Part shown: positions 1 through 64,000 of the stretch, one piece after another | Position numbering within the stretch: the first letter of the stretch is position 1 | How the letters are laid out: each line of letters begins with the position of its first letter | Assembly: GCA_016783355.1 (NCBI GenBank) | Contig: JADHWR010000001.1 | Location: forward strand, 6,072 to 70,071 | Source: Candidatus Omnitrophota bacterium | Lineage (GTDB): Bacteria; Omnitrophota; Gorgyraeia; Gygaellales; JAHJCI01 | Direction: 5' to 3' | Length of the DNA stretch: 64,000 nt | Position numbers and translations under genes: made by a program | Notes under the pieces: generated by a model | What the model was told of the DNA's origin: nothing | The model's database searches: none | What the model saw: the letters and a program-made list of their open reading frames with translations, nothing else

Positions 1-91
1 CGCTAATCTCTACAACAGTCACCGGCAAGAACTTCCCACTCTCAGAATAAATATGCGTCATCCCTAATTTTTTCCCCGATAAGTCTGGCAT
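1..91 (-). CDS. rplC: 50S ribosomal protein L3, N-terminal fragment (runs off window)
   Basis: The minus-strand ATG at 91 translates to MPDLSGKKLGMTHIYSESGKFLPVTVVEIS, a typical L3 N-terminus. It starts 2 nt after the rpsJ stop, as in the S10 operon. It is not in the ORF track because it is truncated. Confidence 0.85.
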   Translation of the reverse strand, partial: MPDLSGKKLGMTHIYSESGKFLPVTVVEIS

Positions 92-92
92 T

Positions 93-392
93 TTATTTAA
101 TCTCTACATCCACCCCTGCCGACAGATTCAATTTTCTTAATGCATCGATTGTTCTGGCTGTCGGTTCTAAAATCTCTAAAAGCCTTTTATGCACGCATAA
201 CTGAAATTGCTCGCGCGATTTTTTATCAATAACCGGCGAGCGTAAAACCGTATAAATCTCTCTCTTTGTCGGAAGAGGAATCGGCCCAACCAAGTTTGCG
301 CCAGAGCTCTGGACAGTAGCGATAATATCCTTTACCGCCTGATCCAAAAGACGATAATCATAGGCCTTTAGCTTAATGCGTATCTTTTGCAT
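93..392 (-). CDS. rpsJ: 30S ribosomal protein S10
   Basis: 99 aa. IRIKLKAYD...LD..V and the [21 protein letters not shown] motifs are typical of S10. Confidence 0.95.
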
Positions 393-435
393 TTACCCTC
401 GTTTCACTCGGGAGAAACCAGACTCTGGTTACTAT

Positions 436-1638
436 TTATAGAGCAACTTCAGAAACTACACCTGCACCGACAGTACGTCCGCCTTCACGAATAGCAAAGC
501 GCGATTCTTTCTCCATAGCAATCGGTATAATCAGCTCTATCTCTAAGCTGACATTATCTCCGGGCATAACCATCTCTACGCCATCAGGTAACTTTGCTAT
601 TCCGGTAACATCGGTGGTGCGGAAATAAAACTGTGGACGATAACCGCTGAAGAACGGCGTATGTCTTCCTCCCTCTTCCTTGGTTAAAATATATACCTCT
701 GCTTTAAATTTAGTATGTGGAGTAATTGAACCAGGATGTGCAATGACCATTCCGCGCTCCAGGGCTTTTTTCTCCACGCCTCTCAGAAGCAGTCCAACAT
801 TATCCCCTGCTTGTGCCTCATCAAGAATCTTTCTAAACATCTCCACGCCTGTAACAACAGACTTAAATGGCTCGGCTCGTAATCCAACAATCTCTATCTC
901 GCTGCCAGTCTTTACCCTGCCACGCTCAACCCTGCCTGTGCCAACAGTTCCCCGGCCCTCAATGGAAAAAACATCCTCCACTGCCATCAGAAATGGTTTG
1001 TCCAATTGACGAACAGGCATAGGAATAAAATCATCTACAGTCTTCATTAACTCTAAAATTGGCGCACATTTGGGACAGTCATCTTTGGCACAACCACAGC
1101 TCATCGCGTTTAAAGCACTCCCCTTTACAATTGGAATTTTATCCCCGGGAAAATTATATTTAGTCAGCAGCTCCCTAACTTCCATCTCTACCAATTCAAT
1201 CAATTCCTTATCCTCAACCGTATCTACCTTATTTAGAAACACAACTATTGCCGGAACATTTACCTGGCGCGCCAGAAGAATATGTTCACGTGTCTGAGGC
1301 ATCGGTCCATCAGCAGCAGAAACCACAAGGATTGCTCCATCCATCTGTGCAGCGCCGGTAATCATATTCTTAATGTAGTCGGCATGTCCCGGACAGTCAA
1401 TGTGAGCGTAATGCCGATTTTCTGTCTGATATTCAACGTGGGCGATATTAATTGTTACTCCTCTTTCTTTTTCCTCAGGTGCATTATCAATCGAATCAAA
1501 TGTCCTTACGGATGCCAATCCCTTTTTATTGAGCACCATCGTCATTGCTGAAGTCAATGTCGTCTTTCCATGATCAACATGACCAATGGTCCCAATATTT
1601 AAATGTGGCTTTGTCCGGATAAACTTTTCTTTTGCCAT
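436..1638 (-). CDS. tuf: elongation factor Tu
   Basis: 400 aa with G-domain motifs [18 protein letters not shown] and NKVD. It carries an unusual CGC-x4-CPKC cluster at aa 181-191. Confidence 0.97.
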
Positions 1639-1650
1639 TATTTACCTCCT

Positions 1651-3729
1651 TTATCCAGAAACCTCTGTTTTTCTTCCAATAATCTTCTCTGCTATATATG
1701 AAGGCACCTGCGCATAATGCGAGGGCTCCATTGTATAAGAACCGCGACCTGTCGTCAAGGATCTTAGTGTGGTTGCGTAGTCAAAGATCTCTGCCAGAGG
1801 AGTAAAAACGTTAATTATTCTCAAATTCTTCCGTTGATGAAGAGCATTGATTCTCGCTCGCCGACTATTCAAATCTCCAATTACCACACCCATAGATTCC
1901 TCAGGAACAACAATCTCCATATCCATAATCGGTTCTAAGAGTATAGGCCCTGCCTTCTTTATTCCGTCACAAAAGGCAAGACTTGCTGCCATTTGAAAAG
2001 CTAAGTCAGAAGAATCCACCTCATGAGAAGAGCCATCCATTAATGTCACGACCACATCTATCACCGGGAAACCTGCAAGTGCTCCGCTTTTCGCTGCAGA
2101 CATTATTCCTTCTTTGACTGAAGAAATAAACTCCCGCGGTATTGCTCCACCCTTCATTTTATTAACAAAACTCAATCCCGCTCCCGGGGTCTCTTGCGGC
2201 TCCATTTCTATCACCACATGGCCATACTGGCCCCGACCGCCGGTTTGCTGAATAAACTTACCAGTAGAGACCACCTTTTTCGTAATTGTCTCCCGATAAG
2301 AAACAAAGGGCCGGCCCATCCTGGTTTCAACATTAAACTCGCGCAATAACCGCTCAGCCATAATCTCTAAGTGAAGTTGACCCATTCCTGAAATTAGTGT
2401 CTGGCCAGTATCTTCATTGTGAGTTAATATGAAGGTTGGGTCTTCGTCTTGTAATTTTCGTAAAACCAAACCTAATTTATCCTGTTCATCCTTTTTTACG
2501 GGCTCTATACTCATCGATATAACCGGTTGAGGAAAACGAATCTTCTCCAAAAGAATCGGTGCCTCTTTTTCACAAAGGCTATTTCCTGTTCGTGTCTCCT
2601 TTAAGCCGACTAATACACCAATGTCTCCCGCCTGCAACTCCTCTACAACCTCCTGGCGATTGGCATGCATACGAACAATCTTGCTTACCCTTTCCTTTGT
2701 TCTTTGCGTAGCATTATAAATATAGGAACCAGTAGATACTCTTCCAGAATAGACGCGCACAAAGTGTAATTTTCCGACATAAGAATCAATCATTACCTTA
2801 AAACACAAAGCGCAAAAAGGTGCATCAGTCGAGGCCACCCTCTCTTCATAATCATCAGTCCGAGGCTGTATTCCTTTTACTGGCGGGACCTCTAATGGAG
2901 AAGGAAGATACTCGCAGATTGCATTTAACAAAGGTGCTATCCCTTTATTTTGTAGAGAGGAACCGCAGAGGACCGGCACAAATTTATTTTTAACTATTGT
3001 ACGCCGCAACGCTTTCTTAATCTCATCCTTTTTTATAGGTTTATTATGAATAAATTTATCCATAATTATATCGTCTGCTTCTGCCAAATGCTCAATAAGA
3101 ATTGTGTGGTACCGATTGGCCTCTTCTCTTATATCTTGAGGAATAGGCTGCTGTTTTTCTTCTTTACTCGATTCATCTCCATAGACAATCAATTTCTCTT
3201 CCAATAAATCAATGATGCCTTTAAATTCATTCTCCTTGCCATAAGGCAACTGAATGGGGGCTATATTCGCTCCTAACCTGCTCTGCATCTGTTTAATCAC
3301 AGCAAAAAAATCTGCCCCGGTTCTGTCCATCTTATTGACAAAGGCAATACGTGCAACTTCATATTTATCTGCCTGGCGCCAGACAGTCTCTGATTGCGGC
3401 TCAACTCCGCCCACGGCACAAAAAACAACCACACATCCATCAAGAATCTTTAAAGACCTTTCCACTTCAGCAGTAAAATCAACATGTCCGGGTGTATCAA
3501 TAATGTTTATCCGATGATTAACCCATTGACAAGTCGTTGCCGCAGCAGTAATCGTAATACCCCGTTCCTGTTCTTGCTCCATCCAATCCATTACTGCTGT
3601 ACCCTCATTAACCTCTCCTAACTTATAAGTCCTTCCTGTAATATACAGAATACGCTCTGTAGTTGTTGTCTTGCCTGCGTCGATGTGGGCAATCAGACCA
3701 ATATTGCGAATATTCTTTAGTTTATGCAT
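1651..3729 (-). CDS. fusA: elongation factor G
   Basis: 692 aa with [23 protein letters not shown] and NKMDR, in the str-operon position. Confidence 0.96.
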
Positions 3730-3733
3730 TTAT

Positions 3734-4204
3734 TTACCATTTAAAATGGGCAAATGCCCGATTTGCCTCAGCCATCTTATGCAAATCGTCTCGCTTTTTA
3801 ATCACTGCCCCTTCTCCCCGGAAACTTGCTACTATTTCATCAGCCAGCTTCTCTTGCATTGACTTTCCCTTTCTTCCCCGCGCAATATTTCTCATCCAAC
3901 GCAAGGCTAAAACAATACCCCTCTCCCTCCTTACCTCTGTGGGTACCTGGTAAGTAGCGCCTCCAATGCGACGAGACTTAACTTCTAATCGTGGACGAGT
4001 ATTATCTAAGACCTTAGAAAAAATCTTTAAAGCATCTGATTCGCCAAGGCGCTCTTTTGCCAACTCAAAGGCACCATAGACAATACGTTGGGCAGTGGAT
4101 TTTTTGCCATCAAGCATAACCATATTGATAAATTTACTTACTACCTTATTCTTGAACCTTGGGTCTAATTGAATTTTCTTCTCTGGTACTCTTCGCCTTC
4201 TCAT
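3734..4204 (-). CDS. rpsG: 30S ribosomal protein S7
   Basis: 156 aa. Has the DGKKS.A..IVY and [16 protein letters not shown] motifs. Confidence 0.95.
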
Positions 4205-4572
4205 TTCGGCCTCTTTGCCCCATACTTGGAGCGTGACCTCATCCTCTTCTCCACCCCTGCTGTATCTGATGTCCCACGAATAATATGATAGCGCACGCCG
4301 GGTAAATCCTTAACCCGGCCGCCTCTAATCAAAACAATAGAATGTTCTTGTAAATTATGACCCTCGCCAGGTATATATGCCGTAATCTCCATGCCTGAAG
4401 TTAACCGCACACGTGCAATTTTGCGCAAAGCAGAATTTGGCTTTTTGGGAGTCATTGTACGTACCTGCACACATACACCCCGCCTTTGCGGACATCGGCC
4501 CAATGCGGGGGATTTGGTTTTTTTCGTCTTTCTCTTCCTTCCCAATCTGATTAGCTGTACAATTGTAGGCAT
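4201..4572 (-). CDS. rpsL: 30S ribosomal protein S12
   Basis: 123 aa. Has [18 protein letters not shown] and [13 protein letters not shown]. Confidence 0.96.
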
Positions 4573-4579
4573 AATTTTA

Positions 4580-7500
4580 CTAAGTTACCTTTTCCATCTG
4601 CGCCTCTCGATGTGCAATAAAGCCGGTTCCTGCAGGAATTAAATGTCCAACAATCACATTTTCCTTCAATCCATATAAAACATCCCGTGCACCACGAGAA
4701 GCAGCATCGGTCAAAACCCGTGTTGTCTCCTGGAAGCTTGCTGCAGAAATAAAGCTATCTGTGCTCAATGATGCCCTGGTAATACCTTGCAACTGTGGTG
4801 TGGCTGAAGCAGGAGTGCCGCCCTTTTTCATCACACGCTCATTCTCGGTTTTAAATCTCAATTTATCCACTAATTCTCCAGGTAAAAATTCTGTATCTCC
4901 AGAGTCTTCTATACGCACTTTCTTCAGAATCTGTCGAATAATCAATTCAACGTGCTTATCACTAATCTGCACCCCTTGTAAACGATAGACTTCCTGAATC
5001 TCATTCAAAAGATACTCTGCAAGTCTTTTGTCTCCACAAATACGCAAGATTTCCTGAAGCACAACTGGTCCATCTGTAAGCTGGTCGCCGGCGCTGACGC
5101 GGTCCCCTTTATAAACGTTGGGGTGCTTACCATGGGGCATAATATACTCACGCTCCATGCCTGTCGGTGAACGGACAATAATTATTCGTTCGCCTTTCTT
5201 GCCTTCTCCAAATTCTACAAATCCATCAATCTCACTAATTATTGCCGGATTCTTTGGTCGGCGTATCTCAAATAATTCGGCAACGCGCGGCAGACCTCCT
5301 GTAATATCATGGGTTTTGGCAATGATGCGTGGGGTCTTCGCTAAACAGGCTCCTGCATTAATCTGCTCGGTATCCTTAACTAAAACATGGGCGCCTACGG
5401 GGAGCGGATAAAGACTGAGCACATCTTCTTTCTCATCTAAAATAACAATCTGAGGATGATATTCTTGTTTATGCTCCATCACTACTCGCTCAGTAACCTT
5501 GGTTACAGGATTAAACTCATCCTCAATACTAACTCCTGGAATTAAATCCTCAAATCTAACCCGGCCAGCTACTTCTGTCAAAATCGGAGAGTTATAAGGA
5601 TCCCAATGGACAAAAGCCATTCCCTTCTCAGTCAAAGTCTTATCAGCAAAAGCAACCAGCCCTCCATAGGGTACGGTATAACGTTCAAGTTCCCGGCCTT
5701 CCTGATCATTAATACTAATTACGCCATTACGATTAAGCACAAGAAATTCTTTGCCCACCCTTACTATTTTTAAGTTATGGTAGGTTAATATGCCTTTGTT
5801 TCTTGATTTTATCGAAGAGCGCTCAATCACACGAGAAGCTGTTCCGCCAATATGAAATGTGCGCATAGTAAGTTGTGTGCCGGGTTCGCCGATACTCTGA
5901 GCAGCAATTATTCCTACTGCCTCGCCTAATTCAACCTGCTTTCCCCGGGCAAGGTCCCGGCCATAACAGGTGGCGCAAATCCCCCTTTCTGCCTCGCAGA
6001 TAAGAACACTGCGTATCCTTATCTTCTCAATACCTAAACGCTCAATAATATCTGCCTTCTCTTCAGTAATCTCTTTGCCTGCCTCAACAATAACCTCATC
6101 AGTAATAATATCAACAATGTTATCGAGGGCAGTCCTTCCCACGATACGCTCGCGAAGAGGTATAACCACCTCATCTCCTTCAATAAGTGCGCTAACTGTA
6201 ATTCCATTAAGTGTACCGCAATCCTTCCTGGTTACAATTATATCCTGAGCAACATCTACCAATCGGCGAGTAAGATATCCTGCATCAGCTGTCTTTAGGG
6301 CTGTATCAGCGAGTCCTTTTCTTGCGCCATGTGTGGAGATAAAATATTCAAGAACGGTTAAACCCTCACGAAAATTTGCTGTAATAGGAGTTTCGATAAT
6401 CTCGCCTGATGGTTTTGCCATCAATCCACGCATTCCGCAAAGCTGCCTCACCTGCAGGCGCGAACCTCTTGCACCAGAATCAGCCATCATAAAGATTGGG
6501 TTAAAGGGTGTCATTTGCGAAAAGAGATAGTCAGTAACCCTATCTGTAGCATGTGTCCAGATATCAACAACACGATTAGATTTTTCTCTCTCTGTAATTA
6601 TGCCGTCTTTATAAAGCGTATCTACTTTGTCAACCTCGTTCTGTGCCTTCTTTATAACCTCTGCTTTTTGTGAGGGAATATGCAAATCCCCAATGGCAAT
6701 CGTGATACCCCCTAAGGTGGCAAATTCAAAGCCTTGTTCTTTTATTTCATCTAACAACTGAATTGTTCGTGCGTGACCAAAGCGTTTGTAGCATTCATCG
6801 ATTATATCGGCAACCAAGAATCTATTTAATTCCCTATTTACAAATCCAAAACCCTCCGGCAGCACTTGATTGAAGATGATTCTTCCCACTGTTGTTGTAA
6901 TTAGCCCTGTTGAGTCTTTAGCCTTTCTCTCATCCAGATCATATACCTTATTGACTTTCGTCTTTATCAATTCATGTAGGTCAATTATCTTATCGTTGTA
7001 CGCAGAGAGTGCCGCCGCAGGCGTGCTAAAGATTAAATCCTTTATCTTGCCGGCAGAGCCTTGCTTGGTAAAATAATTGCAACCCAGAATGATATCCTGT
7101 GTAGGCGATGTAATCGGCCGGCCATTGGCAGGAGAAAACATATTATTAATCGAAAGCATTAAAAGCTTTGCCTCCATCTGTGATTCCAACGACAGGGGGA
7201 CATGCACAGCCATCTGGTCACCATCAAAATCAGCATTAAAAGCGGCACATACCAAGGGATGGATCTTGATTGCCTTGCCCTCAATAAGTCTTGGTTGAAA
7301 TGCCTGCATACTTAAACGATGCAAGGTTGGTGCGCGATTCAAAAGCACGGGATGGTCACTTACAACTTCCTCGAGAATATCCCAAACCTCAACCTTTCCC
7401 CGCTCAACCATTCGGCGTGCCCCCTTAATTGTATGAACAAAGCCTTTCTGGCATAACCTCTTAATAATAAATGGCTCAAATAACTCAACCGCCATCTGCT

Positions 7501-10500
7501 TGGGAAGACCGCACTCTTGCATTTTCAGTTTTGGCTCAACAACAATTACCGAACGACCAGAGTAATCTACACGTTTACCTAAAAGATTCTGCCTGAAACG
7601 ACCCTGCTTTCCTTTAAGCATATCCGCAAGGGATTTTAGGGGTCGATTATTCGCCGTCAAGACTGCGCGGCCATGTCTTCCGTTATCAAAAAGCGCATCC
7701 ACTGCCTCTTGAAGCATTCTTTTTTCATTGCGAATAATAATATCCGGAGAATTTAACTCAATCAGTTTTTTTAGACGGTTGTTGCGATTAATCACCTGAC
7801 GATATAAATCATTCAAATCAGAAGTAGCAAATCTACCGCCATCTAAAGGAACCAGAGGCCTTAGGTCTGGCGGTATAACAGGAAGAACCTCCAAAACCAT
7901 CCATTCAGGCTTGTTGCCTGACTTTTTATAATCCTCGACAAACTTAAGATTTTTTAATAACTTTCGACGAGAAAGATTATCTTTAGACTGAGCGAGGGTT
8001 TTTTTCATTCTGGCAATCAGCTCATCTAAATCTGCTTCCTTCAATAAATCCTGAATTGCCCCTGCTCCAATTTTAGAGACAAAACCTTTATGTTTTTGTC
8101 GTGCTTGTGTATTTTCCTCTTCTGGAAGAAGTTGGCCCCTTTTATACGGCGAATCGCCTGGCTCGCTCACAACGTATGCCTCATAATAAATTATCTTTTC
8201 CAACTCACGCAGCCCCAAACCCAATATGGCCGAAAGCCTGCCGGAGACAACCTTAAAAAACCAGACATGTGTTACGGGTGCGGCTAATTCTATCTGTCCC
8301 ATGCGCTGACGGCGCACCATCGAATGCGCCACGGTTACGCCGCAACGGTCACAGGTAATTCCCTTAAACTTTATACCCTTATATTTGCCGCAGTGACACT
8401 CCCAGTCCTTCGCTGGCCCAAAAATCCTTTCGCAAAAGAGTCCATCTTTTTCCGGCTTAAGCGTACGATAATTAATTGTTTCTGCCTTTCTCACCTCGCC
8501 GCTTGACCAGCTGCGAATAACCTGTGGCGAGGCGATCTTTATACCTAAACTTTCAAATTGATTTGGGTTCTCCTCCCTTAGCTCCTGCTTTTCTATACGA
8601 ATATCAAGACATAAAGCTTGTAATTCTTTCATCAATACATGAAATGACTCGGGAATTCCGGGAAAAATCCTTTGTTCTCCTTTGACAATTGCCTCGTAAA
8701 TTTTTGTCCGGCCGCTAACATCGTCGCTTTTCACGGTAAGCATCTCTTGTAAAATAAAGGCAGCGCCATAGGCCTCTAAAGCCCAAACCTCCATCTCTCC
8801 TAAGCGCTGACCCCCAAACTGTGCCTTTCCTCCTAAAGGCTGCTGAGTAACTAAAGAATAGGGGCCTATAGAGCGGGCATGAATCTTCTCCTCAACAAGA
8901 TGAATCAACTTCATCATATAAATATATCCCACAGAGATATTTTGGGCAAAGGGCTCGCCTGTATAGCCGTCAAAGAGTGTAATTTTACTATCCTCAGGTA
9001 GCCGTGCTTCTTTAAGCATTTGCCTTATTTCTTCCTCGCTTGCTCCATCAAATACAGGAGAGGCAACTTTTATACCCAGACTATGCGCTGCCCAACCAAG
9101 ATGAGTCTCTAAAATCTGGCCGACATTCATGCGCGAAGGAACGCCTAAAGGATTTAAAACAATCTCGACTGGTTCCCCCGATGGCAAAAAGGGCATATCT
9201 TCTTCTGGTAAAATTCTTGCAACTATCCCCTTATTGCCATGACGGCCGGATAACTTATCTCCCTCTTGAAGCCTGTGCTTTGTAGCAATATAGACGATAA
9301 CCTGCTTAAGAACACCGCTCGGTAATTCATCGCCCCGACGCACTGCTTCAATCTCCTGCTTCATCTGAATATCCAATGCCTTGATCTGTTCTACATAAGG
9401 CTGGTTTATCTGGTTTGTTTCAGGATACGTACTTAAATCTAAGTCTGTTAATTCCTCTCTATCTACTTTTAAAACGTCGCACAGCCGCCTCATTCTTTCT
9501 TTATTAAGGAATTCCCTCTCTTCCTTATAATATTGTTTTATCTCCTTAATTCTTTTCTGCTGGCGCAACTTCTCTTCTTTAGACTTCCTCCCTCGCTCTC
9601 GACGACTAAATTCATCAATATGCACGACGATACCTTCGATACCGGGCGGAACAACTAACGAGGTATCGCGCACATCTTCAGCTTTTTTACCAAATATTGC
9701 GCGCAAGAGTCTCTCTTCCGCAGAAAGCTCTGATTCAGTGGTCGGTGTAACCTTGCCAACAAGAATATCCCCTGGCTCAGCCCAGGCGCCAATGCGCACA
9801 ATACCATTTTCGCCAAGACTAAGCAATGCCTCTTCGCTAACATTAGGAATATCCCGCGTAATCTCCTCGTTGCCTAAGCGCGTCTCTGTGGCTTCGATTT
9901 CCAACTTCTCGATATGAATAGAAGTAAAGGCATCTTCCTTGACTATCTTTTCAGAAATCAAGATTGCATCTTCAAAATTGTATCCTCGCCAGGGCATAAA
10001 GGCCACCAATAGGTTTCTGCCCAAAGCAAGTTCTCCATCTTGGGTTGCTATCCCATCGGCAATGATCTGACCTTCTTCTACAAAATCCCCTAACAAAACC
10101 AGCGGTCTTTGATTTATGCAAGTATCGGCATTGGTGCGCAGGAATTTCTTCAATCGATAAGTCTTTTTTCCAATGATGATTGTGGAGGCATCAACAAAGG
10201 TTACCTTGCCGGCCTCTTCGGCAATCACAACTGCACCAGAATCCTCTGCTATCTTCCTTTCCATCATTGTTCCTACAAGAGGTGCCTGCGGATTAAGCAG
10301 TGGCACTGCTTGACGCTGCATATTGGCTCCCATCAATGCGCGATTGGCATCATCGTGCTCTAAAAAAGGAATTAAGGAAGCGGATATCGAAATCAATTGC
10401 TTACAAGACACATCCATAAACTCCACCTTTTTGGCCGCAAGCTTGGGAAAATCAGCTTTAAAACGACAAGATACATCCTTCTCTAAAAGATGACCCCCCT

Positions 10501-11980
10501 TATCCAAGGCAGCATTAGCCTGCGCAATCACCTTTTGCTCATCCAGATCAGCAGTTAGGTATTCAATCTGCTTGGTTGCTTTTGCGTCTTTTACTTTGCG
10601 ATAAGGTGTCTCTAATAAACCGAGGGGGTTAATCCGGGCATATGTAGTCAAGGAAGTAATCAAGCCGATGTTTGGACCCTCGGGGGTTTCTATGGGACAG
10701 AGACGGCCATAATGTGAAGAATGTATATCTCTTACCTCAAAACTGGCGCGCTCGCGCGAGAGGCCACCCGGACCCAAAGCACTCAGCCGGCGTTTATGGG
10801 TTAACTCCGCTAATGGATTTACCTGATCCATAAACTGCGAGAGTTGACCGCGTGTAAAAAAATCATGGATTTGATTGGAAAAAATTTTGAAATTTATGAG
10901 ATGGTAAATGGTTAAGTCTTCTGTCTCGCCCATCAATGTCAATCTTTCTCGAATATTACGTTCAATTCGCGCAAGCCCAATGCGCACCTGATTCTGAGCT
11001 AATTCTGCTACAGTACGTACCCGCCGATTACCCAAATGGTCGATATCATCAATCTTTCCTTTTCCCTCTTTTAAACCGATAAGATAGTTAATAACCTTAA
11101 TTACTGTTTCGTAATCAAGAACTCTTTTATCCAGAGGGGTATCCATTCCTAATTTGCGGTTGAGGATAAATCTGCCGCAGCGACTGAGGTCATACCGGCG
11201 CACATCAAAAAATAAGCGGTAAAATAACTCGGCTGCTGCCTCGGGCGTAACCGGCTCACCCGGCCGCATCTTACGGAAAAAGTCTAATAGAGCTTCTTCT
11301 TTACTCTTTGTGTAATCCCTTTGCAGTGTATTGTTAATTACTGTATTATCTTTTCCAAAAAAACTTTGAATTTCTTCATCAGAGCTTAAACCTAATATAC
11401 GCAGGATCTGTGTGACGGGAAATGTCCGTCGACGATCAATAACTGCCAATATGGCTTCTGAAATATCATATTTAAATTCCAACCATGTTCCCCGATAAGG
11501 AATAATCCTTCCATAAAAAATGCGCTTTCCTGTTATATGCGTTTCCTCTTCAAAAGAAACACCGGGAGAACGATGAAGTTGAAAGATGACAACACGCTCA
11601 TCGCCATTAATAATAAAAGAGGCAGTAGGGGTCATCAAAGGAACCTCACCAAAAAACACATCCTGTTCTAATGTCCTGCTGGCAGAGATAAATCTAAATC
11701 TTACCCATAGTGGTGCAGCATAAGTCATTCCTCTTGTTTTACATTCCTCAATATCATATTTTGGATTACCCAATACATAATTGATAAACTCAAGCCGTAT
11801 GTGCCGGCTCGGTGTTTCAATAGGAAAGAAATTAAGAAACTCTTCCTGTAATCCTGAGCATCGCCTCTCTGAAAAAGGAACATCTTTTTGCAAAAAATCC
11901 TTATAGGCCTTGAGCTGATGCCTCAGAAGATTGGGTACTGAATATACTTCCTTTAGTTTTGCAAAACTCTTTCTCTTCAA
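4580..11980 (-). CDS. rpoBC: fused DNA-directed RNA polymerase beta-beta' subunit (RpoB-RpoC in one 2466-aa ORF)
   Basis: The N-terminal ~1130 aa carry RpoB motifs (GRHGNKG, the [10 protein letters not shown] region, C-terminal [15 protein letters not shown]). The ORF continues without a stop into the RpoC N-terminus ([36 protein letters not shown], zinc motif [21 protein letters not shown]). The junction is near 8545-8600. Confidence 0.9.
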
Positions 11981-11993
11981 CTTATGTCCTCAC

Positions 11994-12383
11994 TTATTTC
12001 AATTCTACGGTTGCTCCTGTTGCTTCTAATTTCTTCTTTAATTCCTCTGCTTCTTCTTTGGATACGTCCTCTTTTATTGGTTTAGGCGCAGAATCCACTA
12101 AATCCTTAGCCTCCTTCAGGCCAAGACTGGTTACCGCACGAACCTCTTTTATGACAGATATCTTATTGCTGCCTACACTGCTCAATACTACTGTAAATGT
12201 TGTCTTCTCTTCCTCTGCCGCAGCGCCTGCAGTAGTTGCTGCACCAGTATCTGCTGCGCCTGCAACAAGAGGGATATTTCCTGATACACCGAATTTCTCC
12301 TCCAGTGCCTTTACCAACTCGGAAAGCTCTAAAACACTCATTCCTCCAATTGATTCCATCAACTCTTCTACTTTTGTGGCCAT
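11994..12383 (-). CDS. rplL: 50S ribosomal protein L7/L12
   Basis: 129 aa. Has an Ala/Gly-rich hinge and C-terminal [16 protein letters not shown]....[24 protein letters not shown]. Confidence 0.95.
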
Positions 12384-12397
12384 TTTTTACCCCCTTT

Positions 12398-12492
12398 AAT
12401 GAGTCCGCCAAAGTTCGTTGGCGGACGAATTAATCCCGCTGAGTGTGCCAAAATTATAAAATAGAATTTTGGCACATATTACGAAGCGGGAT
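12398..12492 (-). promoter_or_regulatory. Two-hairpin leader element, copy 1 (rplJ-rplL spacer, ends just before the rplL SD)
   Basis: The minus-strand RNA reads AUCCCGCUUCGUAAUAUGUGCCAAAAUUCUAUUUUAUAAUUUUGGCACACUCAGCGGGAUUAAUUCGUCCGCCAACGAACUUUGGCGGACUCAUU, followed by AAAGGGGG-N7-AUG. The architecture matches 56938-57031 and 62985-63085. Confidence 0.7.
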
Positions 12493-12496
12493 AAGT

Positions 12497-13042
12497 TTAA
12501 CCCTTTACAGGTCTATGCTTCATTTTGATCTCTTTCAACACATAGACTAATTTACTCAATAATTGTCTTAAGCCGAACGCAAGCCCAAATATGGGCAGAT
12601 TTAGCCCCCCGGCTATACGGGCATAAAGAGAAGCTAAAGATGGGACCAAAGAAAGAGAATTTAAATCCTCTGCTGTGATAATTCTCTTTTTACTAATCAA
12701 CCATCCTCCCTTTATTTCCAAATTGCTGTTAACTTTCCTAAATTGCGAGATTATGTGCGAAACAGCAATAATGTCGAATTCTGTAAAAATCAAACCAATC
12801 GGCCCCTTGATTAAAGAAAGGAATTTATGCTCACAATCTCTCTCTTTTAAAATTCTGCGCAAAACAGAATTCTTACTTACCAGAAAAGAGGCATCCGTTT
12901 TTCTTAATGACTTTCTTAAATCGTTTAAACCTGTGGCCTTCACGCCTGAATAATCAACAACAAAGAAGTTATCTGCTTTATCGAGTCTTTCGTTAATTGC
13001 CTTGGTTATCTCTTCTTTTATCAGTAGGCCTATCTTTTTCAT
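12497..13042 (-). CDS. rplJ: 50S ribosomal protein L10
   Basis: 181 aa, located between rplA and rplL. The N-terminal region (F.V.DY.G....L..LR..L) is L10-like. Confidence 0.88.
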   Translation of the reverse strand: MKKIGLLIKEEITKAINERLDKADNFFVVDYSGVKATGLNDLRKSLRKTDASFLVSKNSVLRRILKERDCEHKFLSLIKGPIGLIFTEFDIIAVSHIISQFRKVNSNLEIKGGWLISKKRIITAEDLNSLSLVPSLASLYARIAGGLNLPIFGLAFGLRQLLSKLVYVLKEIKMKHRPVKG

Positions 13043-13045
13043 CTT

Positions 13046-13726
13046 TTAAATAATAATACTTAAGCCCGGATTCATTGTTGAGCTCAAAATTGCCCTCTTA
13101 ATAAATTTCACCCTTAGCCCCTCTGGTTGAGCAAGCTTCACTGCTTCAATTACAGAAGATATATTAGCCAGAAGTTTCTCTGGAGCAAAAGAAATTCTGC
13201 CAACAGACAAATGAATCCCGCTAAGTTTGTCAACTTTAAACTCAACCTTGCCCTTTTTTAATTCTTCGATGGCGCCAGCCACATTATTGGTAACAGTGCC
13301 TGTTTTTGGACTGGGCATAAGTCCGCGCGGACCGAGTATTTTTCCTAAGCGAGAAACAGTCTTCATCATTTCGGGCGTAGCAATAACACGCTCAAAATCC
13401 AGGAAGCCGGCAGCCACCTTCTGTATTAAATCTTCTGCCCCTACAAAATCTGCACCTTTATCCTTTGCTGCTGCTGCTTCTTCGCCTTTAGCAAAAACAG
13501 CAATTCTCACTTTTTTCCCTGTTCCATGCGGCAACAATACTGTGCCGCGAACCATCTGCTCTGACCTCTTTGGGTCAACGCCTAAATGCAAATGTAAATC
13601 CAGAGAGGTATCAAAATTTGCCTTTGTTACTTCTTTTAAAAGCGCAACAGCTTCCTTTAAAGAATACAATTTCTCTTTATCGATGAGCTTCTCTATTTCT
13701 TTGTATCTTCTACTGCGTCTTCTCAT
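13046..13726 (-). CDS. rplA: 50S ribosomal protein L1
   Basis: 226 aa. Has [22 protein letters not shown] and [15 protein letters not shown]. Confidence 0.95.
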
Positions 13727-14150
13727 CTGAACCTACCTTAATCCCCATGCTTCGCGCTGTTCCTTCGACAATCTTCATTGCTTTATCCAGATTCTCCGTG
13801 TTTAAATCGCCCAATTTCTTTTTGGCAATTTCCTCAACTTGTTTTTTTGAAACCACGCCGATTGAATCTCGGCCTGCTGTCGCTGAGGCCTTGGCTAAAT
13901 TAGCCGCACGCTTTAAAAGGATAGAAGTAGGGGGGCTTTTTATAATAAAAGTAAAAGATCTGTCTTTATAAACACTGATCACAACGGGTAAAATCAGGTT
14001 TTCTTTGTCCTTTGTTTGTTCATTGAACTGCTTACAGAATTGCATGATATTAACACCGTGTTGGCCGAGGGTCGGACCCACAGGAGGCGCAGGATTTGCC
14101 GCACCTGCGGGAACATGCAATTTTATCTGCGCTTTAATTTGTTTTGCCAT
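13710..14150 (-). CDS. rplK: 50S ribosomal protein L11
   Basis: 146 aa. Has [28 protein letters not shown]. Confidence 0.95.
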
Positions 14151-14677
14151 TATATCTTTTCAACCTGCCAATACTCCAGCTCTATGGGCGTTGCTCTTCC
14201 AAATATAGAAACAGTAACTTTGATCTTTCCCCGCTCAGGATTAGCCTCATCAACTGCTCCATTAAAATTCACGAACGGTCCTTCTGTTATGCGTACCTGC
14301 TCTCCTTGCTCAAAAGTAATCTTGGGGCTTGGCTTGACTTGAGTACTGGCCATTCTTTTTAGAATATTATCTACTTCTTCTTGTGAAACCGGTGTAGGCT
14401 TTTTGCCCGTGCCAATAAAACCAGTCACACCCGCTGACTTTCTAATCAAGGAATAAAGAGTATTGTTCAACTCTATCTTTAGCAGGAGGTAACCAGGAAA
14501 AAGCTTTCTCTGAGTTACCCTCTTTTTGCCTCCACGAATCTCAGATACCAGCTCTGTCGGTATAATAATTTCCGACATAAGATCCTCTACGCCCGCCTCT
14601 TTTGTTCTATATTCTAAGGTGCGCTTAACCTTTTCTTCGCTTCCTGCCTGACTATGAATGATATACCATTCTTTCAT
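14150..14677 (-). CDS. nusG: transcription termination/antitermination factor NusG
   Basis: 175 aa. Has the WY..H...G.E.KV start and a C-terminal KOW region (G..V.I..GPF..F.G.V), in secE-nusG-rplK synteny. Confidence 0.93.
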
Positions 14678-14683
14678 TTGAAA

Positions 14684-14875
14684 TTAACGAAACAGCCAGC
14701 TTAAAATCCGTGACAAAAACAAATCAATGCTCCCAATAAAAGTAGCAACAATAAGAATAATGATAATCAAAGCGATTGTTGTGGCAATCAGCTCCTGACG
14801 AGTTGACCAGGAAACCTGTATCAATTCTGCCTTTACCTCTTTGAAAAAAATACCCGTTTTTTTAAATAAATTCAT
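14684..14875 (-). CDS. secE: preprotein translocase subunit SecE
   Basis: 63 aa with a single C-terminal TM helix, the FFKEVKAEL..V.W motif and the correct syntenic position. Confidence 0.85.
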   Translation of the reverse strand: MNLFKKTGIFFKEVKAELIQVSWSTRQELIATTIALIIIILIVATFIGSIDLFLSRILSWLFR

Positions 14876-14885
14876 CTCAGCAAAA

Positions 14886-14956
14886 CAGGAGCGGCAGGAA
14901 TCGAACCCGCAGTCACGGTTTTGGAGACCGTTGGTTTACCGTTAACCGACGCTCCT
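14886..14956 (-). tRNA. tRNA-Trp(CCA)
   Basis: The minus-strand sequence AGGAGCGTCGGTTAACGGTAAACCAACGGTCTCCAAAACCGTGACTGCGGGTTCGATTCCTGCCGCTCCTG folds as a cloverleaf. The anticodon loop is CTCCAAA. Confidence 0.9.
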
Positions 14957-14970
14957 TCAATGGGGCTCAC

Positions 14971-15120
14971 TTATTTTCTCTCCCGATGGACTGTATGCTT
15001 TCTACAAAACCGACAAAACTTTCTTAACTCCAAACGCTCAGTATGCTTCTTCTTATTTTTGGTTGTGGTAAAATTTTTATTACCACACTCTTTACATGCC
15101 AAGGTTATAATCTCACGCAT
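14971..15120 (-). CDS. rpmG: 50S ribosomal protein L33
   Basis: A 49-aa ORF absent from the track (too short): [49 protein letters not shown]. It has the CxxC...CxxC L33 pattern and the classic position between tRNA-Thr and tRNA-Trp/secE. Confidence 0.9.
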
Positions 15121-15134
15121 AATTCTCAAACCTC

Positions 15135-15206
15135 AGCTGCTGATGGGGATTGAACCCATGGCCTCATCATTACCAATGATGTGCTCTACCACTGAGCTAC
15201 AGCAGC
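15135..15206 (-). tRNA. tRNA-Thr(GGT)
   Basis: The minus-strand sequence GCTGCTGTAGCTCAGTGGTAGAGCACATCATTGGTAATGATGAGGCCATGGGTTCAATCCCCATCAGCAGCT folds as a cloverleaf. The anticodon loop is TTGGTAA. Confidence 0.9.
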
Positions 15207-15224
15207 ATATGGACATAAAAAATT

Positions 15225-15252
15225 AGTTTAACATCAAAAGTTATTTTGTCAA
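15225..15252 (-). promoter_or_regulatory. Candidate sigma70-type promoter for the tRNA-Thr/rpmG/secE/nusG/r-protein/rpoBC transcription unit
   Basis: The minus strand reads TTGACA (15252-15247), then 16 nt, then TAAACT (15230-15225) preceded by TGT (extended -10). It lies about 18 nt upstream of the tRNA-Thr 5' end. Confidence 0.45.
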
Positions 15253-15302
15253 ATCTTTTTTGAAGATTTTTAAGGGACCTTTTAAAAATATTTTTAGGGG
15301 GA

Positions 15303-15656
15303 TTAAGCGGAAGTAATACGATTGTTCTCGCAAACAAAGACAGTCTGTGGTTTTATTGTTTTTGCCTCATTTTCATCTACTAAGGCATAAGCAAGAATAA
15401 CTATTTCATCCCCTACATAACCAGAACGTGCAGCAGGGCCATTAAGGCAGACCTTTCCTGAATTCTCGGCTGCAGGGATAGCATATGTTTCAATACGTGA
15501 ACCATTATTAAGATTCAAAACTTCAACCTTTTCACCCTCCATAATATTAGCTGCCCGAAGAAGCGCCTTATCAACAGTAATGCTGCCTGAATAAAAAAGC
15601 GCAACCTCAGTTACCTTTACTCTATGTATTTTTGACTTTAATACTGTAATTAACAT
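15303..15656 (-). CDS. panD: aspartate 1-decarboxylase
   Basis: 117 aa. Has MLITVLKSKIHRVKVTE..L.Y.GSITVD, the self-processing G-S site. Confidence 0.92.
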   Translation of the reverse strand: MLITVLKSKIHRVKVTEVALFYSGSITVDKALLRAANIMEGEKVEVLNLNNGSRIETYAIPAAENSGKVCLNGPAARSGYVGDEIVILAYALVDENEAKTIKPQTVFVCENNRITSA

Positions 15657-15672
15657 TATGTTTAGCCCAACC

Positions 15673-16326
15673 TTATTCTAAGGCCTTTAAAAGCTCCTCA
15701 CCGAACTCTTTAGCTGCAAATGGACCAGCGGCAGTAATAATATTGCCATCTCTTACTACAGCTCCCCCTGTATAGTTAGCTCCTGCTTGTTGTAACTTCC
15801 CTGCTTCACTTGACCAAACAGTGGCAGATTTACCTTTAAGTAAGCCTGCCTTCGCCAGGATTACAGGAGCAATACAAATTGCGCCAACGATTTTATTTGC
15901 GGCAGAGGCATCCAATGCAATCTTATGGGCTTTGGCATTATCCCAATAAACGCTTGCACCACTGCCACCTATAAAAACCACAGCATCAAAATCAAAAGGA
16001 CTTAGCTCTTCAATCGTTAAATCAGGCTTTATTTTTGCTCCTAACATGCCCTGGGCATAATCTTGCGTAAAAGCAGCAACCTTAACTTCACAGCCTGCAT
16101 CCTCTAAAACCTGTTTGGGAATAAGTAGCTCTTCATCTCTGAAATTTTTCTGCGCAATAATCATCACTACTTTTTTCATCTCTTGGCCTCCTGCCTGCCC
16201 CGTTAGAAACTTTGTTTTTAACGGGGCCTGCGCCCAAACAACCTTTAAGAAAAAGGCACAAAAAAATCCAACCATTAAGCAAAAAACTGTTGTCCATTTC
16301 TGAAGTAGAACAAGATTCTTATTCAA
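15673..16326 (-). CDS. DJ-1/PfpI family protein (N-terminal hydrophobic extension; alternative start at MKKVVMII)
   Basis: Has the DJ-1 core VMIIAQKNFRDEEL and the nucleophile-elbow-like AICIAP. The N-terminal 50 aa contain the 29-bp TIR element. Confidence 0.8.
   Translation of the reverse strand: MNKNLVLLQKWTTVFCLMVGFFCAFFLKVVWAQAPLKTKFLTGQAGGQEMKKVVMIIAQKNFRDEELLIPKQVLEDAGCEVKVAAFTQDYAQGMLGAKIKPDLTIEELSPFDFDAVVFIGGSGASVYWDNAKAHKIALDASAANKIVGAICIAPVILAKAGLLKGKSATVWSSEAGKLQQAGANYTGGAVVRDGNIITAAGPFAAKEFGEELLKALE
16198..16226. mobile_element. 29-bp minimal TIR element (CCCCGTTAGAAAC-ttt-GTTTTTAACGGGG) flanked by cctg/cctg
   Basis: The sequence reads cctg|ccccgttagaaactttgtttttaacgggg|cctg. 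It translates as PLKTKFLTG inside the DJ-1 ORF. Confidence 0.7.
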
Positions 16327-17389
16327 CGCGCTTTTTCGTAATTAAATTGTAGGTCTTGCAGGCAATCATTAATTCCTCATTTGTTGCCACAACTAAAATT
16401 TTTGGTATTTCTTTAAAATAAGAAAAGAGGTCTTGGCAGATTTTTTCTCGAAGATTAGCCTCATTTTCACCTATGCCTGCGGTAAATATTACTGCATCGC
16501 AACCACCCATAATCCCTGCGTAGGCACTAATATACTTTCTGATACGATAAACAAAAACATCAATTGCCAAACGTGCGCGTTTGTTGCCATTTTGGGCTTC
16601 CTTTTCTATGATGCGCATATCATTGCTCAGGCCGGAAATTCCCTTTAATCCACTTTTTTTATTGAGAACATTTTCTACCTTTTTGCTATCCCAATGTCTT
16701 TCATGTTGCAAATAAGTAATTATTGCCGGGTCAATATCCCCGCAGCGTGTACCCATAATTAAACCCTCTAATGGCGTAAAACCCATACTTGTATCAATGA
16801 CCTTACCAAACTTTATTGCGGTGATACTACAACCATTGCCTAAATGACAGGTAATCAGCTTTAATTTTGCCAAAGACCGGCCTAATCTCCTCGCTGCCTC
16901 CTGGGCAACATACTCATGACTCGATCCGTGAAAACCATATCTTCTTATTGCATACTGCTGATAAAAGCGATAAGGCAAACCGTAGATATAGGCGTATTCT
17001 GGCAATGTTTGATGATAAGCAGTATCAAAAACAGCGACCTGAGGAACAGCACCCATTAGTTTCTTACAAGCACGGACACCAGCTAAATTTGCTGGATTAT
17101 GCAAAGGTGCAAGCAAACAACAACGCCGGATATCAAGAATAACCTCCTTGTTAATCAAAACCGGCTTTTTAAACTGCTCGCCACCGTGAACAACACGATG
17201 ACCAATACCGTCAACCTTGTGTTTAATCGAAGATAAAACCACCTTAAGCCCGGCGTAATGATTCTTTGTCTTTGCGTCCTTTTCTCCAATATGGTCGATT
17301 AGACCTCTTTCTAATACCTCTTGCTTAGGCATGGAAAAGAGCTCATATTTAATAGAAGAGCTGCCACAATTAATAACCAAAATATTCAT
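16319..17389 (-). CDS. ackA: acetate kinase
   Basis: MNILVINCGSSSIKYELF is the AckA N-terminus. The likely start is the 12th codon (17389), which forms an ATGA overlap with the pta stop. Confidence 0.9.
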   Translation of the reverse strand: MNILVINCGSSSIKYELFSMPKQEVLERGLIDHIGEKDAKTKNHYAGLKVVLSSIKHKVDGIGHRVVHGGEQFKKPVLINKEVILDIRRCCLLAPLHNPANLAGVRACKKLMGAVPQVAVFDTAYHQTLPEYAYIYGLPYRFYQQYAIRRYGFHGSSHEYVAQEAARRLGRSLAKLKLITCHLGNGCSITAIKFGKVIDTSMGFTPLEGLIMGTRCGDIDPAIITYLQHERHWDSKKVENVLNKKSGLKGISGLSNDMRIIEKEAQNGNKRARLAIDVFVYRIRKYISAYAGIMGGCDAVIFTAGIGENEANLREKICQDLFSYFKEIPKILVVATNEELMIACKTYNLITKKRVE

Positions 17390-18321
17390 TTTTGTGCCCG
17401 TATTGCTGTTACTGCCACACAATCAACAATATCTTCAACACTACAACTACGCGAAAGATCAGAACACGGCCTTTTCAGACCCAAAAGCAAGGGTCCTAAT
17501 GCACGAGCTCGAGCTAAACGCTGCACCAATTTATAACTAATGTTTCCTGCTTCTAAATCAGGAAAGATAAGTACGTTTGCCCTTCCGGCTAAAACCTTAT
17601 CTGCCTGTTTTATACGCGCAAACTCAGGGATGATTGCTGCATCAACCTGCAGCTCTCCATCAATTAAAAGTTGTGGTCTTATCGAACAAGCAATATTTAG
17701 TGCCTCTTTTATCCGATCAATCTCCCAGCCACTTGCTGAATTTTTAGTAGAATAACTTAAGAAAGCCACTCGTGGCTCTATAGCCAGAACCTTCTCGGTG
17801 AATTGCGCTGCTTCTATTGCAATATAGGCAAGCTGCTCAGGGCTTGGTTGAGGAATAATGCCGCAGTCCGCAAAAACAAAAACTCCCTCTTCGCCGTAAG
17901 AGCAATTTGGCACAATCATAACAAAGCAACTTGAGGCAATACCCATTTGCTCATCAATTCCTAAACAGTGAATTGCTGCCCGGGCAACCTCTGAAGTTGA
18001 ATGAGAAGCACCCGCAACAAAGCCATCTGCTTGCGCCTCTCTAACCATCATTGCTGCATAATAGAGTAGCGAAGATAGTGCTTTGCGGCTGTCTTCAAGG
18101 CTATCCCCCTTAGCTTTACGCAAAGAAAAAAAATCCTCTGTATATCTTTTTTGCTTTTCTTTATCAATATTCTCTGGTGTTAAAAGACAAATCTTGGCAA
18201 TCCCTTCTTTTTCAATAATCTGCGCTGCCTGCTTTACCCGCTGATCATCATATTCAGGCAGAACAATCCTCTTTCTTGTTGCTTTCGCACGTTCTCTTAT
18301 CTTGCTAATTATATCAGACAT
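17386..18321 (-). CDS. pta: phosphate acetyltransferase (short, PTA-PTB domain only)
   Basis: 311 aa. Has IVLPE..D.RV..AA, the SHST..V.RAA-like motif and LLLG...P..DLSR.CS...I. Confidence 0.88.
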   Translation of the reverse strand: MSDIISKIRERAKATRKRIVLPEYDDQRVKQAAQIIEKEGIAKICLLTPENIDKEKQKRYTEDFFSLRKAKGDSLEDSRKALSSLLYYAAMMVREAQADGFVAGASHSTSEVARAAIHCLGIDEQMGIASSCFVMIVPNCSYGEEGVFVFADCGIIPQPSPEQLAYIAIEAAQFTEKVLAIEPRVAFLSYSTKNSASGWEIDRIKEALNIACSIRPQLLIDGELQVDAAIIPEFARIKQADKVLAGRANVLIFPDLEAGNISYKLVQRLARARALGPLLLGLKRPCSDLSRSCSVEDIVDCVAVTAIRAQK

Positions 18322-18384
18322 AATTACTTAAGATACTATAGATTTTATCTATATGCAAGCAAGAAAATCACTTCGTGATATCTT

Positions 18385-19005
18385 TTATCCTTTTATCTTC
18401 CTCATAAACTGCTTGAGCTTAATCGGGTCTTTCTTGCCCGGATATATCTCAAGCGAGCTTGAGGCATCTATCCACTGAGGATGAACAATCTCTATTGCCC
18501 TTTTTATATTGTCGGGGTTAAGTCCGCCAGAAAGAAACAGGCACTTGCCTGTCACCCTAAAAAAACCTTTGAGGGCCTGCCAATTAAATGTCTTGCCTGT
18601 TCCGCCAAATTGACAAGGAGTGAAACTATCAAATAAGTATGCCCACACATCTTTATATTTAAATATGCTTTTGGGTTTTATTTTATCTTTTATGCGAAAT
18701 GCCTTGATTACTTTATAATCCTTAAAACAAGAGCAGAATTCGGCAGATTCTTTTCCATGGAATTGCAAGACATCTAATTTTAGGTCTTTAGCAATCCTCC
18801 TAATTGTTGACTTTCGTGTATTCACAAATACTCCAATTCTTAATATCCTGCGGGGTAGCTTTTGTAAAATCTGTTTTGCTTTGACAGGATTTATATAGCG
18901 TGGGCTCTTTCTGTAAAAGATAAAACCCAGAGCATCTGCGCCAAACTTAGTGGCGCTTAAGGCATCTTCTAAGTTGGTTATTCCGCAAATCTTAACCTTT
19001 GTCAT
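18385..19005 (-). CDS. trpF: phosphoribosylanthranilate isomerase
   Basis: MTKVKICGIT...A...GADALGFIF motif. The start is taken at the internal Met; the ORF-track N-terminal extension overlaps trpC. Confidence 0.88.
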   Translation of the reverse strand: MTKVKICGITNLEDALSATKFGADALGFIFYRKSPRYINPVKAKQILQKLPRRILRIGVFVNTRKSTIRRIAKDLKLDVLQFHGKESAEFCSCFKDYKVIKAFRIKDKIKPKSIFKYKDVWAYLFDSFTPCQFGGTGKTFNWQALKGFFRVTGKCLFLSGGLNPDNIKRAIEIVHPQWIDASSSLEIYPGKKDPIKLKQFMRKIKG

Positions 19006-19018
19006 GGATGGAAGGTGG

Positions 19019-19804
19019 TCAGACTCTAAAGATTTCCTGAATCTTTGACTTGATATCTTCGGCAGCCATAAATGTCTCACCAATTAAAACAGCTTTTACC
19101 CCTAAGACTTTTAGGAATAATATATCCTGATGGCTCTTAATTCCGCTCTCAATAACGACAATCTTTCCGCTGGGAACAAGAGGAAATAACCTTTCCACAG
19201 TCCGCGGGTCCATCTCCAGGGTATGTAAATTGCGGTTATTTATCCCAATCAAGTCTGCGCCTGCCTTCAGTGCCTTTTTTAAATCCTTTTCTGAACTTAC
19301 CTCAACAAGGCAGTCTAAATTGAGGTCCTTTGCTAATCCGAGAAACTCTCCCAATAAAGCCTGCGGTAATAAATCGGCAATTAAGAGTATTGCATCAGCG
19401 CCAAATGCCCTTGATTCATAAATCTGATAAGGGTCAAAGATGAAGTCTTTTCTTAAGAGAGGTAAATCTACGGTATCGCGTATCTGACTGAGATAATTTA
19501 TATCACCTTGAAAATAATCCTCCTCTGTTAAAACAGATATACAAGAGACGCCAGCCTCTTCATAGATCAAGGCAATCTCTTTTGCATCAAAATCTTTACG
19601 GATAAGCCCTGCACTGGGAGAGGCCTTTTTGATTTCAGCAATAAGGGATAATTTGTGGGGTTTATTTATCGCCTTAATAAATGGTCGCCGCGGCCCAGAA
19701 TTCCTGGCTCTTGCTAATAACTCATTTTCCTTAATCGCAAGTTTAGCCTGAGTAAGTCTTTCCCTTTTCTTGGCAACAATTTCATAGAGAATATCTTTTT
19801 TCAT
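19019..19804 (-). CDS. trpC: indole-3-glycerol phosphate synthase
   Basis: 261 aa. Has IAEIKKASPS.G.I and SVLTEE..F.G....L...R. The KDFI-type motif is present. Confidence 0.92.
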   Translation of the reverse strand: MKKDILYEIVAKKRERLTQAKLAIKENELLARARNSGPRRPFIKAINKPHKLSLIAEIKKASPSAGLIRKDFDAKEIALIYEEAGVSCISVLTEEDYFQGDINYLSQIRDTVDLPLLRKDFIFDPYQIYESRAFGADAILLIADLLPQALLGEFLGLAKDLNLDCLVEVSSEKDLKKALKAGADLIGINNRNLHTLEMDPRTVERLFPLVPSGKIVVIESGIKSHQDILFLKVLGVKAVLIGETFMAAEDIKSKIQEIFRV

Positions 19805-19807
19805 CTT

Positions 19808-20896
19808 CTATCGCGAATATTGACGTAACAACTCCAATTTTTCCAACGCCTTGCCAGAATCAATTGTCTCTTTAGCTAAATTTAGTGCCTCTTTCAGGTC
19901 TCCTGCCTTTCCTCCTAAATAAAGACCAGCAGCAGCATTAAAAACAACAATATCCCTTTTTGCCCCTTTCTCTTTACCTGTTAGTATATCGGTTAGAATC
20001 TTACTGTTTCCCTTGATTGTCTTACCAGATAACTCCTCAGGATGGACTAATCTAAGGCCGAAATCCCGGGGATCTATGAAGTAGTTCTTAATCCTGCCCT
20101 CAAGGGTTAACTCAGAGACCTTGGTTTTGCCTAAAGTTGAAATCTCATCCATTCCACGTTTCGCTTCTCTATCATACCCATAGACAACCATTGCTCTACT
20201 TGCACCTAAAAGCTTAAGGGCTTGGGCAAGCATTGGTGTCAACTGCGGTTGATTTACCCCTAATAACTGAATTACCTGCGGCTGTCTCAGTTTCTTGCCT
20301 TGCTTTCTTAAGGAAGAAAAAACAGGATTAACCAGCGGCCCAAGAATATTAAACACAGTAGGAATACCTAATTCCCGACGAACCTTTTGCACATTCTTAA
20401 AGGCCTGATGATATAAAGGTGCAAAGATAAAGGAAATACCTATCTCCTTTAAAGCCACAACTGCCTTTATCGGCTCCATATAGATATTAATCCCTAAGTT
20501 TTCTAATATATCCGCACTTCCGCATCTGGAGGTGATGGCACGATTTCCGTGTTTGGCAACCGTTATCCCATTAGCAGCTAAAATAAACATGACTGTTGTC
20601 GAAATGTTGAAAGTATTAATTGTTCCTCCTCCTGTGCCACAGGTGTCCCCTAATATTGATACCTCTTTTATCTGTCGCGTGGGGATCTGACGGGCCATGC
20701 TTCTTAATCTAAAAGCAAAACTGGCAAGCTCCCTTGCATTTACTTGCTTTATTTGCAGGGCAGTCAAAAAGGCAGCCTGCTCGGCCTCTTTGACCTTGCC
20801 GGACATAAGTGTTGTCATTGCCAAAGACGCATCCCTGGGCGATAAATCCCTTCCCTCCATAAGTTGCTCAATATAAATTGTTAATGATTGCTTCAT
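19808..20896 (-). CDS. trpD: anthranilate phosphoribosyltransferase
   Basis: 362 aa. Has the DTCGTGG...NTFNISTT and KHGNRA.TS..GSAD motifs. Confidence 0.93.
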   Translation of the reverse strand: MKQSLTIYIEQLMEGRDLSPRDASLAMTTLMSGKVKEAEQAAFLTALQIKQVNARELASFAFRLRSMARQIPTRQIKEVSILGDTCGTGGGTINTFNISTTVMFILAANGITVAKHGNRAITSRCGSADILENLGINIYMEPIKAVVALKEIGISFIFAPLYHQAFKNVQKVRRELGIPTVFNILGPLVNPVFSSLRKQGKKLRQPQVIQLLGVNQPQLTPMLAQALKLLGASRAMVVYGYDREAKRGMDEISTLGKTKVSELTLEGRIKNYFIDPRDFGLRLVHPEELSGKTIKGNSKILTDILTGKEKGAKRDIVVFNAAAGLYLGGKAGDLKEALNLAKETIDSGKALEKLELLRQYSR

Positions 20897-21456
20897 AGCT
20901 TTAAAAAGTTTCCTAGGATATCCTTACCAACCTTTGTCAATATTGACTCAGGATGAAATTGCACACCCCATAGAGGAAATTTGCGGTGTTTTAGAGCCAT
21001 AATCTCTTTATCTTTTGTCCGGGCAATCACCTTCAAGACACGAGGTAAGTTCTTATTACTTACGCTCAAAGAATGATACCGCGTCGCCTCAAAAGGAGAG
21101 GGAATATTCTTAAAGATATCCTTGCCATTATGGAAAATTTGTGAGGTTTTTCCGTGCATCAGTCTCCTTGCCTGCACAATCTTTGCTCCAAAAACATATC
21201 CTAAGCATTGATGGCCAAGACAGACTCCTAAAACAGGAATTTTACCGGCAAATTCTTTAATTAGATGAGTCGATATCCCCGCATTTTCTGGTCTTCCTGG
21301 ACCAGGAGAGATAACAATCTGCTGAGGTTTCAGTTGTCTAATCTGTGTTATGCTAATTTTGTCATTTCTAAATACCCTTAATCTTGCGCCCAGCTCGCCC
21401 AGGTATTGAACAAGATTATAGGTAAAGGAGTCGTAGTTGTCAATTACTAATATCAA
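20893..21456 (-). CDS. trpG: anthranilate/aminodeoxychorismate synthase glutamine amidotransferase component
   Basis: 187 aa. Has MILVIDNYDSFTYNLVQYL, the catalytic GVCLGHQ and the FHPES triad. Confidence 0.93.
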   Translation of the reverse strand: MILVIDNYDSFTYNLVQYLGELGARLRVFRNDKISITQIRQLKPQQIVISPGPGRPENAGISTHLIKEFAGKIPVLGVCLGHQCLGYVFGAKIVQARRLMHGKTSQIFHNGKDIFKNIPSPFEATRYHSLSVSNKNLPRVLKVIARTKDKEIMALKHRKFPLWGVQFHPESILTKVGKDILGNFLKL

Positions 21457-22715
21457 ACTTTGTGCCTCCGGATTTTTGCTCCAACGCTTCTTAATTTTCC
21501 CTCCAGATTATCATAGCCCCGCTCAAGATGATAAATACGCAAAATTTGCGTCTTTGCGCGTGCTGCCAATCCAGCTAAGATAAGGCTTGCCGAAGCCCTC
21601 AGGTCTGAAGCCATAACCTTTGCGCCTGAGAGCCTCTTTACCCCTTCGACAATCGCATAGGGTCCTTCGCGTTTAATTCGTGTCCCCATTCGATTAAGTT
21701 CAGCGATATGCATAAATCGATCAGGATAAACCTTCTCTGTAATTATGCTTACTCCCGGTGTCACAGCCATCAGAGCCATCATCTGTGCCTGCATATCAGT
21801 GGGAAATCCAGGATAAGGGAGGGTGGTAATATTTACTGGTTTTAACTGAGCGCGGGCTTTAATTACAAGGCAATGCTCAGACTTCTTAATCCACGCTCCT
21901 GCCTGTTCCAATTTATCAATTACTGCACCAAAATGACGCCAATTAACGTTCTTAAGTTTCAGTTCGCCCTTCGTAATCAAACTGGCAATCATAAATGTCC
22001 CTGCCTCGATACGGTCAGGGATAATCTTATGTGTTGCGCCATAGAGTAACTTTTTTCCTCTGATCTCTATAATTGGCGTGCCTGCTCCCTTAATTTCTGC
22101 CCCCATCTTAATCAGAAACTCTGCCAAATCAACAACCTCTGGTTCACAGGCAGCGCCTTCAATAGTAGTCGTGCCAGAAGCTAATGTCCCTGCCATCATC
22201 ACATTTGCTGTTGCCAGAACAGAAGAGCCAAATTCGCCCTCTAAAAATATGTGATTACCGCAAAGTCCCTTTGTCTTTCCCAAAACATAGCCGCTATTAA
22301 TATCAATATCTGCACCCAGAGAAGATAATCCCTTAAGATGTAAGTCAACTGGCCGCACACCAATAACACAACCACCAGGCAAAGAGACCTTTGCCTTTTT
22401 TAACTTTGCTAAAAGAGGCCCGAGCACGCAAAAGGAGGCGCGCATTGTCGAAACCAACCGATAATCGGCAATCCACCGGGTCTTCTTTGTGTGTCTTACG
22501 CAGATTCTGCCATCTTGAAAATCTACGGATTTGCCCAGACTGCGCAATATCTTGATCATTGTCTGGGTATCGCGAAGCCTGGGTGCACCCTCTATATTAC
22601 AGGGCTCCTCAGTCAGAAGTGTTGCTGCTAAAATTGGCAGGAGGGCATTCTTTGCGCCAGAAATTGTAACTTCGCCTTTTAATCTGTGGTCGCCTTCAAT
22701 AATCAACTTATCCAT
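21453..22715 (-). CDS. murA: UDP-N-acetylglucosamine 1-carboxyvinyltransferase
   Basis: 420 aa. Has G.V.ISGAKNA.LPILAA.LL, the catalytic-loop region LPGGCVIG.RPVDLH and FPTD.QAQ. Confidence 0.95.
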   Translation of the reverse strand: MDKLIIEGDHRLKGEVTISGAKNALLPILAATLLTEEPCNIEGAPRLRDTQTMIKILRSLGKSVDFQDGRICVRHTKKTRWIADYRLVSTMRASFCVLGPLLAKLKKAKVSLPGGCVIGVRPVDLHLKGLSSLGADIDINSGYVLGKTKGLCGNHIFLEGEFGSSVLATANVMMAGTLASGTTTIEGAACEPEVVDLAEFLIKMGAEIKGAGTPIIEIRGKKLLYGATHKIIPDRIEAGTFMIASLITKGELKLKNVNWRHFGAVIDKLEQAGAWIKKSEHCLVIKARAQLKPVNITTLPYPGFPTDMQAQMMALMAVTPGVSIITEKVYPDRFMHIAELNRMGTRIKREGPYAIVEGVKRLSGAKVMASDLRASASLILAGLAARAKTQILRIYHLERGYDNLEGKLRSVGAKIRRHKV

Positions 22716-23529
22716 TTTGTGCCACGATTACCCTGTCTATCCCCTGATAATCCTTAACCACATCTATTATCTTAAACTTCTTTGACTTCTTTATCAATTC
22801 TTTTATCGGCTCGCATTGGCCAAATCCCATTTCCATTATTAAAAAACCATGCTTTTTTAAATAACAACCTGCCTGCGCAATTATGCGAGGATAGAATTCT
22901 AATCCATCTCTGCCACCGTCTAAGGCAACCCTTGGCTCGCAGCACACCTCTGACGATAATGCTTCTATCTCAGCAGTAGGAACATAGGGAGGATTGCTTA
23001 CAATCAAAGTGAAAGGTGAAAAGTGAAAGGTGAAAAGTGAAAATAAATCCCCTTGAATAAATTTAACATTATCGAGGTTATTTAGTCTTGCATTATCCTC
23101 TGCTATTTCTAATGCTTCACCTGAGATATCTATACCGATTACTGCACAATGAGGTAAGAATTTTGCCAAAGATATGGCAATATTTCCGCTGCCTGTTCCC
23201 AAATCTAATACCCTTAACCTTTTACCTTTTACCTTTTCCCGCCTCTTCCCGCCTCTGGCGGGAAACCCTTTACCTATATTTAACGCTGTTTCTACCAAAA
23301 TCTCTGTTTCGGGCCGCGGTATAAAAACATCAGGGGTCAATCGTAATTTTGAATCCATAAATTCTATTTGACCTAAGATATAGTGAATCGGTCTTCCCTT
23401 GCATCTTTGCCTCAAAACACTGGCAATAAACCGACCTTGCTCCCGGCTAATCTTTTTTTGACGATTAAGATAAACCTCGGTTCGGTTATAATTCAAAAGG
23501 TCTGTAAATAATAGCTCTGCTTCATTCAT
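22708..23529 (-). CDS. prmC: release-factor glutamine methyltransferase PrmC/HemK, with repeat-derived inserts
   Basis: Has VLDLGTGSG, the NPPY motif (IVSNPPYV) and the FIPRPETE motif. It contains in-frame heptamer arrays and a GC-rich insert. Confidence 0.9.
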
Positions 23530-24575
23530 CCTTCGATTCCTTTCAGTAAGGCATCGGAAATCCTATCCAAATCTCCATCCAGGATTGCTTCTAATTTATG
23601 GAGGGTTAAACCAATGCGATGGTCTGTCACGCGCTGACCAGGAAAATTATATGTGCGAATCTTCTCACTGCGTTCACCACTGCCCACCTGAGTTTTTCTT
23701 TCGGAAGAACGCAAACGTGCAGTCTTCTCTTTCTCTTTCTGGAGGAGCCTCGCTCTTAATACCCTTAAGGCCTTATTTTTGTTTTTTAACTGCGAGCGTT
23801 CATCCTGGCAAGTAACAACAATGCCTGAAAACAGGTGAGTAATCCTTACTGCTGAGTCGGTAGTATTTACGCTCTGACCGCCATGACCCCTGGAGCGGAA
23901 AACATCAATCTTTAAATCATCAGGTTTAATCTCTAATTCTATCTCCTTGGGCTCTTCCAAAACAACAACTGTTGCCGTAGAGGTGTGAATACGGCCGCCT
24001 GTTTCTGTCTGAGGGATGCGCTGAACACGATGAACACCACTTTCCCATTTAAGCCGATCATAGACTCCCCTCCCACGCACAGAAAATATAATCTCTTTAA
24101 ACCCTCCTAATTCTGTAGGATGAGATGAAAGTATCTCCACCGCCCAGCTTTTCTTGAGTGCATATTTCGTATACATTCGGTATAGATCTGCGCTAAACAG
24201 CCCTGCTTCATCGCCTCCTGTTCCTGCACGTATCTCTATAATAATATTTTTCTCTATCTTCTCTTTCTCTTTCTCCTGCAGCGAATCATTGAGTTTAGAT
24301 AAGCAATGCTGGTTTTTTTTCTCTAAATCTTCGATCTCGGAATTTATCAAAGAAAGAAACTCAGGTTCATGTTTCTCCCGAAGAAGATTAATAAGCTTTG
24401 AAATCTCTTTTTTTCTTTTTTTATATTCCCGAAAAAGATACACTATGGGAGAAAGAAGACTTAACTCTTTTGCATAAAGATTGTAGCTTTGGCGATCCGC
24501 AATCACCTCATGGCTACTCATTAATTGCTCTAATTCTTCGTAGCGCTTTTCTATCTCCTCAAATTTTTTATTCAT
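23526..24575 (-). CDS. prfA: peptide chain release factor 1
   Basis: 349 aa. Has the GGQ motif ([21 protein letters not shown]) and a PxT-type tripeptide region (RIPQTE). Confidence 0.94.
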
Positions 24576-24777
24576 TTACTTTCTTTTTATATTTCTTCAT
24601 AAATTTCTCGACCCTCCCTGCAGAATCAAGAAATTTCTGCTTACCTGTAAAAAACGGATGACAGGCAGAACAAACCTCCACATGAATACTTGGTTTTGTC
24701 GAACGGGTATGTATGGTATTACCGCAAGAACAAACAATTGTACAATCTTGATATTTTGGATGAATCTTGTCTTTCAT
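24568..24777 (-). CDS. rpmE: 50S ribosomal protein L31
   Basis: 69 aa. Has MK..IHP.Y...I.CSCG and [14 protein letters not shown]. Confidence 0.93.
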
Positions 24778-24819
24778 AATTCCCCCTTTCGTATAATCTG
24801 TCTATTAGCCTTGCTAAAT

Positions 24820-24945
24820 TCCAATATACAAACCACAAATTACAAACAATATACAATTCCGAATACCAAAATTACAAACAGAACCTGAAGTCTTGGTCAT
24901 TGTGATTTTGGATTTGTGATTTGTTTGTGATTTGGAATTTGTAAT
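24820..24945. repeat. Long imperfect low-complexity inverted repeat (CA-rich arm / GT-rich arm) in the rho-rpmE spacer
   Basis: ccaaaattacaaacagaacc...ggtcattgtgattttgg forms the apex. The flanking arms are acaaaccacaaattacaaaca / tgtttgtgatttggaatttgt. Confidence 0.6.
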
Positions 24946-24965
24946 TTCATCTTTCACCTTTCACC

Positions 24966-26267
24966 TTATTGGTTCATTGTATTTAAAAACTCCTTATTGT
25001 TCTTTGTCTTGGATAACTTCTCAATCAGTAACCCCATTGCCTCTACATTGTTTAACTCATTAAGGACCTTTCTTAAAATCCAAATCTTTTGTAACTGTTC
25101 GCCAGGAACAAGAAGCTCTTCATGGCGCGTATTGGACCTTTTAATATCGATTGCTGGATATATCCTTCTTTGAAATAAGCTTCTGTCTAATTGTAGCTCC
25201 ATATTGCCTGTTCCTTTAAACTCTTCGAATATTACCTCATCCATACGGCTGCCTGTATCTACTAAAGCAGTAGCAATTATTGTCAGACTCCCTCCTTCTT
25301 CCACTGTGCGTGCAGCTCCAAAAAAATGCTTGGGTTTCTGAAGAGCATTGGAATCTATACCGCCGGAAAGAACCCTGCCGCTGTGTGGAACAACTGCATT
25401 ATAAGCACGCGCAAGACGCGTGATACTGTCCAATAATATTACTACATCCTTTTTATGTTCGACCAATCTTTTGGCCTTTTCCAAAACCATCTCCGCTACC
25501 TGAACATGCCTCTCTGGCGGTTCATCAAAGGTAGATGAGATTACTTCACCTTTAATATTGCGCTCCATATCTGTAACCTCCTCGGGTCTTTCGTCGATTA
25601 AAAGAACGATTAAAATTGTCTCCGGATAATTACAAACGATTGCATTGCCAATCTTCTGCAATATAACTGTCTTGCCGCTGTAGGGAGGAGCAACAATCAA
25701 AGCCCGCTGTCCCCTACCAATAGGCGTAAGTAAATCCATAATACGAGTAGAAGCATCCTGGGGAGAATTTTCTAAAACAAAACGTTCATAGGGATATACC
25801 GGAGTAAGATTATCAAACAACACCCTATCTCTTGCTTCTTCAGGATGTCCGAAGTTAACAACTTCAATTTTAAGAAGGGCAAAGTATTTCTCTCCTTCTT
25901 TTGGTGGCCGGATTTGCCCGCTTACTGTATCGCCGGTTTTTAAATCGAATTTTCTGATTTGTGAAGGAGAGATATAAACATCATCCGGGCAAGGTAGATA
26001 ATTATAATTTGGAGAACGTAAAAAACCAAAGCCTTCTGGTAAAATCTCTAAAACCCCCTCCCCAAACATTAAGCCTTCCTTTTCTGCCTGTGCCTGGAGA
26101 ATTTTAAAAATAAGGTCTTGTTTTTTCAAGCCGCTTAATCCATTAACCTTAAGCTCCTTAGCAAGCTTGAGAAGCTGAGTAATCTTTAACTCCTGTAAAT
26201 GCTTGATATCTAATTTTTCTATCCTTTTATTTATGGCTTGTGTCTTTTCCATTTCTCCCCTCCTCAT
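24966..26267 (-). CDS. rho: transcription termination factor Rho
   Basis: 433 aa. Has an RNA-binding N-domain (GFGFLR), Walker A (APPYSGKT) and the [10 protein letters not shown] motif. Confidence 0.95.
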
Positions 26268-26913
26268 TTAAAACATCCCAAATCATCTTAACCTGTTTTT
26301 TTGTCTCAGATTTCGTCCCACTATTATCAATAACAAAATCAGCTAAATTTAGCTTCTTTTTTAATGGCATCTGCAAATTTATGCGCTTTTTAATTTCCGA
26401 AAGGCAAAATCCCTTTTTTTTAAGGCGCAATTTTTGAATGTCTGACCTTGCCCTTACGGCAATTATCTTATCCACGATTCTCGCCAGTCCTGCTTCGATT
26501 AATAAGGGTGCATCAATTATAATAAACTTAAAATTTCGGGCCTGCTGAATCTGTATTTTAATTTCCTTAATTATTCCTGGATGCAGAATTTCGTTGAGCT
26601 TCTTTAGGGAATGCTTATTTCTGAAAGCACTCTTAGCTAACCTTTTTCGATTAATCTGTTGATTCCTGGAAAGTATCCTTTCCCCAAATGCCGCAAGAAC
26701 CCGCCTGTAAGCCCCGTTCGAAGTAAGGCGCCCAAGGCGACTGCCCCGCCAAATTCCGTGGCGGGGACTTCTAACGGGGTAAGCCTTTTTCTTGGGCTCG
26801 ATTAACTGATGCGCAATCCTATCTGCATCAATAATCTGAGCGCCTAATTGTTTAAAATAGTGCGCGCACGTCGTCTTCCCTGTGCCAAAACTGCCGGTAA
26901 TACCAACAATCAT
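26227..26913 (-). CDS. coaE: dephospho-CoA kinase, carrying a 24-codon element insertion
   Basis: [15 protein letters not shown] has the P-loop at the likely start (26913, an ATGA overlap with the glgA stop). The [11 protein letters not shown] and LHP-type motifs are present. Confidence 0.88.
26712..26779. mobile_element. 68-bp TIR element in frame inside coaE, flanked by taag/taag
   Basis: The sequence reads taag|ccccgttcgaagt aaggcgcccaaggcgactg ccccgccaaattccgtggcgggg acttctaacgggg|taag. It encodes [23 protein letters not shown]. Confidence 0.85.
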
Positions 26914-28295
26914 TTTAAAAGGTGGTGGTAAAGCCCAATATAATTCCGGGCGGCAGTGGTCCAAGAAAAATTACAACCCATACCTCGCTTCATTAAAGAA
27001 AGCCGCCTGTTTTTATCTTTAAAAACTAAAAGCATCTCTTTGATCTTTGCCACGAGGGCCGATGGCGAATACTGATCAAAAATAAAACCATTCTTTTTAT
27101 CAATTGTATCAGTAAGGCCGCCTGTCTTAAAAACCAATGGAATTGTACCATATTTCAGGCTAATCATCTGCCCCAAGCCGCAGGGTTCGTATTTGGAAGG
27201 CATCAGGAATATGTCGCAGCCAGCATATATCTTATGAGCTAATACGTTGTCGAACTTAAGAAAGGTGCGTAACTTTTTAGGAAACTTTCTGGCTAATCTT
27301 TCTAAAATTCGGTGATAATTCAGCTCTCCTGTTCCCAGAATAACCAATTGAAGCGGAAGTGAACATATCTCCTCCATTGCCTCACTTAAGATATCAAAGC
27401 CCTTCTGCTGAGTGAGTCGAGAGACAATACCCAAAAGAGGAATATCGGACCTTGAAGGCAGCTTTGATAATTTGCATAGGGCCTCCTTATTTTTAACTTT
27501 GCCTTCAATATTGTCTTTGTCATAATTCTTGAGAATAAATTTATCGGTCTTTGGATTCCAAAGCTGATAATCTAAACCATTCAATATACCAAATAGATTA
27601 TCTCGCCGCCTGATCAAGACCCCTTCCAAGCCACAACCAAACTCCTTCGTTTGTATTTCTTTGGCATAAGTAGGACTTACTGTATTTATAGCGTCAGAAA
27701 AAACAATCCCGGCCTTTAATAGATTGACCTTACCGTAAAACTCCAATGCCTCCATATTAAAAAGCGACCAATCTAAGCCTAATTTAGGAAATTCCTCTTT
27801 ATTAAATAGTCCCTGATAGGCAAGATTATGAATTGTCAATAGTGTCTTTATTCCTTTATAAAATTCATCACCTTGAGCGGTTGTTTTTAAATATACGGGA
27901 ACAAGCGAACTCTGCCAGTCATGACAATGAAGTATCTGAGGCCTGAATTCTATTTCTTTTAAAAGTTTTAATGCCTCTCGGCAAAAATAAGAGAATCGGT
28001 TGAGATTATCGGGAAAGTCACCTTCTTTTTCTCCGTAGAGTCCTGGGCGATTAAAAAACTCTTCTTTCTTAATAAAATAAACCTTAATCTTTTTTCCTAT
28101 GGTTGTTGTAGAAATTTTCGAATTTAAGTCCTCAATTTTAAATCCTGCTGCCTTTGTCTTTTTGTAAAAGGGCATAATCACGATAATCTCATGTTTTAAT
28201 CTCTCCAAAGGCAAAGGCAGAGCCCCGACTACATCAGCAAGACCGCCGGTCTTGGCAAAAGGCACAACCTCTGATGCAAACATTGCGATTCTCAC
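26910..28295 (-). CDS. glgA: glycogen/starch synthase (ADP-glucose type)
   Basis: 461 aa. MRIAMFASEVVPFAKTGGLADVVGALP is the canonical GlgA N-terminus (KTGGL). Confidence 0.93.
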   Translation of the reverse strand: MRIAMFASEVVPFAKTGGLADVVGALPLPLERLKHEIIVIMPFYKKTKAAGFKIEDLNSKISTTTIGKKIKVYFIKKEEFFNRPGLYGEKEGDFPDNLNRFSYFCREALKLLKEIEFRPQILHCHDWQSSLVPVYLKTTAQGDEFYKGIKTLLTIHNLAYQGLFNKEEFPKLGLDWSLFNMEALEFYGKVNLLKAGIVFSDAINTVSPTYAKEIQTKEFGCGLEGVLIRRRDNLFGILNGLDYQLWNPKTDKFILKNYDKDNIEGKVKNKEALCKLSKLPSRSDIPLLGIVSRLTQQKGFDILSEAMEEICSLPLQLVILGTGELNYHRILERLARKFPKKLRTFLKFDNVLAHKIYAGCDIFLMPSKYEPCGLGQMISLKYGTIPLVFKTGGLTDTIDKKNGFIFDQYSPSALVAKIKEMLLVFKDKNRRLSLMKRGMGCNFSWTTAARNYIGLYHHLLK

Positions 28296-30964
28296 TTAAT
28301 CTCCTCCATCTCTAACCAATTCTTACCCTTCTTTATTACTACCTTTATGGGAACAGAAAGGGCTAAGGCATTCTCCATCTCATAAGATATCATCTCAATT
28401 GCCCTCTGCAATTGCCCGTTCGGTATCTCAAAAATAAGTTCATCGTGAATTTGCAGGAGGAGCTTCGCCGAAAGCGTTCTTTCCTCAATCTTCTGATATA
28501 TCTTAATCATCGCCATCTTAATTAAATCTGCTGCCGAGCCTTGGATGGATGAATTTACTGCCTGCCTTTCGGCAAATGCACGAACTGCGGCATTCTGATG
28601 ATTAATGTCAGGGAGATAGCGATGGCGACCTAAAATAGTTGTTACAAAATTGTCTTTTTTTGCCTTTTCAATCTGCCTGGCGATATAATCTTTTACTCTG
28701 GGATACCTTAAAAAATAGGCATCAATAAAGCGAGTTGCCTCCTCCCTTGAAATTCCTAATTCCCTTGCTAAACCAAAGGAAGATAGACCATAAATAATTC
28801 CAAAATTTATGCGCTTTGCTACTTCTCGCATCTGATCATTGACAATAGAATCCTCTGTGCCATAAACTAAAGAGGCAGTGGCACGATGTATGTCTTTGCC
28901 TTGCGAAAAAGCATCAATCAGCACCTTCTCGCCTGATAAATGTGCCAGAACCCTTAATTCTACCTGAGAATAATCAAAAGAGACCAAAAAATTATCCTCG
29001 CAACTCGTGATGAAAGCCTTTCGTATCTTGCGCCCTAACTCTGTCTTAATCGGTAGATTTTGCAAATTAGGATTAGAGGAGCTCAGTCTTCCCGTCTGTG
29101 TTCCTGTTTGATTGAAGAATGTATGAATGCGCAGGGTTTTTTTATCTGCCAGTTCCATTAAGGCATCGATATAAGTAGATTTTATTTTACAAAGCATACG
29201 ATATTCCAATAAAATTTTTGGTAAGGGATGCTGGCTTGCTAAGACAGCAAGAACCTCCTCATCGGTAGAGGCGCCTGTCTTTTTCTTTTTTATCACCGGC
29301 AGTTTTAATTTCTCAAAAAGAACCTGACGTAGCTGTAAGGGTGAGTTGATATTAAACGGCCCACCAGCAAGATGATAAATTTTACTGACCAGGCCTTTGC
29401 GCTTTTCTTCAATTTCAATGCCCAAGGCTTTAAGAAACTCTAAATCAAGCTTTATACCCTCTAATTCCATCTGCGCTAAAACAGGAATCAAGCGAATCTC
29501 TAAGTCGCAAAAGATGCGAAAGCTATCTTTAAGCTTTAGTTCTTTCTCTAAAACCGACTTAAGTGTTCCAATAACAACACAAACCTCAAGTGGACTTATC
29601 TTTCCTGCCCCGTTCGAAGTCCCCGCCGTAGGCGGGGCAGTCGCCCCGGGCGTCTTACTTCGAACGGGGCCTGCATCCAAAATTCTCTTCAGATAATCCC
29701 AGCACAGGCTCTCAAGACTATAATCAGACCGGGACGGATTCAAAAGATAAGCAGCAATCATCGTATCAAAACCTAACCCTTCTAGGGCGATATTATGCCG
29801 GGCTAATCGCAAAAAGATATCTTTTAGATTGTGGCCGATTTTCTTAATCTTTGGGTCTCTAAGGACAGGTTCAATGCTCTTTAAGGAGCCTTTCTCTAAT
29901 TCTAAAAAAGAATCACTCTCTGGAAGATAAACTGTCAACCCCTCCTCATTCATATAGAGAATCAACTCACCTGCCTGCCTAAACTGATCAATCCCGGCAA
30001 CCTGCCTGTTGGCACTTCGACGGAGTTTATCCCGAGCGAAGTCGAGGGACTCAGTGCTAGCACTCCGACTTCGCTCAGTGCCAACCCTGAGCTTGTCGAA
30101 GGGTTGCTCAGGTAAATCTTTAAGAAATTTTTTAAATTCTAACTCACGAAAGATTTCATAAAGATTTCTATAGTCAGGCTTCTTTATCTTTAAACTTTGC
30201 GCATCAAATTCTATATCTAAATCTGTCCTTAATTGTGCAAGATAATGACATAGTTTTATTTGCTCAATCTTTTCTTTCAAGCGAGAACGAAGCTTTTGTT
30301 CTTTTATCTGATCCAAATTCAATAAGAGATTTTCCAGAGACTTAAATTTATCCAGGAGCTTGGTGGCGGTCTTTTCTCCTATGCCAGGAACACCCGGGAT
30401 ATTATCAGCTGTATCTCCGGCAAGAGCAATAAAGTCAGCAATTCTGCCGGGTAAAAATCCGTATTGGCGCTTAACCCCTGCCACATCATAAATTATCTTT
30501 TTGTCTTTATGAGGATGCAGAACAATAACTCCCTCATCCACTAATTGCAAGATATCCTTATCAGCGCTGACAATCATTATTGTAAAATCCTTCTCTTTTG
30601 CCTTCCTGGTTAATGTCGCAATAACATCGTCTGCTTCAAAGCCCTCCTTCTCAAATATATTAATTCCAAAGGCCTTGATTATCTTTTTAATGTAAGGCAG
30701 TTGAGTCACTAAATCCGCAGGCATAGGAGGACGTTGTATCTTGTAACGCGCAAATTCTTTTTGGCGAAATGTGTGCCTTGAGACATCAAAACATACACCC
30801 ATATACTGCGGATTTATCTCTTTTAAAACCTTATTCAGAAAATTCACAAAGCCATAAATAGCATTGGTACAAAGACCGTAAGAGGTCGCAAGCCCCCTTA
30901 TGGCATAATAGGCGCGGTAACAGATGCCGTTGGCATCAATAAGTACTACTTGGGCTTTATCCAT
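28292..30964 (-). CDS. polA: DNA polymerase I, carrying two different in-frame repeat insertions
   Basis: 890 aa. Has a 5' nuclease domain (GIPGVPGIGEKTA), pol motif A (SFDYSQVELRVLAH), motif B (RR.AK..NFGIIYG) and motif C (QIHDELIFE). Confidence 0.95.
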   Translation of the reverse strand: MDKAQVVLIDANGICYRAYYAIRGLATSYGLCTNAIYGFVNFLNKVLKEINPQYMGVCFDVSRHTFRQKEFARYKIQRPPMPADLVTQLPYIKKIIKAFGINIFEKEGFEADDVIATLTRKAKEKDFTIMIVSADKDILQLVDEGVIVLHPHKDKKIIYDVAGVKRQYGFLPGRIADFIALAGDTADNIPGVPGIGEKTATKLLDKFKSLENLLLNLDQIKEQKLRSRLKEKIEQIKLCHYLAQLRTDLDIEFDAQSLKIKKPDYRNLYEIFRELEFKKFLKDLPEQPFDKLRVGTERSRSASTESLDFARDKLRRSANRQVAGIDQFRQAGELILYMNEEGLTVYLPESDSFLELEKGSLKSIEPVLRDPKIKKIGHNLKDIFLRLARHNIALEGLGFDTMIAAYLLNPSRSDYSLESLCWDYLKRILDAGPVRSKTPGATAPPTAGTSNGAGKISPLEVCVVIGTLKSVLEKELKLKDSFRIFCDLEIRLIPVLAQMELEGIKLDLEFLKALGIEIEEKRKGLVSKIYHLAGGPFNINSPLQLRQVLFEKLKLPVIKKKKTGASTDEEVLAVLASQHPLPKILLEYRMLCKIKSTYIDALMELADKKTLRIHTFFNQTGTQTGRLSSSNPNLQNLPIKTELGRKIRKAFITSCEDNFLVSFDYSQVELRVLAHLSGEKVLIDAFSQGKDIHRATASLVYGTEDSIVNDQMREVAKRINFGIIYGLSSFGLARELGISREEATRFIDAYFLRYPRVKDYIARQIEKAKKDNFVTTILGRHRYLPDINHQNAAVRAFAERQAVNSSIQGSAADLIKMAMIKIYQKIEERTLSAKLLLQIHDELIFEIPNGQLQRAIEMISYEMENALALSVPIKVVIKKGKNWLEMEEIK
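29608..29669. mobile_element. 62-bp TIR element in frame inside polA, flanked by cctg/cctg
   Basis: The sequence reads cctg|ccccgttcgaagt ccccgccgtaggcgggg cagtcgccccgggcgtctt acttcgaacgggg|cctg. It encodes PVRSKTPGATAPPTAGTSNGA. Confidence 0.85.
30011..30108. repeat. Palindromic 'FDKLRV'-type repeat inserted in frame in polA
   Basis: It contains gagcgaagtcg...agtgctagcact...cgacttcgctc and accctgagcttgtcgaaggg. The same words occur in the tandem arrays at 31007-31200. It encodes PFDKLRVGTERSRSASTESLDFARDKLRRS. Confidence 0.75.
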
Positions 30965-31006
30965 TTAGAAAATCAAGCATAAAATAAAAATAGGAATGGG
31001 TTGACA

Positions 31007-31071
31007 CCTCGACTTCGTCCCTCGACTTCGTCCCTCGACTTCGTCCCTCGACTTCGTCCCTCGACTTCGCT
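31007..31071. repeat. 13-bp tandem repeat x5 (cctcgacttcgtc)
   Basis: Four perfect copies plus one variant, read directly from the sequence. Confidence 0.9.
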
Positions 31072-31200
31072 CGGGACGACCCTGAGCTTGTCGAAGGGTC
31101 GCTCGGGACGACCCTGAGCTTGTCGAAGGGTCGCTCGGGACGACCCTGAGCTTGTTGTCGAAGGGTCGCTCAGTGTCAATCCTGAGCTTGTCGAACGGAT
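31072..31200. repeat. 32-bp tandem repeat x3 plus a partial copy (cgggacgaccctgagcttgtcgaagggtcgct); each unit has a GACCCT...AGGGTC hairpin
   Basis: Units lie at 31072, 31104 and 31136 (the third has a 3-bp tgt insertion). A partial copy follows as cctgagcttgtcgaacgg. Confidence 0.9.
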
Positions 31201-31207
31201 TGAATTA

Positions 31208-32152
31208 TTAGTTTTTAGGGGTTAATTCCGTGGCTATCTTTTCTAAAGTCTGCTTTGCAGTTACAATATCATCCTGCTCATAGAATCTGATCGCATCTTG
31301 AAACTTGGCCTGCATAATAGCGATGTGTTCTTGTTTTTGTTTTTCTTTAATCTCTTTATTTATTTTATCTATTAAGGTCAAAAATGAGTCTCTGTCTGAC
31401 GGGTCCAAAGAAATGGCTAACACCAGTGCATTTTTTGCTTCCTCTATTTTGTGCTCTTCATATAAATCATCAGCCAGTTCCTTAAGTTTTTGAATCTCTT
31501 TTAACTCTGTTAATCTGACTGCCTTTTTATGAATGGCGAGCTCACGCACTAAACTAAGCGTCTCTTCCTCTATCAACTCCTGCTGAAGAGAAGGCTGAGT
31601 CTCTGCGATGGCCTGGCGTCTGCGTTTCGCCCACTCCACCCAAGACTCACCGGGAATTCCCAATTCTATACGTTTTTTCCAATAATCAAAAGCCTTCTTT
31701 AGTTCTCTTTTTTGCTCATAAAGCATAGCTAAATTTGAATATAAATTATGATACTGGGGATTTAATTTTAGTCCAACTAAATAAATCTTCTCTGCCCTAT
31801 CAAGTAAACCCTTGGCCTCAAACATAATTCCTAAATCATTGTAAGCAATAACATAAGCAGGGTCTAACTCAATTGCCTTCTGATAACAGACTGTGGCACT
31901 ATCTAAATCACCGCGCTGCTGAAACTGCAAACCTTGACTTCGAAGAAGACGTGCCTCTTTTTGAAAAGTAGTTTGTTTCTGCGCAAAAAGTGAGGTTGGG
32001 AAACAGAATAAGTTAATTGTTATAAATAAATTAATTGCTACAAAAGAGATAATTCCCTTTGTAAACCCCGTTCGAAATTCCTCCAATCTTTGCTTAAGGC
32101 TTAATGATACATAAGTAGCCGAGGCTTTTGAATCTATCTTAAATCTATGCAT
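31208..32152 (-). CDS. TPR-repeat protein with signal-peptide-like N-terminus; current start codon lies inside a TIR element
   Basis: TPR-like repeats (A...Y.KAIELDP..., NLG..FE..G....A...Y...L.L.P). The hydrophobic segment IISFVAINLFITINLFCFPTSLFA follows. Confidence 0.75.
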   Translation of the reverse strand: MHRFKIDSKASATYVSLSLKQRLEEFRTGFTKGIISFVAINLFITINLFCFPTSLFAQKQTTFQKEARLLRSQGLQFQQRGDLDSATVCYQKAIELDPAYVIAYNDLGIMFEAKGLLDRAEKIYLVGLKLNPQYHNLYSNLAMLYEQKRELKKAFDYWKKRIELGIPGESWVEWAKRRRQAIAETQPSLQQELIEEETLSLVRELAIHKKAVRLTELKEIQKLKELADDLYEEHKIEEAKNALVLAISLDPSDRDSFLTLIDKINKEIKEKQKQEHIAIMQAKFQDAIRFYEQDDIVTAKQTLEKIATELTPKN

Positions 32153-32171
32153 ATCTAAATTTCGAACGGGG
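32066..32171. mobile_element. 106-bp TIR element (no ORF of its own) inserted in the 5' end of the TPR gene, flanked by taaa/taaa
   Basis: The sequence reads taaa|ccccgttcgaaat...80 bp...atttcgaacgggg|taaa. It supplies the ATG (32152) and the first 29 codons of the present TPR ORF. Confidence 0.85.
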
Positions 32172-32433
32172 TAAACCCCGTTCGAAATAGGAAACGCTTT
32201 AATCTATCGTTCAAATAGCGTTTACCCTTTCCAGACTTCAGGTGTTTTTCTCTACTCATTGCATCATATTTATTTAGACAGGCTTCATAATAAATAAGCT
32301 TAAAGGGGCCTCTATTCTTAGTAGAAGACACCTTTCCTGAATTATGCTCACTAAAGCGTTTCCGTAAATCATTCGTTAAGCCTGTATACCATTTTTTATC
32401 TTTCTGGCTTTGAATTACATAAACATAATGCAT
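32155..32433 (-). CDS. small GIY-YIG nuclease family protein (YhbQ/UPF0213-like)
   Basis: 92 aa. MHYVYVIQS....WYTGLTNDL.KR..EHN.GK matches the GIY...YIG-type motifs (YVY / WYTG), a conserved Arg and E..HN. The C-terminal FRTGFTPFEI is encoded by the TIR junction. Confidence 0.85.
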   Translation of the reverse strand: MHYVYVIQSQKDKKWYTGLTNDLRKRFSEHNSGKVSSTKNRGPFKLIYYEACLNKYDAMSREKHLKSGKGKRYLNDRLKRFLFRTGFTPFEI

Positions 32434-32454
32434 TGCTTGTTATTTCGAACGGGG
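32176..32454. mobile_element. 279-bp TIR element whose cargo is the complete GIY-YIG gene, flanked by taaa/taaa
   Basis: The sequence reads taaa|ccccgttcgaaat...253 bp...atttcgaacgggg|taaa. The 13-bp TIR is perfect. The GIY-YIG ATG sits 8 nt inside the right TIR. Confidence 0.85.
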
Positions 32455-32511
32455 TAAATTGAGGCATCTTGATTTTAAGATACATTAAAAAAGCAAAAAG
32501 TCAAGAAAATA

Positions 32512-33384
32512 TTAAACGAGCTCTGCCCGGCGTATTAACTCTGGCACCAAATTGCTCAAGCCCAAAGGCATAATGTGGACTCCCGCGCACATTGGCTTCA
32601 ATTCTTTAATCAATCCAACAGCAATCTTCATTGACATCTGCCGCCGATCCGAGGCCTTCTCCATTTCCTTTATTAGATTATCAGGAACCTTTATACCGGA
32701 AATATTCTTATTCATATAACGTGCCATTTGAGCAGATTTTAATGGAATTATACCGGTTAATATAGTTGTTTTTAAATGTTTTATCTTTGATAAAAAGACA
32801 ACGAATTTTTCTATATCGAAAATTGCCTGGGTCTGGAAAAACTGGGCACCGTGCTCAATCTTTTTCTCCATCTTCATAATTTCAGGTTCAAAAGGCTCGG
32901 CGCCCGGATTTACTACGGCGCCAGCACAGAACTGGGGACTCCTTCCTTCCAGGGGGGCGCCACTCATATCAAAGCCCTCCTCTAATTTCTTTATTACACT
33001 TAAAAGCTCTATTGAATTTAAGTCAAATACTGCTTTTGCTTGCGGATGATCTCCTTTATCCGGAGAATCTCCTGTTAAAATCAAGATATTCTTAATACCA
33101 AAGGCTGCGGCGGCTAAAATATCTGATTGGAGGGCAAGCCGATTCCGGTCACGACAGGTAACTTGAAAAATAGGCTCAAAACCATTTTGTTTTAAGATGA
33201 TTGAACCGGCAAGAGAACTCAAGCGCATTACGGCACTCTGTAGGTCTGTAACATTTATGGCATCGATGCTTGCACCTAAAATCTTTGCCTCCTCTAAAAT
33301 TAGAGCCGAATCTGCGCCTTTTGGTGGCCCAATTTCTGAAGTGATTAAAAATTTTCCTGAGTGAATTTTTTCTTGAAAAGTCAT
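32512..33384 (-). CDS. metF: methylenetetrahydrofolate reductase
   Basis: 290 aa. Has SSEIGPPKG, INVTD and the MetF-type motifs TCRDRNR.ALQSD.L and ILILTGD. Confidence 0.88.
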   Translation of the reverse strand: MTFQEKIHSGKFLITSEIGPPKGADSALILEEAKILGASIDAINVTDLQSAVMRLSSLAGSIILKQNGFEPIFQVTCRDRNRLALQSDILAAAAFGIKNILILTGDSPDKGDHPQAKAVFDLNSIELLSVIKKLEEGFDMSGAPLEGRSPQFCAGAVVNPGAEPFEPEIMKMEKKIEHGAQFFQTQAIFDIEKFVVFLSKIKHLKTTILTGIIPLKSAQMARYMNKNISGIKVPDNLIKEMEKASDRRQMSMKIAVGLIKELKPMCAGVHIMPLGLSNLVPELIRRAELV

Positions 33385-34226
33385 TTTTTCCTTTGTATCT
33401 TTGCTGCCTCAACAAGATTGCGCAAAAGCATCATTACAGTAAGGGGGCCTACGCCTCCAGGAACTGGTGTAATCCAGGAGGCCCTCTTTGCTGCTTCTTC
33501 AAACTCAACATCTCCCACAATTTTACCATTAGCCCTGTTTATCCCGACGTCAATCACAACGGCACCTTCTTTAATCCATTTACCCTTAATTAATCCTGCT
33601 CTACCCACAGCAGAAATAAGAACCTGCGCTCTCTCTACATGCTTGGCTAAATTACCCTTTTCGCTGGTTGCAATATGGCAGACCGCAACTGTAGCAAACT
33701 TCTCAAGAAGCATCAATGCCAGGGGCTTACCGACAATCCTGCTGTGTCCAACAATAACCACCTCTTTACCATATAAGTCAATACCAGTTACCTCCAGTAA
33801 CTGCATTACTGCTGCTGTAGTAGTAGGTAAAATCAAGGCATCCCCAACAATAAGACTCCCCAAATTACTCAGAGACACCCCTTCTATATCCTTTTGGGGC
33901 GAAAGTATACTGCTTATCTTTTTATGATCAATATGGACAGGTAAAGGGAACATTACAACTATCCCGTTTACGTGTTTATCCTGATTTAATCTCTGAATCA
34001 GACCGCTGAGGTCTTTTTCTGTTATAACTTGAGACAATTTATGCAATTGACACTCAATTCCTAAAGCAGAGGATTCTTTTTTCTGTGCTTTAATGTAGGA
34101 ATCACAACCGGGATTATCTCCTACCTGAATAGTTGCCAAAACCGGCCTGATCTTAAAATCAGAGATTTCTTTTGCTAAAGAATTCTTAATCCTGCGCGCA
34201 ATTGGTCCTGCCTCTAATAATCTCAT
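33381..34226 (-). CDS. folD: bifunctional methylene-THF dehydrogenase / methenyl-THF cyclohydrolase
   Basis: 281 aa. Has LATIQVGDNPGCDSYIKAQKK, VVIVGHSRIVGKPLA.ML and TPVPGGVGPLTV.MLL.N. Confidence 0.94.
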   Translation of the reverse strand: MRLLEAGPIARRIKNSLAKEISDFKIRPVLATIQVGDNPGCDSYIKAQKKESSALGIECQLHKLSQVITEKDLSGLIQRLNQDKHVNGIVVMFPLPVHIDHKKISSILSPQKDIEGVSLSNLGSLIVGDALILPTTTAAVMQLLEVTGIDLYGKEVVIVGHSRIVGKPLALMLLEKFATVAVCHIATSEKGNLAKHVERAQVLISAVGRAGLIKGKWIKEGAVVIDVGINRANGKIVGDVEFEEAAKRASWITPVPGGVGPLTVMMLLRNLVEAAKIQRKK

Positions 34227-34334
34227 TGTTTCATTTCAGAAGTCCTGACTTGCGAACTATTCAAGCGGGTCCTGGCAGCCCACCGCCTCGCCACCCGCTT
34301 GGTATGCAACCTTACGAAACCTTCTCTGTGTCCA

Positions 34335-34868
34335 TTATTTGGTAGACAATACATCGTTACATTTTTCCTCAATAAAAGCTCTTCTGTTTCTAACATAGCG
34401 ATAACTTAGCTGAAGTTCTTTAATAATCTTTGCGCTTCTTTTTTTCTCTAAATTCCTTAGATTTATCTTAACATTAAAATAAGCACTCCCAAATCCTGCC
34501 TCAAGCAAAACCGCGGCTACAGCGACATCACTAATTAAGTTTTTATTTGCCTTCGGGAAAAGCAGGGCACATAGTTTTATTCCTTGCTTAGAAAGCCGGG
34601 CTACCTTCAAGGGTACATTTAATACTAAGTTTTTCTTTCCGCTTTTAAAAGCAAAAATGTCCAGATCCACCAGTTTTAAAAATTCCTTTCTTAGGCTTTC
34701 GGATTTGCGAAGTCCCCCCCTCATCTCTCCTTTACTAAAATTAATGACCATGCTGATTAAAGCCATACCCATCGCCGAGGTTAATGCCGCAGCTGCTCCA
34801 CCGCCTGGAGTGGACTTCCTTGCCGATAAATCATCCAGATAACTTTTGAGTGATTTATTATAATACAT
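34335..34868 (-). CDS. fchA: cyclodeaminase/cyclohydrolase family protein (FtcD C-domain / FchA-like)
   Basis: 177 aa. YLDDLSARKSTPGGGAAAALTSAMGMAL is the hallmark of this family. It sits between fhs and folD. Confidence 0.8.
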   Translation of the reverse strand: MYYNKSLKSYLDDLSARKSTPGGGAAAALTSAMGMALISMVINFSKGEMRGGLRKSESLRKEFLKLVDLDIFAFKSGKKNLVLNVPLKVARLSKQGIKLCALLFPKANKNLISDVAVAAVLLEAGFGSAYFNVKINLRNLEKKRSAKIIKELQLSYRYVRNRRAFIEEKCNDVLSTK

Positions 34869-36402
34869 TTTTTAGCCGGGGCTTCTTTGGCAAGCCGGGC
34901 ATAGTCTGAATATTGCCACAGTAAACCAGGATAAATCCTGCGCCCGCAGCAATCCTTAAATCACGCACAGATAAAGTAAATTTTGAAGGCGCGCCTTTCA
35001 ATTTCGGATTATGAGATAAAGAAAGATGTGTTTTTACCATGCAAACAGGTAAATTGTTAAGGCGCTTTAACCTCTTTAATTTCTCTCTAGCCATCGAACT
35101 AAATTTTACTCTCCCTGCTCCATAGATGAGTTTTGCAATCGTCTCAATCTTTTTTTCTAAAGGCATCGCCAATGGATATAAAAATCTAAAATTATTCCTC
35201 TTTTGTTGCGCTGCCTCAATTACTGCCTCTGCTAAAGAAAGGCCTCCACGGGAGCCTAACTGATGAACCTGGCAAATTTCAGCCTTTAGGGCACCAAACT
35301 CGATCGCCTTTTGTTTAATTAAAGCCAACTGGCTTTGTGAGTCTCCCTGGAAGCGATTGATTGCCACAATCACAGGAATTCCAAAAATACGGACATTCTC
35401 AATCTGTTTTTTCAGGTTCTCTAAACCATGCACTCTTAATGCCCGCATAGAACAAACCAACACAGCTACATCGGGCTTGAGATGTCCTTGTCGGCATTTA
35501 ATGTTAAAAAACTTCTCTGCGCCGCAATCTGCACCAAAACCTGCTTCGGTGATAACAAAATCAGAAAGCGAAAGTGCAATCTTATCGGCAATAATGGAAT
35601 TTGCCCCGTGGGCAATATTGCCGAAGGGGCTTGTATGGACAAAACAGGGCGTCCCTTGCGCTGTCTGCACTAAATTTGGCTTTATTGCATCTTTCAGTAA
35701 ATCGGCTATTAATGAGTCGAGCTTTAAATCTTTTAAGGTGATACCGTTGCCGCTAAGATCATTACCAATCTCTATTCTTTTTACGCGCCGCTTTAACTCA
35801 TTAAAATCATTACACAAAGAAAGCACAGCCATAATCTCAGAAGCAGCTGTAATATCAAAGCCTGTAATATAGGAAAGCGATTTGTTATTCACTGCTTTTA
35901 TTTTTCTTAAAAAACGGTCGCTTATCTCTAATGTCCTGTGCCAATAAATTCTCTTTGCATCTATATTTAAAGGATTGCCGCGATAGACTAAATTGTCAAT
36001 GAATGCAGCAATGAAATTATTGGCCGTCTCAATAGCGAAACTGTCACCTGTAAAATATAGATTGATGTCTCTGTAGGGAAAAACCTGTGAATAGCCGCTA
36101 CCTGTGCCTGGGCCCTTGCGTCCGAAAAGAAGCGCAACGGAAGGCTGACGAATACAAACAAAGCTTTTTTTCTTCAGGCTATTTAAGGCCATTGATAAAC
36201 CAATAGCAATGGTAGTTTTTCCCTCACCAAGAACCGTAGGGGTCATTGCTGTAACCAAAATATACTTACCCTGCTTCCTTTTTTTTATTTCATCAAGAAT
36301 ACCTAAGTCTACCTTAGCAATATATGGCCCGAAATGAGTAAGGTAAATTTTGCCAATATTTGCCTTGGCTGCTATTTTTTCGATTGGCTGTAATTTTAAC
36401 AT
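34858..36402 (-). CDS. fhs: formate--tetrahydrofolate ligase
   Basis: 514 aa. Has TPT.LGEGKTT..IGL and the FTHFS signatures SPFGNIAHGANS and VTEAGFGAD.GAEKF. Confidence 0.92.
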   Translation of the reverse strand: MLKLQPIEKIAAKANIGKIYLTHFGPYIAKVDLGILDEIKKRKQGKYILVTAMTPTVLGEGKTTIAIGLSMALNSLKKKSFVCIRQPSVALLFGRKGPGTGSGYSQVFPYRDINLYFTGDSFAIETANNFIAAFIDNLVYRGNPLNIDAKRIYWHRTLEISDRFLRKIKAVNNKSLSYITGFDITAASEIMAVLSLCNDFNELKRRVKRIEIGNDLSGNGITLKDLKLDSLIADLLKDAIKPNLVQTAQGTPCFVHTSPFGNIAHGANSIIADKIALSLSDFVITEAGFGADCGAEKFFNIKCRQGHLKPDVAVLVCSMRALRVHGLENLKKQIENVRIFGIPVIVAINRFQGDSQSQLALIKQKAIEFGALKAEICQVHQLGSRGGLSLAEAVIEAAQQKRNNFRFLYPLAMPLEKKIETIAKLIYGAGRVKFSSMAREKLKRLKRLNNLPVCMVKTHLSLSHNPKLKGAPSKFTLSVRDLRIAAGAGFILVYCGNIQTMPGLPKKPRLKNVL

Positions 36403-36403
36403 C

Positions 36404-36787
36404 TTAATAAATGTAACCTGTGTCGAGACTAAAGGCGTTCTTAAACAAATCTATTTGCGGATTTTCTTCGAGTAAAATCGAGATAACATCGAAACGCGCC
36501 GGCTTAGTTAACAGTGCATTTCTCTTGAGAAAACCTAAAGCAGTCTTTGCTATCTTTCTCTGTTTGTTCCTGCCCACGGCCTCATAGGGCAGGCCAAAGT
36601 GAACGCTGCGCCTAAGTTTAACTTCAATAAAACAAACTATGCCTTTATCCCTGGCAATAATATCAATCTGGCCAAGTTTTGTATGGTAATCCGTAGTAAT
36701 AATCTTATAACCCCTCTTTTTCAAAAAAGCCACTGCCATTCCTTCTCCTGTCTTTCCTAATTCTAAATTGTTCCGCCTAGTTATCAT
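36404..36787 (-). CDS. yraN: YraN-family endonuclease (UPF0102)
   Basis: 127 aa. Has G..GE..A..FL...GY.I......T..G.IDIIA.D......FIEVK.R. Confidence 0.85.
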   Translation of the reverse strand: MITRRNNLELGKTGEGMAVAFLKKRGYKIITTDYHTKLGQIDIIARDKGIVCFIEVKLRRSVHFGLPYEAVGRNKQRKIAKTALGFLKRNALLTKPARFDVISILLEENPQIDLFKNAFSLDTGYIY

Positions 36788-37412
36788 TCCAGGAAAACGT
36801 TAGGCGATGTATTACCGATGAGCCAAAATTACAAAGAGCCTGACGGTGCCCCACTGTACCATAGCCCTTATGGCGGCTGAAGCCATATTCTGGCCAGCGT
36901 AAATCATATAGACTCATCAGGTGGTCACGAACGACTTTGGCTAAAATAGAAGCGCAAGCAATACTCTTTGATTTTGCATCACCCTTAATAATATTAACTA
37001 CAGGATAATCCACGGATAACCTTAGATTACCATCAAGGAGAATGCCGATGCGTCTTCTTCTCTTATCTAATTTCTCGATTAAATTCTTTAGTGCCTCCTC
37101 CATTGCCCTTTTTGTCGCCACAAGAATGTTCACTCTGTCAATCGTCCTCGCTTTAATCATCCCCAGGCCAAAGATAGACTTTTGCATAATTTCCGGAAAG
37201 GCATCAGTTCTCCTTTTTGAACTTAACCTTTTGGAGTCATCAATTTTGTTTTTAAAAGTCCAACTGGTCAAACACACAGCAGCAGCAACCACTGCCCCTG
37301 CCAAACAACCCCTGCCTACCTCATCTATTCCGATAATTGTATCAAATCCTTGCCTCTTTAGTTTTTTCTCATAATAAAGCATCCTATCTATAAACCTCTC
37401 TTCTGTGGGCAA
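36777..37412 (-). CDS. rnhB: ribonuclease HII (true start possibly Met12 at 37379)
   Basis: Has IIGIDEVGRGCLAGAVVAAAV (the DEVGRG active site) and DSK.LS..RR. Confidence 0.92.
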   Translation of the reverse strand: MPTEERFIDRMLYYEKKLKRQGFDTIIGIDEVGRGCLAGAVVAAAVCLTSWTFKNKIDDSKRLSSKRRTDAFPEIMQKSIFGLGMIKARTIDRVNILVATKRAMEEALKNLIEKLDKRRRRIGILLDGNLRLSVDYPVVNIIKGDAKSKSIACASILAKVVRDHLMSLYDLRWPEYGFSRHKGYGTVGHRQALCNFGSSVIHRLTFSWNDN

Positions 37413-37644
37413 TGTCTAAAATATAGACAGTTATTTCTTGCTTTTCAATAGAATAAATAATTCTGTATACGCCAACCCTGAAAGAATATTTGCCTTTCAA
37501 TCTATCCTTCAGGGTTTTACCTAAAAAGGGATTGGTTTTAAGGAGCTCTAAGGCATTATCAATGCGTTGAAATAATTCTTTATTGCTAATAAATAACTTA
37601 CGATAGAATTTCTCCGCGTCTCTAAGTAAGATTATTTTATACAA
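37384..37644 (-). CDS. relE: type II toxin, RelE/ParE family
   Basis: 86 aa. Has L.....PF.G..LK..L.G.YS.RVG.YRIIY.I......V.IL.I.HR..VY, the typical RelE/ParE fold signature. It overlaps the upstream antitoxin by 8 nt. Confidence 0.85.
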   Translation of the reverse strand: MYKIILLRDAEKFYRKLFISNKELFQRIDNALELLKTNPFLGKTLKDRLKGKYSFRVGVYRIIYSIEKQEITVYILDIAHRREVYR

Positions 37645-37912
37645 GGCCGAGCTCTTTTTTTATGTCATCTAAAGAGTGTCCGCGGCTGGATTTTTTTTCT
37701 TTCTCAGCCTTCGAGAGACGACGCATAAGAACCTTATCAGATTGAATATCCATAGTCTCCAAAATGCTCTCATAATCATCGATGCTCATAATTACTGCCT
37801 CAGGATTACCTCTCTTGGTTATTATATATCTGGCAAACCTCTCACTGACGCTCTTTAGAACTTTAGCTAATTTAGGCCTTAACTCTCTTACTGATATTGT
37901 TGCTATACTCAT
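37637..37912 (-). CDS. type II antitoxin, Phd/YefM family
   Basis: 91 aa. Has the N-terminal ...ISVRELR..LAKVL..V......I.TKRG.P.AV.MS.DDYES..ET. Confidence 0.82.
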   Translation of the reverse strand: MSIATISVRELRPKLAKVLKSVSERFARYIITKRGNPEAVIMSIDDYESILETMDIQSDKVLMRRLSKAEKEKKSSRGHSLDDIKKELGLV

Positions 37913-37977
37913 CTCTTTTTCCTCCCTGTTAAAAGTGTACCATAATGTGTAAACTTTGTCAAGGATATCCTGTAGCC

Positions 37978-38313
37978 TCAGGCTCTCATTGCTCGTCTTC
38001 CTACTCTTTTTCTTAAATAATAAAGTTTTGCCCTTTTTTTCTTTGTTGCCCGGCGTAAAATATCAATGTGTTTAATCTGAGGTGAATATAATGGGAAAAC
38101 ATACTCCACCCCTTCGCCGTATGAAATCTTGCGCACCGTAAAAGCGCTCGCCATACCTTTTCCCTTTTTTGCAATAACAATACCCTCAAAGGGATGCAAG
38201 CGAGCTCTCTCACCCTCAGCAATCTTTGTCAAAACCTTAACAGTATCACCCACAGCAAAGTCTGGCATTTTATTTTTGGTATAATCTTGTTCGATCAGCT
38301 TAATCTTATCCAT
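37978..38313 (-). CDS. rplS: 50S ribosomal protein L19
   Basis: 111 aa. Has P.F.VGDTVKV......EG.R.R...FEG.VIA.KG.G....FTVRKIS.G.GVE..FPL.SP.I. Confidence 0.94.
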   Translation of the reverse strand: MDKIKLIEQDYTKNKMPDFAVGDTVKVLTKIAEGERARLHPFEGIVIAKKGKGMASAFTVRKISYGEGVEYVFPLYSPQIKHIDILRRATKKKRAKLYYLRKRVGRRAMRA

Positions 38314-38377
38314 TTTCTTCGCTCCTTCCTCACTCGGAGTGTAAAGTATTTAAGTTTTAACTTACACACTTATAAAC

Positions 38378-39148
38378 TTACACACTAAAAAGATCTGGTC
38401 TTTTCTTCTTTGTTACTTTAATTGCTTGTTTTCTTCTCCATTCTTCTATTTTCTTATGATTGCCGGATAAAAGAACAGAGGGTACCTTCATTCCCCTGTA
38501 ATCCGCTGGACGCGTATATTGTTCGTATTCTAACAAGTTATCTTTAAATGACTCGATTTGCAAGGATTTTTTTTCTCCGAGAACCCCAGGAATAAGTCTA
38601 ATTACACAATCGATAACAACCATAGCCGGAAGCTCTCCACCAGTAAGAACGTAATCTCCAATAGAAATTTCAAAATCCACTAAATATCTTCTTACACGCT
38701 CATCAATTCCCTCATAATGCCCGCAGATTAAAATCAGATGTTTGTATTTTGCCAATCTCTGGGCAATCTTTTGGTTTAATCTCATACCCTGTGGGCTTAA
38801 TAAAATAATCTTTCCCCGGCTTCGGCGGGATCCCACTTTAGCAAGAGACCTTTGACCTTTGCTTGCCCCGTAGGCCCTGCCTTTTTCAGAAAAAGCGCGG
38901 GGTCCTTCGGGGAGCTTTGAGATTATGTCTCTAATTGCATTGAAAATGGGCTCCGGTCCTAAAATCATCCCTGGACCGCCGCCAAAAGGCCGATCATCGA
39001 CCTTGCGATGTTTATCAGGAGAATAATCTCTAAGATTATGTACATTTATCATAATCTTTCTTTTCTCTCTGGCGCGCTTAATAATTGACTCATTTAAAAC
39101 AGCATCAAACATCTCGGGAAATATTGTCAGGATATCAATACGCATCAT
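38378..39148 (-). CDS. trmD: tRNA (guanine37-N1)-methyltransferase TrmD, with a ~25-30-aa GC-rich insert
   Basis: Has MRIDILTIFPEMF, DDRPFGGGPGM, CGHYEGIDERV and IGDYVLTGGELPAMV. The extra segment PEGPRAFSEKGRAYGASKGQRSLAKVGSRRSRG precedes KIILLSPQG. Confidence 0.93.
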   Translation of the reverse strand: MMRIDILTIFPEMFDAVLNESIIKRAREKRKIMINVHNLRDYSPDKHRKVDDRPFGGGPGMILGPEPIFNAIRDIISKLPEGPRAFSEKGRAYGASKGQRSLAKVGSRRSRGKIILLSPQGMRLNQKIAQRLAKYKHLILICGHYEGIDERVRRYLVDFEISIGDYVLTGGELPAMVVIDCVIRLIPGVLGEKKSLQIESFKDNLLEYEQYTRPADYRGMKVPSVLLSGNHKKIEEWRRKQAIKVTKKKRPDLFSV

Positions 39149-39168
39149 AGTAATCTAAAAATCAGAAA

Positions 39169-39282
39169 AGTGTAAGGTGTAAAGCGAAAGGCGTAAAACT
39201 AATGTCTAAAGTTCAAAGTTTTTTTAAGAAAGTTTTGAGTTTTTAGTTTCAGTTTTGCGCTTTACGCCTTGCGCTTTGCACT
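39169..39282. repeat. Inverted pair of heptamer-periodic arrays (GTGTAAG GTGTAAA GCGAAAG GCGTAAA ... inverted partner) in the tgt-trmD spacer
   Basis: The left arm is 39169-39199 and the right arm 39252-39282. They are about 23/31 complementary, and most mismatches allow G-U pairing in RNA. Confidence 0.7.
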
Positions 39283-40440
<1,158 letters not shown>

Positions 40441-40531
40441 TCAGCGGAGGGAAAATAGCCAAAATATAAATGAAAGAATAATGCTTAATAATATGCAGGA
40501 AGCGACAGGAAAATAAAAACTAAAATTTTTC

Positions 40532-41623
40532 TTAAAGAAACTCCTCTTGTTTTTCTCTGTGATAAGGCAAACCTAGTCGCTTATATGCCATCTCTGTTGC
40601 CATCCGACCCCGTGCTGTTCGCTTTAAATATCCTGCCTTTAAAAGATAGGGTTCGATCGTATCCATAATTGTCTGCCTATCCTCATTGAGACTTGCTGCT
40701 AATGCCTCTATGCCCACCGGCCCACCGGAATAAGTATCAATAATGATCCGTAAAAGGCGGCGGTCAATCTGATTAAGACCATTAGAATCAATACCCAATG
40801 CTTCTCTGGTCAACGTGACGAGATCTGCATCAATGACTTCTTTATTTTTTACTTGGGCGTAATCACGGACACGTCGCAGCATCCGATTGGCAATTCGTGG
40901 TGTTCCGCGACAACAGCGAGCAATCTCCATACTTGCTTCTTTCTCAATATTGATATCAAGCCTGTTTGCAGAATGGTGAATTATTAAAGATAAATCCTCT
41001 GGATTATAAAAATCAAGGTGGTAAAAAATTCCAAATCTACTGTGCAACGGTCCAGATAAAAGGCCTGCACGCGTCGTTGCACCGATTAAGGTAAAAGGCT
41101 TAAGATTGAATTTGATTGTCTTTGCATAGGGGCCTTTATCGATCAGAAAATCGATCTGAAAATTCTCCATTGCAGGATACAAAAATTCCTCCACTACTTT
41201 CGAGAGCCGGTGAATCTCATCAATAAACAAAATATCCCCTATTTCTAAATTGGTAAGAATCCCGATTAAATCTCCGGCACGTTCAATTGCCGGGCCTGCG
41301 GTAGCTGTAATCTTAGCCTGCATTGTCATCGTAATAACATGAGCGAGGCTGGTCTTGCCCAAACCAGGAGGACCGTTTAAAAGTATATGCTCTAATGGCT
41401 CTTTTCTCTGTTTTGCGGCTGCGATCACAACTTTAAGATTCTCAATAGTCTCCCCCTGCCCAACAAACTCAGCTAAACTACGTGGTCGAAGGCTAAGATT
41501 GAGGACATTATCTTCCTCTGTCTCCTTAAGATTAATGACTGACTTGTGTTGAGTCGGTTTGCCTTTCATCTTTCTCGTAAGGTAAAATATTGTTTGTATT
41601 GCGGGAAATCTTAATCTCCTCAA
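40532..41623 (-). CDS. ruvB: Holliday junction branch-migration helicase RuvB (start probably at MKGK, 41569)
   Basis: Has LRP..L.EFVGQ, Walker A GPPGLGKTSLA, Walker B LFIDEIHRL and TRAGLLS.PL.SRFG. Confidence 0.94.
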   Translation of the reverse strand: MRRLRFPAIQTIFYLTRKMKGKPTQHKSVINLKETEEDNVLNLSLRPRSLAEFVGQGETIENLKVVIAAAKQRKEPLEHILLNGPPGLGKTSLAHVITMTMQAKITATAGPAIERAGDLIGILTNLEIGDILFIDEIHRLSKVVEEFLYPAMENFQIDFLIDKGPYAKTIKFNLKPFTLIGATTRAGLLSGPLHSRFGIFYHLDFYNPEDLSLIIHHSANRLDINIEKEASMEIARCCRGTPRIANRMLRRVRDYAQVKNKEVIDADLVTLTREALGIDSNGLNQIDRRLLRIIIDTYSGGPVGIEALAASLNEDRQTIMDTIEPYLLKAGYLKRTARGRMATEMAYKRLGLPYHREKQEEFL

Positions 41624-42296
41624 ATAGCCGGTTTTGATAAATCACTATCTCTTTAAGGCGGATCAATTCAAGAACAGCTAAAAATATAGAAATTATCTCT
41701 AATTTATTCTTTGCTGATTGGAAAAGTTGATTTAAAACAATGAGATCTTGCTTAAGTAAAAAATGAAGAATCTCATGTATCTTTGCCTCCACGCTAAATT
41801 CATCTCTGACAACCTCATAAAATAAATCCTTAGGCACTTCACGCAAAGCTTCTGTGAATGCACAAATTAAATCAAATACCGATGCTTCAAAATATGGTTC
41901 TTTCCCTTCCTCTTTATGGGGTATTTGATGTGCCCGTCTTGTAAACTGAAGATCTCTTGCTTTTTCTCTCTCCCCTAAATGCTGGGCAACTTCTTTAAAC
42001 TTCTCATATTCCAATAACTTCTCTACTAATTCCTGGCGCGGGTCCATTTCATCCTTAATTTCCTCTTTCTTTGCCTGTGGAAGCAGCATCCGTGATTTAA
42101 TCTGTGTAAGCGTTGCTGCCATAACGAGAAACTCGCCCGCAATATTTAAATCCAAAAGGCGCATTAAATCTAAATATTCTAAATACTGCTGGGTTATTCT
42201 TGCGATGGGAATATCGTAGATGTTGATATGGTCTTTTTTTACTAAATAAAAAAGTAAATCCAAAGGACCTTCGAATATCTCAAGCTTAATTCTCAT
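41532..42296 (-). CDS. scpA: segregation and condensation protein A
   Basis: 254 aa. Has FEGPLDLLFYLVKK..I.IYDIPIA.IT.QYL.YL. Confidence 0.88.
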   Translation of the reverse strand: MRIKLEIFEGPLDLLFYLVKKDHINIYDIPIARITQQYLEYLDLMRLLDLNIAGEFLVMAATLTQIKSRMLLPQAKKEEIKDEMDPRQELVEKLLEYEKFKEVAQHLGEREKARDLQFTRRAHQIPHKEEGKEPYFEASVFDLICAFTEALREVPKDLFYEVVRDEFSVEAKIHEILHFLLKQDLIVLNQLFQSAKNKLEIISIFLAVLELIRLKEIVIYQNRLFEEIKISRNTNNILPYEKDERQTDSTQVSH

Positions 42297-42297
42297 C

Positions 42298-43281
42298 TCA
42301 CCACAGCCCTACCTTCTCTTTAACAGCGGCTAAAGTTTTCTCCGTAATAGGACGGACTGCCACTGCTCCCTTTTGAAGGATAGAATCAATCTGGCCTGAG
42401 TCCTCCATTAATTTCTGATAACGGGATTGTAAAGGCCGCAAATGCTCAATGATTACCTCTATCAACTCTTTTTTCAAAGCAACATAGCCTTTACCTTCGA
42501 ATCGGCGTTCTATATCTGGCCTGGGGTATTTGGTGAAGAGTTCATAAATAACCAAAAGGTTATAAATTCCTGGCCGGCTCTGATCAAAATGAATATCACG
42601 GCCTGAATCTGTAACGGCAGCCATAATCTTTGCCCGAATCTGATCAGGTGAATCAAGTAAATAAATTGCATGACCGAAACGCTCTTTGCTCTTACTCATC
42701 TTCTTTGTGGGCTCATCCAATCCCATAATACGTGCCCCTACTTCGGGAATAAGCACTTCCGGAATTTTAAAGGTTGGGCCATATATTGAGTTAAACCGCT
42801 TGGCAATATCCCGGGCAAACTCTACATGCTGCTTCTGGTCTTCTCCGACAGGAACTAAGTCTGTTTCGTAAAGCAGAATATCGGCAGCCATAAGAACAGG
42901 GTAATCAAAAAGACCAGTACTAACTTCATTTTTACACTCCTTTGATTTCTCTTTAAACTGTGTCATGCGATTCAACCACCCCATCGGAGTAAAACAGTTC
43001 AGGATCCAAGCAAGCTGTGCGTGTGCACTAACCTGAGATTGGACGAACACGAAGGATTTTTGGGGATCGATGCCGGAAGCTATAAGAAGAGCAGCTAATT
43101 GCCGTATCTGTCTTTTTAAAATCCTGGGATCCTGGTAAATAGTAATTGCGTGCAGGTCAACAATGCAAAAGATATTCTCAAATTCATCCTGCCGCAGCAC
43201 CCAATTTTGAACTGCTGCCAGGTAATTGCCAATGTGAATGTTACCTGTTGGTTGTATTCCAGAAAGTACTCGTTTTCTCAT
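42298..43281 (-). CDS. trpS: tryptophan--tRNA ligase
   Basis: 327 aa. Has SGIQPTG..HIGNY (HIGH) and KMSKS (KKMSKS). Confidence 0.94.
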   Translation of the reverse strand: MRKRVLSGIQPTGNIHIGNYLAAVQNWVLRQDEFENIFCIVDLHAITIYQDPRILKRQIRQLAALLIASGIDPQKSFVFVQSQVSAHAQLAWILNCFTPMGWLNRMTQFKEKSKECKNEVSTGLFDYPVLMAADILLYETDLVPVGEDQKQHVEFARDIAKRFNSIYGPTFKIPEVLIPEVGARIMGLDEPTKKMSKSKERFGHAIYLLDSPDQIRAKIMAAVTDSGRDIHFDQSRPGIYNLLVIYELFTKYPRPDIERRFEGKGYVALKKELIEVIIEHLRPLQSRYQKLMEDSGQIDSILQKGAVAVRPITEKTLAAVKEKVGLW

Positions 43282-43287
43282 TATTTT

Positions 43288-45378
43288 CTATAGTTTTCTT
43301 GCTATCTTCTCAATTTTATAGCCTTCCATTATATCGCCTATTTTATAATCAGAAAAATTACCTATGGATATGCCGCACTCATAACCTTCAGATACCTGAG
43401 AAACCTCATCTTTAAAACGCCGAAGATTGCTAATCTTTCCGCTAAAGATAGTAGTGTTGTCTCTGATTATATCTATATTGAGCGTGCGCAAGATCTTACC
43501 CTTAGTTATAGTACACCCCGCCACAACACCACTTCGCGAGAGATTAAAAACCTGCTTCACGCGTGCCTGTCCAAAAGATACCTTTTTTATCTTTGGGCTT
43601 AACAACCCTTCTAAAGCCGCCTTTATCTCCTCGACTAATTCATAAATTATATTGTATGTCCTTACCTCCACCTGCTCTTTTTTAATTAATTCCTTTGCTC
43701 GCTCTTCTATATTTATATGAAAACCCAAGATTAGCGCATCAGAGACAGACGCCAGCATTACATCTGAAGTGTTAATTAAGCCCACTCCTTTATGGGTTAT
43801 CTTAAATTTTACCTCTTTTGTCTCTAATTTTATTAGAGAATCCCGCACCGCCTCTAATGAGCCGAATGTGTCTGCTTTAATAATAATCTTCAGCTCTTTA
43901 AGAACACCGTTTTTTATTTCCTGATGTAAATCCTCCAGCGAAAACCGATGTGGTGAAATATTCCTTTTTTCCTTTGTCTCGCGCAGCGAGATAAGTGCTC
44001 TTGCCCCTTTCTCGTCCTTGACAACAAAAAATCTCTCTCCTGCCTCAGGCACGGATTCAAAACCTAAAATTCCCACAGGCTGACTGGCAGTAGCTTCCTC
44101 AACTCTCTGGCCACAGTCATTAAATATTGCCTTTACCTTTGCTAAGTTCTTCCCCGCAACAAGTAGATCATTAAGATGTAATTTTCCATTCTGCACCAAT
44201 AAAGTTGCCAGAGGACCCCTGTTTGGGTCCTGTCTTGCCTCAATAACAACACCCCTTGCTATCTGATTATAATCTGCTTTCAATTCTAACATTTCTGCCT
44301 CTAAAAGAATCATCTCTAATAATTCATCTATGCCCTGACCGGTTTTGGCAGAAACCTCTACCGTTACGGTCTTGCCTTGCCACTCCTCAGGAACTAAACC
44401 AATATCAGCAAGTTGCTTCTTTACCCTATCTACGTTAGCCTGAACTCGATCAACTTTATTTATGGCGACAATTATAGGAACCTCAGCATCTCGGGCATGG
44501 TTAATTGCCTCAATTGTCTGAGGCATAACACCATCATCAGCAGCAACCACTAAAACAACAATATCTGTAATCTGTGCGCCCCGTGCACGCATTGCCGTAA
44601 ATGCCTCATGACCGGGTGTATCCAAAAATGCAATCTTACCCTTATCTAAATTAACCTCATATGCACCGATGTGCTGGGTTATGCCTCCATGTTCAAAATC
44701 AACGACCTTTGTCTTTCTAATCATATCCAAAAGGGAGGTCTTACCATGGTCAACATGACCCATAAATGTTACTACGGGTGGACGAACATTTAAATCCTGA
44801 GGCTGGCTTGATACCTCATGTAAGGAAAGCAGGCGTTCTTCTAAAGAGGGAGCCTGCTTGACTTTAAAGCCAAAATTCTCACAAACCTGCTCTACTTCAT
44901 CTTTTCCTAAAGATTGGTTAATGTTGGCTAGGATTTTTAACTTTAAAAGTTCCTGCATTAGCTGCGAGAGTTTAATTTGAAGCTTAACCGCTAAATTCTT
45001 AACAGAAATAGGGAAATCTAATTCTAATACCTTAGCTTGTGGCGCCTCTTCAACCAAAATTGCTTGTAGCTGCTGGGGTTGAGGCTCTAAGGTCTTTGCT
45101 TGAATTTTAGACTTGCGGGAGACTCTTCTCTTTGGTTTAGGGGCTATTTCTTTCCTCTTGATTTGCTTTTTGCCTGGCTCTTTTCGTAGGACCGCAGGCT
45201 TTTTTGCTTTCCTTGCCCCGTTTGAAATCCCTCGCCTAACGGCGGGGGCAGCTACCTTTGGTGTCTTACTTCGAACGGGGTTTGGCTTTGTAGAGGAAGC
45301 CCTTAAGCGAGTCTTTGAAGCCTTTCTCACTTTAGTTTTTAATGCTTTTGGTTTCTTAGGTTTTTTTATCTTTTTCAT
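43288..45378 (-). CDS. infB: translation initiation factor IF-2, carrying a 23-codon element insertion in the basic N-terminal region
   Basis: 696 aa. Has the G domain [21 protein letters not shown] and NKVD. Confidence 0.94.
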   Translation of the reverse strand: MKKIKKPKKPKALKTKVRKASKTRLRASSTKPNPVRSKTPKVAAPAVRRGISNGARKAKKPAVLRKEPGKKQIKRKEIAPKPKRRVSRKSKIQAKTLEPQPQQLQAILVEEAPQAKVLELDFPISVKNLAVKLQIKLSQLMQELLKLKILANINQSLGKDEVEQVCENFGFKVKQAPSLEERLLSLHEVSSQPQDLNVRPPVVTFMGHVDHGKTSLLDMIRKTKVVDFEHGGITQHIGAYEVNLDKGKIAFLDTPGHEAFTAMRARGAQITDIVVLVVAADDGVMPQTIEAINHARDAEVPIIVAINKVDRVQANVDRVKKQLADIGLVPEEWQGKTVTVEVSAKTGQGIDELLEMILLEAEMLELKADYNQIARGVVIEARQDPNRGPLATLLVQNGKLHLNDLLVAGKNLAKVKAIFNDCGQRVEEATASQPVGILGFESVPEAGERFFVVKDEKGARALISLRETKEKRNISPHRFSLEDLHQEIKNGVLKELKIIIKADTFGSLEAVRDSLIKLETKEVKFKITHKGVGLINTSDVMLASVSDALILGFHINIEERAKELIKKEQVEVRTYNIIYELVEEIKAALEGLLSPKIKKVSFGQARVKQVFNLSRSGVVAGCTITKGKILRTLNIDIIRDNTTIFSGKISNLRRFKDEVSQVSEGYECGISIGNFSDYKIGDIMEGYKIEKIARKL
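45216..45280. mobile_element. 65-bp TIR element in frame inside infB (flanks cttg / tttg)
   Basis: The sequence reads cttg|ccccgtttgaaat ccctcgcctaacggcggggg cagctacctttggtgtctt acttcgaacgggg|tttg. It encodes PVRSKTPKVAAPAVRRGISNGA. Confidence 0.8.
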
Positions 45379-46549
45379 TTAATGGAATTGTCTTTTTTGC
45401 CTCACTAATTAATTTCTTTGCTTTCTTCTGCCCCATTCCTTTGACCTTGCATAAATCATCTATAGCCGCCCCTGCCAGATCAATAACACTCTTAAAACCT
45501 GCAGCATTTAAATTTTCTAAGAGTTTTTCTCCAACGCCGGAAAGATTTATTAAATCATCCTTGGGAGGTGCCTCCTTTAATCTCTGCTTTTCCACGTCTT
45601 CTGGGCTGCGAATATCTAACTCCCAGCCAACAAGACGACTGGCTAAACGAACATTTTGACCGTTTCTGCCAATTGCTAAAGATAACTGATCTCTATTAAC
45701 AATAACCTCCGCTCTCTGATTTGCTTTATCTAAGCATACCTCTATAATCTGGGCAGGAGAAAGGGCAGCAATAATATAATCTTTCATATTTTCACTATAG
45801 CGAACAATATCAATCTTTTCCCCTCTTAATTCATTAACAACGTTTTTCACGCGGCTACCCCGCATTCCTACGCAGGCACCGACAGAATCGACCCTCTCAT
45901 CCTTTGAATAAACAGTTATCTTCGTGCGTTCGCCTGGCTGGCGAGCAATTGCTCTGATTTCAACAATGCCCTCATAAATCTCAGGAACCTCCAATTCAAA
46001 GATTTTCTTTACAAAATTAGAGTGACTACGGGAAAGAATAATTTGTGCACCCCTGACTTGCTTACTCACCTCTAAAACATAAGTCCGGATACGTTCGCCT
46101 TGACGAAATGTCTCGTTTGGACACTGATGGCGACGTGGCAAAATGCCCTCACCTTTACCTAAGAGATCGATAATGATGCTATTTCTTTCAAAGCGGTACA
46201 CTGTTCCACTAACAATCTCACCTACCCTGTCTTGGAATTCAATAAATATGTTCTCTTTTTCTGCCTCACGAATCTTCTGAATAATAACCTGTTTTGCTGT
46301 CTGAGCAGCAATGCGCCCAAAATCGAGGTCCGTGATTTTCTTACCTTCATATGTTGCCTGAATCTCTCCATTGTTTGGGTTAATGACAACTTGAATGTCA
46401 TGACTCGATTCAAGATTCAATGTTTTCCTAATCGCACTGACCATTGCCGTCTCCACCGCATTAATTAAAACCTCTTTCTTTATTCCTTTTTCTCGTTCAA
46501 TCTGTTCTAATATTGCCAATAATTCCTTAGACATCTCTCTATTCTCCAT
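45356..46549 (-). CDS. nusA: transcription termination/antitermination factor NusA
   Basis: 397 aa. Has the N-terminal L..L..IE.EKGI, S1 and KH domains (ACVG.RGSRV..V..EL.GEKIDIV) and IG..GQNVRLAS.L.GW..DI. Confidence 0.94.
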   Translation of the reverse strand: MENREMSKELLAILEQIEREKGIKKEVLINAVETAMVSAIRKTLNLESSHDIQVVINPNNGEIQATYEGKKITDLDFGRIAAQTAKQVIIQKIREAEKENIFIEFQDRVGEIVSGTVYRFERNSIIIDLLGKGEGILPRRHQCPNETFRQGERIRTYVLEVSKQVRGAQIILSRSHSNFVKKIFELEVPEIYEGIVEIRAIARQPGERTKITVYSKDERVDSVGACVGMRGSRVKNVVNELRGEKIDIVRYSENMKDYIIAALSPAQIIEVCLDKANQRAEVIVNRDQLSLAIGRNGQNVRLASRLVGWELDIRSPEDVEKQRLKEAPPKDDLINLSGVGEKLLENLNAAGFKSVIDLAGAAIDDLCKVKGMGQKKAKKLISEAKKTIPLNEKDKKT

Positions 46550-46637
46550 GTTCTTTGTCTAAATATGGGTAAATATGGGGACGGTTCTCGCTATCTTATT
46601 GTAATACAACAAGATAAAAATAAATTTTCGCCACAAA

Positions 46638-46797
46638 GTCGCCACAAAAACGTTGACGACCCGCCAAAGTATTGTGGCGGGATTTGCACCAGAAAGTCGC
46701 CACAAAGCGTTGGCGACCCGCCAAAGTATTATGGCGGGATTTGCACCAGAAAGTCGCCACAAAGCGTTGGCGACCCGCCAAAGTATTATGGCGGGAT
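46638..46797. repeat. 57/58-bp tandem repeat x3, each unit made of two hairpins (GTCGCCA-N8-TGGCGAC and CCGCCA-N8-TGGCGG), in the rimP-nusA spacer
   Basis: Units start at 46638, 46696 and 46753. Further CCGCCAA...TTGGCGG hairpins follow to about 46850. One inverted copy lies at 63563-63607. Confidence 0.9.
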
Positions 46798-46853
46798 TGG
46801 CGCATCCGCCGGTTCTTATTGGAGGCGAATCCGCCAATTATTTTGGCGGAAGC

Positions 46854-47312
46854 TCAAAATTCCAACTTCGCCTTACTAATATTATCCCAGGGTGTCTCTA
46901 GGACCCCCTTTTCGGTTTCCATAATCAATAAATTCTGCTCCACACAAGAAATCACACCTCTAGCCTCCCACTTTCCTTGCTCAGGCTGTTTGAAAAAGAC
47001 CTTTATCTTCTTTTTGATACATCGTCTAAAATCATCTAAATTTAGCAAAGGCCGATCCAAACCAGGAGAGGCAACTTCTAATGTATAAGCATCCTCAATA
47101 ATATTCTCTTCATCTAAAATCTGAGCTATTTCATTATTTAAAGATGCGCACTTATTTAAAGTTACCCCACCCTCTGCCTTATCTACTAAAATACGAAGGG
47201 TTGAGTCTTTTCTTCTGTATTGATAACTCAGATCCACAAGAAAGAGATTTTGCCCTGCCAAATAATTGCTAACTATCTCTCGTAATCTGGACTCTATCTC
47301 GTGTTTGTCCAT
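46854..47312 (-). CDS. rimP: ribosome maturation factor RimP
   Basis: 152 aa. It sits upstream of nusA and has the DUF150-like pattern L.V.VD...G.V.L..C...N..I...LD......Y.LEVASPGLDRPL. Confidence 0.88.
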   Translation of the reverse strand: MDKHEIESRLREIVSNYLAGQNLFLVDLSYQYRRKDSTLRILVDKAEGGVTLNKCASLNNEIAQILDEENIIEDAYTLEVASPGLDRPLLNLDDFRRCIKKKIKVFFKQPEQGKWEARGVISCVEQNLLIMETEKGVLETPWDNISKAKLEF

Positions 47313-48565
47313 TAAATCGGCCCTATATCCTTCATTGTAGTTGTGATGACCTCATCTATCTTGTCTGATTTTAAAATGCGTCTTTCGCCTGTGCGACGAA
47401 TCTTTAGCTCTATTTTATTTTCTCTTAAGAGCCTGCTGCTAATGATAATCTGCAAAGGTATGCCAATTAAATCTGCATCTTTAAATTTAATCCCGGCATA
47501 TTCATCGCGCTCATCCATTAAGAGCTCGAAATCTTCTTTTAGGCTATTGTAAATACCCAAAGCCACTTCATAAACCCTGCCATTTCTCTCTAATGGCAAA
47601 ATAATAATTTTGTAGGGGCTGACCTCTGTTGGCCAGATAATTCCATCTTCATCATTATTTTGTTCAATTATTGCTGAGATTATTCGTGAAACCCCCATAC
47701 CGTAACATCCCATAATCAGCGGCTTTTCTTTTCCCTCTGCATTAAGAAAATGTGCTTCCTGAATACCGCTATACTTCGTACCTAACTGAAAAATATGTCC
47801 GATCTCAATTGCATTTATCTTCTCTAAAGACCTACTGCAGTTTGGACAACGAGAAGTCGCAACGCTTGAGCTTACGCTATATTTACAACTCTTACAATAT
47901 TTAACAATATCCTCACCCGCCGCGGCTACTGCCATAAATTCATGAGAGATGCCTCCACCCATCAGCCCAGGGTCAGCCTCAACCTCAACAAAGGTCAAAC
48001 CCAGCCTTTTAAATATACGCGCGTAAGTCTGACGCATCTTCTTGTAGCTCATCTTTAATCCCTCTTCATTACAATCAAAGCTATAAGCATCCTTCATAAT
48101 AAACTCGCAGGAGCGCAGAAGACCAAACCGCGGACGGATTTCATCACGAAATTTAACCTGAATCTGGTAAAGAATAAGGGGTAGTTGCCGGTAAGAAAAA
48201 ATATTCTTTTTTGCCAAATCAGTAATAATCTCTTCGTGTGTTGGCCCAAGACAAAGGTTGCGGCCACGGCGGTCAGCAAAGCGAAACATAACCTGGCCTA
48301 TTTCTTTGTTGCGCCCCGAATTTATCCATAACTCTTGCGGCTGTAAGGCAGAAAGTAACAACTCTTGCGCCCCGGAAGCATCCATTTCCTGGCGAATAAT
48401 CTTCTCGATATTATTTAAAACCTTCCAGCCTAAAGGCAGATAAGTATAGACTCCTGCAATGAGCATACGGATAAAGCCCCCGCGCACAAGCAAGCTATGA
48501 CTCGCTGTCTGTGCTCCTTCAGGTATTTCTTTTAAGGTTGGAATAAATGCCTTCGTCCAGAACAT
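47312..48565 (-). CDS. proS: proline--tRNA ligase, bacterial type but lacking the INS editing domain
   Basis: 417 aa. Has SH.LLVRGGFIR, class II motifs (FRDE.RPRFGL.R..EF.MKDAYSF; GIEVGH-like AIEIGHIFQLGTKYS) and a CKSC-x12-CPNC segment where INS normally sits. Confidence 0.9.
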   Translation of the reverse strand: MFWTKAFIPTLKEIPEGAQTASHSLLVRGGFIRMLIAGVYTYLPLGWKVLNNIEKIIRQEMDASGAQELLLSALQPQELWINSGRNKEIGQVMFRFADRRGRNLCLGPTHEEIITDLAKKNIFSYRQLPLILYQIQVKFRDEIRPRFGLLRSCEFIMKDAYSFDCNEEGLKMSYKKMRQTYARIFKRLGLTFVEVEADPGLMGGGISHEFMAVAAAGEDIVKYCKSCKYSVSSSVATSRCPNCSRSLEKINAIEIGHIFQLGTKYSGIQEAHFLNAEGKEKPLIMGCYGMGVSRIISAIIEQNNDEDGIIWPTEVSPYKIIILPLERNGRVYEVALGIYNSLKEDFELLMDERDEYAGIKFKDADLIGIPLQIIISSRLLRENKIELKIRRTGERRILKSDKIDEVITTTMKDIGPI

Positions 48566-48575
48566 CCGTTGAATA

Positions 48576-49643
48576 TTATCTAATTTTACTTAACTCTTCT
48601 AGCAATACATCCACGCATTTTTCAACTGGAACTTTTTTTACGGGTTTACCTTTCTTGAATAATAAGCCCTCACTTTTTCCAAAGGCTATTCCTATATTTG
48701 CTTCTTTTGCCTCTCCAGGCCCATTAACCTCACAGCCCATCAGAGCTAATTTCATTGGCCGGGTTGACGCTTGAAAGTTAAGAGTTGAGAGTTTTTCTTG
48801 TAACTCTTTAACAATTTTAATTAAATCTACCCGGCACCTGCCGCAAGTCGGACAACTGATAATCTCTGGGCTAAATTTCCTTAATCCCAATACATTAAGG
48901 ATATCCTTTGCTACCCTTATTTCTTGCGCTGCCGTGTCAGTCAGAGACACTCTTATTGTATCACCGATACCCTCACAAAGCAAACTCCCCAGGCTAATCG
49001 CTGACTTTATTGTCCCTATTCTGGAAGGACCTGCAGCAGTCAGGCCTAAATGAAAAGGATAATCGCAAAGCTTGGCCATCTTTTGATATGCCTTGATTGT
49101 CTCAAAGATATCGGATGATTTTAACGAGACAACAATATCACAAAAACCAAAATCTTCTAATATCCTGATATAACCCAAAGCGCTCTTTACTAAAAGCGCG
49201 CTCTGCCTAAGGCGCGATGCCTGAGATCCAAAAGATTTTATGGAACCTGAATTTACCCCAACTCTAATGGGAATATGCCTGCGCTTCGCCTGACAGATAA
49301 TCTCATAAATATCATTCTTTTTATAGATATTACCCGGATTAAGTCTGATTTTGTCAGCCCCTGCCTCTATTGCTCCAAGCGCCAAGTTTTTATCAAAATG
49401 TATATCTGCCACCAGGGGCATCCGGGTCTGGGTTCTGATAACTTTTAAGGCCAAAATATCCTTATTGTCCTTAATTGCTAAACGTAAGATTTCACATCCT
49501 GCCTTATCTAATGCCTCTATTTCCTTTAAGGCAGCAGATACAAATTCAGTCTTTGTCTTGAGCATTGACTGAATGGCAACAGGGGTATTTCCACCGATAA
49601 TCAGACGACCTACTTTAATTCTTTTGGTCTTGCGCCGCATCAT
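48576..49643 (-). CDS. ispG: 4-hydroxy-3-methylbut-2-enyl diphosphate synthase
   Basis: Has RRKT..I.VG...IGG..PV.IQSM, RI.V...A, RINPGN-like RLNPGN and CPTCGR. The start is taken at Met12 to avoid overlap with rseP. Confidence 0.92.
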   Translation of the reverse strand: MMRRKTKRIKVGRLIIGGNTPVAIQSMLKTKTEFVSAALKEIEALDKAGCEILRLAIKDNKDILALKVIRTQTRMPLVADIHFDKNLALGAIEAGADKIRLNPGNIYKKNDIYEIICQAKRRHIPIRVGVNSGSIKSFGSQASRLRQSALLVKSALGYIRILEDFGFCDIVVSLKSSDIFETIKAYQKMAKLCDYPFHLGLTAAGPSRIGTIKSAISLGSLLCEGIGDTIRVSLTDTAAQEIRVAKDILNVLGLRKFSPEIISCPTCGRCRVDLIKIVKELQEKLSTLNFQASTRPMKLALMGCEVNGPGEAKEANIGIAFGKSEGLLFKKGKPVKKVPVEKCVDVLLEELSKIR

Positions 49644-49644
49644 T

Positions 49645-50727
49645 CTATCCTGACCACCATGCCGATATCTTTTCAAACACGCCGTATCTTAACAAATCAT
49701 TATAAAAAACAAAGGTTATCAACAGCAGAATAAAACTGAGCCCAATCTGAGTAATTATCTTCTCTGTGCGCACGCTAAGCCGTTTCTTTCGTATCTTTTC
49801 CAAAAACAGAAATAAAAGATGCCCCCCATCTAATACCGGCAGAGGCAGAAGATTAAAAATAGCCAAACTCATACTCAATAGGGCAACTACATTCAAAAGT
49901 GGCACAATGCCCAAATCAGCAGCTTCTTTGGTAATAAAAAATATCCCTAAGGGACCGGTTACTGATTCTTTAATCGATGTCCTGCCTATAATCATCCATC
50001 CGAGAGACCTAAGTATCAATCCAGTAAGAGATAATAACCTTGCGCCTCCCTGCCAAAATGACTGTATTGGCCCATACTTTGTGATAATAAAGTCCTCTTT
50101 GGGTTTTATGCCGATTAAGCCCACACTTTTTCTCTCTCCGAAAATGGTCTCTAACTCCTTCTGTTTGATTCTCACAGGCATATTCAACTGAGTGCTTCCT
50201 CGCATAACAGTTAAATGAACTGTCTCGGTCTCCTTTCTGCAATGAATTAATCTTTGCAGATCAGTCCAAAATTCTACCCTTTGATTATCCACAGCAACAA
50301 TCTTATCTTTCGGCATCAGTCCTGCATCTTTCGCCCCAAAACCATCAATAACCTCACCAATAGAAGAACCAAGCCTCGGAAAGCCTATAAAAAAGATTAA
50401 ACAGAAGCAAAAATAGGCCAAAACATAGTTCAATAATGGCCCATAGAAAATTATCCTTGCACGCGTCCGAATAGATTTTGAAAGATATTCATCCGGTTGA
50501 TTTTTAAATTCAGAGGGTGAATCACCAGCTAACTTTACATAACCGCCTAAGGGAATAGCGCATATTAAATATTCTGTTGTTCCTCTTCTCCAGCTAAATA
50601 TTTTTGGGCCAAACCCCAAAGAGAACTCATCAACACGCACTCCCATTCTCTTGGCAACAATAAAATGGCCAAATTCATGAACGATGATTAAAATGCTAAG
50701 AACGATGATAAAGATTATAATAGACAT
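49645..50727 (-). CDS. rseP: RIP metalloprotease RseP (site-2 protease)
   Basis: 360 aa. Has the HEFGHF zinc motif, a PDZ segment and NLLPLPVLDGGH. Confidence 0.92.
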   Translation of the reverse strand: MSIIIFIIVLSILIIVHEFGHFIVAKRMGVRVDEFSLGFGPKIFSWRRGTTEYLICAIPLGGYVKLAGDSPSEFKNQPDEYLSKSIRTRARIIFYGPLLNYVLAYFCFCLIFFIGFPRLGSSIGEVIDGFGAKDAGLMPKDKIVAVDNQRVEFWTDLQRLIHCRKETETVHLTVMRGSTQLNMPVRIKQKELETIFGERKSVGLIGIKPKEDFIITKYGPIQSFWQGGARLLSLTGLILRSLGWMIIGRTSIKESVTGPLGIFFITKEAADLGIVPLLNVVALLSMSLAIFNLLPLPVLDGGHLLFLFLEKIRKKRLSVRTEKIITQIGLSFILLLITFVFYNDLLRYGVFEKISAWWSG

Positions 50728-51863
50728 CTTTCTGCCTCCGCGCGCGCCCAGGCATTACAAGCAAGAACATCCTCTAAAGAGGGCTTCCCAATCTTTTTGT
50801 GTCTGCCTAACACCCTTTGAATAATCTTAGGTATTTTTAAGAAATCTATTCTTTGTCTTAAAAAGGCATCCACAGCTACCTCATTAGCGGCATTCAATAC
50901 ACAAGGCAAACTTCCCCTTTCCTTTGCTACATTAATTGCCAACCTCAGACAAGGAAATCTTCCCAAATCAGGCTTTTCAAAAGTAAGCTTTTTTAATTTA
51001 AAAAAATCCACCCCTCCTGCATAAGTCTTTCTTCGCTGGGGCCAGGTAAGGGCATACTGTATAGGAATACGCATATCAGCCCGGGAAAGCAAAGCAATCA
51101 CTACTCCATCAATAAATTCAACCATAGAATGAATAATAGCTTCGGGATGGATAATAACCTCTATTTGAGAAAAAGATAAGCCGAATAAACTCATTGTTTC
51201 CATAATCTCAAATCCCTTGTTCATTAATGTGGCTGAGTCCACTGTAATCTTTCTGCCCATATTCCAACGAGGGTGACAGAGAACCTGTTTGCGAGTTACC
51301 TGTTTTAACTCTTCAAAGGGCAGGTGATGAAACGGGCCGCCGGAACAGGTCAAATAAATTTGCTTAAGATTAAGTTTATCTTGACCCTCAAGACACTGCC
51401 AGATTGCTGACTGCTCACTATCTACCGGTAAAATTTTGGCTTTCGTTCTTTTTGCCTCCTCGATAATTAAATCCCCGGCCATAACAAGGGCTTCTTTATT
51501 GGCTAAAATAATTATCTTTTTTTTCTTAATTGCAGCTAAAAGAGGTAGTAGTCCAGCTGAGCCTGTGATTGCCAAAACCACAAGATCAACATCTTTATCT
51601 TCTACTATAGACAAGAGTCCTTCCTCTTCGACGCAGATTCTACAAGAAAAGGGGCCTTTCTCCTTCTTTAATTTCCGGAAAGCAGCTTCGTTAACAACGC
51701 AGGCTCTTTTCGGCCTGAATTGCCTAATCTGTCTTGCCAATGAATTTACATCTGAATATGTGCTTAAAGCAAAAACTTCAAAACCATCCCCCAGTGATTC
51801 GATCACCCCTAAGGTGTTTTTGCCTACAGAACCTGTTGAACCAAGAATAGCAACCCGTCTCAT
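50715..51863 (-). CDS. dxr: 1-deoxy-D-xylulose 5-phosphate reductoisomerase
   Basis: MRRVAILGSTGSVGKNTL is at the internal Met. NKE-type ANKEALV and HPEAIIHSMVEF are present. The track's N-terminal extension overlaps cdsA. Confidence 0.93.
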   Translation of the reverse strand: MRRVAILGSTGSVGKNTLGVIESLGDGFEVFALSTYSDVNSLARQIRQFRPKRACVVNEAAFRKLKKEKGPFSCRICVEEEGLLSIVEDKDVDLVVLAITGSAGLLPLLAAIKKKKIIILANKEALVMAGDLIIEEAKRTKAKILPVDSEQSAIWQCLEGQDKLNLKQIYLTCSGGPFHHLPFEELKQVTRKQVLCHPRWNMGRKITVDSATLMNKGFEIMETMSLFGLSFSQIEVIIHPEAIIHSMVEFIDGVVIALLSRADMRIPIQYALTWPQRRKTYAGGVDFFKLKKLTFEKPDLGRFPCLRLAINVAKERGSLPCVLNAANEVAVDAFLRQRIDFLKIPKIIQRVLGRHKKIGKPSLEDVLACNAWARAEAERCLL

Positions 51864-51864
51864 T

Positions 51865-52668
51865 TTATACCCCAAAATGCAACACCCAAAAATAAAACGC
51901 CGGTGCAGTAAAGAGAACGCTATCAATACAATCCAAAAATCCACCCAGGCCCGGAAAGATAGTTCCTGAATCCTTAACTTGGCAGTCTCGCTTCATTAAA
52001 GATTCGGATAAATCTCCGAGTTCCCCCATGATGCCCAAAAAAATTCCCAGTATAAAAAGATGTAAATAAGAAAAATTGAGGCCTCCCATAAGGGATTTGC
52101 AACTTAAACTTGTCAGGACAGCAAATAAAATTCCTCCTAATAGACCCTCAAGAGATTTTGTTGGACTTATCCGGGAGAAAGGTCGCCTTTTGCCAAATCG
52201 ATGACCTAACAAATATGCGCCAATATCGCCCGCTTTAGTAATTAATAAAACACTGGCTAATAATCCTGCTCCACCTGGTAAATACCTCAGTTTAATCAAA
52301 AAGGTCGTAAACCAGATAACATAAAAAATCCCAAACATCGTCACAGAAATACCGACAATTACACCTGAATTTTCTCCGCGCTTAAAGTGGATCAAGATTA
52401 GAACTACTAAAACAAAACTTATGAGCAGCAATTCCCAGCCTTTTGTCAATTCAAAATGTAAAGATGTAGAAACTAAAACAACTGCACCAACTGCCATGCC
52501 GAAATATTTAAAGATTTCAATCCCTTTTTTCTCAATCATCGTAAAAAATTCATATAAAGCACCGAGGGCAAAAATACCAATCACTAATGCAGAAAGCCAG
52601 TTGATACTTACAGCAAAGCCAATAATTGAAATTAAGATTAAAGAGCTAATTATGCGTCGAATAAGCAT
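51865..52668 (-). CDS. cdsA: phosphatidate cytidylyltransferase
   Basis: 267 aa and multi-TM. The C-terminal signature is SLMKRDCQVKDSGTIFPGLGGFLDCIDS. Note Leu and Cys where I recall His and Arg/Lys in the family signature. Confidence 0.85.
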   Translation of the reverse strand: MLIRRIISSLILISIIGFAVSINWLSALVIGIFALGALYEFFTMIEKKGIEIFKYFGMAVGAVVLVSTSLHFELTKGWELLLISFVLVVLILIHFKRGENSGVIVGISVTMFGIFYVIWFTTFLIKLRYLPGGAGLLASVLLITKAGDIGAYLLGHRFGKRRPFSRISPTKSLEGLLGGILFAVLTSLSCKSLMGGLNFSYLHLFILGIFLGIMGELGDLSESLMKRDCQVKDSGTIFPGLGGFLDCIDSVLFTAPAFYFWVLHFGV

Positions 52669-52669
52669 T

Positions 52670-53422
52670 TTATTCCTTAATCCTTCGTCTTCGTCCTTCG
52701 CTTCGCTCAGGACTAATCTCTCCGAAGCGGCGATGCCTTTCTTGGTAATCCTTGATTGCCTCGCTCAAATCCTCTTTTTTAAAATCAGGCCAGTAAATTT
52801 TAGTAAAATAAAGCTCGGCGTAAGATGCCTGCCAGAGTAAAAAATTGCTCAACCGTAGCTCTGCGCCTGTGCGGATTAAAAGGTCAAGCTCAGGCAAGTT
52901 ACGAGTATAAAGGAATTGAGAAAAGACCCTCTCATTTAAGGTCTTTATCCAATCAGGGGATTTAGTTGCTAATTCAATAATCTGACGACAGGCATCAACA
53001 ATCTCTTGCCGGGCTCCATAATTTAATGCCAGAACCAGAGTCATCCCCGTGTTTTTTGCAGTGAGCTCTTGCGCTTTCTTAATCTTAAATAAAAGCCGCT
53101 CTGAGAGAGACACGCTTCGGCCAATAACGCGAAAACGCAGGTTATCTTTATTTAATTCCTTAATGTCATTATCTAAAAAATGAGAAAAAGCCCTCATTAA
53201 CATATCTACTTCTTTTTTTGGTCTTTGCCAATTCTCGCAGGAAAAGGCAAACAATGTCAGAGTCTCAATCCCTAACTGATTTGCTGCCCTGGTAATCTCC
53301 TTTATTCGCTTCATGCCTTTTCTGTGACCTGCACTGCGCATAAGCCTTCTCATCTTCGCCCAACGGCCATTACCATCCATTATTATAGCAACGTGTTTAG
53401 GAATGTTGTTTTTATCTAACAT
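52670..53422 (-). CDS. uppS: undecaprenyl diphosphate synthase
   Basis: Has HVAIIMDGNGRWA, LTLFAFS.ENW.RP and the DLLIRTG-like motif. The start is taken at the ATG (MLDKNN); the track start is a GTG five codons upstream. Confidence 0.93.
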   Translation of the reverse strand: MLDKNNIPKHVAIIMDGNGRWAKMRRLMRSAGHRKGMKRIKEITRAANQLGIETLTLFAFSCENWQRPKKEVDMLMRAFSHFLDNDIKELNKDNLRFRVIGRSVSLSERLLFKIKKAQELTAKNTGMTLVLALNYGARQEIVDACRQIIELATKSPDWIKTLNERVFSQFLYTRNLPELDLLIRTGAELRLSNFLLWQASYAELYFTKIYWPDFKKEDLSEAIKDYQERHRRFGEISPERSEGRRRRIKE

Positions 53423-53452
53423 TGAAACGCCTTGCACTTTACGCCTTGCGCT

Positions 53453-55030
53453 TTATTGATGGACTCGATAATCTATATTGGCAAATATATTATCCCTATA
53501 TTCGATCTCAGAAAGCCAATGTTCATCAATAGAGTTTCCCTTTATCTCCTCAAAAAGCCGATTAAATCTTAAAAGATGCTGCTTTGTGCGAAGCACAGCA
53601 TAATCAACATGCGTACCTGTTGCCATAATAAAAGCCCAATCAGAGCTCTGCGAAAGCAATAATTCTCGCAGCGCCTGATTTAAGGCTCTTTTTAATAATC
53701 CAGATGCTTGAGGGTGGAACTTTACCAATTCAGTCATACGCTCTGAGGCTTCGTCTAAATGCCGGTAAATCCAGTCGTTTGTGCCTTGTAACCAAACCTC
53801 AGAATAACCCTTCCAGCCCCAACTGGAAAAAGAAGGGCTAACTTTCTGATGGCGGGGATTCTCTCTAAGATATTCGGATGGGGTAACCATTTTAATAATG
53901 TCCTGATCAAAATAGAGTTTGCGAATAAGAAAATCAAGCCATTGTGGGCCTTCAAACCACCAATGTCCAAATAATTCTGCATCATAGGGAGAAACAATAA
54001 TCGGCTTCTTTTGCAAAAAATCATAAAGATACTCTATTTGCTTCTGGCGATTAAAGATGAAATTGCCTGCATGCTCTGCTGCTTTATCTGTGGCCCTGCT
54101 TGGAATATAAACCTGCTTATCATTTGTTGCTGCAGTTATGCGATAATATTTTATTCCTGTAGCTATACGCGCGCCATCAAGATGAATATAATCTTTTATA
54201 TACTCAAGATCTAAATCAAAACCAATGTCCCGGTAGAAATCACGGTAGAAATAATCGCCAGGATACCCCTCGATTGAAGACCAAACCTGCTTCGAAGATT
54301 CAAGGTCCCGGCCAAAACAGGCAACGCCGGATTTACAATAAACAGGAGCAAATGCCCCATATTTAGGCCGTGGCTGGCCATGTAAAAGGCCATGAGCATC
54401 GACAAAGAAGTAATTTATGCCTTCGTCTTTTAGGAGTTGGTCATCGCCGGGCTGATAGCCACATTCAGGAAGCCAGATACCTTTAGGATCCCTGCCAAAG
54501 CTCTCTTTATAATGCTGACAGGCAACCTTAAGCTGGGCACGCACAGAAGGTTTTGTTGCCTCCATCAAGGGAAAGTAACCATGGGTTGCAGCAGAGGTGA
54601 TAATTTCAAGGTTACCGATGTCCTGAAAATATTTAAAGGCATTGATCAGGTTCTTTTGATAACGCAAAAATGTCTCTTTTGCTCGTTTAAAAATCTCTAG
54701 GTACATATGAGCCAGTTGATTAAACTCCGGTTGCCAACGAGTGCGCTCTGTCTCCTTAGAAGCCAACTCAATCAGGTTATTTATATGTTTTAGATACCGC
54801 TCTTGAAGCAAGGAATCAGAAAACATACTTAGAAGTGTAGGGCTCAAAGACAAAGTCATGCGAAAATCTACGTTGTCTCTTAATAAACCTTCGAATACCC
54901 GGATTAAAGGAATATAGGTTTCAGTTATTGCCTCATAAAGCCACCTCTCCTCTAAAAATTTTTCATGCTCAGGGTGCCGCACATAAGGAAGGTGACTGTG
55001 TAAAATTAAACATAAATAACCTTTATTCAT
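53453..55030 (-). CDS. glycoside hydrolase family 57 protein (GH57 alpha-glucan branching-enzyme type)
   Basis: 525 aa. Has LILHSHLPYVRHPE, YDAELFGHWWFEG and a C-terminal DUF1957-like region. Confidence 0.82.
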   Translation of the reverse strand: MNKGYLCLILHSHLPYVRHPEHEKFLEERWLYEAITETYIPLIRVFEGLLRDNVDFRMTLSLSPTLLSMFSDSLLQERYLKHINNLIELASKETERTRWQPEFNQLAHMYLEIFKRAKETFLRYQKNLINAFKYFQDIGNLEIITSAATHGYFPLMEATKPSVRAQLKVACQHYKESFGRDPKGIWLPECGYQPGDDQLLKDEGINYFFVDAHGLLHGQPRPKYGAFAPVYCKSGVACFGRDLESSKQVWSSIEGYPGDYFYRDFYRDIGFDLDLEYIKDYIHLDGARIATGIKYYRITAATNDKQVYIPSRATDKAAEHAGNFIFNRQKQIEYLYDFLQKKPIIVSPYDAELFGHWWFEGPQWLDFLIRKLYFDQDIIKMVTPSEYLRENPRHQKVSPSFSSWGWKGYSEVWLQGTNDWIYRHLDEASERMTELVKFHPQASGLLKRALNQALRELLLSQSSDWAFIMATGTHVDYAVLRTKQHLLRFNRLFEEIKGNSIDEHWLSEIEYRDNIFANIDYRVHQ

Positions 55031-55044
55031 ATTTAGTTAATTTG

Positions 55045-55731
55045 TTAATCGGGTATGACTTGTTTGCTGTCAGGCAGGAAAATCGGCTTTCCCCTTTTTA
55101 CCGGACTAGCGCCGACACCTACTCCATAAAGCCGGGCAAACATATCCTCCGTAACCATCCACTCTTGATCATTAATGCAAGAGGGGCCGGCAATTGGAGT
55201 AGAGACTATATTTGAACGCACAATCGTAAGAAATCTATTATCAGGCAAAAGTAATCCTAAATCAACACACCAGCTGCGCGCTGGTGTCTTTGTCTCAATA
55301 TGCCAATTATTGGCAAAAGAGTTAACTACAATATCAAAGAAAGAATGAGCGTTACTGCCATCAAAGATAGTATCCGTGGTATCATAAACACGTAAGATTA
55401 TCTTTGTCTTCTCATCCAAAGATGGCGTTTCCCTCCTCAACTTTTCCCACGTGGATTCGGTAATTTCCCAATAGGCATAAATCCAGTAGGGGTCACGCAC
55501 CCGTAAAACAATCTTATCCTTGCCATAACCTGTGGGTAGCTGTTGGGGCTTATCAATCTTTTGCACTTCCCGCTTCGGCTCTCTATAAAACCTGGGTTGA
55601 GTAACCTTCTCTTGCACTGCAATCTTGCTTCTAACGGCCTGCTTTTTCCCTCTTGTCCATTTTGCTATTGAGCCCGCCTTTCTGATTACTTCTTTAAAAG
55701 CATCTTTAACGCGTTGTGCTAACCGTCTCAT
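55045..55731 (-). CDS. DUF4912 domain protein (frequent GH57 neighbour)
   Basis: Has DKIVLRVRDPYWIYAYWEI...W. The start is taken at MRRLAQ (55731). The upstream part of the track ORF is the translated hairpin repeat. Confidence 0.7.
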   Translation of the reverse strand: MRRLAQRVKDAFKEVIRKAGSIAKWTRGKKQAVRSKIAVQEKVTQPRFYREPKREVQKIDKPQQLPTGYGKDKIVLRVRDPYWIYAYWEITESTWEKLRRETPSLDEKTKIILRVYDTTDTIFDGSNAHSFFDIVVNSFANNWHIETKTPARSWCVDLGLLLPDNRFLTIVRSNIVSTPIAGPSCINDQEWMVTEDMFARLYGVGVGASPVKRGKPIFLPDSKQVIPD

Positions 55732-55746
55732 ATCTCTGCCCTCCCG

Positions 55747-55800
55747 CCCTGTACCATACGGTACAGGGCCCGCTCCGTACCATACGGTACAGGGCCCGCT
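55747..55800. repeat. Tandem (27+26 bp) GC-rich hairpin repeat just upstream of the DUF4912 SD
   Basis: Reads ccctgtaccatacggtacagggcccgct / ccgtaccatacggtacagggcccgct. The first unit has a perfect 9-bp stem (CCCTGTACC/GGTACAGGG). Confidence 0.85.
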
Positions 55801-55826
55801 TGTTGTCAAATGTGGAGACCTGACCC

Positions 55827-56225
55827 CTATTTTTCTTGGGCAACTTCAGCGGTTTCTTTAAGCAATGACTCTTTTAAATCTTCCTCTAATTTTTCTTTTA
55901 ATCTTTTTGTCTTTTCTAAATCTTCTTTTAATGTCTTGTTTTCTGAAATTAACTGATTTAATTTATCAACTGTCAGTTGATGTTGTATTTTTTCCTGATT
56001 AAATTCTTCTCGAATTTTTGCTAAAGCCTGTTTTAATTCTGGAATTTCTTTTGTGAAGCTCAATTTCTCTTCCTCTAAAGTCATACGACTTGCTCTTTCT
56101 TGATTGACTAAGTGTCTCTGTCTTTTTGCCCCCAAACAAGAATGAATGGTAGAAAGAAAAAAGATTATAGCTAATATCCCGAGAATTAAAATTAATCTAT
56201 TTTTTAGATCTTCATTCATAACCAT
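55827..56225 (-). CDS. membrane-anchored coiled-coil protein, function unknown
   Basis: 132 aa. An N-terminal TM helix (LILILGILAIIFFL) is followed by a heptad-rich K/E/L sequence. Confidence 0.6.
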   Translation of the reverse strand: MVMNEDLKNRLILILGILAIIFFLSTIHSCLGAKRQRHLVNQERASRMTLEEEKLSFTKEIPELKQALAKIREEFNQEKIQHQLTVDKLNQLISENKTLKEDLEKTKRLKEKLEEDLKESLLKETAEVAQEK

Positions 56226-56232
56226 ACCTCCC

Positions 56233-56922
56233 CTATTTTATATTCTCCACCGGCTCTTCAAGTTCGATAATTTCAATTTCCTCCTCCCCTTCTAAAACTG
56301 TTGCTGGTTCTTCTAAATCTTTTGTCTCTTTGACCTTAATCATCTTCGGCAGAATTACTACTTCCACACGACGATTTAGCTGCTTACCTTCTTTTGTGTC
56401 ATTAGAGGCTACAGGCTGATACTCACCGTAGCCAACTGCCGAAGCACGCTGGGGCGAAATTCCCTTTTTATCAACAAGATAATGCAATGTACTTAAAGCT
56501 CGCGCTGTGGATAATTCCCAATTCGACTTCCAACCAGAATATCTAATTGGTTCGTTATCAGTATGTCCTTCAATACCAATAAGATATTGCGACACATTTT
56601 CTTTTAAAACACGGGCGACCTTATCTAAAATTGGAAAGGATTCTGAGCGTAGCTTCGCTTTGCCCGAATCATACAAGATATCTGCCAAAAAGGTAATCAC
56701 CAAACCTCTTTCAGCCATCTCCAACCGTACTTCTTTACGAGCAATCTCCTCTTTGAGACGCTGCTGAAGCAACTGGTGGACGTTTCTTAAATATCCTATT
56801 TCTTGCGAAAGTTCATCGATCTTCTCAATATCTGAACGTCTACCCGCTTGAAATTTAAACATGCAGCCCGCTAAACTTACTGTCATAAAAAATACAGCCA
56901 ATACTAATGCTTTTTTCTTCAT
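56233..56922 (-). CDS. OmpA/MotB-domain lipoprotein
   Basis: 229 aa. Has a lipobox-like LAGC and an OmpA C-like domain (F..G.A.L......L..VA..L.......I.IEGHTDN.P........NWELS.ARA......L......NRRVEVVI). Confidence 0.85.
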   Translation of the reverse strand: MKKKALVLAVFFMTVSLAGCMFKFQAGRRSDIEKIDELSQEIGYLRNVHQLLQQRLKEEIARKEVRLEMAERGLVITFLADILYDSGKAKLRSESFPILDKVARVLKENVSQYLIGIEGHTDNEPIRYSGWKSNWELSTARALSTLHYLVDKKGISPQRASAVGYGEYQPVASNDTKEGKQLNRRVEVVILPKMIKVKETKDLEEPATVLEGEEEIEIIELEEPVENIK

Positions 56923-56937
56923 CGCTCCTACCTCCTC

Positions 56938-57031
56938 AATGAGTCCGCCAAAGTTCGTTGGCGGACGAATTGATCCCGCCGAATGCTCTAAAATTATCAG
57001 GGAGAATTTTAGAGCAGTTTATGAGGCGGGG
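56938..57031 (-). promoter_or_regulatory. Two-hairpin leader element, copy 2 (immediately upstream of the OmpA-like gene SD)
   Basis: The plus strand reads aatgagtccgccaaagttcgttggcggacgaattgatcccgccgaatgctctaaaattatcagggagaattttagagcagtttatgaggcgggg. On the minus strand it is followed by CUCAUUGAGGAGG-N8-AUG. Confidence 0.7.
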
Positions 57032-57116
57032 TATGTACATTATTTGGGTCATTCCATAAGTCTCGTCCTTACTTATTTTAAATTATATCTATACCTTCGT
57101 CAATATCTATAAATTT

Positions 57117-58388
57117 CTATATTCTGACTGTCTGGTTACGCTGCGAACCCAAAGAAATCATGAATATCTTTATCCGAAGTAAATCTTGAATGGCTTTAAT
57201 ATAAACCTTCGTATTTTTTGGTAATTTGCGATATTCTGTAATAGTAGAAATATCTTCTTGCCAACTGGGATATTCCTGCCAGATAAGCCTTCCTTTCTCT
57301 AATACGTCTAAATCATCATAAGGGTAATTTCTAAACATCTTGCCCTTATATTTATAAGCAATACAGATCTTAATCTTTTTTAACCCTCCCAAAACATCAA
57401 GCTTTGTAATGGCAAGTTCAGAAACCCTATTAACTGAAGCGGCTGTGGATACCATTACTGCATCAAACCAACCACAACGCCGTGGTCTGCCTGTGGTTGC
57501 GCCAAATTCATTTCCTTTTTTACGCATAAATTCACTAAATTTTTTGGATAATTCTGTAGGAAAAGGACCTTCACCTACTCGCGTCGTATAACTCTTTGCT
57601 ACGCCAATTATTTTATCTATAGAAGTTGGCGCAATGCCGCAACCACTGGCAGCCCCGCCAGCAGTAGTAGTTGAGGATGTTACATAAGGATAAGTTCCAA
57701 AGTCAATATCAAGAAATGTTCCTTGGGCGCCTTCAAAAAGCAAAGACTTTTTTTTCTTTATCGCCTCGTTTAAAAAACGACTGACATCAATAATATATGG
57801 CTTTATTGCTTTGCCGTAGTCTAAATATGTTTTATATATTGAATTAAAAGAAAAACCGCCAAAGCCATAGACCTTACGAAAAATTTCATTCTTCTCTTTA
57901 AGATTATCCTTGAGCTTGCGAGAAAAAACATCGGGGTTTATGAGGTCAATTACCCTTATGCCACAACGATTAATCTTATCAGCATAGCAGGGGCCAATGC
58001 CTCTGCCTGTTGTACCAATCCGGCGAATTCTTCTTTTTTCCCGAAGAACATCCATTATCTTATGATACGGAAATATTATGTGCGAAAGAGAAGATATCTT
58101 TAATCTGCTATTAATATTGTAGCCCTTATCCTTAAAGGCCTCAATCTCTTTAAATAAAATCTCTGGGTCAACAACTACCCCATTGCCAATAACACAAATT
58201 TTGCCTTTATGCAGAATTCCGGAAGGAAGAAGATGAAAGATATGCGCCTGCGTATCAACGACAACTGTATGACCGGCGTTACTGCCTCCTTGAAAACGAA
58301 TGATACAATCAGAATCCTCAGCTAAGAAATCAATTATTTTCCCCTTGCCTTCGTCTCCCCATTGTGTGCCGATAATAACGGTATTCAT
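57117..58388 (-). CDS. purA: adenylosuccinate synthetase
   Basis: 423 aa. Has GTQWGDEGKGKIID, GTTGRGIGP.Y and the GATTGRPRRCGW motifs. Confidence 0.95.
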   Translation of the reverse strand: MNTVIIGTQWGDEGKGKIIDFLAEDSDCIIRFQGGSNAGHTVVVDTQAHIFHLLPSGILHKGKICVIGNGVVVDPEILFKEIEAFKDKGYNINSRLKISSLSHIIFPYHKIMDVLREKRRIRRIGTTGRGIGPCYADKINRCGIRVIDLINPDVFSRKLKDNLKEKNEIFRKVYGFGGFSFNSIYKTYLDYGKAIKPYIIDVSRFLNEAIKKKKSLLFEGAQGTFLDIDFGTYPYVTSSTTTAGGAASGCGIAPTSIDKIIGVAKSYTTRVGEGPFPTELSKKFSEFMRKKGNEFGATTGRPRRCGWFDAVMVSTAASVNRVSELAITKLDVLGGLKKIKICIAYKYKGKMFRNYPYDDLDVLEKGRLIWQEYPSWQEDISTITEYRKLPKNTKVYIKAIQDLLRIKIFMISLGSQRNQTVRI

Positions 58389-58390
58389 TG

Positions 58391-59632
58391 TTAAGGATTC
58401 ATTGTAAATATCTTTTCTGCAATCTCTGGATATTTGGCAACAAATTTTAATTCCTCGTCAATAAGGGGTTTCTGATTATGAACATTGGCATAACGCACAA
58501 GTTCCAGGACACGTATTGCTTGCGCATCATCTTTAAATTTAACCTCTAATTTCTCATAAACATTCCTAAATCCCTTAATTCCTGAATACTCGCCTGCTGT
58601 AATCTTACGGCCTGTTTCAACAACCTCTGGTTCACCCCTACCCAATTCCTCAAAATCATAAAGTTCGTAATTGCGCCTATCCTTCAATGCCCCATCCGCA
58701 TGAATTCCTGACTCGTGGGCAAAGGCATTGCTGCCCACGCCTGGTTGATTAATTGGTATCGGCACACCAAAGGCATAAGAGGCATATTTGCATAATTTCC
58801 AGGTATATTTCAAACTAATGCGCTCATCCAATTTATATTTGTCCTTTAATCTACTCCCATACTTTATTGCTAATATAACCGGAATCAAATCAGCATTTCC
58901 CGCACGCTCGCCCATTCCATTAATACACGTGTTAATATAAGCATCGAACCCTGCATCATTAACTGCCATTGCACCTACCACTGAATTGGCCACAGCCAAA
59001 CCCAGATCATTATGACAGTGTAGTTCAATAGGCATCTGCGCTGCTTGCGTTAATTGCTTAACTCGCTCATAAATACTAAAGGGGGAATCATATCCTAATG
59101 TATCGCAATATCTAATCCTGTCTGCCCCTGCTCCTTTTGCCACAAGAGCAAACTCAATTAAATATTCCATACGCGTCCGCGAAGCATCCTCAGCATTCAC
59201 GCCTATTGATTTTATGCCTTTTTTCTTTGCTTCTTTTACTGCCTTGGCCATCTCAGTAATTACCTTTCTGTGGTCAAGTCTGCCCTTAAATTTATGAATA
59301 ATCATCTGGTCGGATGTAGAAATAGAAAGGTTAAGATGTTCTATCTTTGGCGTTAGCTGAAAGGTAGCCTTCACATCCTGCGCTGTTGCCCGAATCCAGC
59401 CGCTTAAGCGAATTGGCGACAAAACACCCATCCGGGCTAACTCTAAATTGGCATTAATGTAGTTTGTTTCATGATGGGTAAAAGGAAAACCAAACTCAGA
59501 TTGAAATATACCCATCTTATTAAGATAGACATTAATCATTGTTTTTTGTAGTTTGGAAAGGCATATTCGCGAAGTCTGTACTCCATCACGGTTGGTAACA
59601 TCAATTATGTAAATTTTGGGGTTGTTTTCCAT
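58391..59632 (-). CDS. homocitrate/isopropylmalate/citramalate synthase family protein (HMGL-like, no LeuA regulatory domain)
   Basis: 413 aa. Has D.T.RDG.Q, CDT.G and the HCHND.G.A.AN motifs. The exact substrate cannot be called from sequence alone. Confidence 0.75.
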   Translation of the reverse strand: MENNPKIYIIDVTNRDGVQTSRICLSKLQKTMINVYLNKMGIFQSEFGFPFTHHETNYINANLELARMGVLSPIRLSGWIRATAQDVKATFQLTPKIEHLNLSISTSDQMIIHKFKGRLDHRKVITEMAKAVKEAKKKGIKSIGVNAEDASRTRMEYLIEFALVAKGAGADRIRYCDTLGYDSPFSIYERVKQLTQAAQMPIELHCHNDLGLAVANSVVGAMAVNDAGFDAYINTCINGMGERAGNADLIPVILAIKYGSRLKDKYKLDERISLKYTWKLCKYASYAFGVPIPINQPGVGSNAFAHESGIHADGALKDRRNYELYDFEELGRGEPEVVETGRKITAGEYSGIKGFRNVYEKLEVKFKDDAQAIRVLELVRYANVHNQKPLIDEELKFVAKYPEIAEKIFTMNP

Positions 59633-59641
59633 TGCTTCACC

Positions 59642-61225
59642 TCAAAGCTTTATCAATTTTGCTGCCAAAACAAATTCTATCTTCCGTATCTCGTTCATTA
59701 AATCCGGACTTACGGGACTATCCACATTTAAAATGCTGATTGCCTCGCCGCCCCGAATCTTGCGGCCGAAAGTCATGGCAGCAATATTTATATCGTGCTT
59801 GCCTAAGAGTGTGCCAATCCTGCCAATAATCCCGGGTAAGTCCTGGTTCTTCATCACAACAAGATAGCCAAAAGGCGAAACCTCCACATAGAAATCATCA
59901 ATCTTGACAATTCGAGGTTCTCGCTTTGGTGATAAAGTAGCAGCAACAACTTTACTTCCTTTATCTGTATCTATCTTAATAGAAATAAGATTTGTAAATT
60001 CTTCTTCGATTGACGCTTTTGTCTCTTTAATTTTGATCCCTCGTTCTCGTGCGAGAGCAACGGCATTAATAAAGTTAATTGCCTCTTTTAAAATCGGGGT
60101 AAGTAATCCCTTAATTACAGCAGCAGATAAACAAGATACGTCGCGCTTGGTAATCTCACCGCTATATTGAATCTCAATCTTGCTAATCCGGCCCTCTACG
60201 AATTGAGCGCTGAAATTGCCTAACCTCTCTGCCATAATTATATAAGGTTTGAGGAATTTATATTCTTGAGGTTCAATCTTGGGAAAGTTAACAGCATTGC
60301 GAATGCCCAATCCCTTTAAATAATCACGGACACATTCGGCAATCTCAACAGCGACATTAATCTGAGCCTCTTCTGTAGATGCGCCCAAGTGAGGTGTTGT
60401 AATAATATTGTCTAATTTTAGAAGTTCAGATTCTTTCTCCGGAGGCTCCTTCTCAAAAACATCTAAGCTTGCGCCGCTAATCTTGCCCTCTTTAATTGCC
60501 GCGACTAATGCCTTCTCGTCAATAATTCCTCCCCGGGCACAATTGATGACGCAGGCCCCCTTCTTCATTAAAGCGAACTCGCGATCAGAAATGAGATGCC
60601 TTGTCGCATCTGTCAACGGGGTATGCACTGTAATAAAATCTGATATTTTAAGTAAGTCGTCTAACTCTACTAATTCTATCCCGATCGCCTGGGCTGCTTC
60701 ATGAGAAAGATAGGGGTCATAAGCTGTAATCTTTATCCCAAAGGATAGTGCTCGCTTTGCTATCTCTTTTCCAATTCTTCCCAATCCAATAATCCCTAAA
60801 ACCTTACCATAAAGTTCCACCCCCATAAATTTAGAACGCTTCCACTCGCCGCTCTTTACGGAGTTATTTGCCTGAGGGATGTTGCGTGCCAGACTTAAGA
60901 TTAAACTCATTGTATGCTCGCAGGTAGATATGGTATTACCCGCTGGTGCATTCATTACCACAATGCCCTTTTCTGTTGCCGCCGCTAAGTCTATGTTATC
61001 TAACCCCACACCGGCACGGCCAATGACCCGCAAATTCCTGGCTTCGTCAATAACTTCTTTTGTAACTTTGGTTGCACTGCGCACAAACAAAGCAACATAT
61101 TCGCAAATGATTGCCTTTAGCTCCTCTGGTTTTAGTCCTGTTTTCAGATCAACCTTAAATTCGGGCGTATCTTTTAAAATCTTCAGCCCTTCTTCTGATA
61201 ATGGGTCACTAACCAAAATTCTCAT
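59642..61225 (-). CDS. serA: D-3-phosphoglycerate dehydrogenase (long form with ASB/ACT domains)
   Basis: 527 aa. Has the NAD motif GIIGLGRIG, NCARGG..DE.AL, HLGAST and a C-terminal ACT-like region. Confidence 0.92.
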   Translation of the reverse strand: MRILVSDPLSEEGLKILKDTPEFKVDLKTGLKPEELKAIICEYVALFVRSATKVTKEVIDEARNLRVIGRAGVGLDNIDLAAATEKGIVVMNAPAGNTISTCEHTMSLILSLARNIPQANNSVKSGEWKRSKFMGVELYGKVLGIIGLGRIGKEIAKRALSFGIKITAYDPYLSHEAAQAIGIELVELDDLLKISDFITVHTPLTDATRHLISDREFALMKKGACVINCARGGIIDEKALVAAIKEGKISGASLDVFEKEPPEKESELLKLDNIITTPHLGASTEEAQINVAVEIAECVRDYLKGLGIRNAVNFPKIEPQEYKFLKPYIIMAERLGNFSAQFVEGRISKIEIQYSGEITKRDVSCLSAAVIKGLLTPILKEAINFINAVALARERGIKIKETKASIEEEFTNLISIKIDTDKGSKVVAATLSPKREPRIVKIDDFYVEVSPFGYLVVMKNQDLPGIIGRIGTLLGKHDINIAAMTFGRKIRGGEAISILNVDSPVSPDLMNEIRKIEFVLAAKLIKL

Positions 61226-62358
61226 TTCAAGAATACCTCCTGACTAGCCTTTAAGCCAACACCTAATTCAAATTTATAACCCATCTGATTCAATACTTTC
61301 TCAAGACAAGCAATACAGACAATTAGATCGAATTCATCAATATAGCCCATATGGGCAATGCGAATAATCTTACCTTTCAATTGCGCCTGACCTCCGGCAA
61401 TGACCACGCCATAGGCATCGCGCATCGTCTTTACCAGTTTCTGCCCGTCAATACCCACAGGAACACAGATTGCTGTAACTGCATCAGAGGGAGCAGTTGA
61501 TGCAAAGAGCTCCAATCCCAATGCCCTCGCTGCAGCTCGGCTCGCCTGCGCCATTCTCTTATGACGCTGAAAGATATTTTCCAAGCCCTCTTCCTTGAGC
61601 ATCTTTAGTGCTTCATTCAAGGCAACAATCAAAGATATCGCCGAAGTAAATGGTGTATCAGTCTTATCGAGGGCTTTTTTTGCCTGCTTTAAGTCAAAAT
61701 AATACTTGGGAGATTTTGCTTGCTCAATCAATTTCCAGGCTTTAGCACTTACAGAGAGAAAAGCAAGTCCTGGGGCAACCATCAAGCCCTTCTGTGAACC
61801 GGCAACTACTACATCTACACCCCACCTATCAGTCTGCAAATCAACTGCACCTAAACCACTGATTGCATCAACTACTAATACAGCGCCGCTTTCCCTGACA
61901 ATTTTGCCAATTGTTTCGATATCATTAACCACCCCTGTAGAAGTTTCGCAAAGCGTTGTAAATACTGCTTTGATTCTCGATTCTCGATCAATTCTCGATT
62001 TTATTTCCTTCGGCTCCACTGCCTTACCCCACTCAACCTTGATCACCTCACAGTTTACTCCGAAACTTCGACAGATTTCTGTCCAGCGCTGGCCAAATTT
62101 TCCACCCTCAATTGTGACCACCGTATCTCCTGACGAAAGTAAATTACAGACTGCCGCCTCCATTGCACCTGTCCCGGAAGAAGCAAAGATAAATACATCA
62201 TTTTTTGTCTGAAAAATATATCTTAAATCCTCCTCTACTTCTTTCAAAACTGCCTGAAATTGTGGCGTGCGATGGTGAATTATTGGACGCGCTGCAGCTG
62301 CCATTACCTGTGGCGGTAAAGGCGTTGGCCCTGGTGTCAATAAATAACTTTTCTTCAT
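61222..62358 (-). CDS. class V aminotransferase (serine-pyruvate / phosphoserine aminotransferase type)
   Basis: 378 aa. Has LL.PGPT..P..V, GTGAMEA and the SQKGL (PLP-Lys) motif. It is translationally coupled to serA, suggesting a SerC-like role. Confidence 0.8.
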
Positions 62359-62972
62359 GGATTATCTCCTTGTTCCTTAGTGATAATCACCTGATCAACC
62401 AATCCATATTCTTTTGCCTCTTGCGCAGACATAAAATAATCGCGGTCTAAATCCTTTTGAATCTTCTCTATTGGCTGTTTGGTATGTATTGAAAATATCT
62501 TATTTATGCGGTCACGCAACTTCAAAATCTCCTTTGCATGTCGTGAAATATCCTCTGCCGCGCCCTGAATTCCTCCCCACGGTTGATGAATCATCACCCT
62601 CGAATTGGGTAAAACAAGGCGCTTGCCCTTTGTTCCCGCACATAAAAGCAAAGCCGCCATACTTGCTGCCTGGCCAACACAATAAGTAGCGACATCAGGT
62701 TTGACAAACTGCATTGTATCATATATAGCTAAGCCTGCTGTAACAGAACCACCTGGACAATTTATATAGATACTTATCTCTTTATTTACATTTTCCATTT
62801 GCAAGAAAAGCATCTGAGCAATAACAAGGTTAGCAATATTATCATCAATTGGTGAGCCAATAAAAATGATGCGGTCCTTAAGAAGCCGTGAGTAGATATC
62901 ATAAGCGCGTTCATAACCACGGGCTGTCTGTTCAATCACCATGGGAACCAAGGTTTGATTTTTTATCTGCAT
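62355..62972 (-). CDS. clpP: ATP-dependent Clp protease proteolytic subunit
   Basis: 205 aa. Has [28 protein letters not shown], catalytic GQAASMAA and MIHQP. Confidence 0.95.
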
Positions 62973-62984
62973 TGTGACCTCCTC

Positions 62985-63085
62985 AATGAGTCCGCCAAAG
63001 TTCGTTGGCGGACGAATTGATCCCGCCGAATGCTCTAAAATTATCCCCTGCGGGGAGAATTTTAGAGCAGCTTATGAGGCGGGAT
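62985..63085 (-). promoter_or_regulatory. Two-hairpin leader element, copy 3 (between tRNA-Gly and the clpP SD)
   Basis: The minus-strand RNA reads AUCCCGCCUCAUAAGCUGCUCUAAAAUUCUCCCCGCAGGGGAUAAUUUUAGAGCAUUCGGCGGGAUCAAUUCGUCCGCCAACGAACUUUGGCGGACUCAUU, followed by GAGGAGG-N5-AUG. Confidence 0.7.
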
Positions 63086-63116
63086 ATACATTATTATAGT
63101 AATCTCTTAAAACTAA

Positions 63117-63189
63117 AGCGGGAGACGGGCTTCGAACCCGCGACATTCACGTTGGCAACGTGATGCTCTACCAACTGAGCTACTCCCGC
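63117..63189 (-). tRNA. tRNA-Gly(GCC)
   Basis: The minus-strand sequence GCGGGAGTAGCTCAGTTGGTAGAGCATCACGTTGCCAACGTGAATGTCGCGGGTTCGAAGCCCGTCTCCCGCT folds as a cloverleaf. The anticodon loop is TTGCCAA. Confidence 0.9.
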
Positions 63190-63216
63190 ATTCCTTTTCG
63201 CAACCTCTCCTTCTAT

Positions 63217-63302
63217 TGCCGCGGGAGAGACTCGAACTCTCAAGTCTTTGTCAGACATTAGGTCCTAAGCCTAACGCGTATACCAAATTCCGCCACCGCG
63301 GC
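63217..63302 (-). tRNA. tRNA-Leu(TAG), long variable arm
   Basis: The minus-strand sequence is GCCGCGGTGGCGGAATTTGGTATACGCGTTAGGCTTAGGACCTAATGTCTGACAAAGACTTGAGAGTTCGAGTCTCTCCCGCGGCA. The anticodon loop is CTTAGGA. Confidence 0.88.
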
Positions 63303-63371
63303 CAAAACCCCATCAGCAAAAACAAGTTCACTGAGCCACCCGCGACTCGAACGCGGCACACCCGCCTTAAA

Positions 63372-63697
63372 CATTTTTGTTAACTGTATGTCGCCATACA
63401 GATCAGACTATCCCATCCCCCTCACGCTTATCCTTAAAAAAGAAAGCGATGGGGGTCTCGATTATAGTCGTTGAACCTTCCCAGTACTTATTTGCTAAGA
63501 TAATTTCTGATTCAAATAAATGCCGGGCTTGGCTGCAGATTGTCTGCATTTAAGAATTTTTACCCCCGCCACAATACTTTGGCGGGTCGCCAATGCTTTG
63601 TGGCGACAGACATAAAGGGTATCTTAAAATACTCAGACTTTCCCGCAATTTACGAGATTCTCACTATTGATTTCTCAATAATGGCCCCTTTTTCGCG
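63372..63697 (-). ncRNA. Group I-like intron (no ORF), with a repeat module inserted at the P5 tip
   Basis: It starts after an exon U and ends in G. Hand-folded pairings are listed here:
- P1: GCCCU/GGGGC.
- P2: CAUUAUUGA-GAAA-UCAAUAGUG.
- P3: UCUCG/CGAGA, followed by J3/4 UAAAUU.
- P4: GCGGG/UCUGC, followed by J4/5 AAA.
- P5: GUCUG/CAGAC.
- The conserved AGCCAAGCC word.
- P6: CCCGG.../...CUGGG.
- P7: GACUAU/AUAGUC.
- P8: CCCCC.../...GGGGG.
- P9: UGUAUG-GCGA-CAUACA. Confidence 0.72.
63563..63607. repeat. Single inverted copy of the 46.6-kb double-hairpin repeat unit, embedded in the intron
   Basis: The plus strand reads ccccgccacaatactttggcgggtcgccaatgctttgtggcgac. This is the reverse complement of the gtcgccacaaagcgttggcgacccgccaaagtattatggcggg unit at 46696-46738. 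Confidence 0.85.
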
Positions 63698-64000
63698 AGG
63701 GCGGTGCTCTACCAGATGAGCTAGTGGCCCATTTCTATCTTAAATTTGTAATTATTGCCAAAGAACAAAATCTATATCTATTTCTGATAAGATTTTAATA
63801 ATAAATCTAAGATTTTTCTCTTTGAAATTTTTCTTTTCCAAATTCCATTCTTTCTGCTCGCATTTATATAAATTCTAGGCGAAAAATTTATCTCTTTAGC
63901 AAATCTTAATAAGTTTTCCCTTTTGGAGATTTCTATCTCAGTGCCCCTTTTATTAATTCTGCTCTTTATACCAAAACCATTTAATAAATCTTTTATCTGT

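Follow-up and report, generated by a model that had tools for sequence, protein, structure and literature searches.

rpoB and rpoC fused in frame in an Omnitrophota genome, and the putative origin of the junction

The window, the whole stretch of 64,000 nucleotides of a Candidatus Omnitrophota contig analysed here, carries rpoB and rpoC in a single open reading frame (Table 1), as the sequence-only reading had claimed. The ORF listing and the translation of the minus strand give no internal stop over 2466 codons, the domains of both subunits are complete within the one 2466-aa frame, and all peptides quoted in the earlier reading recur in the translation, with residues 1127-1133 reading IRIEKQE. 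The beta part passes both rpoB equivalogs, TIGR02013 with 1661 bits (cut-off 801) and NF001616 with 1586 bits (cut-off 896), and Pfam places Rpb2_1, 2, 3, 45, 6 and 7 over aa 17-1131, a complete RpoB domain set in which the end of Rpb2_7, aa 1131, aligns with residue 1341 of E. coli beta. The beta' part passes the rpoC equivalog TIGR02386 with 1742 bits (cut-off 963.5) over aa 1145-2458, and Pfam Rpb1 domains 1-5 follow from aa 1140 onward, leaving only aa 1132-1139 as a gap after Rpb2_7. The RpoC part has the catalytic NADFDGD at aa 1582 and, within aa 1194-1213, the N-terminal zinc-site cysteines, with ECHCGKY at 1194 and CDRCGV at 1210. The fused frame would presumably be made into one functional polypeptide.

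Table 1. Coordinates of the fused gene and of the elements at its junction in the window.
Feature	Positions	Strand	Remarks
Fused rpoB-rpoC ORF	4580..11980	minus	2466 codons and a stop; initiation at TTG (11980-11978); predicted mass 278 kDa
RpoB (beta) part, aa 1-1133	8582..11980	minus	rpoB equivalogs and Pfam Rpb2 domains
RpoC (beta') part, aa 1136-2466	4583..8575	minus	rpoC equivalog and Pfam Rpb1 domains
SD-like GTGAGGA before the TTG start	11987..11993	minus	rplL stop at 11996-11994; spacer 13 nt
Two-codon bridge CTA AGG (Leu1134-Arg1135)	8576..8581	minus	AGG is the putative former rpoC ATG start
Candidate inserted base C	8581..8581	minus	would let the rpoB frame bypass the former stop and enter that of rpoC
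Out-of-frame TAA, probably a relic rpoB stop	8578..8580	minus	in register with the stops of relatives
Purine run AAGGGAGGAG	8570..8579	minus	end of the putative relic stop, putative mutated start codon and two RpoC Glu codons

The linker DNA reads gaaaagcaggagCTAAGGGAGGAGaacccaaatcaatttgaa on the minus strand and encodes about 7 residues between the last beta-homologous residue (aa 1131) and the first beta'-homologous one (aa 1139). The motifs described there in the sequence-only reading are present, but its interval of 8571-8580 is one base off, AAGGGAGGAG occupying 8579-8570 and the TAA 8580-8578. Its statement that no ATG, GTG or TTG stands in frame from the purine run to the conserved RpoC N-terminus is borne out by the linker sequence, the first of these codons past the run being the GTG of aa 1160, within ..GEVRK... 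An AlphaFold model of a 414-aa junction fragment reached a pLDDT of 61 and a pTM of 0.32, too poor for geometry.

The case is not isolated: further fused rpoBC genes occur within Omnitrophota, and in public data about 25-30 protein clusters at 50% identity are fused. Fused relatives found with a full-length query (P0122-P0150) are 55-72% identical to the window protein over the full length, and the linkers of P0122, P0123 and P0124 all differ from that of the window. In P0124 the tail EKVK runs directly into EESSLFDS, equivalent to a clean 5-nt loss relative to the unfused locus L082. A junction-centred protein search returned no fused full-length proteins among matches apparently limited to about 0.55-1.75 times the query length, an absence that is misleading because of this length limit, the full-length query having found them. 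A scan of GTDB genomes gave 73 of 73 loci with rpoB and rpoC in the same frame, a selection effect of the tblastn ranking, so that the 3 fused loci among the 73 provide no estimate of frequency. The top hits of the junction-centred search, proteins of 450-720 aa on long contigs (P0001-P0018) that combine an RpoB C-terminal with an RpoC N-terminal end, were considered as a new split architecture and rejected, being taken for frameshifted gene calls; in the two whose junctions were read, P0001 and P0002, both the junction and the C-terminal end consist of nonsense peptide. Within Omnitrophota, fused and unfused forms interleave in the trees, and the window lies within an Omnitrophota clade of mostly unfused members. 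Since unfused genomes stand between fused ones, most of the public fused rpoBC genes of Omnitrophota and neighbouring lineages probably represent separate events.

Comparison with unfused relatives gives the out-of-frame TAA its significance. Of 32 unfused relatives, 23 terminate RpoB five residues past an aligned R/K/H, in the form x-E-K-x-x-stop, and the tail in the window reads R-I-E-K-Q-E, followed by C and then by TAA, which thus starts one base past the fourth codon after an aligned T/I residue, the position of the relatives' stop. Deleting C8581 in silico yields ..IRIEKQE-TAA, the tail length of those 23 relatives. The sequence-only reading had taken the TAA for a former stop that is now read through, and the stop positions of the relatives make this plausible, the shift being attributable to one inserted base, with C8581 presumably the base concerned. 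Against this, a stop triplet stands at the given +1 position for 7.3% of the codons of the ORF (TAA for 2.8%), so that the agreement in register, with a chance expectation of about 7%, is supportive and no proof. Neither the TAA nor the GGAGG is striking by statistics alone; the weight lies in where the TAA falls with respect to the relatives' stops.

The second element of the earlier interpretation, a Shine-Dalgarno relic in a linker of intergenic origin, is not supported, in view of the near-zero spacers of the relatives, the overlap of the purine run with their Met-Glu-Glu start and the commonness of GGAGG. The genes rpoB and rpoC of the nearest unfused relatives are spaced by 2, 3, 6, 8 or 15 nt or called with an overlap of 34-35 nt, a range of -35 to +15 nt. 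Their RpoC N-termini read M-E-E-x-x-x-F-D-S or M-x-E-E.., and the purine run overlies the codons homologous to this start. The linker sequence holds no in-frame start, nor any one-step mutant of one, 5-12 nt downstream of the run, and GGAGG is frequent in genes, with 9 copies within the ORF (once per about 820 nt) and no gene behind 77 of the 95 coding-strand copies.

The junction can be explained by a short series of small mutations, whose order and identity are presumed from the present sequence. In the ancestor, rpoB and rpoC would have abutted, probably in a TAATG stop/start overlap (..GAG TAATG GAG GAG..) of the kind expected for translationally coupled genes. One base, now C8581, may then have been inserted just ahead of the stop, so that reading from rpoB skipped the TAA and continued in the frame of rpoC, and the rpoC start, superfluous after fusion, would later have changed from ATG to AGG by a single substitution. 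The register of the junction is TAA+GG+GAG GAG in the window, TAA+CA+GAA GAA in L082 and TGA+TT+ATG GAG in L083. Removal of C8581 alone was rejected as the full ancestral state, leaving rpoC without an ATG, GTG or TTG, and the insertion model consequently requires the second mutation, that is, TAATG together with the ATG-to-AGG change. A GTGA overlap, with TGA as rpoB stop and GTG as rpoC start, was dropped, as it fits the Met-Glu-Glu register of the relatives less well. Taken jointly, these observations point to a genuine in-frame rpoB-rpoC fusion that probably arose through an inserted base and would supply a single beta-beta' chain as catalytic core of the polymerase, a reading that is very probably correct.

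The evidence for the fusion is at the sequence level and comes from metagenome assemblies throughout. An artefact, in which a spurious extra base near 8581 masks a real TAA while rpoB and rpoC are separate in the organism, is highly improbable. The TAA does lie exactly one base off frame where the rpoB of relatives stops, and the NCBI entry for beta' of the same strain, MBL7080964.1, is annotated as a separate protein of 1350 aa starting at an in-frame ATG within the rpoB tail; yet this protein, to which the RpoC part is 100% identical, itself passes through the junction without a break, which marks its start as an annotation choice and no sign of a stop. The fusion in the window is real and no sequencing slip, since two other assemblies, in which the genes of P0121 and P0242 (L084 and L088) show 12 and 6 SNPs against it across 7401 nt, have 0 indels and an identical junction, and a third has a 2466-aa protein, P0243, that reads through as well. 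The SNP patterns of window, L084 and L088 are different; P0121, P0242 and P0243, from ENA assemblies (ERZ24794679 for P0121 and ERZ24794676 for P0242), are 2466-aa proteins equal to that of the window save for 2-5 substitutions. The site (gagCtaaggg) holds no homopolymer, and without C8581 the first rpoC start would come only at aa 1160, which falls in the conserved zinc-binding region. Several related lineages also have unambiguous fusions with linkers of other kinds, each in multiple assemblies. Dual expression is more improbable still: beside the fused protein, a separate beta would be released by a +1 frameshift onto the TAA and a separate beta' by internal initiation at the SD-like AAGGGAGGAG. 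Internal SD-like elements stimulate frameshifting in prfB and dnaX, and the out-of-frame TAA lies between the SD-like CAGGAG and GGGAGGAG, but GAG-C-UAA provides no slippery sequence on which the P-site tRNA could re-pair in the +1 frame, and no ATG, GTG, TTG or near-cognate start stands in frame 5-15 nt from the SD-like run, the only nearby candidates, an ATC and a TTG, being out of frame and ending in TAG. Similar purine runs are also frequent in the coding sequence of the genome.

A different history of the same fusion carries more weight, though it is rather unlikely: the fusion would be old, inherited from an ancestor common with the fused P0122, and the TAA and the purine run would be chance features of a linker rich in Glu, Arg and Lys. 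The window, P0122 and the unfused P0079 form a clade with 99.5% bootstrap support, with the branching inside it not settled; the ORF abounds in off-frame stops (7% per codon) and in GGAGG (1 per 820 nt), and the linker is devoid of a start codon, all of which would suit an old event. The presence of the unfused P0079 within this very clade and of the unfused P0082 nearby speaks against it, as do the linkers of window and P0122, which measure 171 vs 183 nt from PESF to ETINYR and are alignable only at their flanks. A recognisable relic stop would also be less expected after an older fusion shared with P0122, and the TAA stands in exact register with the relatives' stops, followed by Glu-Glu codons that match their Met-Glu-Glu. 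An improbable but broader proposal treats Omnitrophota as a hot-spot with a fluid beta/beta' junction, at which TAATG overlaps would have been fused repeatedly by small indels, through a 1-nt insertion in the window, a 5-nt loss in P0123 and P0124 and another route in P0122, and some unfused relatives would perhaps depend on recoding. In L082 the rpoB stop is kept and ACA takes the place of the rpoC ATG, right behind A-AAA-UAA; a -1 slip there would yield ..EKAK-ITEEHLLFDS.., with ..EKAKITEEHLLFD.. as trans-frame peptide, and thereby a fused beta-beta' produced through programmed frameshifting. If frameshifting of this type occurred, much of the clade would function with a single-chain polymerase core, irrespective of how the junction is written in the DNA.

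Fusion of rpoB and rpoC is usually described as rare, confined to Helicobacteraceae and Wolbachia, and is used as a clade marker. The type of fusion is thus known already, and the window adds a further independent example in Omnitrophota, where the fusion arose independently and probably did so on several occasions in a narrow group; a literature search found no description of an Omnitrophota rpoB-rpoC fusion or of the other public fused genes. Such repetition is likely explained by the abutting or overlapping rpoB and rpoC of these bacteria, where one small indel is enough. As phylogenetic markers the fusions are of little use here. Annotation pipelines mask them, as the 1350-aa beta' entry of the same strain illustrates; the JGI annotation of some fused relatives reads "subunit beta-beta'". 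Genomes of this kind may be mis-scored by marker-gene workflows designed for RpoB and RpoC as two proteins. A single-chain core would enforce 1:1 stoichiometry and simplify assembly, which, as a conjecture, may suit small streamlined cells. The fusion in the window opens no long-standing question.

In the enzyme, the beta C-terminus adjoins the beta' N-terminus, as reflected in tethered-subunit work on E. coli and in Helicobacter, and this adjacency makes a fusion structurally easy. An E. coli beta::beta' tether joining these two ends, engineered by Severinov et al. (1997, in J Biol Chem), is said to be an active enzyme; artificial as it is, it offers a mechanistic basis for expecting a natural fusion to work. 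For natural fusions, the title of the 1999 report by Zakharova et al. reportedly speaks of fused and overlapping genes. The window protein falls short of the cut-off of either NCBIfam fused-subunit family, with 2688 bits against 5372 for the Helicobacter-type NF007172 (PRK09603) and 2607 bits against 4632 for the Wolbachia-type NF011417 (PRK14844), and is a member of neither; on these scores, and from its position within a mostly unfused Omnitrophota clade, the fusion is independent in origin of both types, as the sequence-only reading had supposed. The fused rpoB-rpoC of Helicobacter and Wolinella (Zakharova et al. 1999, J Bacteriol 181:3857, as cited in PMC1557499 and PMC7483510) resembles that of the window in having beta and then beta' in one ORF, with the order and the locus (rplL-rpoBC-rpsL) shared, and in having arisen in a group among whose relatives the two genes overlap or abut closely. 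It differs in belonging to another phylum and in length, about 2890 aa vs 2466 aa in the window, where the linker comprises only about 7 non-homologous residues. For Helicobacteraceae, PMC1557499 regards the fusion as one rare event that marks a clade, whereas fused and unfused forms are interleaved in Omnitrophota. The Wolbachia fusion (Lane & Darst 2010, as cited in PMC7483510) is likewise a natural beta-beta' fusion in a small-genome bacterium, but of alphaproteobacterial origin. The same architecture and gene neighbourhood are found in other public fused rpoBC genes of Omnitrophota and neighbouring uncultured lineages, such as MBU4345879.1 (2486 aa) and that of candidate division NPL-UPA2 bacterium Unc8 (2461 aa), from which the window differs in the linker, whose sequence and length are different in each, the nearest fused relative being 72% identical.

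The fused gene is a single minus-strand ORF (4580..11980) that starts at TTG 11980 and comprises 2466 codons in the ORF listing and translation, with a predicted product mass of 278 kDa. This agrees with the sequence-only reading, which had described rpoB and rpoC as one 2466-aa ORF, and every junction peptide it quoted is found in the translation. The junction peptide consists of IRIEKQE (aa 1127-1133), L1134, R1135, E1136, E1137, N, P, N, Q, F, E, S, L, G and then IKIASP, encoded by ..ATA GAA AAG CAG GAG CTA AGG GAG GAG AAC CCA AAT CAA TTT GAA... No in-frame ATG, GTG or TTG occurs at the junction until the GTG of GEVRK (aa 1160), as had also been observed, and the purine run, earlier placed at 8571-8580, is present one base away.

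The ORF occupies a compact block (window 4201-14677) ordered rplK-rplA-rplJ-rplL, 13 nt, rpoBC, 7 nt, rpsL-rpsG-fusA-tuf. Its TTG start lies 13 nt past the rplL stop, a gap that leaves no room for an attenuator like that of the long rplL-rpoB region of E. coli. Across the whole 64-kb window GC skew is negative, and the minus strand carries almost every long ORF.

Each half makes up a complete, unremarkable subunit. The RpoB part passes TIGR02013 (1661 bits, cut-off 801) and NF001616 (1586 bits, cut-off 896), and the RpoC part passes TIGR02386 (1742 bits, cut-off 963.5). Pfam places Rpb2 domains 1-7 up to aa 1131 and Rpb1 domains 1-5 from aa 1140, and the RpoC part retains the NADFDGD motif and the N-terminal zinc cysteines. 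In alignments to solved structures, aa 1131 corresponds to E. coli beta residue 1341 (of 1342) and aa 1139 to beta' residue 14, so the subunits follow each other with hardly a gap; of the 60 best PDB matches none covers both halves, and AlphaFold gave a model of the junction too weak for interpretation. In RNA polymerase the beta C-terminus adjoins the beta' N-terminus, and both tethered E. coli subunits and the fused Helicobacter enzyme are active. Subunits joined through roughly seven linker residues should thus fold into a normal core with a stoichiometry fixed at 1:1.

An assembly error as the source of the fusion is ruled out by identical junctions in separate assemblies, the lack of indels and the lack of a homopolymer at the site; the fusion is real. 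Three ENA gene products, P0121 (assembly ERZ24794679), P0242 (a different assembly, ERZ24794676) and P0243, are each exactly 2466 aa and show 5, 2 and 3 residue differences to the window in the full-length search. Over 7401 nt, the loci of P0121 and P0242 carry 12 and 6 SNPs relative to the window, with zero indels and an identical junction. Deleting one base at the window's junction would leave rpoC without a start codon. The NCBI protein MBL7080964.1 ("Candidatus Omnitrophica bacterium" MAG) is 100% identical to the RpoC part and continues through the junction without interruption; its annotation, a 1350-aa beta' with the start set at an in-frame ATG within the rpoB tail (M1117, window 8626-8628), hides the fusion, yet the entry confirms the sequence. 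A relative's beta', MCG2706645.1, is annotated as 1362 aa from a Leu codon of the rpoB tail, concealing a fusion whose full 2486-aa product stands in other records of the same cluster. With beta' starts called inside rpoB tails, NCBI annotation therefore conceals the fusion.

The related genomes, whose comparison had been proposed as a check, contain both fused and unfused forms among close relatives, and the nearest named proteins all belong to Candidatus Omnitrophota/Omnitrophica. Unfused relatives have a very tight rpoB-rpoC junction, and the linker differs in every fused relative; about 25 further fused relatives show 53-63% identity.

Features of the rpoBC junction and of related loci (L) and proteins (P)
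Feature	Position or length	Strand	Junction or identity	Remark
Out-of-frame TAA	8580-8578	minus	junction DNA	
Purine run AAGGGAGGAG	8579-8570	minus	junction DNA	
SD-like GTGAGGA	upstream of rpoBC TTG start	minus		
L081, unfused			TAA GCT ATG	
L083, unfused			TGA TT ATG	
L001, unfused			TAA + 6 nt + ATG	
L089, unfused			TAA + 8 nt + ATG	
L002, unfused			TAA + 15 nt + ATG	
L082, unfused			rpoC without nearby start	called start overlaps rpoB by 34 nt
P0079 contig, unfused			called rpoC start overlaps rpoB by 35 nt	from the gene call
P0122, fused	2477 aa		72% identity	
P0123, fused	2486 aa		71% identity	cluster includes 2486-aa NCBI protein MBU4345879.1
P0124, fused	2481 aa		71% identity	eight full-length cluster members: JGI, ENA, Logan

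In the unfused locus L082 (JGI 3300010319, Ga0136653_10001441, 1830-1900) the rpoB stop is kept (..GAG AAG GCA AAA TAA), ACA stands at the expected rpoC ATG position (TAACA GAA GAA..), and the gene caller begins rpoC 34 nt upstream, inside rpoB. At its string A-AAA-TAA, ribosomes could slip by -1 and read on into ..EKAK-ITEEHLLFDS.., a fused product of frameshifting. Downstream of rpoBC, rpsL is called as 89 aa in the ENA loci of P0121 (L084:9511-9780) and P0242 (L088:8011-8280), probably a start-site miscall; the window ORF (4201-4572) has 123 aa and starts 7 nt past the rpoBC stop, as in the fused relatives L086 and L087.

The out-of-frame TAA had been taken for a former rpoB stop. RpoB ends exactly five residues past an aligned R/K/H in 23 of the 32 unfused relatives with readable tails (for example RTEKAK, KTEKVK and HLEKEK, each followed by the stop), and in the window R-I-E-K-Q-E, C8581 and TAA meet this position with a one-base offset. 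The downstream register also matches, TAA + GG + GAG GAG.. corresponding to stop + 2 nt + GAA GAA.. in L082 and stop + 2 nt + ATG GAG.. in L083. However, a stop triplet occupies the given +1 position at 7.3% of this ORF's codons, and the coincidence is suggestive of a relic stop but not conclusive. The Shine-Dalgarno relic proposed for the purine run is not supported. GGAGG occurs 95 times on the window's coding strand, with only 18 copies before an ORF start and nine inside the rpoBC ORF, a frequency that gives a roughly 5% chance of one copy in the 45-nt linker. The run moreover overlies codons matching the relatives' Met-Glu-Glu, and is unlikely to descend from a Shine-Dalgarno site. Among unfused relatives, the nearest RpoC N-termini (73-78% identity) begin M-E-E-x-x-x-F-D-S-I-S-IKIASP or a one-residue-longer M-x-E-E..., and the window from R1135 aligns with the longer class, which places AGG (R1135) opposite the relatives' ATG.

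By a slight preference, we favour an insertion at a stop/start overlap. The simplest ancestor would be ..CAG GAG TAATG GAG GAG AAC.., with an overlap of one base; a C inserted before TAA would give GAG CTA ATG GAG GAG in frame, and a later change of ATG to AGG the present sequence. AAGGGAGGAG would then consist of the last bases of the stop, the start codon in its mutated form and two codons for Glu. The TAACA GAA GAA of L082 is consistent with the same TAATG-type ancestor, as is fused P0124, in which a sister's tail EKVK is directly joined to EESSLFDS and the PESF-ETINYR distance is 162 nt instead of 167, a difference equivalent to a clean 5-nt deletion.

Neighbour-joining on 287 aa from the RpoB C-end combined with 300 aa from the RpoC N-end gave a tree in which fused and unfused sequences are intermixed inside the Omnitrophota clade. 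In a denser RpoB C-end tree the window's close group is mainly unfused, with the fused window, P0122, P0123 and P0124 dispersed within it. The window, fused P0122 and unfused P0079 form a clade with 99.5% support (470 aa, 200 bootstraps), its internal order split 53/21/26%; there must therefore have been at least two state changes there and several across the phylum, a number estimated from quick distance trees of one protein. The core interpretation of the sequence-only reading is largely right, and the phylum has many such fusions besides that of the window. This apparent recurrence in Omnitrophota, together with the start-less rpoC of L082, is the most interesting aspect.

HMMER, run exhaustively against 1.84 billion cluster representatives with 600 aa either side of the junction as query, listed about 24 proteins with one aligned stretch across the junction and about five additional fused proteins, each >2000 aa. 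With roughly 25-30 fused clusters (50% identity) vs 9640 RpoB/RpoC clusters with E below 1e-30, the fusion is rare overall, yet clearly extends beyond the two textbook groups. In a biased sample of 73 GTDB loci, three are fused; in these species-representative MAGs (L007, L018, L052) a single uninterrupted frame covers rpoB and rpoC, and the first tree places L018 and L052 with P0147 and L007 with P0140-P0144. P0145, a fused beta-beta' of 2659 aa with 54 cluster members (JGI) and a long Ala-rich linker, clusters in the quick tree with sequences of Verrucomicrobiota type, which suggests another independent fusion outside Omnitrophota. On long ENA contigs from other phyla, gene products of 450-720 aa (P0001-P0018) link the C-end of RpoB with the N-end of RpoC, but they resemble gene calls riddled with frameshifts rather than a real split-and-fused architecture; the two junctions inspected, P0001 and P0002, show nonsense-looking peptide at the junction and C-terminus.

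The literature search found no paper on rpoB-rpoC fusion in Omnitrophota. The Helicobacter and Wolinella fusion has been described as a rare genetic event (PMC1557499), and the Helicobacteraceae and Wolbachia fusions are named together (PMC7483510, citing Lane & Darst 2010; Zakharova et al. 1999). The window protein falls below the curated cut-offs of both fused families, with 2688 bits for the Helicobacter-type NF007172 (cut-off 5372) and 2607 bits for the Wolbachia-type NF011417 (cut-off 4632), and is a member of neither. As had been proposed, these scores indicate that the fusion arose independently of those in Helicobacter and Wolbachia.

Follow-up and report, generated by a model that had tools for sequence, protein, structure and literature searches.

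The window analysed here is a 64,000-nt stretch of a Candidatus Omnitrophota bacterium MAG (GTDB lineage Bacteria; Omnitrophota; Gorgyraeia; Gygaellales; JAHJCI01; GCA_016783355.1, contig JADHWR010000001.1, positions 6,072-70,071, forward strand). It carries seven elements bounded by CCCCGTTNGAA…TTCNAACGGGG, one of which (279 bp) bears a gene, while the other six (29-106 bp) are gene-less and consist of MITEs with 11-13-nt inverted termini. The gene-less copies are a 29-bp minimal MITE in the probable leader of a DJ-1/PfpI gene (16198-16226, flanking duplication (TSD) CCTG), a 68-bp MITE in coaE (26712-26779, TSD TAAG), a 62-bp MITE in polA (29608-29669, TSD CCTG), a 106-bp MITE in a TPR gene (32066-32171, flanked by TAAA), a second 29-bp minimal MITE in tgt (39867-39895, flanks CTTG/TTTG) and a 65-bp MITE in the N-terminal region of infB (45216-45280, flanks CTTG/TTTG). 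The 279-bp element lies on the minus strand at 32176-32454, between TAAA at 32172-32175 and TAAA at 32455-32458. Host genes were identified using Pfam and NCBIfam (DJ-1/PfpI, CoaE, PolA, TPR, TGT and IF-2), and each of the seven copies was found as the original prediction had described it. With up to one mismatch allowed, the terminus CCCCGTTNGAA has 15 matches in the window, 14 of which make up the seven element pairs; dinucleotide shuffles gave a mean of 2.9 matches, none of 100 shuffles reached 15, and a relaxed terminus search recovered no further copies in the window. The 4-bp flanking duplications that had been claimed are perfect in five of the seven copies and one base off in the other two (tgt and infB); the chance of at least five perfect pairs is about 4e-11. 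The window copies have diverged from one another and fold as stable hairpins, the internal module attributed to the 62-68-bp copies is present and corresponds to two hairpins, and no Rfam family matched at any copy.

The termini of the 279-bp element (CCCCGTTCGAAAT and ATTTCGAACGGGG) form a perfect 13-nt inverted repeat around a single predicted GIY-YIG nuclease gene (PF01541, E 3.3e-19, 69.4 bits versus a cut-off of 22.6). Its ORF (32155-32433, minus strand; Pfam match and translation) comprises 92 aa plus stop, as it runs past the right terminus, through the TSD and into the adjoining 106-bp element, where it ends on TAG. The element itself encodes an intact, Slx1/UPF0213-like protein of 86 residues, the right terminus providing the codons for residues 83-86 (FRTG), and MITE right ends resemble this 3' end of the gene (…GCGTCTTACTTCGAACGGGG versus …GCGTTTCCTATTTCGAACGGGG). 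No other Pfam match and no transposase of a known class (DDE, DEDD, HUH, serine, tyrosine or Cas1) were detected in the 279-bp element, which has no room for another ORF. The catalytic residues Y3, Y5, Y16-T17-G18, R26, H30 and E50/E62 are invariant among homologs, and the AF2 model (pLDDT 87.5) has the beta-beta-alpha-beta-alpha fold expected of the GIY-YIG superfamily, with UPF0213 (1zg2), Slx1, HIGLE and I-TevI as its nearest folds. The protein consists of the catalytic domain and one helix, without a DNA-binding domain, and its closest relatives by sequence are the Slx1-like/UPF0213 stand-alone proteins (E 1.7e-10). Divergence at codon positions 1/2/3 amounts to 0.25/0.17/0.53, and comparison of homologs indicates that the gene is intact and under selection. 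The locus has the architecture of an insertion sequence, with TIRs and a TSD around one gene, for which a transposase role is inferred.

A copy in the TPR gene had been predicted; the host is correct, and more precisely two adjacent copies, the 106-bp and the 279-bp element, are inserted into codon 4. The displaced original start (ATG CCT CAA TTTA) can be read from the sequence at 32455-32467 on the minus strand, and taking out both elements and one TTTA restores the TPR start as MPQFTKGIISFVAINLF…. The present ATG of the TPR ORF (32152) lies in the 106-bp MITE, 3 nt past the nuclease stop codon.

Five copies had been placed inside coding ORFs with the frame kept. The values of element length plus 4 (33, 72, 66, 33 and 69 for the DJ-1, coaE, polA, tgt and infB copies) were reproduced and are all divisible by three, as were the PVR…SNG(A) peptides in the element translations. 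The DJ-1 copy, however, is followed ~20 nt downstream by an AGGAGG-N8-ATG start (MKKVVMIIAQ), the Met at which the Pfam DJ-1/PfpI domain begins, and gene callers dispute the length of this protein (168 aa vs 200 aa). The copy probably lies in the 5' leader rather than in coding sequence, which leaves four secure in-frame copies (coaE, polA, tgt and infB). The polA MITE encodes PolA residues 432-453 (PVRSKTPGATAPPTAGTSNGA), which are missing from all 39 nearest orthologs (39/39); the same kind of peptide occurs at different positions in other Omnitrophota PolA proteins. Between two helices, over residues 431-454, the structural model drops below pLDDT 50; this stretch coincides with the insert and is predicted to be a disordered loop. 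In CoaE, the MITE contributes ~24 residues that break the Pfam match in two and are not found in the solved structures 2if2 and 1vhl, the tgt MITE encodes 11 residues that appear as a 9-residue gap against the solved TGT 10fb, and the infB MITE encodes NPVRSKTPKVAAPAVRRGISNGA. The four copies are lineage-specific in-frame inserts, and the absence of the tgt, coaE and polA inserts from homologs argues against ancestral protein sequence.

Mobility was observed directly at prfA. The window holds a single TGAA (24572-24575, minus strand) overlapping the prfA start (A|TGAA), whereas strain contig L233 carries a 106-bp MITE at this position, flanked by TGAA on both sides and 92% identical to the 106-bp MITE of the window. 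Over 7.6 kb, 3 substitutions separate L233 from the window, which places both in the same population. This filled/empty pair demonstrates recent mobility with a TSD, and the seven window repeats are real mobile DNA. The short copies show the full set of MITE features: they are small, non-coding, TIR-bounded and multi-copy, with a fixed-length TSD, the termini of a longer coding element and insertion polymorphism.

A census of 125 MITE copies from more than 100 genomes extended the family, with its termini, to many bacterial phyla and one DPANN archaeon. Together with the prfA pair, it upholds the original prediction of a mobile TIR family with 4-bp TSDs: flanking 4-mers are perfectly duplicated in 70 of the 125 copies against 9.5 expected, and the signal is exactly 4 bp, being lost for 3-mers and 5-mers. 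All 70 perfect duplications fit YNNR (background 23.5%), with G before the duplication in 32/70 and C after it in 33/70; the target preference proposed earlier, YYTR, proved too narrow (38/70). Inside ORFs lie 32 of the 125 copies (26%), and 31 of these 32 preserve the frame, so in-frame colonisation recurs beyond the window; the remaining census copies split 38/31/24 by frame. Only two further nuclease homologs were present in 120 genome loci of ~8 kb each. That the repeats are instead immobile, either conserved palindromic motifs such as terminators and protein-binding sites or ancestral protein segments with flanks alike by chance, would agree with their stable hairpins. This reading has a negligible probability given the filled/empty polymorphism with TSD, the ~sevenfold TSD excess, the segments missing from orthologs and the lack of an Rfam match at any copy, and we regard it as refuted by the PolA orthologs and the prfA polymorphism.

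The gene-bearing element had been put forward as a candidate autonomous copy, and GIY-YIG homologs elsewhere support this candidacy. Among 84 homologous loci from unrelated metagenomes, 67 have inverted termini (up to 2 mismatches) around the gene, perfect in 64 of the 67, and full-length members measure 272-293 bp. Of the 120 best-matching protein homologs, nearly all terminate in …RFL[SF]LTG, the translated terminus, and 59 have a length of exactly 86 aa. Left and right termini co-vary in a symmetrical way (C…G, T…A, TCACGT…ACGTGA and GCCCGAACACTGG…CCAGTGTTCGGGC), protein clades follow terminus type (same type in the nearest neighbour in 52 of 59 cases), and in a homolog of 49% identity the termini have diverged and the duplication is TATG. 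These sequence patterns indicate that gene and termini form one unit. Alternatively, the MITEs could be moved by a conventional transposase elsewhere in the genome (e.g., DDE, IS5- or IS1182-like), with the GIY-YIG gene a mere passenger. TIRs with a fixed-length TSD are an established hallmark of DDE transposition, the IS5- and IS1182-like DDE families also produce 4-bp duplications, no strand-transfer activity is known to us for GIY-YIG nucleases, and our sampling covers part of each genome. Against this, no larger element or conventional transposase with these termini (CCCCGTTAGA…TCTAACGGGG) was found in the window or across ~1 Mb of loci; the ~250 termini in these loci pair within 400 bp, and eight long-range pairs enclose ordinary host genes. 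In addition, essentially every homolog has a nuclease ORF that extends into the right terminus, the termini co-vary with protein lineage, and a passenger would not stay tied to one set of 11-bp ends in different phyla whose proteins are 65-79% identical. We therefore consider a passenger role quite improbable.

Some gene-bearing copies behave less like free transposons. Only 6 of the 41 C…G-type copies have perfect flanks, a pattern that persists after collapsing loci with common neighbouring genes, and many such copies sit without TSDs at conserved positions. An upstream ORF6N gene is common to 25/66; this DNA-binding gene lies directly upstream of 16 of 80 gene-bearing loci and may encode a partner protein. 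Three loci share an insertion upstream of tpiA, with flanks decayed but termini intact in one of them, and the 106-bp MITE offers an outward-facing GGAGG and ATG that host genes use. Such features would suit a resident, largely vertical GIY-YIG gene that spreads and maintains short palindromes without itself freely transposing, in the manner of REP/RAYT systems, the short repeats perhaps being co-opted for host functions (translation signals, mRNA structure). REPtrons likewise combine one small nuclease-type gene between inverted short palindromes with many dispersed palindrome copies. RAYTs, however, are HUH Y1 enzymes, and REPs are extragenic and lack TSDs, whereas the present family has a GIY-YIG enzyme, TSDs and many copies inside genes (26% in ORFs). 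This explanation is also unlikely, as gene-bearing copies occur with perfect and varied TSDs (TTTA, TAAA, TTTG, CTGG, TGAA, TGAG, TGGA and TATG), the window's gene-bearing copy breaks the TPR gene at codon 4, locus L005 has tandem gene-bearing copies with a common TTTA, and members of the T…A lineage occupy the start codons of numerous host genes that are unrelated to one another.

Homing endonucleases are the most familiar of the mobile GIY-YIG enzymes, and the repeated occurrence of the gene at ORF6N 3' ends resembles site-specific homing, in which the nuclease would cut one cognate empty site and the element would be copied in by DSB repair, the short copies being decayed remnants. Classical homing is nevertheless very unlikely here: it depends on extended flanking homology and produces no TSD, while exact 4-bp duplications were found at many unrelated sites, and the prfA pair shows the recent insertion of a gene-less 106-bp copy. 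The nuclease also lacks a DNA-binding domain and scores only 20 bits against the group I intron endonuclease model TIGR01453 (cut-off 56). It shares with I-TevI, I-BmoI and the Seg proteins the catalytic fold, a selfish lifestyle and an inferred staggered cut at a loose short motif, but it is TIR-bounded, makes TSDs at many unrelated sites, is not in an intron or intein and falls within the Slx1/UPF0213 branch, not that of HEase/UvrC (PMC1564403). Stand-alone proteins of its own branch (BH0048 1zg2, EF2693 1ywl, YhbQ type) are closest in sequence and fold and share the minimal core without accessory domains. They have been treated as vertically inherited, probable repair factors (PMC1564403), in contrast to the subfamily described here, which is embedded in a TIR/TSD element and spread across phyla.

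Overall, the evidence probably reflects a family of cut-or-copy mobile elements of very small size, made up of a GIY-YIG-encoding full-length member and its MITEs. No published description of such an element was found in the literature, and to our knowledge no bacterial transposon class uses a GIY-YIG-type enzyme. The full-length element comprises two 11-13-bp TIRs and a single 86-residue GIY-YIG gene that starts ~20 nt inside the left terminus and has its last four codons (…[SF][LR]TG) in the right terminus, while the duplicated target (TAAA, TGAA) usually furnishes the stop codon. The six short copies (29-106 bp) would be internal-deletion derivatives that keep only the termini, with the nuclease presumably mobilising them in trans. 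Bacterial MITEs with a parent IS (IS630-/IS5-derived, Correia) are comparable in their TIRs, fixed-length TSDs, short non-coding copies sharing ends with a longer coding copy, and assemblies that break at copies. They differ in that the coding copy here is only ~279 bp and encodes a GIY-YIG rather than a DDE, HUH, serine or tyrosine enzyme, its ORF overlaps a terminus and takes its stop codon from the target, and the minimal copies (25-33 bp) are too short for end pairing as duplex DNA. Mechanistically, the nuclease may recognise the terminal palindrome and nick both strands at purine^pyrimidine steps separated by 4 nt; target sites (consensus G|YNNR|C) offer such steps, and so do the junctions of element and flank, where the terminal C…G of the element would rebuild the consensus. 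GIY-YIG enzymes are, as far as we know, limited to DNA hydrolysis without strand transfer, so that joining would be left to host ligase and polymerase, and together with the 4-nt stagger this would yield the 4-bp YNNR duplication.

The comparison with Rickettsia palindromic elements (RPEs) drawn in the original prediction holds for behaviour, as both place short palindromes in frame in essential genes and yield lineage-variable peptides tolerated as surface loops. It does not extend to family membership: an NCBIfam scan of the DJ-1, CoaE, TPR and TGT proteins (E <= 0.001) gave no RPE family match, and RPEs are found in one genus, whereas the present family occurs in many phyla with clear 4-bp YNNR duplications and a protein-coding partner. 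We know of no mobilising enzyme for RPEs. In the family of GIY-YIG elements, insertions would persist where harm is small, namely in stop-free frames, leaders and start codons. In-frame survivors would be those with length plus 4 divisible by 3, contributing PVR…SNG or PLE…LTG peptides to disordered surface loops, and survivors at start codons would come from the T…A-ended lineage, in which the terminal A and the duplicated TG may rebuild the host ATG.

The seven TIR elements of the window (DJ-1, 16198-16226; coaE, 26712-26779; polA, 29608-29669; TPR gene, 106 bp, 32066-32171; gene-bearing, 279 bp, 32176-32454; tgt, 39867-39895; infB, 45216-45280) were recovered with the coordinates and sequences of the original prediction, and the host genes named there were confirmed. 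The window derives from a Candidatus Omnitrophota MAG, and its GIY-YIG and PolA proteins are 100% identical to NCBI entries of 'Candidatus Omnitrophica bacterium' located on a 78-kb contig. A search of the window for the family terminus CCCCGTTNGAA, one mismatch allowed, gave 15 matches, 14 of which make up the seven pairs; shuffled versions of the window contained 2.9 matches on average and none of 100 shuffles reached 15. No further copies were found in the window by a relaxed terminus search, and no Rfam family was matched at any copy. The 4-bp flanking duplications proposed for the family were identical at five of the seven copies (the chance of at least five perfect flanking 4-mers being ~4e-11) and off by one base at the other two.

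Direct evidence of mobility was obtained from L233, a contig from another sample of the window's population that differs from the window by 3 substitutions across 7.6 kb. At 13727-13832, L233 carries a 106-bp MITE that is absent from the window and has 92% identity to the window's own 106-bp copy. The empty site, at the prfA start (window 24572-24575), reads …GTAA-A-TGAA-TAAAAAATTTGAGGAG, in which ATGAAT… begins prfA, and the filled site reads …TGAA, the element (CCCCGTTAGAA…TTCGAACGGGA) and then TGAATAAAAAA. The duplication is exactly 4 bp, and the prfA start codon is rebuilt by the element's terminal A and the duplicated TG. Repeat-driven misassembly as the source of this insertion was ruled out because both flanks adjoin in the empty allele. 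In L233 the site of the 279-bp copy seemed empty but proved to be a scaffold gap of Ns, and no other MITE polymorphism was observed in further strain contigs covering window 3046-42477 and 49642-64000. We also considered a 4-mer travelling with the element as a sticky end, which was not favoured because related copies differ in their duplication (TAAA versus TGAA for the 106-bp copies). The left junction of the L233 insertion has two substitutions and a 1-nt indel within ~10 nt of it (L233 ~13710-13726, window ~24576-24590), unlike the rest of the shared 7.6 kb, which is nearly free of differences; these changes may have been left by a repair event or may reflect local divergence between strains.

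Species-representative genomes were then scanned for paired termini, giving at least 120 matches. Those listed include the bacterial Omnitrophota, many Patescibacteria lineages, Pirellulales, Phycisphaerae, Nitrospirota, Thermodesulfobacteriota, Desulfobacterota, Gammaproteobacteria, KSB1 and Ratteibacteria, as well as one Aenigmatarchaeota MAG; a few very short matches, from Bacteroidota and Clostridia, could be hairpins that arose by chance. Flanking 4-mers were duplicated beyond chance, being identical for 70 of 125 listed elements compared to 9.5 expected from marginal frequencies, and only 2-3 identical flanks remained when 3-mers or 5-mers were compared, which sets the duplication at exactly 4 bp. 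The YYTR target preference originally suggested fits just 38 of the 70 perfect duplications and had to be replaced by YNNR, which fits all 70 against a background of 23.5%. The base before the duplication is G in 32/70 and the base after it is C in 33/70. The elements thus insert with a 4-bp YNNR duplication. The frame-preserving lengths noted in the window also extend to the census, as (length + 4) is divisible by 3 for 31 of the 32 listed copies (out of 125) that lie inside long ORFs, with the others split 38/31/24 by (length + 4) modulo 3. Intragenic copies are read as PVR…SNG (n=25) or PLE…LTG (n=6); reading CCCCGTTAGAA in its third frame meets a TAG, a stop that the TTCGAA variant of the window removes.

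Comparisons of TGT, CoaE and PolA with their relatives, from which the in-frame inserts are absent, confirmed that the inserts are real and lineage-specific. The tgt element peptide lies opposite a 9-residue gap when aligned with a solved bacterial TGT, and the CoaE insert adds ~24 residues where a solved homolog runs from position 40 to position 44, breaking the Pfam match in two. The 22-residue PolA peptide PVRSKTPGATAPPTAGTSNGA is absent from all 39 nearest orthologs (39/39). Three other Omnitrophota PolA proteins carry a peptide of this kind at position 329 or 385, and these different positions indicate independent insertions. An AlphaFold model of PolA (mean pLDDT 85.5) contains only two segments below 50, one of which (residues 431-454) matches the element peptide and is modeled as a coil between two helices. 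The same 29-bp minimal element CCCCGTTAGAAATATCATTTCTAACGGGG was observed in frame in different genes of an Omnitrophota genome (window 39867-39895) and a Doudnabacteria genome (L085, a contig outside the window, 5766-5794).

Two placements required correction or refinement. The DJ-1 copy, previously taken as intragenic, lies ~20 nt upstream of an AGGAGG-N8-ATG start (MKKVVMIIAQ); as the Pfam domain begins at this downstream start, the copy probably sits in the leader, outside the coding sequence. The location of the 106-bp and 279-bp copies in the TPR gene stood, with the precise site now set at codon 4 for both. Deleting both copies and leaving one TTTA gives ATG CCT CAA TTT ACA AAG… (MPQFTKGIISFVAINLF…), and the present TPR ORF starts at an ATG within the 106-bp copy, 3 nt past the nuclease stop codon.

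The GIY-YIG gene of the 279-bp copy, originally described as cargo, is the core of the family. Its product has 92 residues with a GIY-YIG domain (E 3.3e-19), and homologs with 65-79% identity were found in Omnitrophota, Patescibacteria, Scalinduaceae, Dehalococcoidia and many unbinned metagenome contigs. Nearly all of the best 120 homologs end in …RLKRFL[SF]LTG, and the LTG codons (CTA-ACG-GGG) are themselves the right terminus. Exactly 86 residues are found in 59 of these 120, as their stop codon comes from a target duplication of the form T(AA/GA)N, and the rest have read-through tails of varying length. Within a metagenome set of 84 homologs in 80 loci, 67/84 hits have inverted 11-nt termini at ≤2 mismatches (64/67 perfect), with the left terminus ≤45 nt upstream of the nuclease ATG and the right terminus formed by codons 83-86, giving gene-bearing elements of 272-293 bp (mode 279 bp). 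Paired ends co-vary (C…G, T…A, TCACGTT…AACGTGA, ACCC…GGGT, TCACGTACGAA…TTCGTACGTGA and GCCCGAACACTGG…CCAGTGTTCGGGC), in a homolog of 49% identity the ends have diverged and the duplicated 4-mer is TATG, and the nearest-neighbour nuclease has the same terminus type in 52/59 cases compared to ~32 expected. The gene and its termini are therefore a single conserved, co-evolving unit, which bears out the proposal of a candidate autonomous copy.

Divergence of 0.25/0.17/0.53 at codon positions 1/2/3 places the nuclease under purifying selection, and its catalytic residues are invariant across the compared sequences. The predicted structure (pLDDT 87.5) is a bare GIY-YIG core with a basic C-terminal helix, and its nearest relatives are UPF0213 (1zg2, 1ywl), Slx1, HIGLE and I-TevI. 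A profile search retrieved 14,560 cluster representatives with an E-value of 1e-3 or lower, 3,341 of them at 1e-10 or lower. Prokaryotic Slx1-like proteins have been treated as minimal, vertically inherited and probable repair factors (Dunin-Horkawicz et al. 2006, PMC1564403). No other transposase with matching ends was found in ~1 Mb of sampled DNA, and the idea of a larger element that has these ends and a transposase gene was rejected, as terminus pairs at long range have RpoC, pseudopilin, efflux and sigma-factor genes between them. Viruses were likewise rejected as main carriers, with MITEs in only 10 viral stretches and no nuclease homolog confirmed there.

Among C…G-type gene-bearing copies just 6/41 have perfect flanks, which holds after collapsing loci with common neighbouring genes. 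An ORF6N (PF10543) gene lies directly upstream in 25/66 C…G-type nuclease loci (L143-L196), its ORF ending …KRRIG[FL] and reading into the left terminus. Of the 80 nuclease loci, 16 have an ORF6N homolog, and none was found in 834 kb of MITE loci or in the window. Two explanations of the C…G-type flanks were rejected. One is insertion into palindromic targets, considered because flanks looked inverted; the outer 10 nt of the flanks give 2.6-3.1 inverted matches out of 10, which is the random level. The other is a fusion of ORF6N and GIY-YIG, since no locus keeps the nuclease frame open over ≥60 codons upstream; at the commonest spacing (21 nt) the terminus places TAG in the nuclease frame. The ORF6N protein may act as a partner, or its gene may be a favoured place for insertion, and the loci linked to it explain the poor C…G-type flanks in part. 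An insertion upstream of tpiA common to three loci keeps its termini intact in all of them; its flanks are TAAA/TAAA at two loci and have decayed at the third. C…G-type copies with unlike flanks may be old, retained insertions, or ORF6N may act as a partner protein. The T…A lineage (L155-L218, e.g., L179, L185 and L209) inserts at A|TGAA start codons, and 17/22 copies rebuild a genuine host ATG from the terminal A and the duplicated TG (ORF start at -1), this ATG overlapping the nuclease TGA stop. The window's 279-bp copy lies just past the TPR start codon. For their expression the elements seem to rely on signals of the host. On a 659-bp contig (L005, sample ERZ24794679), two nuclease-bearing elements stand in tandem with one TTTA in common, the product either of a real tandem insertion at a TSD or of the assembly having cycled through the repeat.

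Copies folded singly were generally unstructured in their interiors (median z -0.26). An RNAalifold alignment of eight 62-68-bp copies was out of register at the internal hairpins, leaving the TIR stem alone informative. A MITE subfamily present in at least six phyla (window 26712-26779, 29608-29669 and 45216-45280; L053, L071, L102, L131, L132 and L140 elsewhere) combines the TIR stem with two adjacent 7-10-bp hairpins of unrelated stem sequence; it keeps its single-strand architecture, whereas most other MITEs are unstructured inside.

The window holds further features. A second family of repeats, which shares the motif TCCCGAGCGAAGTCGAGGGAC, occurs at 30030-30087, 31012-31076 and ~31124-31155, and outside the window at 4455-4492 of contig L240; its copy inside polA overlaps a window-specific ~24-residue insert of low pLDDT (288-321), and the family also includes a 13-bp tandem array upstream of polA and a 32-bp indel polymorphic between the window and L233. 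A third, intergenic family (12388-12470, 56930-57044 and 62977-63095) has copies of ~80-120 bp that are 84-91% identical, and several strain contigs end at the first of them. A group I intron (Rfam RF00028, 88 bits) at 63384-63707 on the minus strand (L240 6603-7448) interrupts a tRNA gene that adjoins tRNA-Leu(tag) and tRNA-Gly(gcc), with a LAGLIDADG_3 ORF just upstream and running past the window end. rpoB and rpoC are fused in a single 2466-residue ORF (4580-11980, minus strand), and two adjacent 24-nt near-perfect palindromes GCCCTGTACCATACGGTACAGGGC at 55746-55795 are unrelated to the TIR family.

From these observations a mechanism can be proposed in which the nuclease would bind the terminal palindrome and nick purine^pyrimidine (R^Y) steps 4 nt apart in a staggered manner. 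An inserted copy would recreate the target consensus G|YNNR|C at its two junctions, since its first base is C (or T) and its last is G (or A), and one enzyme could therefore cut targets and also free elements. Joining would fall to the host through ligation and fill-in, a cut-and-rejoin resembling that of restriction enzymes rather than transposase strand transfer. Minimal copies of 25-33 bp have good TSDs, which argues against pairing of two separate duplex ends and favours recognition of a single palindrome or hairpin, and such recognition fits a structure-selective nuclease of the Slx1 type.

The family resembles Rickettsia palindromic elements (RPEs) in its behaviour as in-frame palindromes, as originally proposed, but does not belong to them, with no RPE model matched in the four host proteins scanned. 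It also behaves like MITE/IS pairs, although its enzyme lies outside the transposase classes of classical IS, and it is organised like REP/RAYT systems, while a test for REPtron membership failed. In contrast to homing endonucleases, the protein is without a DNA-binding domain and the element has TIRs and TSDs. Searches of the full-text literature (a body with subscription journals mostly outside it), including by terminus sequence, brought up no account of prokaryotic elements that have TIRs and TSDs and are built around a GIY-YIG gene. The elements are best regarded as a TIR/TSD transposon family with MITEs, and there is a substantial chance that this family is a new transposon class by its enzyme and mechanism. 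At slightly under even probability, the elements could be an unrecognised class of prokaryotic transposon and the smallest autonomous one (~280 bp), in which a minimal Slx1-like GIY-YIG nuclease, the only protein, moves itself and its MITEs by nicking and host joining, spread over many bacterial phyla and DPANN archaea and remodelling essential proteins in frame. The original prediction is supported in both observation and interpretation, and the finding is wider than it proposed.

Prokaryotic DNA transposition uses DDE, HUH, serine, tyrosine and Cas1 enzymes. If the nuclease mobilises these elements, GIY-YIG would join them as a route of transposition, and the lower size limit of an autonomous element would fall below 300 bp, with one 86-residue protein. 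To our knowledge, no means of moving is known for RPEs or for many orphan MITEs, and the family supplies a concrete candidate enzyme for one group of in-frame palindromic elements. The tiny nuclease, with its defined terminal recognition sequence, may also be a possible reagent. The family is abundant in genomes of Omnitrophota, Patescibacteria, Planctomycetota, Nitrospirota and Desulfobacterota, where assemblies break at its copies, conserved proteins gain PVR…SNG or PLE…LTG peptides, and insertions split or re-create start codons, affecting gene calling and protein alignments.

Follow-up and report, generated by a model that had tools for sequence, protein, structure and literature searches.

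A 29-bp palindrome in the DJ-1/PfpI gene of an Omnitrophota bacterium is probably a minimal mobile element with a GIY-YIG nuclease-encoding parent

Results

The window analysed in this work is a 64-kb stretch of DNA from a Candidatus Omnitrophota bacterium, in which a DJ-1/PfpI family gene lies directly downstream of ackA (Table 1). The long form of this gene starts at a TTG that overlaps the ackA stop codon by 8 nt, and its Pfam DJ-1_PfpI match covers residues 51-214. The N-terminal part was judged by inspection alone to be a Sec-type signal peptide, with a basic n-region (MNKNLVLLQK), a hydrophobic h-region (core at residues 11-27) and small residues at -3/-1 (V-W-A before Gln33). The TTG has no recognisable Shine-Dalgarno (SD) sequence, in contrast to the perfect AGGAGG found at an internal ATG, which leaves some doubt about the long form in this genome. 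Between the hydrophobic segment and MKKVVMII, the ORF contains an insert, A-PLKTKFLTG-Q (residues 34-44), at the place where the earlier note on this DNA had read PLKTKFLTG.

The insert derives from a palindrome of 13+3+13 nt bracketed by cctg on both sides, whose arms are complementary at 12 of 13 positions; the remaining position opposes G to T on the + strand and A to C on the mRNA strand. The earlier claim of a minimal element with a perfect cctg duplication is confirmed. One copy of the exact 29-mer is present in the window, and 0 of 100 shuffles contained it. The mRNA of this region is predicted to fold into a stable hairpin (-25 kcal/mol for the 68-nt context, z = -4.1). The element lies 5 nt upstream of the AGGAGG, itself 7 nt upstream of the internal ATG, so that the alternative start is 18 nt away from the last base of the element (14 nt counting the duplicate) and not about 25 nt as previously estimated.

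As a GC-ended stem-loop downstream of ackA, this structure could have been a chance palindrome or a terminator of that gene, a reading to which we give practically no credit. It is refuted by the shuffles, none of which contained the palindrome, and by the membership of the palindrome in a family with target duplication (see below). The palindrome also lies inside an ORF and has no T-run: no intrinsic terminator (GC-rich stem followed by a T-run) was called in 15900-16700, the stem being followed by CAGGCAGGAGG. No promoter was found at the site, and the only Rfam match, at chance level, was located elsewhere in the window.

Table 1. Coordinates of the features discussed in the text (positions in the window)
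Feature	Position	Strand
DJ-1/PfpI family gene, long form, 217 aa	15673..16326	-
Predicted signal peptide, residues 1-32 of the long form, TTG start	16231..16326	-
Internal ATG (Met50) of MKKVVMII, where the 168-aa short form and the Pfam DJ-1_PfpI domain begin	16177..16179	-
Internal Shine-Dalgarno-like AGGAGG; also codes the linker Gly-Gly	16187..16192	-
Third tandem cctg adjoining the duplicate	16190..16193	.
Target-site duplicate cctg (CAGG on the coding strand)	16194..16197	.
29-bp minimal element: 13-nt terminal repeats CCCCGTTAGAAAC / GTTTTTAACGGGG around the 3-nt loop ttt	16198..16226	.
Target-site duplicate cctg (CAGG on the coding strand; Gln33 and first base of Ala34)	16227..16230	.
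68-bp copy, taag/taag, in frame in dephospho-CoA-kinase-like ORF	26712..26779	.
62-bp copy, cctg/cctg, in frame in DNA polymerase I gene	29608..29669	.
106-bp copy adjoining the 279-bp copy, taaa in common	32066..32171	.
GIY-YIG nuclease ORF, runs 21 nt beyond the 279-bp element	32155..32433	-
279-bp full-length member: terminal repeat, GIY-YIG ORF, terminal repeat; taaa/taaa	32176..32454	-
Second 29-bp minimal copy, in frame in tgt	39867..39895	.
65-bp copy, cttg/tttg, in frame near the N-terminus of the IF-2 gene	45216..45280	.

Comparison with homologs provided information on which form of the protein is made. An N-terminal extension, mostly signal-peptide-like, was present in about 70 of 92 parsed homologs. 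At 10 orthologous loci the N-terminus was open, of equal length and signal-peptide-like, and the 8-nt overlap of the start codon with the ackA stop recurred in all 6 orthologs with a readable junction. The TTG of the window aligns with the long-form start codons of the orthologs, some of which have a strong SD upstream. The first 24 codons of 7 orthologs were of equal length, with no in-frame stop and 1-5 stops in each of the other frames, and codon position 2 was the best conserved (0.42, 0.20 and 0.43 differences per site at the three positions). As judged from these sequences, a long DJ-1/PfpI form with a predicted N-terminal signal peptide is conserved, and it is probably the main product in this organism. 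A second, internal start is possible, given the AGGAGG and ATG, the GGRGG motif and Met kept in orthologs, and the 168-aa form chosen by the gene caller. The earlier note had placed the element either in a signal-peptide/linker region or in the 5' UTR: the former is favored by the conserved open N-termini and the ackA overlap, and the latter is less supported, although the internal AGGAGG/ATG leaves room for it.

In the strict version of this second placement, only the 168-aa cytoplasmic form would be made, the upstream ORF would be a decaying signal-peptide relic, and the palindrome would act in the leader on translation or mRNA stability. The spacing of AGGAGG and ATG, the gene caller's choice, the TTG without SD, the strong fold, the 20 of 92 homologs without any extension and the GGRGG before an invariant Met in 10/10 orthologs are all consistent with it. 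We nevertheless consider it improbable, since 49 open codons precede the ATG and align with the signal peptides of orthologs, and the long-form start retains the overlap with ackA. Moreover, no promoter-like site lies between ackA and the ATG, so that any leader would also be mRNA of the long form, and the same SD and ATG are present in orthologs with a decayed hairpin, which indicates that the hairpin is not required.

The orthologs also include both filled and empty sites. On the coding strand of the window, the filled site reads GCGCAGG, then the 29 bp, then CAGGCAGGAGG. Four orthologs (L002, L004, L007 and L008) carry a 29-bp insert at the same point, decayed to varying degrees, and five (L005, L006, L009, L210 and L211) are empty, with CAAG directly followed by GAGG and a single CAAG, CAGG or AAAG at the target. 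Exactly 33 nt (29+4) are missing from the empty sites, or 30 nt in L210, which retains an extra CAA codon. Orthologs free of the element do not have the same linker, as 11 codons are missing from them (10 in one). The earlier note had named an identical linker in such orthologs as the finding that would speak against its reading, and the comparison thus does not refute it. Thus, the comparison of empty with filled sites identifies the element as an in-frame coding insertion after the predicted signal-peptidase site, and at the level of sequence it establishes both the insertion and its duplication at the DJ-1/PfpI locus. The window has 3 nt more than most orthologs at the third cctg, similar to the extra CAA of L210, and this third cctg may be the footprint of an earlier event.

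The inserts have decayed unevenly. The hairpin of L002 is retained (-19.4 kcal/mol, z = -3.5) with one compensated pair (C-G to T-A), and the structure is wholly lost in three filled orthologs. A single old insertion undergoing simple neutral decay does not account for a window copy that is near-intact, nor for inserts of L007 and L008 that are only 55% alike in host proteins with 92% identity. When the mature domains were placed in a neighbour-joining tree, the filled sites did not form one clade (bootstrap 1/100), so that repeated insertion or repeated precise loss at this one position would be needed; a single ancient insertion is unsupported by this tree, which is weak (168 residues, neighbour-joining). 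We infer a recent origin or continued mobility for the window copy.

Uneven decay might instead reflect selection on the palindrome or on the 11-residue peptide in the lineages of the window and L002, the candidate roles being to pause translation behind the signal peptide or to serve as a binding site. The 12/13 arm pairs of the window copy and the compensated hairpin of L002 point in this direction, as do the 5 codons unchanged between window and L002 within the element, which are identical at all three positions against a background of 0.43 for identical codons at conserved residues. Such a co-opted role appears very unlikely to us, as the insert is missing from five orthologs and its structure wholly lost in three, and the sample is tiny. 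In addition, there is a natural subfamily (L143) with ends of the CTCC type seen in L002, which may therefore be a separate insertion.

The DJ-1/PfpI copy is one of seven in the window, with ends CCCCGTTNGAA...TTCNAACGGGG and 4-bp flanking direct repeats that are perfect in 5/7 and match at 3 of 4 bases in 2/7. Allowing one mismatch, the 12-nt end CCCCGTTAGAAA occurs 10 times in the window versus 0.38 expected, a number that no shuffle reached. Five copies lie wholly within ORFs and a sixth overlaps an ORF start. The four other coding copies of the window share the frame xPVR[SN]...SNGAx, which bears out the previous remark that the DJ-1/PfpI copy is read in a different frame. The copy in tgt is a clean insertion, missing from solved Tgt proteins. 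The 279-bp and 106-bp copies together interrupt codons 4-5 of a TPR gene, to which the 106-bp copy supplies a new in-frame ATG. The empty site of the 279-bp unit, reconstructed from the window itself, reads ATGCCTCAATTTACAAAGGG; no related genome yielded one, the gene order around the nearest metF (L223) being different.

The 279-bp copy, 16 kb from the DJ-1/PfpI copy, is the proposed nuclease-encoding parent. It holds an intact ORF for a UPF0213-like GIY-YIG protein of 86-92 aa (Pfam GIY-YIG, E = 3.3e-19), the last codons of which are formed by the terminal repeat; the nearest solved structures are the UPF0213 proteins 1ZG2 (E = 2e-11) and 1YWL. Units of the same repeat-gene-repeat type, 272-308 bp long, were present at 57 distinct metagenomic loci, with perfect 4-bp flanks in 29/57. 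In these independent units of near-constant size the nuclease ORF ends inside the repeat, and the flank supplies the stop codon in 36/57. Terminal-repeat similarity tracks protein similarity (Mantel test, observed value reached in 0/999 permutations), and the proteins are 72-78% identical across phyla. We found 124 short elements in at least 120 genome loci, with perfect 4-bp duplications in 68/124. The taxa with short copies comprise Omnitrophota, CPR bacteria, Planctomycetota, Desulfobacterota, Nitrospirota and one DPANN archaeon. The short copies are often in frame inside genes: 25 of the 124 lie within long ORFs, their length plus 4 is divisible by 3 in 25/25, and their frame is PVR..SNG in 22 and PL..FLTG, as in the DJ-1/PfpI copy, in 3. 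Only 10 viral contigs had short copies, and a nuclease gene was confirmed on none of the 10. These data establish the family membership and the coding context of the DJ-1/PfpI copy, as well as the existence and architecture of nuclease-bearing units.

Terminal inverted repeats and a target duplication of fixed length are the hallmark of DDE transposition. The inverted repeats and fixed 4-bp duplication of the present family are typical of it, and its members might be ordinary MITEs that a conventional DDE transposase sharing their terminal repeats moves in trans, the GIY-YIG gene being mere cargo. GIY-YIG enzymes act by hydrolysis and have no known DNA-joining activity, and we know of no chemistry by which such a nuclease would yield 4-bp target duplications. 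We still regard a DDE origin as unlikely. No transposase-sized unit with the ends of the family was found in 129 loci (~1 Mb) and the window, where only coincidental pairs of separate small copies occurred, and both the position of the nuclease stop inside the repeat and the co-variation of repeat variants with the protein argue against a cargo gene. The GIY-YIG nuclease is the candidate enzyme for mobilising the family.

Discussion

Our results support the notion that the palindrome is a minimal non-autonomous mobile element with a GIY-YIG parent, tolerated as an in-frame insert in the gene of a secreted DJ-1/PfpI precursor, and we consider this explanation likely. The 29 bp would be two terminal repeats joined by 3 nt, a stripped-down form of a ~280-bp unit in which two terminal repeats enclose the gene of an 86-aa GIY-YIG (UPF0213-like) nuclease. 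The element would have entered CAGG at codons 33/34 of the precursor gene and duplicated these 4 bp, by which the protein would have gained 11 residues (APLKTKFLTGQ) in a flexible linker between the predicted signal-peptidase site (VWA before Q) and the catalytic domain. The ORF stayed open because 29+4 makes 33 nt and the palindrome is free of stop codons in this frame. The insert is most likely tolerated selfish DNA without host function and its 11 amino acids are apparently harmless; at most, the stable mRNA hairpin 5 nt upstream of the conserved internal SD/ATG modulates translation.

A bolder proposal, which we put forward tentatively and find less probable, is that the ~280-bp unit is an autonomous transposable element whose sole protein is the 86-aa nuclease. 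Such a unit would make 4-bp target duplications and would spawn hairpin derivatives of 28-100 bp, which would persist within essential genes by being read in either of two frames without stops. One of its subfamilies would insert exactly at host start codons, so that the host ATG might drive the nuclease, whose TGA would overlap the regenerated host ATG. The unit would have crossed between CPR bacteria, Omnitrophota, Planctomycetota, Desulfobacterota, Nitrospirota and a DPANN archaeon, and the DJ-1/PfpI copy, at a site used repeatedly, might be young or still able to excise. If true, the unit would add an enzymatically new class to the DNA transposons, and no smaller autonomous one would be known. 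Should the nuclease suffice for mobility, a unit of less than 300 bp with a new class of transposase would be an attractive minimal insertion tool.

Our study corrects the annotation of the DJ-1/PfpI gene: its product would be a precursor for secretion that carries 11 residues of selfish origin, an internal site might serve as a second start, and the palindrome would not be a regulatory invention. More generally, inserts of this family inflate and distort protein predictions in metagenome-assembled CPR and Omnitrophota genomes, and recognising them therefore improves annotation. The family also offers a concrete parent candidate for protein-coding palindromes, the mobiliser of which has been an old question since the Rickettsia palindromic elements (RPEs). 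The link made in 2025 between small GIY-YIG nucleases and genomic hairpin repeats is extended to an apparently different subfamily and to uncultivated phyla, and it gains the transposon hallmarks of target duplications and of filled versus empty sites. A literature search with the end sequences returned unrelated primer and aptamer matches only, and nothing was found on Omnitrophota MITEs or on prokaryotic GIY-YIG genes with terminal repeats and target duplications.

The closest precedents are the RPEs and the Ssn/NTS system. RPEs (Ogata et al. 2000, 2002), of ~100-150 bp and restricted to Rickettsia, are likewise palindromic selfish DNA found in frame in unrelated, often essential, genes, where they add a conserved peptide and do not destroy the protein (PMC10969869). 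In-frame insertion with an open host ORF was also found here (33 nt in the DJ-1/PfpI gene, 25/25 coding copies elsewhere). As far as the descriptions allow them to be set apart, the present family differs in its copies of 28-106 bp, 13-nt ends and clear 4-bp target duplications; it also occurs in many phyla and has an identifiable protein-coding parent.

Ssn proteins are single-domain GIY-YIG ssDNA nucleases flanked by hairpin repeats (NTS, also SRM), in a repeat-gene-repeat layout that its authors compared to an insertion sequence (Chenal et al. 2025, PMC11893778). Both systems have a single-domain GIY-YIG protein of ~90 aa bracketed by its own genome-multiplied repeat (PMC11893778), and a repeat was indeed found on both sides of the gene here. 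Ssn is defined as CDD family cd10448 (PMC11893778); the nearest solved relatives of our protein are UPF0213 proteins. The published SRM motif HGTCWYN(0-2)YYVSBRHN(0-5)WNVSBRGN(0-2)RNCYNB (PMC11893778) had 0 matches in the window (both strands) or in four family copies. Furthermore, each flank is half a palindrome here and a whole hairpin in Ssn, and the Ssn paper, in which 'target site' occurs 0 times, describes neither target duplications nor coding copies in frame nor insertion at start codons (PMC11893778).

Prokaryotic DDE-derived MITEs, such as the QMITEs of Coxiella, are similarly short, non-coding and present in many copies, some of them intragenic, with terminal inverted repeats and a target-site duplication (PMC5896051). 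The present family has such inverted repeats, a fixed-length duplication seen against the empty site, and ends common to a longer coding element. Unlike in MITEs, the only protein-coding relative found carries a GIY-YIG nuclease and no recognised transposase, and the minimal form of 29 bp is far below usual MITE sizes. REP/BIME sequences with RAYT (Y1 HUH) and the IS200/IS605 elements would resemble our family in that small hairpin repeats are multiplied by a small single-domain hairpin-recognising nuclease. However, these systems make no target duplication and proceed through a covalent tyrosine intermediate, and REPs are extragenic, whereas target duplications are present here and 5/7 window copies lie wholly in ORFs. 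Finally, free-standing GIY-YIG homing endonucleases (I-TevI, Seg proteins) are also selfish nuclease genes that spread between genomes. These enzymes carry an extra DNA-binding domain, recognise a long specific target and lack terminal repeats, and they spread by homologous repair into one cognate site, while the present family enters many 4-bp targets.

Results

The earlier note had described a palindrome with a perfect cctg duplication at 16194-16230, and this was confirmed. The plus strand reads cctg CCCCGTTAGAAAC ttt GTTTTTAACGGGG cctg, with 13-nt arms and one mismatch. The 29-mer occurs once in the window and in 0 of 100 shuffles, and its 12-nt end occurs 10 times against 0.38 expected. 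Pairing of the ends gave seven elements in the window, where all genes lie on the minus strand. Perfect 4-bp flanks were found in five of the seven, and chance was ruled out because the probability is 1 in 256 each. The imperfect pair CAAA/CAAG (coding strand) was seen in four independent copies (window 39859-39903 and 45212-45284; orthologous loci L002 and L008); at 39859-39903 the palindrome reaches 5 nt into the flanks (ATCGC..GCGAT).

Coordinates of the palindrome family and of other features in the window
Feature	Position	Strand	Length	Flanks	Gene or remark
Family copy	16198-16226		29 bp	cctg/cctg	DJ-1/PfpI
Family copy	26712-26779		68 bp	taag/taag	CoaE-like gene
Family copy	29608-29669		62 bp	cctg/cctg	polA
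Family copy	32066-32171		106 bp	taaa/taaa	
Family copy	32176-32454		279 bp	taaa/taaa	adjoins the 106-bp copy
Family copy	39867-39895		29 bp	cttg/tttg	tgt
Family copy	45216-45280		65 bp	cttg/tttg	infB
GIY-YIG ORF	32155..32433	-			in the 279-bp copy; Pfam GIY-YIG, E = 3.3e-19
DJ-1/PfpI, long ORF	15673..16326	-	217 aa		TTG start
DJ-1/PfpI, internal ATG	16179-16177	-	168 aa		AGGAGG upstream, 7-nt spacing
rpoB-rpoC fusion	4580-11980	-	2466 aa		single ORF, Rpb2 (beta) and Rpb1 (beta') Pfam domains; also one gene on the ENA contig
Separate repeat	12396-12476, 56936-57016, 63010-63090		~100 nt		third copy incomplete; hairpins TCAATGAGTCCGCCAA..TTGGCGGACGAATTGA and TGCTCTAAAATTATC..GAGAATTTTAGAGCA; all three directly upstream of minus-strand genes
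CGCCACAA(A/T)..TTGGCG palindromic units	46647-46730, 63567-63605				two loci
GCCCTGTACCATACGGTACAGGGC palindromes	55746-55795				tandem pair

The copies in the CoaE-like gene, polA, tgt and infB lie within long ORFs; adding 4 to the element length gives a number divisible by three in all four, and a single common frame is used, xPVR[SN]...SNGAx. Against solved Tgt proteins, the tgt copy is cleanly inserted, with an alignment gap of 9 residues exactly at NPVRNDISN. The different frame that the earlier note had read in the DJ-1/PfpI copy holds: it is the other stop-free one (A-PLKTKFLTG-Q), the third containing TAG.

Short copies were scanned for by exact pattern in one genome per species, which gave at least 120 loci. 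Hosts among the matches listed include Omnitrophota, many Patescibacteria, Pirellulales, Phycisphaerae, Thermodesulfobacteriota, Syntrophia, Nitrospirota, KSB1, two Proteobacteria and one Aenigmatarchaeote. In the same listed matches, 68 of 124 elements had perfect 4-bp duplications (mostly TTTA/TAAA/TGAA/TTCA, with CGAG/CAAG too), minimal copies of 28-33 bp occurred in several phyla, and the frame was kept in all 25 elements whose surrounding ORF stays open for at least 60 codons to either side. These 25 used PVR..SNG in 22 cases and PL..FLTG, as in DJ-1/PfpI, in three, two of them 29-bp minimal forms (APLETGFLTG, TPLERSFLTG). One minimal copy, in an ArsA-like gene of Doudnabacteria, has exactly the sequence of the window tgt copy, and only ten viral contigs carried short copies.

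Pfam DJ-1_PfpI starts at residue 51 of the long form, and a gene caller chose the 168-aa form. An N-terminal extension is present in about 70 of 92 parsed homologs, in most cases as M-K/R-x, a hydrophobic stretch and [FY]AQ. Ten orthologous loci were fetched; panD follows DJ-1 wherever downstream sequence is present, pta-ackA precedes it where the contig reaches upstream, and the 8-nt overlap of the long ORF with the ackA stop recurs in 6/6 orthologs with a readable junction. The window TTG aligns with the long-form ATGs of orthologs, several of which have strong SDs (AAGGAGG in L002, AGGAGGAGG in L004). In seven orthologs the first 24 codons are equal in length; their reading frame has no stop and each of the other two has 1-5. 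Differences per site by codon position are 0.42/0.20/0.43, and this conservation, strongest at position 2, marks a hydrophobic coding segment. Given the homolog extensions, the ackA overlap, the SDs, the codon pattern and the TTG alignment, a long, secreted precursor is taken as real, with cleavage predicted, by inspection rather than by a predictor, after V-W-A at residue 32.

The earlier note had left the element either in a signal-peptide/linker region or in the 5' UTR. The homolog extensions and orthologous long-form starts favor the linker. GGRGG 7-10 nt upstream of the invariant internal Met (MKKVVMII; window 16177-16192) is kept in all orthologs (L002-L009, L210, L211), where the signal peptide is present too; internal initiation may therefore give a second, cytoplasmic isoform, and dual initiation yielding secreted and cytoplasmic DJ-1/PfpI is suggested.

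Filled and empty DJ-1/PfpI sites (slashes separate segments)
Locus	State	Sequence
Window	filled, coding strand	GCGCAGG / CCCCGTTAAAAACAAAGTTTCTAACGGGG / CAGGCAGGAGG
L002	filled, coding strand	GCTCAAA / CTCCGTTAGAAACAAGGTTTCTAAGGGAG / CAAGGGGGG
L004, L007, L008	filled	29 nt, identical position, increasingly unrecognisable
L005	empty, coding strand	GTTCAAG / GAGG
L009	empty, coding strand	GCTCAGG / GAGG
L006	empty, coding strand	GCTAAAG / GAGA
L211	empty, coding strand	GCGCAAG / GAGG
L210	empty, coding strand	GCTCAACAAG / GAGG

Filled sites exceed empty ones by exactly 33 nt, that is 29 plus one 4-bp target copy (30 nt for L210, with an extra CAA), which on the aligned loci is the classical proof of insertion with target duplication. 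In the ortholog comparison that the earlier note had proposed, none had the same linker without the element: the empty orthologs lack exactly these 11 codons (10 in L210). Compared with the family consensus, the arms are 88% identical in the window and 81% in L002, falling to 69% in L004, 54% in L007 and 50% in L008. Hairpin folding reaches -25 kcal/mol (z = -4.1) in the window and -19.4 kcal/mol (z = -3.5) in L002, and is no better than shuffles in L004, L007 and L008. A leader hairpin is a rather improbable reading. The L007 and L008 inserts are 55% alike despite 92% protein identity, therefore neutral decay is fast. The window copy is either young or maintained; its exaptation appears very improbable.

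Filled sites did not group as a single clade in a neighbour-joining tree of mature domains (1/100 bootstraps). Either the same CARG/G site received repeated insertions, or the insert was repeatedly and precisely lost. The extra 3 nt in the window (a third CAGG) and in L210 could be footprints. Apparent decayed inserts of the same family lie close by in the linker that follows the signal peptide in the homologs P0091 (DPIRR...NPISSGA), P0102 (HPLRERPALSDG), P0033 and P0040, with DPIRRGAETNPISSGA as a further example; this fits a permissive linker struck repeatedly. Separately, the hairpin-keeping L002 carries a 58-aa Y1_Tnp (IS200/RAYT-like) gene fragment upstream of ackA (505-681), probably by coincidence.

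The 279-bp copy, the proposed parent of the family, has a repeat-nuclease-repeat architecture. Its GIY-YIG ORF has the UPF0213 proteins 1ZG2 and 1YWL as nearest solved relatives, and the terminal repeat itself codes for the end of this ORF, F-L-F-R-T-G. A metagenome-contig scan gave 462 relatives, of which 80 loci were kept. They comprise 57 distinct units of 272-308 bp (mode 277-279) with ends complementary at 12-13/13 positions; 29 have perfect 4-bp flanking repeats and 36 a stop codon starting at the first base outside. Left and right ends carry matching variants (CCCC, TCCC, ACCC, CTCC, TCAC, others), and end similarity tracks that of the protein part not end-encoded (Mantel test, 0/999). 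Between Omnitrophota, CPR lineages, Scalinduaceae and Dehalococcoidia, protein identity is 72-78%, and the GIY/YIG tyrosines, Arg26 and Glu50 do not vary. A Doudnabacteria copy has divergent ends but keeps the layout, and its duplication is TATG. The matched ends, end-protein covariation, cross-phylum identity and Doudnabacteria layout show, therefore, that the unit evolves and moves as one piece.

TCCC-type units are placed precisely at the start codons of host genes (among metagenome loci L130-L209, e.g. L144, L155, L156, L162, L168). Their left flank is ATGAA/TCCCGTTAGAG..., and in 17/23 cases the frame set by the host ATG continues into the GIY-YIG ORF; the right junction ...ACGGGA/TGAA, seen in 30/57 units (in 23 of these an ORF of 50 codons or more begins there), makes the nuclease stop TGA overlap the regenerated host ATG. 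ACCC-type units are likewise on start codons (GTG left, TTG right). In the window, the 106-bp and 279-bp copies stand in tandem with a common TTTA (32066-32458) in codons 4-5 of a TPR-protein gene, whose reconstructed empty site is ATG CCT CAA TTT ACA AAG GG; the 106-bp copy gives this gene a new in-frame ATG and 27 N-terminal residues (MHRFKIDSK...EEFRTG).

Discussion

The DJ-1/PfpI copy is a 4-bp-duplicating insertion of frame-preserving size, located after the signal peptide and belonging to the family. It is probably best explained as a copy of a mobile palindrome, in frame and tolerated, that would have no host function. The nuclease would recognise the element ends, perhaps as an ssDNA hairpin by analogy with Ssn, and would drive excision and insertion, aided by host repair. 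A hydrolytic GIY-YIG enzyme is not known to yield 4-bp duplications; for that step a DDE partner in trans is the main rival, which we consider unlikely.

The finding is real but modest alone, being one tolerated copy. It is valuable for its clean filled/empty series and because it points to a variant of nuclease-associated palindromic elements that is widespread and apparently undescribed. Our literature search, whose incomplete coverage makes an earlier description possible, found no paper on these ends, nor any on a GIY-YIG element of prokaryotes that combines terminal repeats with target duplications. In the Ssn/NTS system (2025), small single-domain GIY-YIG nucleases lie between copies of a hairpin repeat of their own that has multiplied; ssDNA-specific cleavage was demonstrated and the resemblance to insertion sequences remarked (PMC11893778). 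In contrast to that system, the present nuclease is nearest to UPF0213 proteins among solved structures, each flank of its unit is half a palindrome, the published SRM motif matches nothing in the window on either strand and none of four family copies, and that paper has no mention of target duplications, of frequent coding copies or of start-codon targeting. Rickettsia RPEs are palindromes in frame within genes (PMC10969869), and the present family is like them in placing in-frame palindromes in coding genes.

Follow-up and report, generated by a model that had tools for sequence, protein, structure and literature searches.

The window considered here, a stretch of 64,000 nucleotides from a Candidatus Omnitrophota contig, includes coaE, the gene for dephospho-CoA kinase, and within this gene lies a short palindromic interval bordered on each side by the same four base pairs. 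The gene and the parts of the interval are as follows, with the strand given where one was assigned.

26227..26913, minus strand: coaE (dephospho-CoA kinase) coding sequence, 228 amino acids including the insert; matches PF01121 (2.5e-44) and TIGR00152 (154.5 bits, the cutoff being 65.55)
26708..26711: left copy of the target-site duplication, TAAG, identical to 26780-26783
[quoted passage not shown]
26712..26724: left terminal inverted repeat of the coaE element, CCCCGTTCGAAGT, 13 bp
26744..26766: inner 8-bp GC stem of the coaE element, CCCCGCCA / TGGCGGGG, also retained by the copies in polA and infB
26767..26779: right terminal inverted repeat of the coaE element, ACTTCTAACGGGG, complementary to the left repeat at 12 of 13 positions
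26780..26783: right copy of the target-site duplication, TAAG, a perfect match to the left copy

The first-pass annotation had described the insert as much richer in GC than the surrounding gene, and this holds, since the GC content of the element is 66%, compared with 38% for the other 615 nt of coaE and 41% for the whole window. Besides its 13-bp inverted ends the element contains two inner GC stems, and the complete 68-mer occurs once in the 64-kb window, with no occurrence expected from shuffled sequences. No stop codon is encountered across the insert in the host frame, and the gene stays open. The open frames of the element are limited to those read through from the host gene, with no transposase gene among them; neither a promoter nor an intrinsic terminator was found in it, and a search of Rfam at E ≤ 1 over 25.5-33.5 kb returned no match on it. 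The identity of the host gene is secure by both the equivalog model (TIGR00152) and the fold (Foldseek), the product carries the P-loop GSFGTGKT, and NCBI lists the identical protein under Candidatus Omnitrophica as a dephospho-CoA kinase. Both the PF01121 and the TIGR00152 matches are split into two stretches at the insert. The identical 228-aa protein is also encoded by an independent ENA assembly (ERZ24794679), and the insert is thus no assembly artefact.

It had been proposed from the letters of the sequence that the interval adds 24 codons to CoaE precisely where the E. coli enzyme has none. Solved structures bear this out. When the product was aligned with E. coli CoaE (6ari, 1n3b, 1vhl), query residues 2-44 corresponded to chain residues 4-46 and query residues 72-202 to chain residues 50-180, a net gain of 24 residues in the query, and the same net gain was obtained with Aquifex CoaE (2if2). 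This excess equals the 68 bp of the element plus 4 bp of duplication, that is, 72 nt or exactly 24 codons, and deleting these 72 nt (68 bp and one TAAG) in silico left an intact coaE open reading frame of 204 codons' worth of protein (204 aa) and restored a gap-free alignment, as had been predicted; the translation on either side of the insert also reads as it was first written down. In a multiple alignment of the 119 nearest CoaE homologues, drawn from a search of 5.8 billion protein clusters, the 24 columns are empty in all 119. Most of these homologues belong to Omnitrophota, and they are ∼50% identical to the query, reaching at most 56% after gap removal. The first-pass annotation would have been contradicted by close relatives that carry the same 24 residues; none of the 119 does, the nearest of them being only ∼50% identical. 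No coaE allele lacking the insert turned up in these comparisons, and the insertion event in coaE is one deduced from the anatomy of the interval and from distant homologues (≤56% identical). One homologue (P0104) does have extra residues in this loop of CoaE, seven in number and unrelated to the 24.

The ends of the coaE element recur along the window, where the end motif is present 15 times, compared with 2.8 occurrences expected, and none of 100 shuffled sequences reached 15. Shared ends define seven elements in the 64 kb, namely the coaE copy and the following.

16198..16226: 29-bp copy ahead of a DJ-1/PfpI gene, within the 5' untranslated region and ∼8 nt before the Shine-Dalgarno sequence; target duplication CCTG
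29608..29669: 62-bp polA copy, in frame at amino acids 432-453, GPVRSKTPGATAPPTAGTSNGA; target duplication CCTG
32066..32171: 106-bp AT-rich non-coding member, in tandem with the GIY-YIG element, one TAAA being common to both
32176..32454, minus strand: 279-bp coding member with ends CCCCGTTCGAAAT...ATTTCGAACGGGG and flanks TAAA, its only gene being the GIY-YIG open reading frame
39867..39895: minimal 29-bp copy in tgt, made up of the two ends and 3 nt, in frame at amino acids 178-188
45216..45280: 65-bp copy in frame in infB, amino acids 33-55, NPVRSKTPKVAAPAVRRGISNGA

The coaE, polA and infB copies can be aligned throughout their length, and relative to its host gene the coaE copy is oriented opposite to the other two. 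All four intragenic copies (coaE, polA, tgt, and infB) add a multiple of three nucleotides when the 4-bp duplication is included, and they are read in the same frame relative to their ends, giving x-PVR(S/N)...(T/I)SNG-x. The insert in tgt coincides with a gap in solved TGT structures.

Mobility of the family is seen most directly in an insertion polymorphism at prfA, where the window has an empty site.

24571..24575, minus strand: target site at the prfA start codon (ATGAA), empty here and filled in the sister assembly ERZ24794679

Over 4.3 kb the sister assembly is 99.9% identical to the window, and it carries in addition an extra 106-bp member at the prfA ATGAA. The filled site reads ...GTA ATGAA CCCCGTTAGAAAT...CGAACGGG ATGAA TAAAAAA, and the empty site in the window reads ...GTAA ATGAA TAAAAAA. 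The prfA copy differs from the 106-bp copy of the window at 8 positions (92% identity) and therefore is not an assembly chimera of it. The presence of this copy in the sister assembly, at a site that is empty in the window, indicates that the family moved recently. Duplication of the target was also evident in larger samples, with perfect 4-bp direct repeats flanking 45 of 101 elements at genome loci, compared with 3 of 101 in a shifted control; among the short elements of a metagenome sample, 85 of 126 had them. The direct repeats have a consensus of roughly TNNA (TGAA, TTTA, TAAA, TTCA). Gene tables had further suggested loss of the GIY-YIG element in the sister assemblies L202 and L204; the apparent loss is actually a run of 100 N in the scaffolds. 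The family has thus been mobile recently in this population, and it has spread across phyla, as described below.

The coaE element has most of the features by which MITEs are recognized, namely small size, inverted ends, a 4-bp target duplication, and dispersed copies with evidence of mobility; its coding relative encodes a GIY-YIG protein, which does not belong to an established class of transposases. We consider it probable (roughly 85%) that the coaE interval consists of a non-autonomous miniature inverted-repeat element and of the TAAG duplication made when it inserted.

The 279-bp coding member of the family lies close by, its gene being ∼5.4 kb from the coaE element. Neither this tie to a nuclease gene nor the spread of the family over many phyla figures in the first-pass annotation.

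32155-32433, minus strand: GIY-YIG nuclease open reading frame, 92 amino acids, inside the 279-bp element, with its last codons in the end repeat

Residues 1-71 of the 92-aa product match PF01541 (3.3e-19, 69.4 bits, cutoff 22.6), and no accessory domain is present. Residues Y3, Y5, Y16-T17-G18, R26, H30-N31, and E50 are conserved in 27 relatives, and a profile of the family matches the UPF0213 structures 1zg2 (E = 7.7e-11) and 1ywl (E = 8.1e-5). By these sequence matches, the nuclease can be assigned to the UPF0213/Slx1-like stand-alone GIY-YIG group. Its closest relatives are 70-79% identical, most being exactly 86 aa long, and they are distributed over Patescibacteria, Omnitrophota, Planctomycetota, Desulfobacterota, Nitrospirota, Chloroflexota, and one Woesearchaeota archaeon. 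Identity of 70-79% across phyla, set against ∼50% for CoaE mostly within one phylum, points to horizontal spread. No relative of the GIY-YIG element was found in 2.9 million viral contigs, and carriage by phages was rejected on this ground.

Among 80 genomic loci that were fetched, 60 have the nuclease gene inside a unit of 271-287 bp, and in these 60 loci of other genomes the unit is bounded by (C/T)CCCGTTAGAGA and TCTCTAACGGG(G/A). This arrangement is found in Patescibacteria, Omnitrophota, Planctomycetota, Desulfobacterota, and an archaeon. The nuclease, 86-92 aa long, is the sole gene of the unit, and across phyla its frame runs into the end repeat, which supplies the last three or four codons (...LTG). 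In some genomes the GIY-YIG element is multicopy. We found no larger unit with the same ends, such as might encode a conventional transposase, in 1.29 Mb of fetched sequence, where 275 of 278 consecutive left-to-right end pairs were less than 330 bp apart and the other 3 bound no recognizable larger element. Searches of the full-text literature returned no description of a GIY-YIG-linked element family, an absence that is no proof of novelty, and the family is apparently undescribed.

These observations raise the question of what moves the elements. We infer that the GIY-YIG protein may do so, because it is the sole gene found between the ends and its frame is interlocked with one of them, and also because its eukaryotic relative Slx1 cleaves branched and hairpin DNA (PMC1564403 and the Slx1 literature), structures that the near-perfect palindromes could extrude. 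The nuclease would cut hairpins or cruciforms formed by the palindromic ends, and would in this way move coding and non-coding copies alike. In a fuller version of the same proposal, which we hold tentatively and at less than even odds, the 271-287-bp units would be autonomous transposable elements with the 86-92-aa Slx1-like GIY-YIG nuclease as their only enzyme, spread over Patescibacteria, Omnitrophota, Planctomycetota, Desulfobacterota, Nitrospirota, and DPANN archaea. Many copies lie at ATGAA start codons and restore the ATG, the stop codon of the nuclease overlapping the start codon of the host gene (ATGA). The mini-derivatives, with ends that are open in two frames and in both orientations, would be suited to life inside coding sequence.

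In the alternative view, a conventional transposase from another part of these genomes moves the short elements, and the GIY-YIG gene is a passenger or a homing-type helper that lies by chance between the same ends. We know of no GIY-YIG protein that acts as a transposase. A target duplication of 4 bp is typical of DDE-type integration, and it is an unexpected product of the known GIY-YIG homing enzymes, since these leave 2-nt overhangs. Co-variation between the end sequences of coding and non-coding copies was not significant, with a mean agreement of 5.8 of 9 positions for copies of the same locus compared with 5.7 (p = 0.33). In addition, since loci were picked by their GIY-YIG gene or by a short element, the sampling disfavors the detection of any other partner. 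Against a conventional transposase stand the end pairs in the 1.29 Mb, nearly all less than 330 bp apart and the remainder bounding no recognizable larger element, and the fixed 271-287-bp unit in which, across phyla, the GIY-YIG frame always ends in the end repeat. We regard a conventional transposase as less probable than not, though a serious contender. This alternative concerns the engine of the family, and the reading of the coaE insert as a miniature inverted-repeat element would not change either way.

Whether an element inside a gene is translated or is removed before the protein is made can be judged from where the copies lie. We tested 126 short metagenome elements for preservation of the frame, which one third would be expected to show, and found that 65 of the 126 preserved it (p = 1.8e-5). 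We also excised each element, along with 4 bp, in silico and recorded its position in the restored open reading frame. At a depth of at least 100 codons there were 12 of 103 frame-preserving copies and 0 of 96 non-preserving copies (p = 2.7e-4), and at 60 codons the numbers were 18 of 103 and 2 of 96. Eight further host open reading frames that were checked are bona fide housekeeping genes, encoding a CCA-adding/poly(A) polymerase, XerC/D, an epimerase, a polyprenyl synthase, PrmC, a radical-SAM lipoyl-synthase-like protein, TrmD, and TrpRS. The finding that only frame-preserving copies lie deep within genes argues that the inserts are translated and not removed. We infer, from these positions and lengths, that the inserts are translated and that frame-breaking copies are removed by selection, the survivors inside genes being, on this view, confined to frame-preserving copies in loops.

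Removal would mean that the element is absent from the CoaE protein, either because the hairpin is excised from the mRNA or because the ribosome hops from the first GCT-TAC to the second. Inserts that are bypassed in translation are known from T4 gene 60 and from the 'byp' elements of yeast mitochondria, and byps are GC-rich palindromes in AT-rich genes, as is the coaE element. The likeness extends to the general form, with GC-rich, hairpin-forming mobile inserts in the coding sequence of AT-rich genomes and matching flanking codons; in coaE the target duplication places the identical codons GCT TAC on both sides of the insert. As mRNA the element is predicted to form a single long hairpin of -39 kcal/mol. 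However, this energy is only modestly better than that of shuffled sequences (z = -1.97), there is no match in Rfam, and no stop codon follows the putative take-off codon. Known bypass inserts break the frame or carry stops, whereas the inserts here preserve the frame and are stop-free, and the coaE insert, being open and in frame, was not classed as a programmed translational bypass insert. Moreover, if the element were removed or bypassed, its length and any stops in it would be irrelevant, yet the four intragenic copies of the window and the deep copies elsewhere are all free of stops and, counted with the duplication, multiples of three, and the excess of frame preservation in the metagenome sample points the same way. 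Removal or bypass is in our judgment very improbable.

The first-pass annotation had suggested modeling the structure of CoaE as a check. In an AlphaFold2 model built with 53 homologues (mean pLDDT 89.5, pTM 0.82), residues 44-63 are the only ones with values below 50, and the 24 residues are modeled as an unstructured, low-confidence surface excursion between helices 30-37 and 65-76. Compared with solved dephospho-CoA kinases by Foldseek, the model gave target-normalized TM scores of 0.75-0.88. The protein retains all 17 residues that are invariant among the 53 homologues. Since the fold outside the loop is confidently predicted and CoaE-like, and all 17 invariant residues are kept, CoaE looks functional in the model, with a floppy added loop. 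On this reading the 24 residues would be made as part of the protein, in a disordered surface loop that separates the second helix of CoaE from the third and that the enzyme tolerates.

The opposite outcome, in which the insertion inactivated coaE and left a recent pseudogene whose function is supplied by a second copy, by a host, or by a partner organism, appears highly unlikely. Some Omnitrophota are thought to be host-dependent, and the genome was inspected over 64 kb, which leaves room elsewhere for a second, uninterrupted coaE. Nevertheless, the open reading frame is intact, the invariant residues are all in place, and the insert falls in an inter-helix loop of a model that is confident and CoaE-like around it. 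The identical allele is also present in an independent assembly. Finally, three other essential genes, polA, tgt, and infB, carry the same kind of insert, and an inactivating effect of such inserts is unlikely for this reason. The remaining possibility, that the 24 residues are a lineage-specific functional loop and no selfish DNA, evolved in place or exapted, for instance as an Arg-rich binding surface, is hardly credible. In its favor, the residues are rich in Arg, Gly, Ser, and Pro (5 Arg in 24) and lie in the helical sub-domain of CoaE, which binds CoA. Against it, the loop is missing from all the homologues and is disordered in the model, and the same DNA recurs elsewhere, oppositely oriented in polA and infB and also inside genes of other organisms that are unrelated to coaE; this DNA has, moreover, inverted ends, a target duplication, and a foreign GC content.

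With the coaE insert read as a translated miniature element, its nearest counterparts are the Rickettsia palindromic elements (RPEs), described as selfish palindromes that housekeeping genes carry in frame (Ogata et al., 2000, as summarized in PMC10969869). As in that description, the elements here are short palindromic repeats in frame in unrelated housekeeping genes, and the peptide they add appears compatible with host fold and function, the coaE insert being a surface loop in a confidently modeled fold. RPEs differ in that they are ∼100-150 bp long and confined to Rickettsia, with no coding partner known from that account, whereas the elements here measure 29-128 bp, are found across many phyla, terminate in 13-bp inverted repeats with 4-bp target duplications, and have the same ends as the units that carry a GIY-YIG gene. 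We treat them as an analogue of RPEs and not as a member, likening the two by description, because the host belongs to Omnitrophota and the sizes differ.

Likeness to bacterial MITEs, such as Correia/NEMIS, ERIC, and Coxiella QMITE (PMC10969869, PMC5896051), lies in the small size, the inverted repeats, the target duplication, the many copies, the absence of a transposase gene, and the occasional in-frame intragenic copy. Classical MITEs, however, are deletion derivatives of insertion sequences with a DDE transposase, whereas the coding relative here encodes a GIY-YIG nuclease. The REP/RAYT system (REPtrons; PMC3733652) resembles the present family in its dispersed short GC-rich palindromes, in the single small gene flanked by inverted palindromes, and in an enzyme proposed to act on hairpins. 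RAYTs are HUH/Y1 proteins, though, and REPs are tagged with GTAG or CGTC and extragenic, in contrast to the GIY-YIG protein, the CCCCGTT ends, and the many intragenic copies found here. Membership in the REP/RAYT group was rejected, the flanked gene being GIY-YIG and the ends being without a GTAG or CGTC tag.

Two comparisons concern the nuclease itself. Dunin-Horkawicz et al. (PMC1564403) placed 1zg2 and 1ywl in the prokaryotic stand-alone Slx1-like group, which they regarded as housekeeping proteins with vertical inheritance. The element nuclease resembles these UPF0213/YhbQ proteins in being a minimal catalytic domain without extra domains, and differs from them in the inverted repeats and target duplications that border its gene and in its identity of 70-79% between phyla. 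With GIY-YIG homing genes (I-TevI, Seg) the family has in common a selfish GIY-YIG nuclease gene and horizontal spread. Homing enzymes, unlike the protein here, have long DNA-binding domains and one cognate site, and their genes are without inverted ends or non-coding derivatives. Identification of the element nuclease as a homing endonuclease was rejected, as it consists of the catalytic domain only, scores 20 bits against a cutoff of 56 for TIGR01453, and is associated with inverted ends and many targets.

The in-frame mini-element in coaE adds a case to a phenomenon that, though rare, is known already, documentation of selfish DNA in frame in essential genes having come so far mainly from Rickettsia. 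In streamlined uncultured bacteria, essential genes (coaE, polA, tgt, and infB here, and trmD, trpS, prmC, and xerC elsewhere) appear to be remodeled by selfish DNA that is read through. Such inserts lengthen proteins and split domain matches, and they can mislead both the annotation of metagenome-assembled genomes and phylogeny. Should movement of the elements prove to be the work of the GIY-YIG protein, the stand-alone UPF0213/YhbQ/Slx1-like proteins would acquire a role, at any rate in this clade, and a new, very small transposition system, consisting of a structure-specific nuclease and 13-bp hairpin ends, would become testable in vitro. If the 271-287-bp units prove to be autonomous, they would be the smallest autonomous mobile elements known and would represent a new enzymatic class of prokaryotic transposon.

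Many of the full-length GIY-YIG elements with T...A termini, which encode only the nuclease, were found exactly at the start codon of a host gene, where the target read ATGAA (or ATGAG or ATGGA). The loci fetched from other genomes or assemblies in which this was seen are listed here.

Full-length GIY-YIG elements at host start codons
L007, L019, L021, L022, L036, L043, L056, L059, L061, L065, L069, L074, L077, L079: element at about position 4000 in most
L059, L061, L065, L069, L074, L077, L079: element at about position 4000 in most

At these sites the host ATG was rebuilt from the last A of the element and the duplicated TG, and the rebuilt codon overlapped the nuclease stop codon as ATGA, an overlap suggesting that translation of the nuclease and of the host gene may be coupled. 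Among 60 GIY-YIG elements, the ATG was rebuilt in 22, and an ATG lay 5 nt upstream of the element, marking a host start-codon site, in 17. The flank supplied a stop codon right after the element in 44 of the 60, and five were in-frame fusions of the type MNPVRE...-GIY-YIG.

A start codon was also the site of an insertion polymorphism between closely related assemblies. In the sister assembly ERZ24794679 (locus L201, 4340-4453), the prfA start codon (ATGAA) was occupied by a 106-bp family member, and the corresponding site in the window (24571-24575) was empty. Directly upstream of the insertion point the two sequences differed in three small ways. The same two assemblies differed in the polA-TPR intergenic spacer, where the 32-bp array was one unit shorter in ERZ24794679. 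A weak, sub-threshold Guanidine-II match inside the 32-bp array is probably due to chance. Essentially all long ORFs of the 64-kb window were on the minus strand.

Background features of the window
31007-31195, polA-TPR intergenic spacer: two tandem arrays, a 13-bp unit in 4.8 copies and a 32-bp unit in 3.9 copies
4580-11980, minus strand: ORF of 2466 aa

Several elements had landed at the codons for G-F-T in sequences encoding type IV prepilin-like N-termini, with the GFTLIEI sequence located just past the element ends (L001, L003, L026 and L052). Read in frame 2, the end of the element gives (G)FTPFEI, similar to this motif. These insertions may reflect either target preference or an effect of mimicry. 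Elements were also found in frame within other genes. A 47-bp mini-element lay inside one of the family's own GIY-YIG genes (L076, 4156-4202), reading GPFELIYYEAC-PVRNDRYRWHLISNG-ACVDKQDA, and one formate-dehydrogenase/NuoG-like ORF of ~950 aa (L156) contained two separate elements.

In-frame elements in the L156 ORF
about 2233-2300: first element, NPVRNSSRALNPAAGQRGSISNG
about 40 codons downstream: second element, NPVRNDGALNTPLSERYLNSEYGSSPLLSRNGGTNG

In the CoaE homologue P0104, an unrelated 7-residue insert (STVHGPR) occupied the same inter-helix loop as the insert in the window CoaE, so the loop seems to be generally permissive to insertions.

No relatives of the GIY-YIG protein were found in 2.9 million viral contigs (IMG/VR), whereas a search of one-genome-per-species prokaryotic contigs found at least 579 stretches. 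Carriage by phages is therefore not an obvious explanation for the spread across phyla. Head-to-tail elements with one common 4-bp repeat (...AACGGGG TAAA CCCCGTT...) were found in the window (32066-32454) and in L012, L021, L032 and L053, an arrangement that suggests either a tandem intermediate or insertion beside an end already in place.
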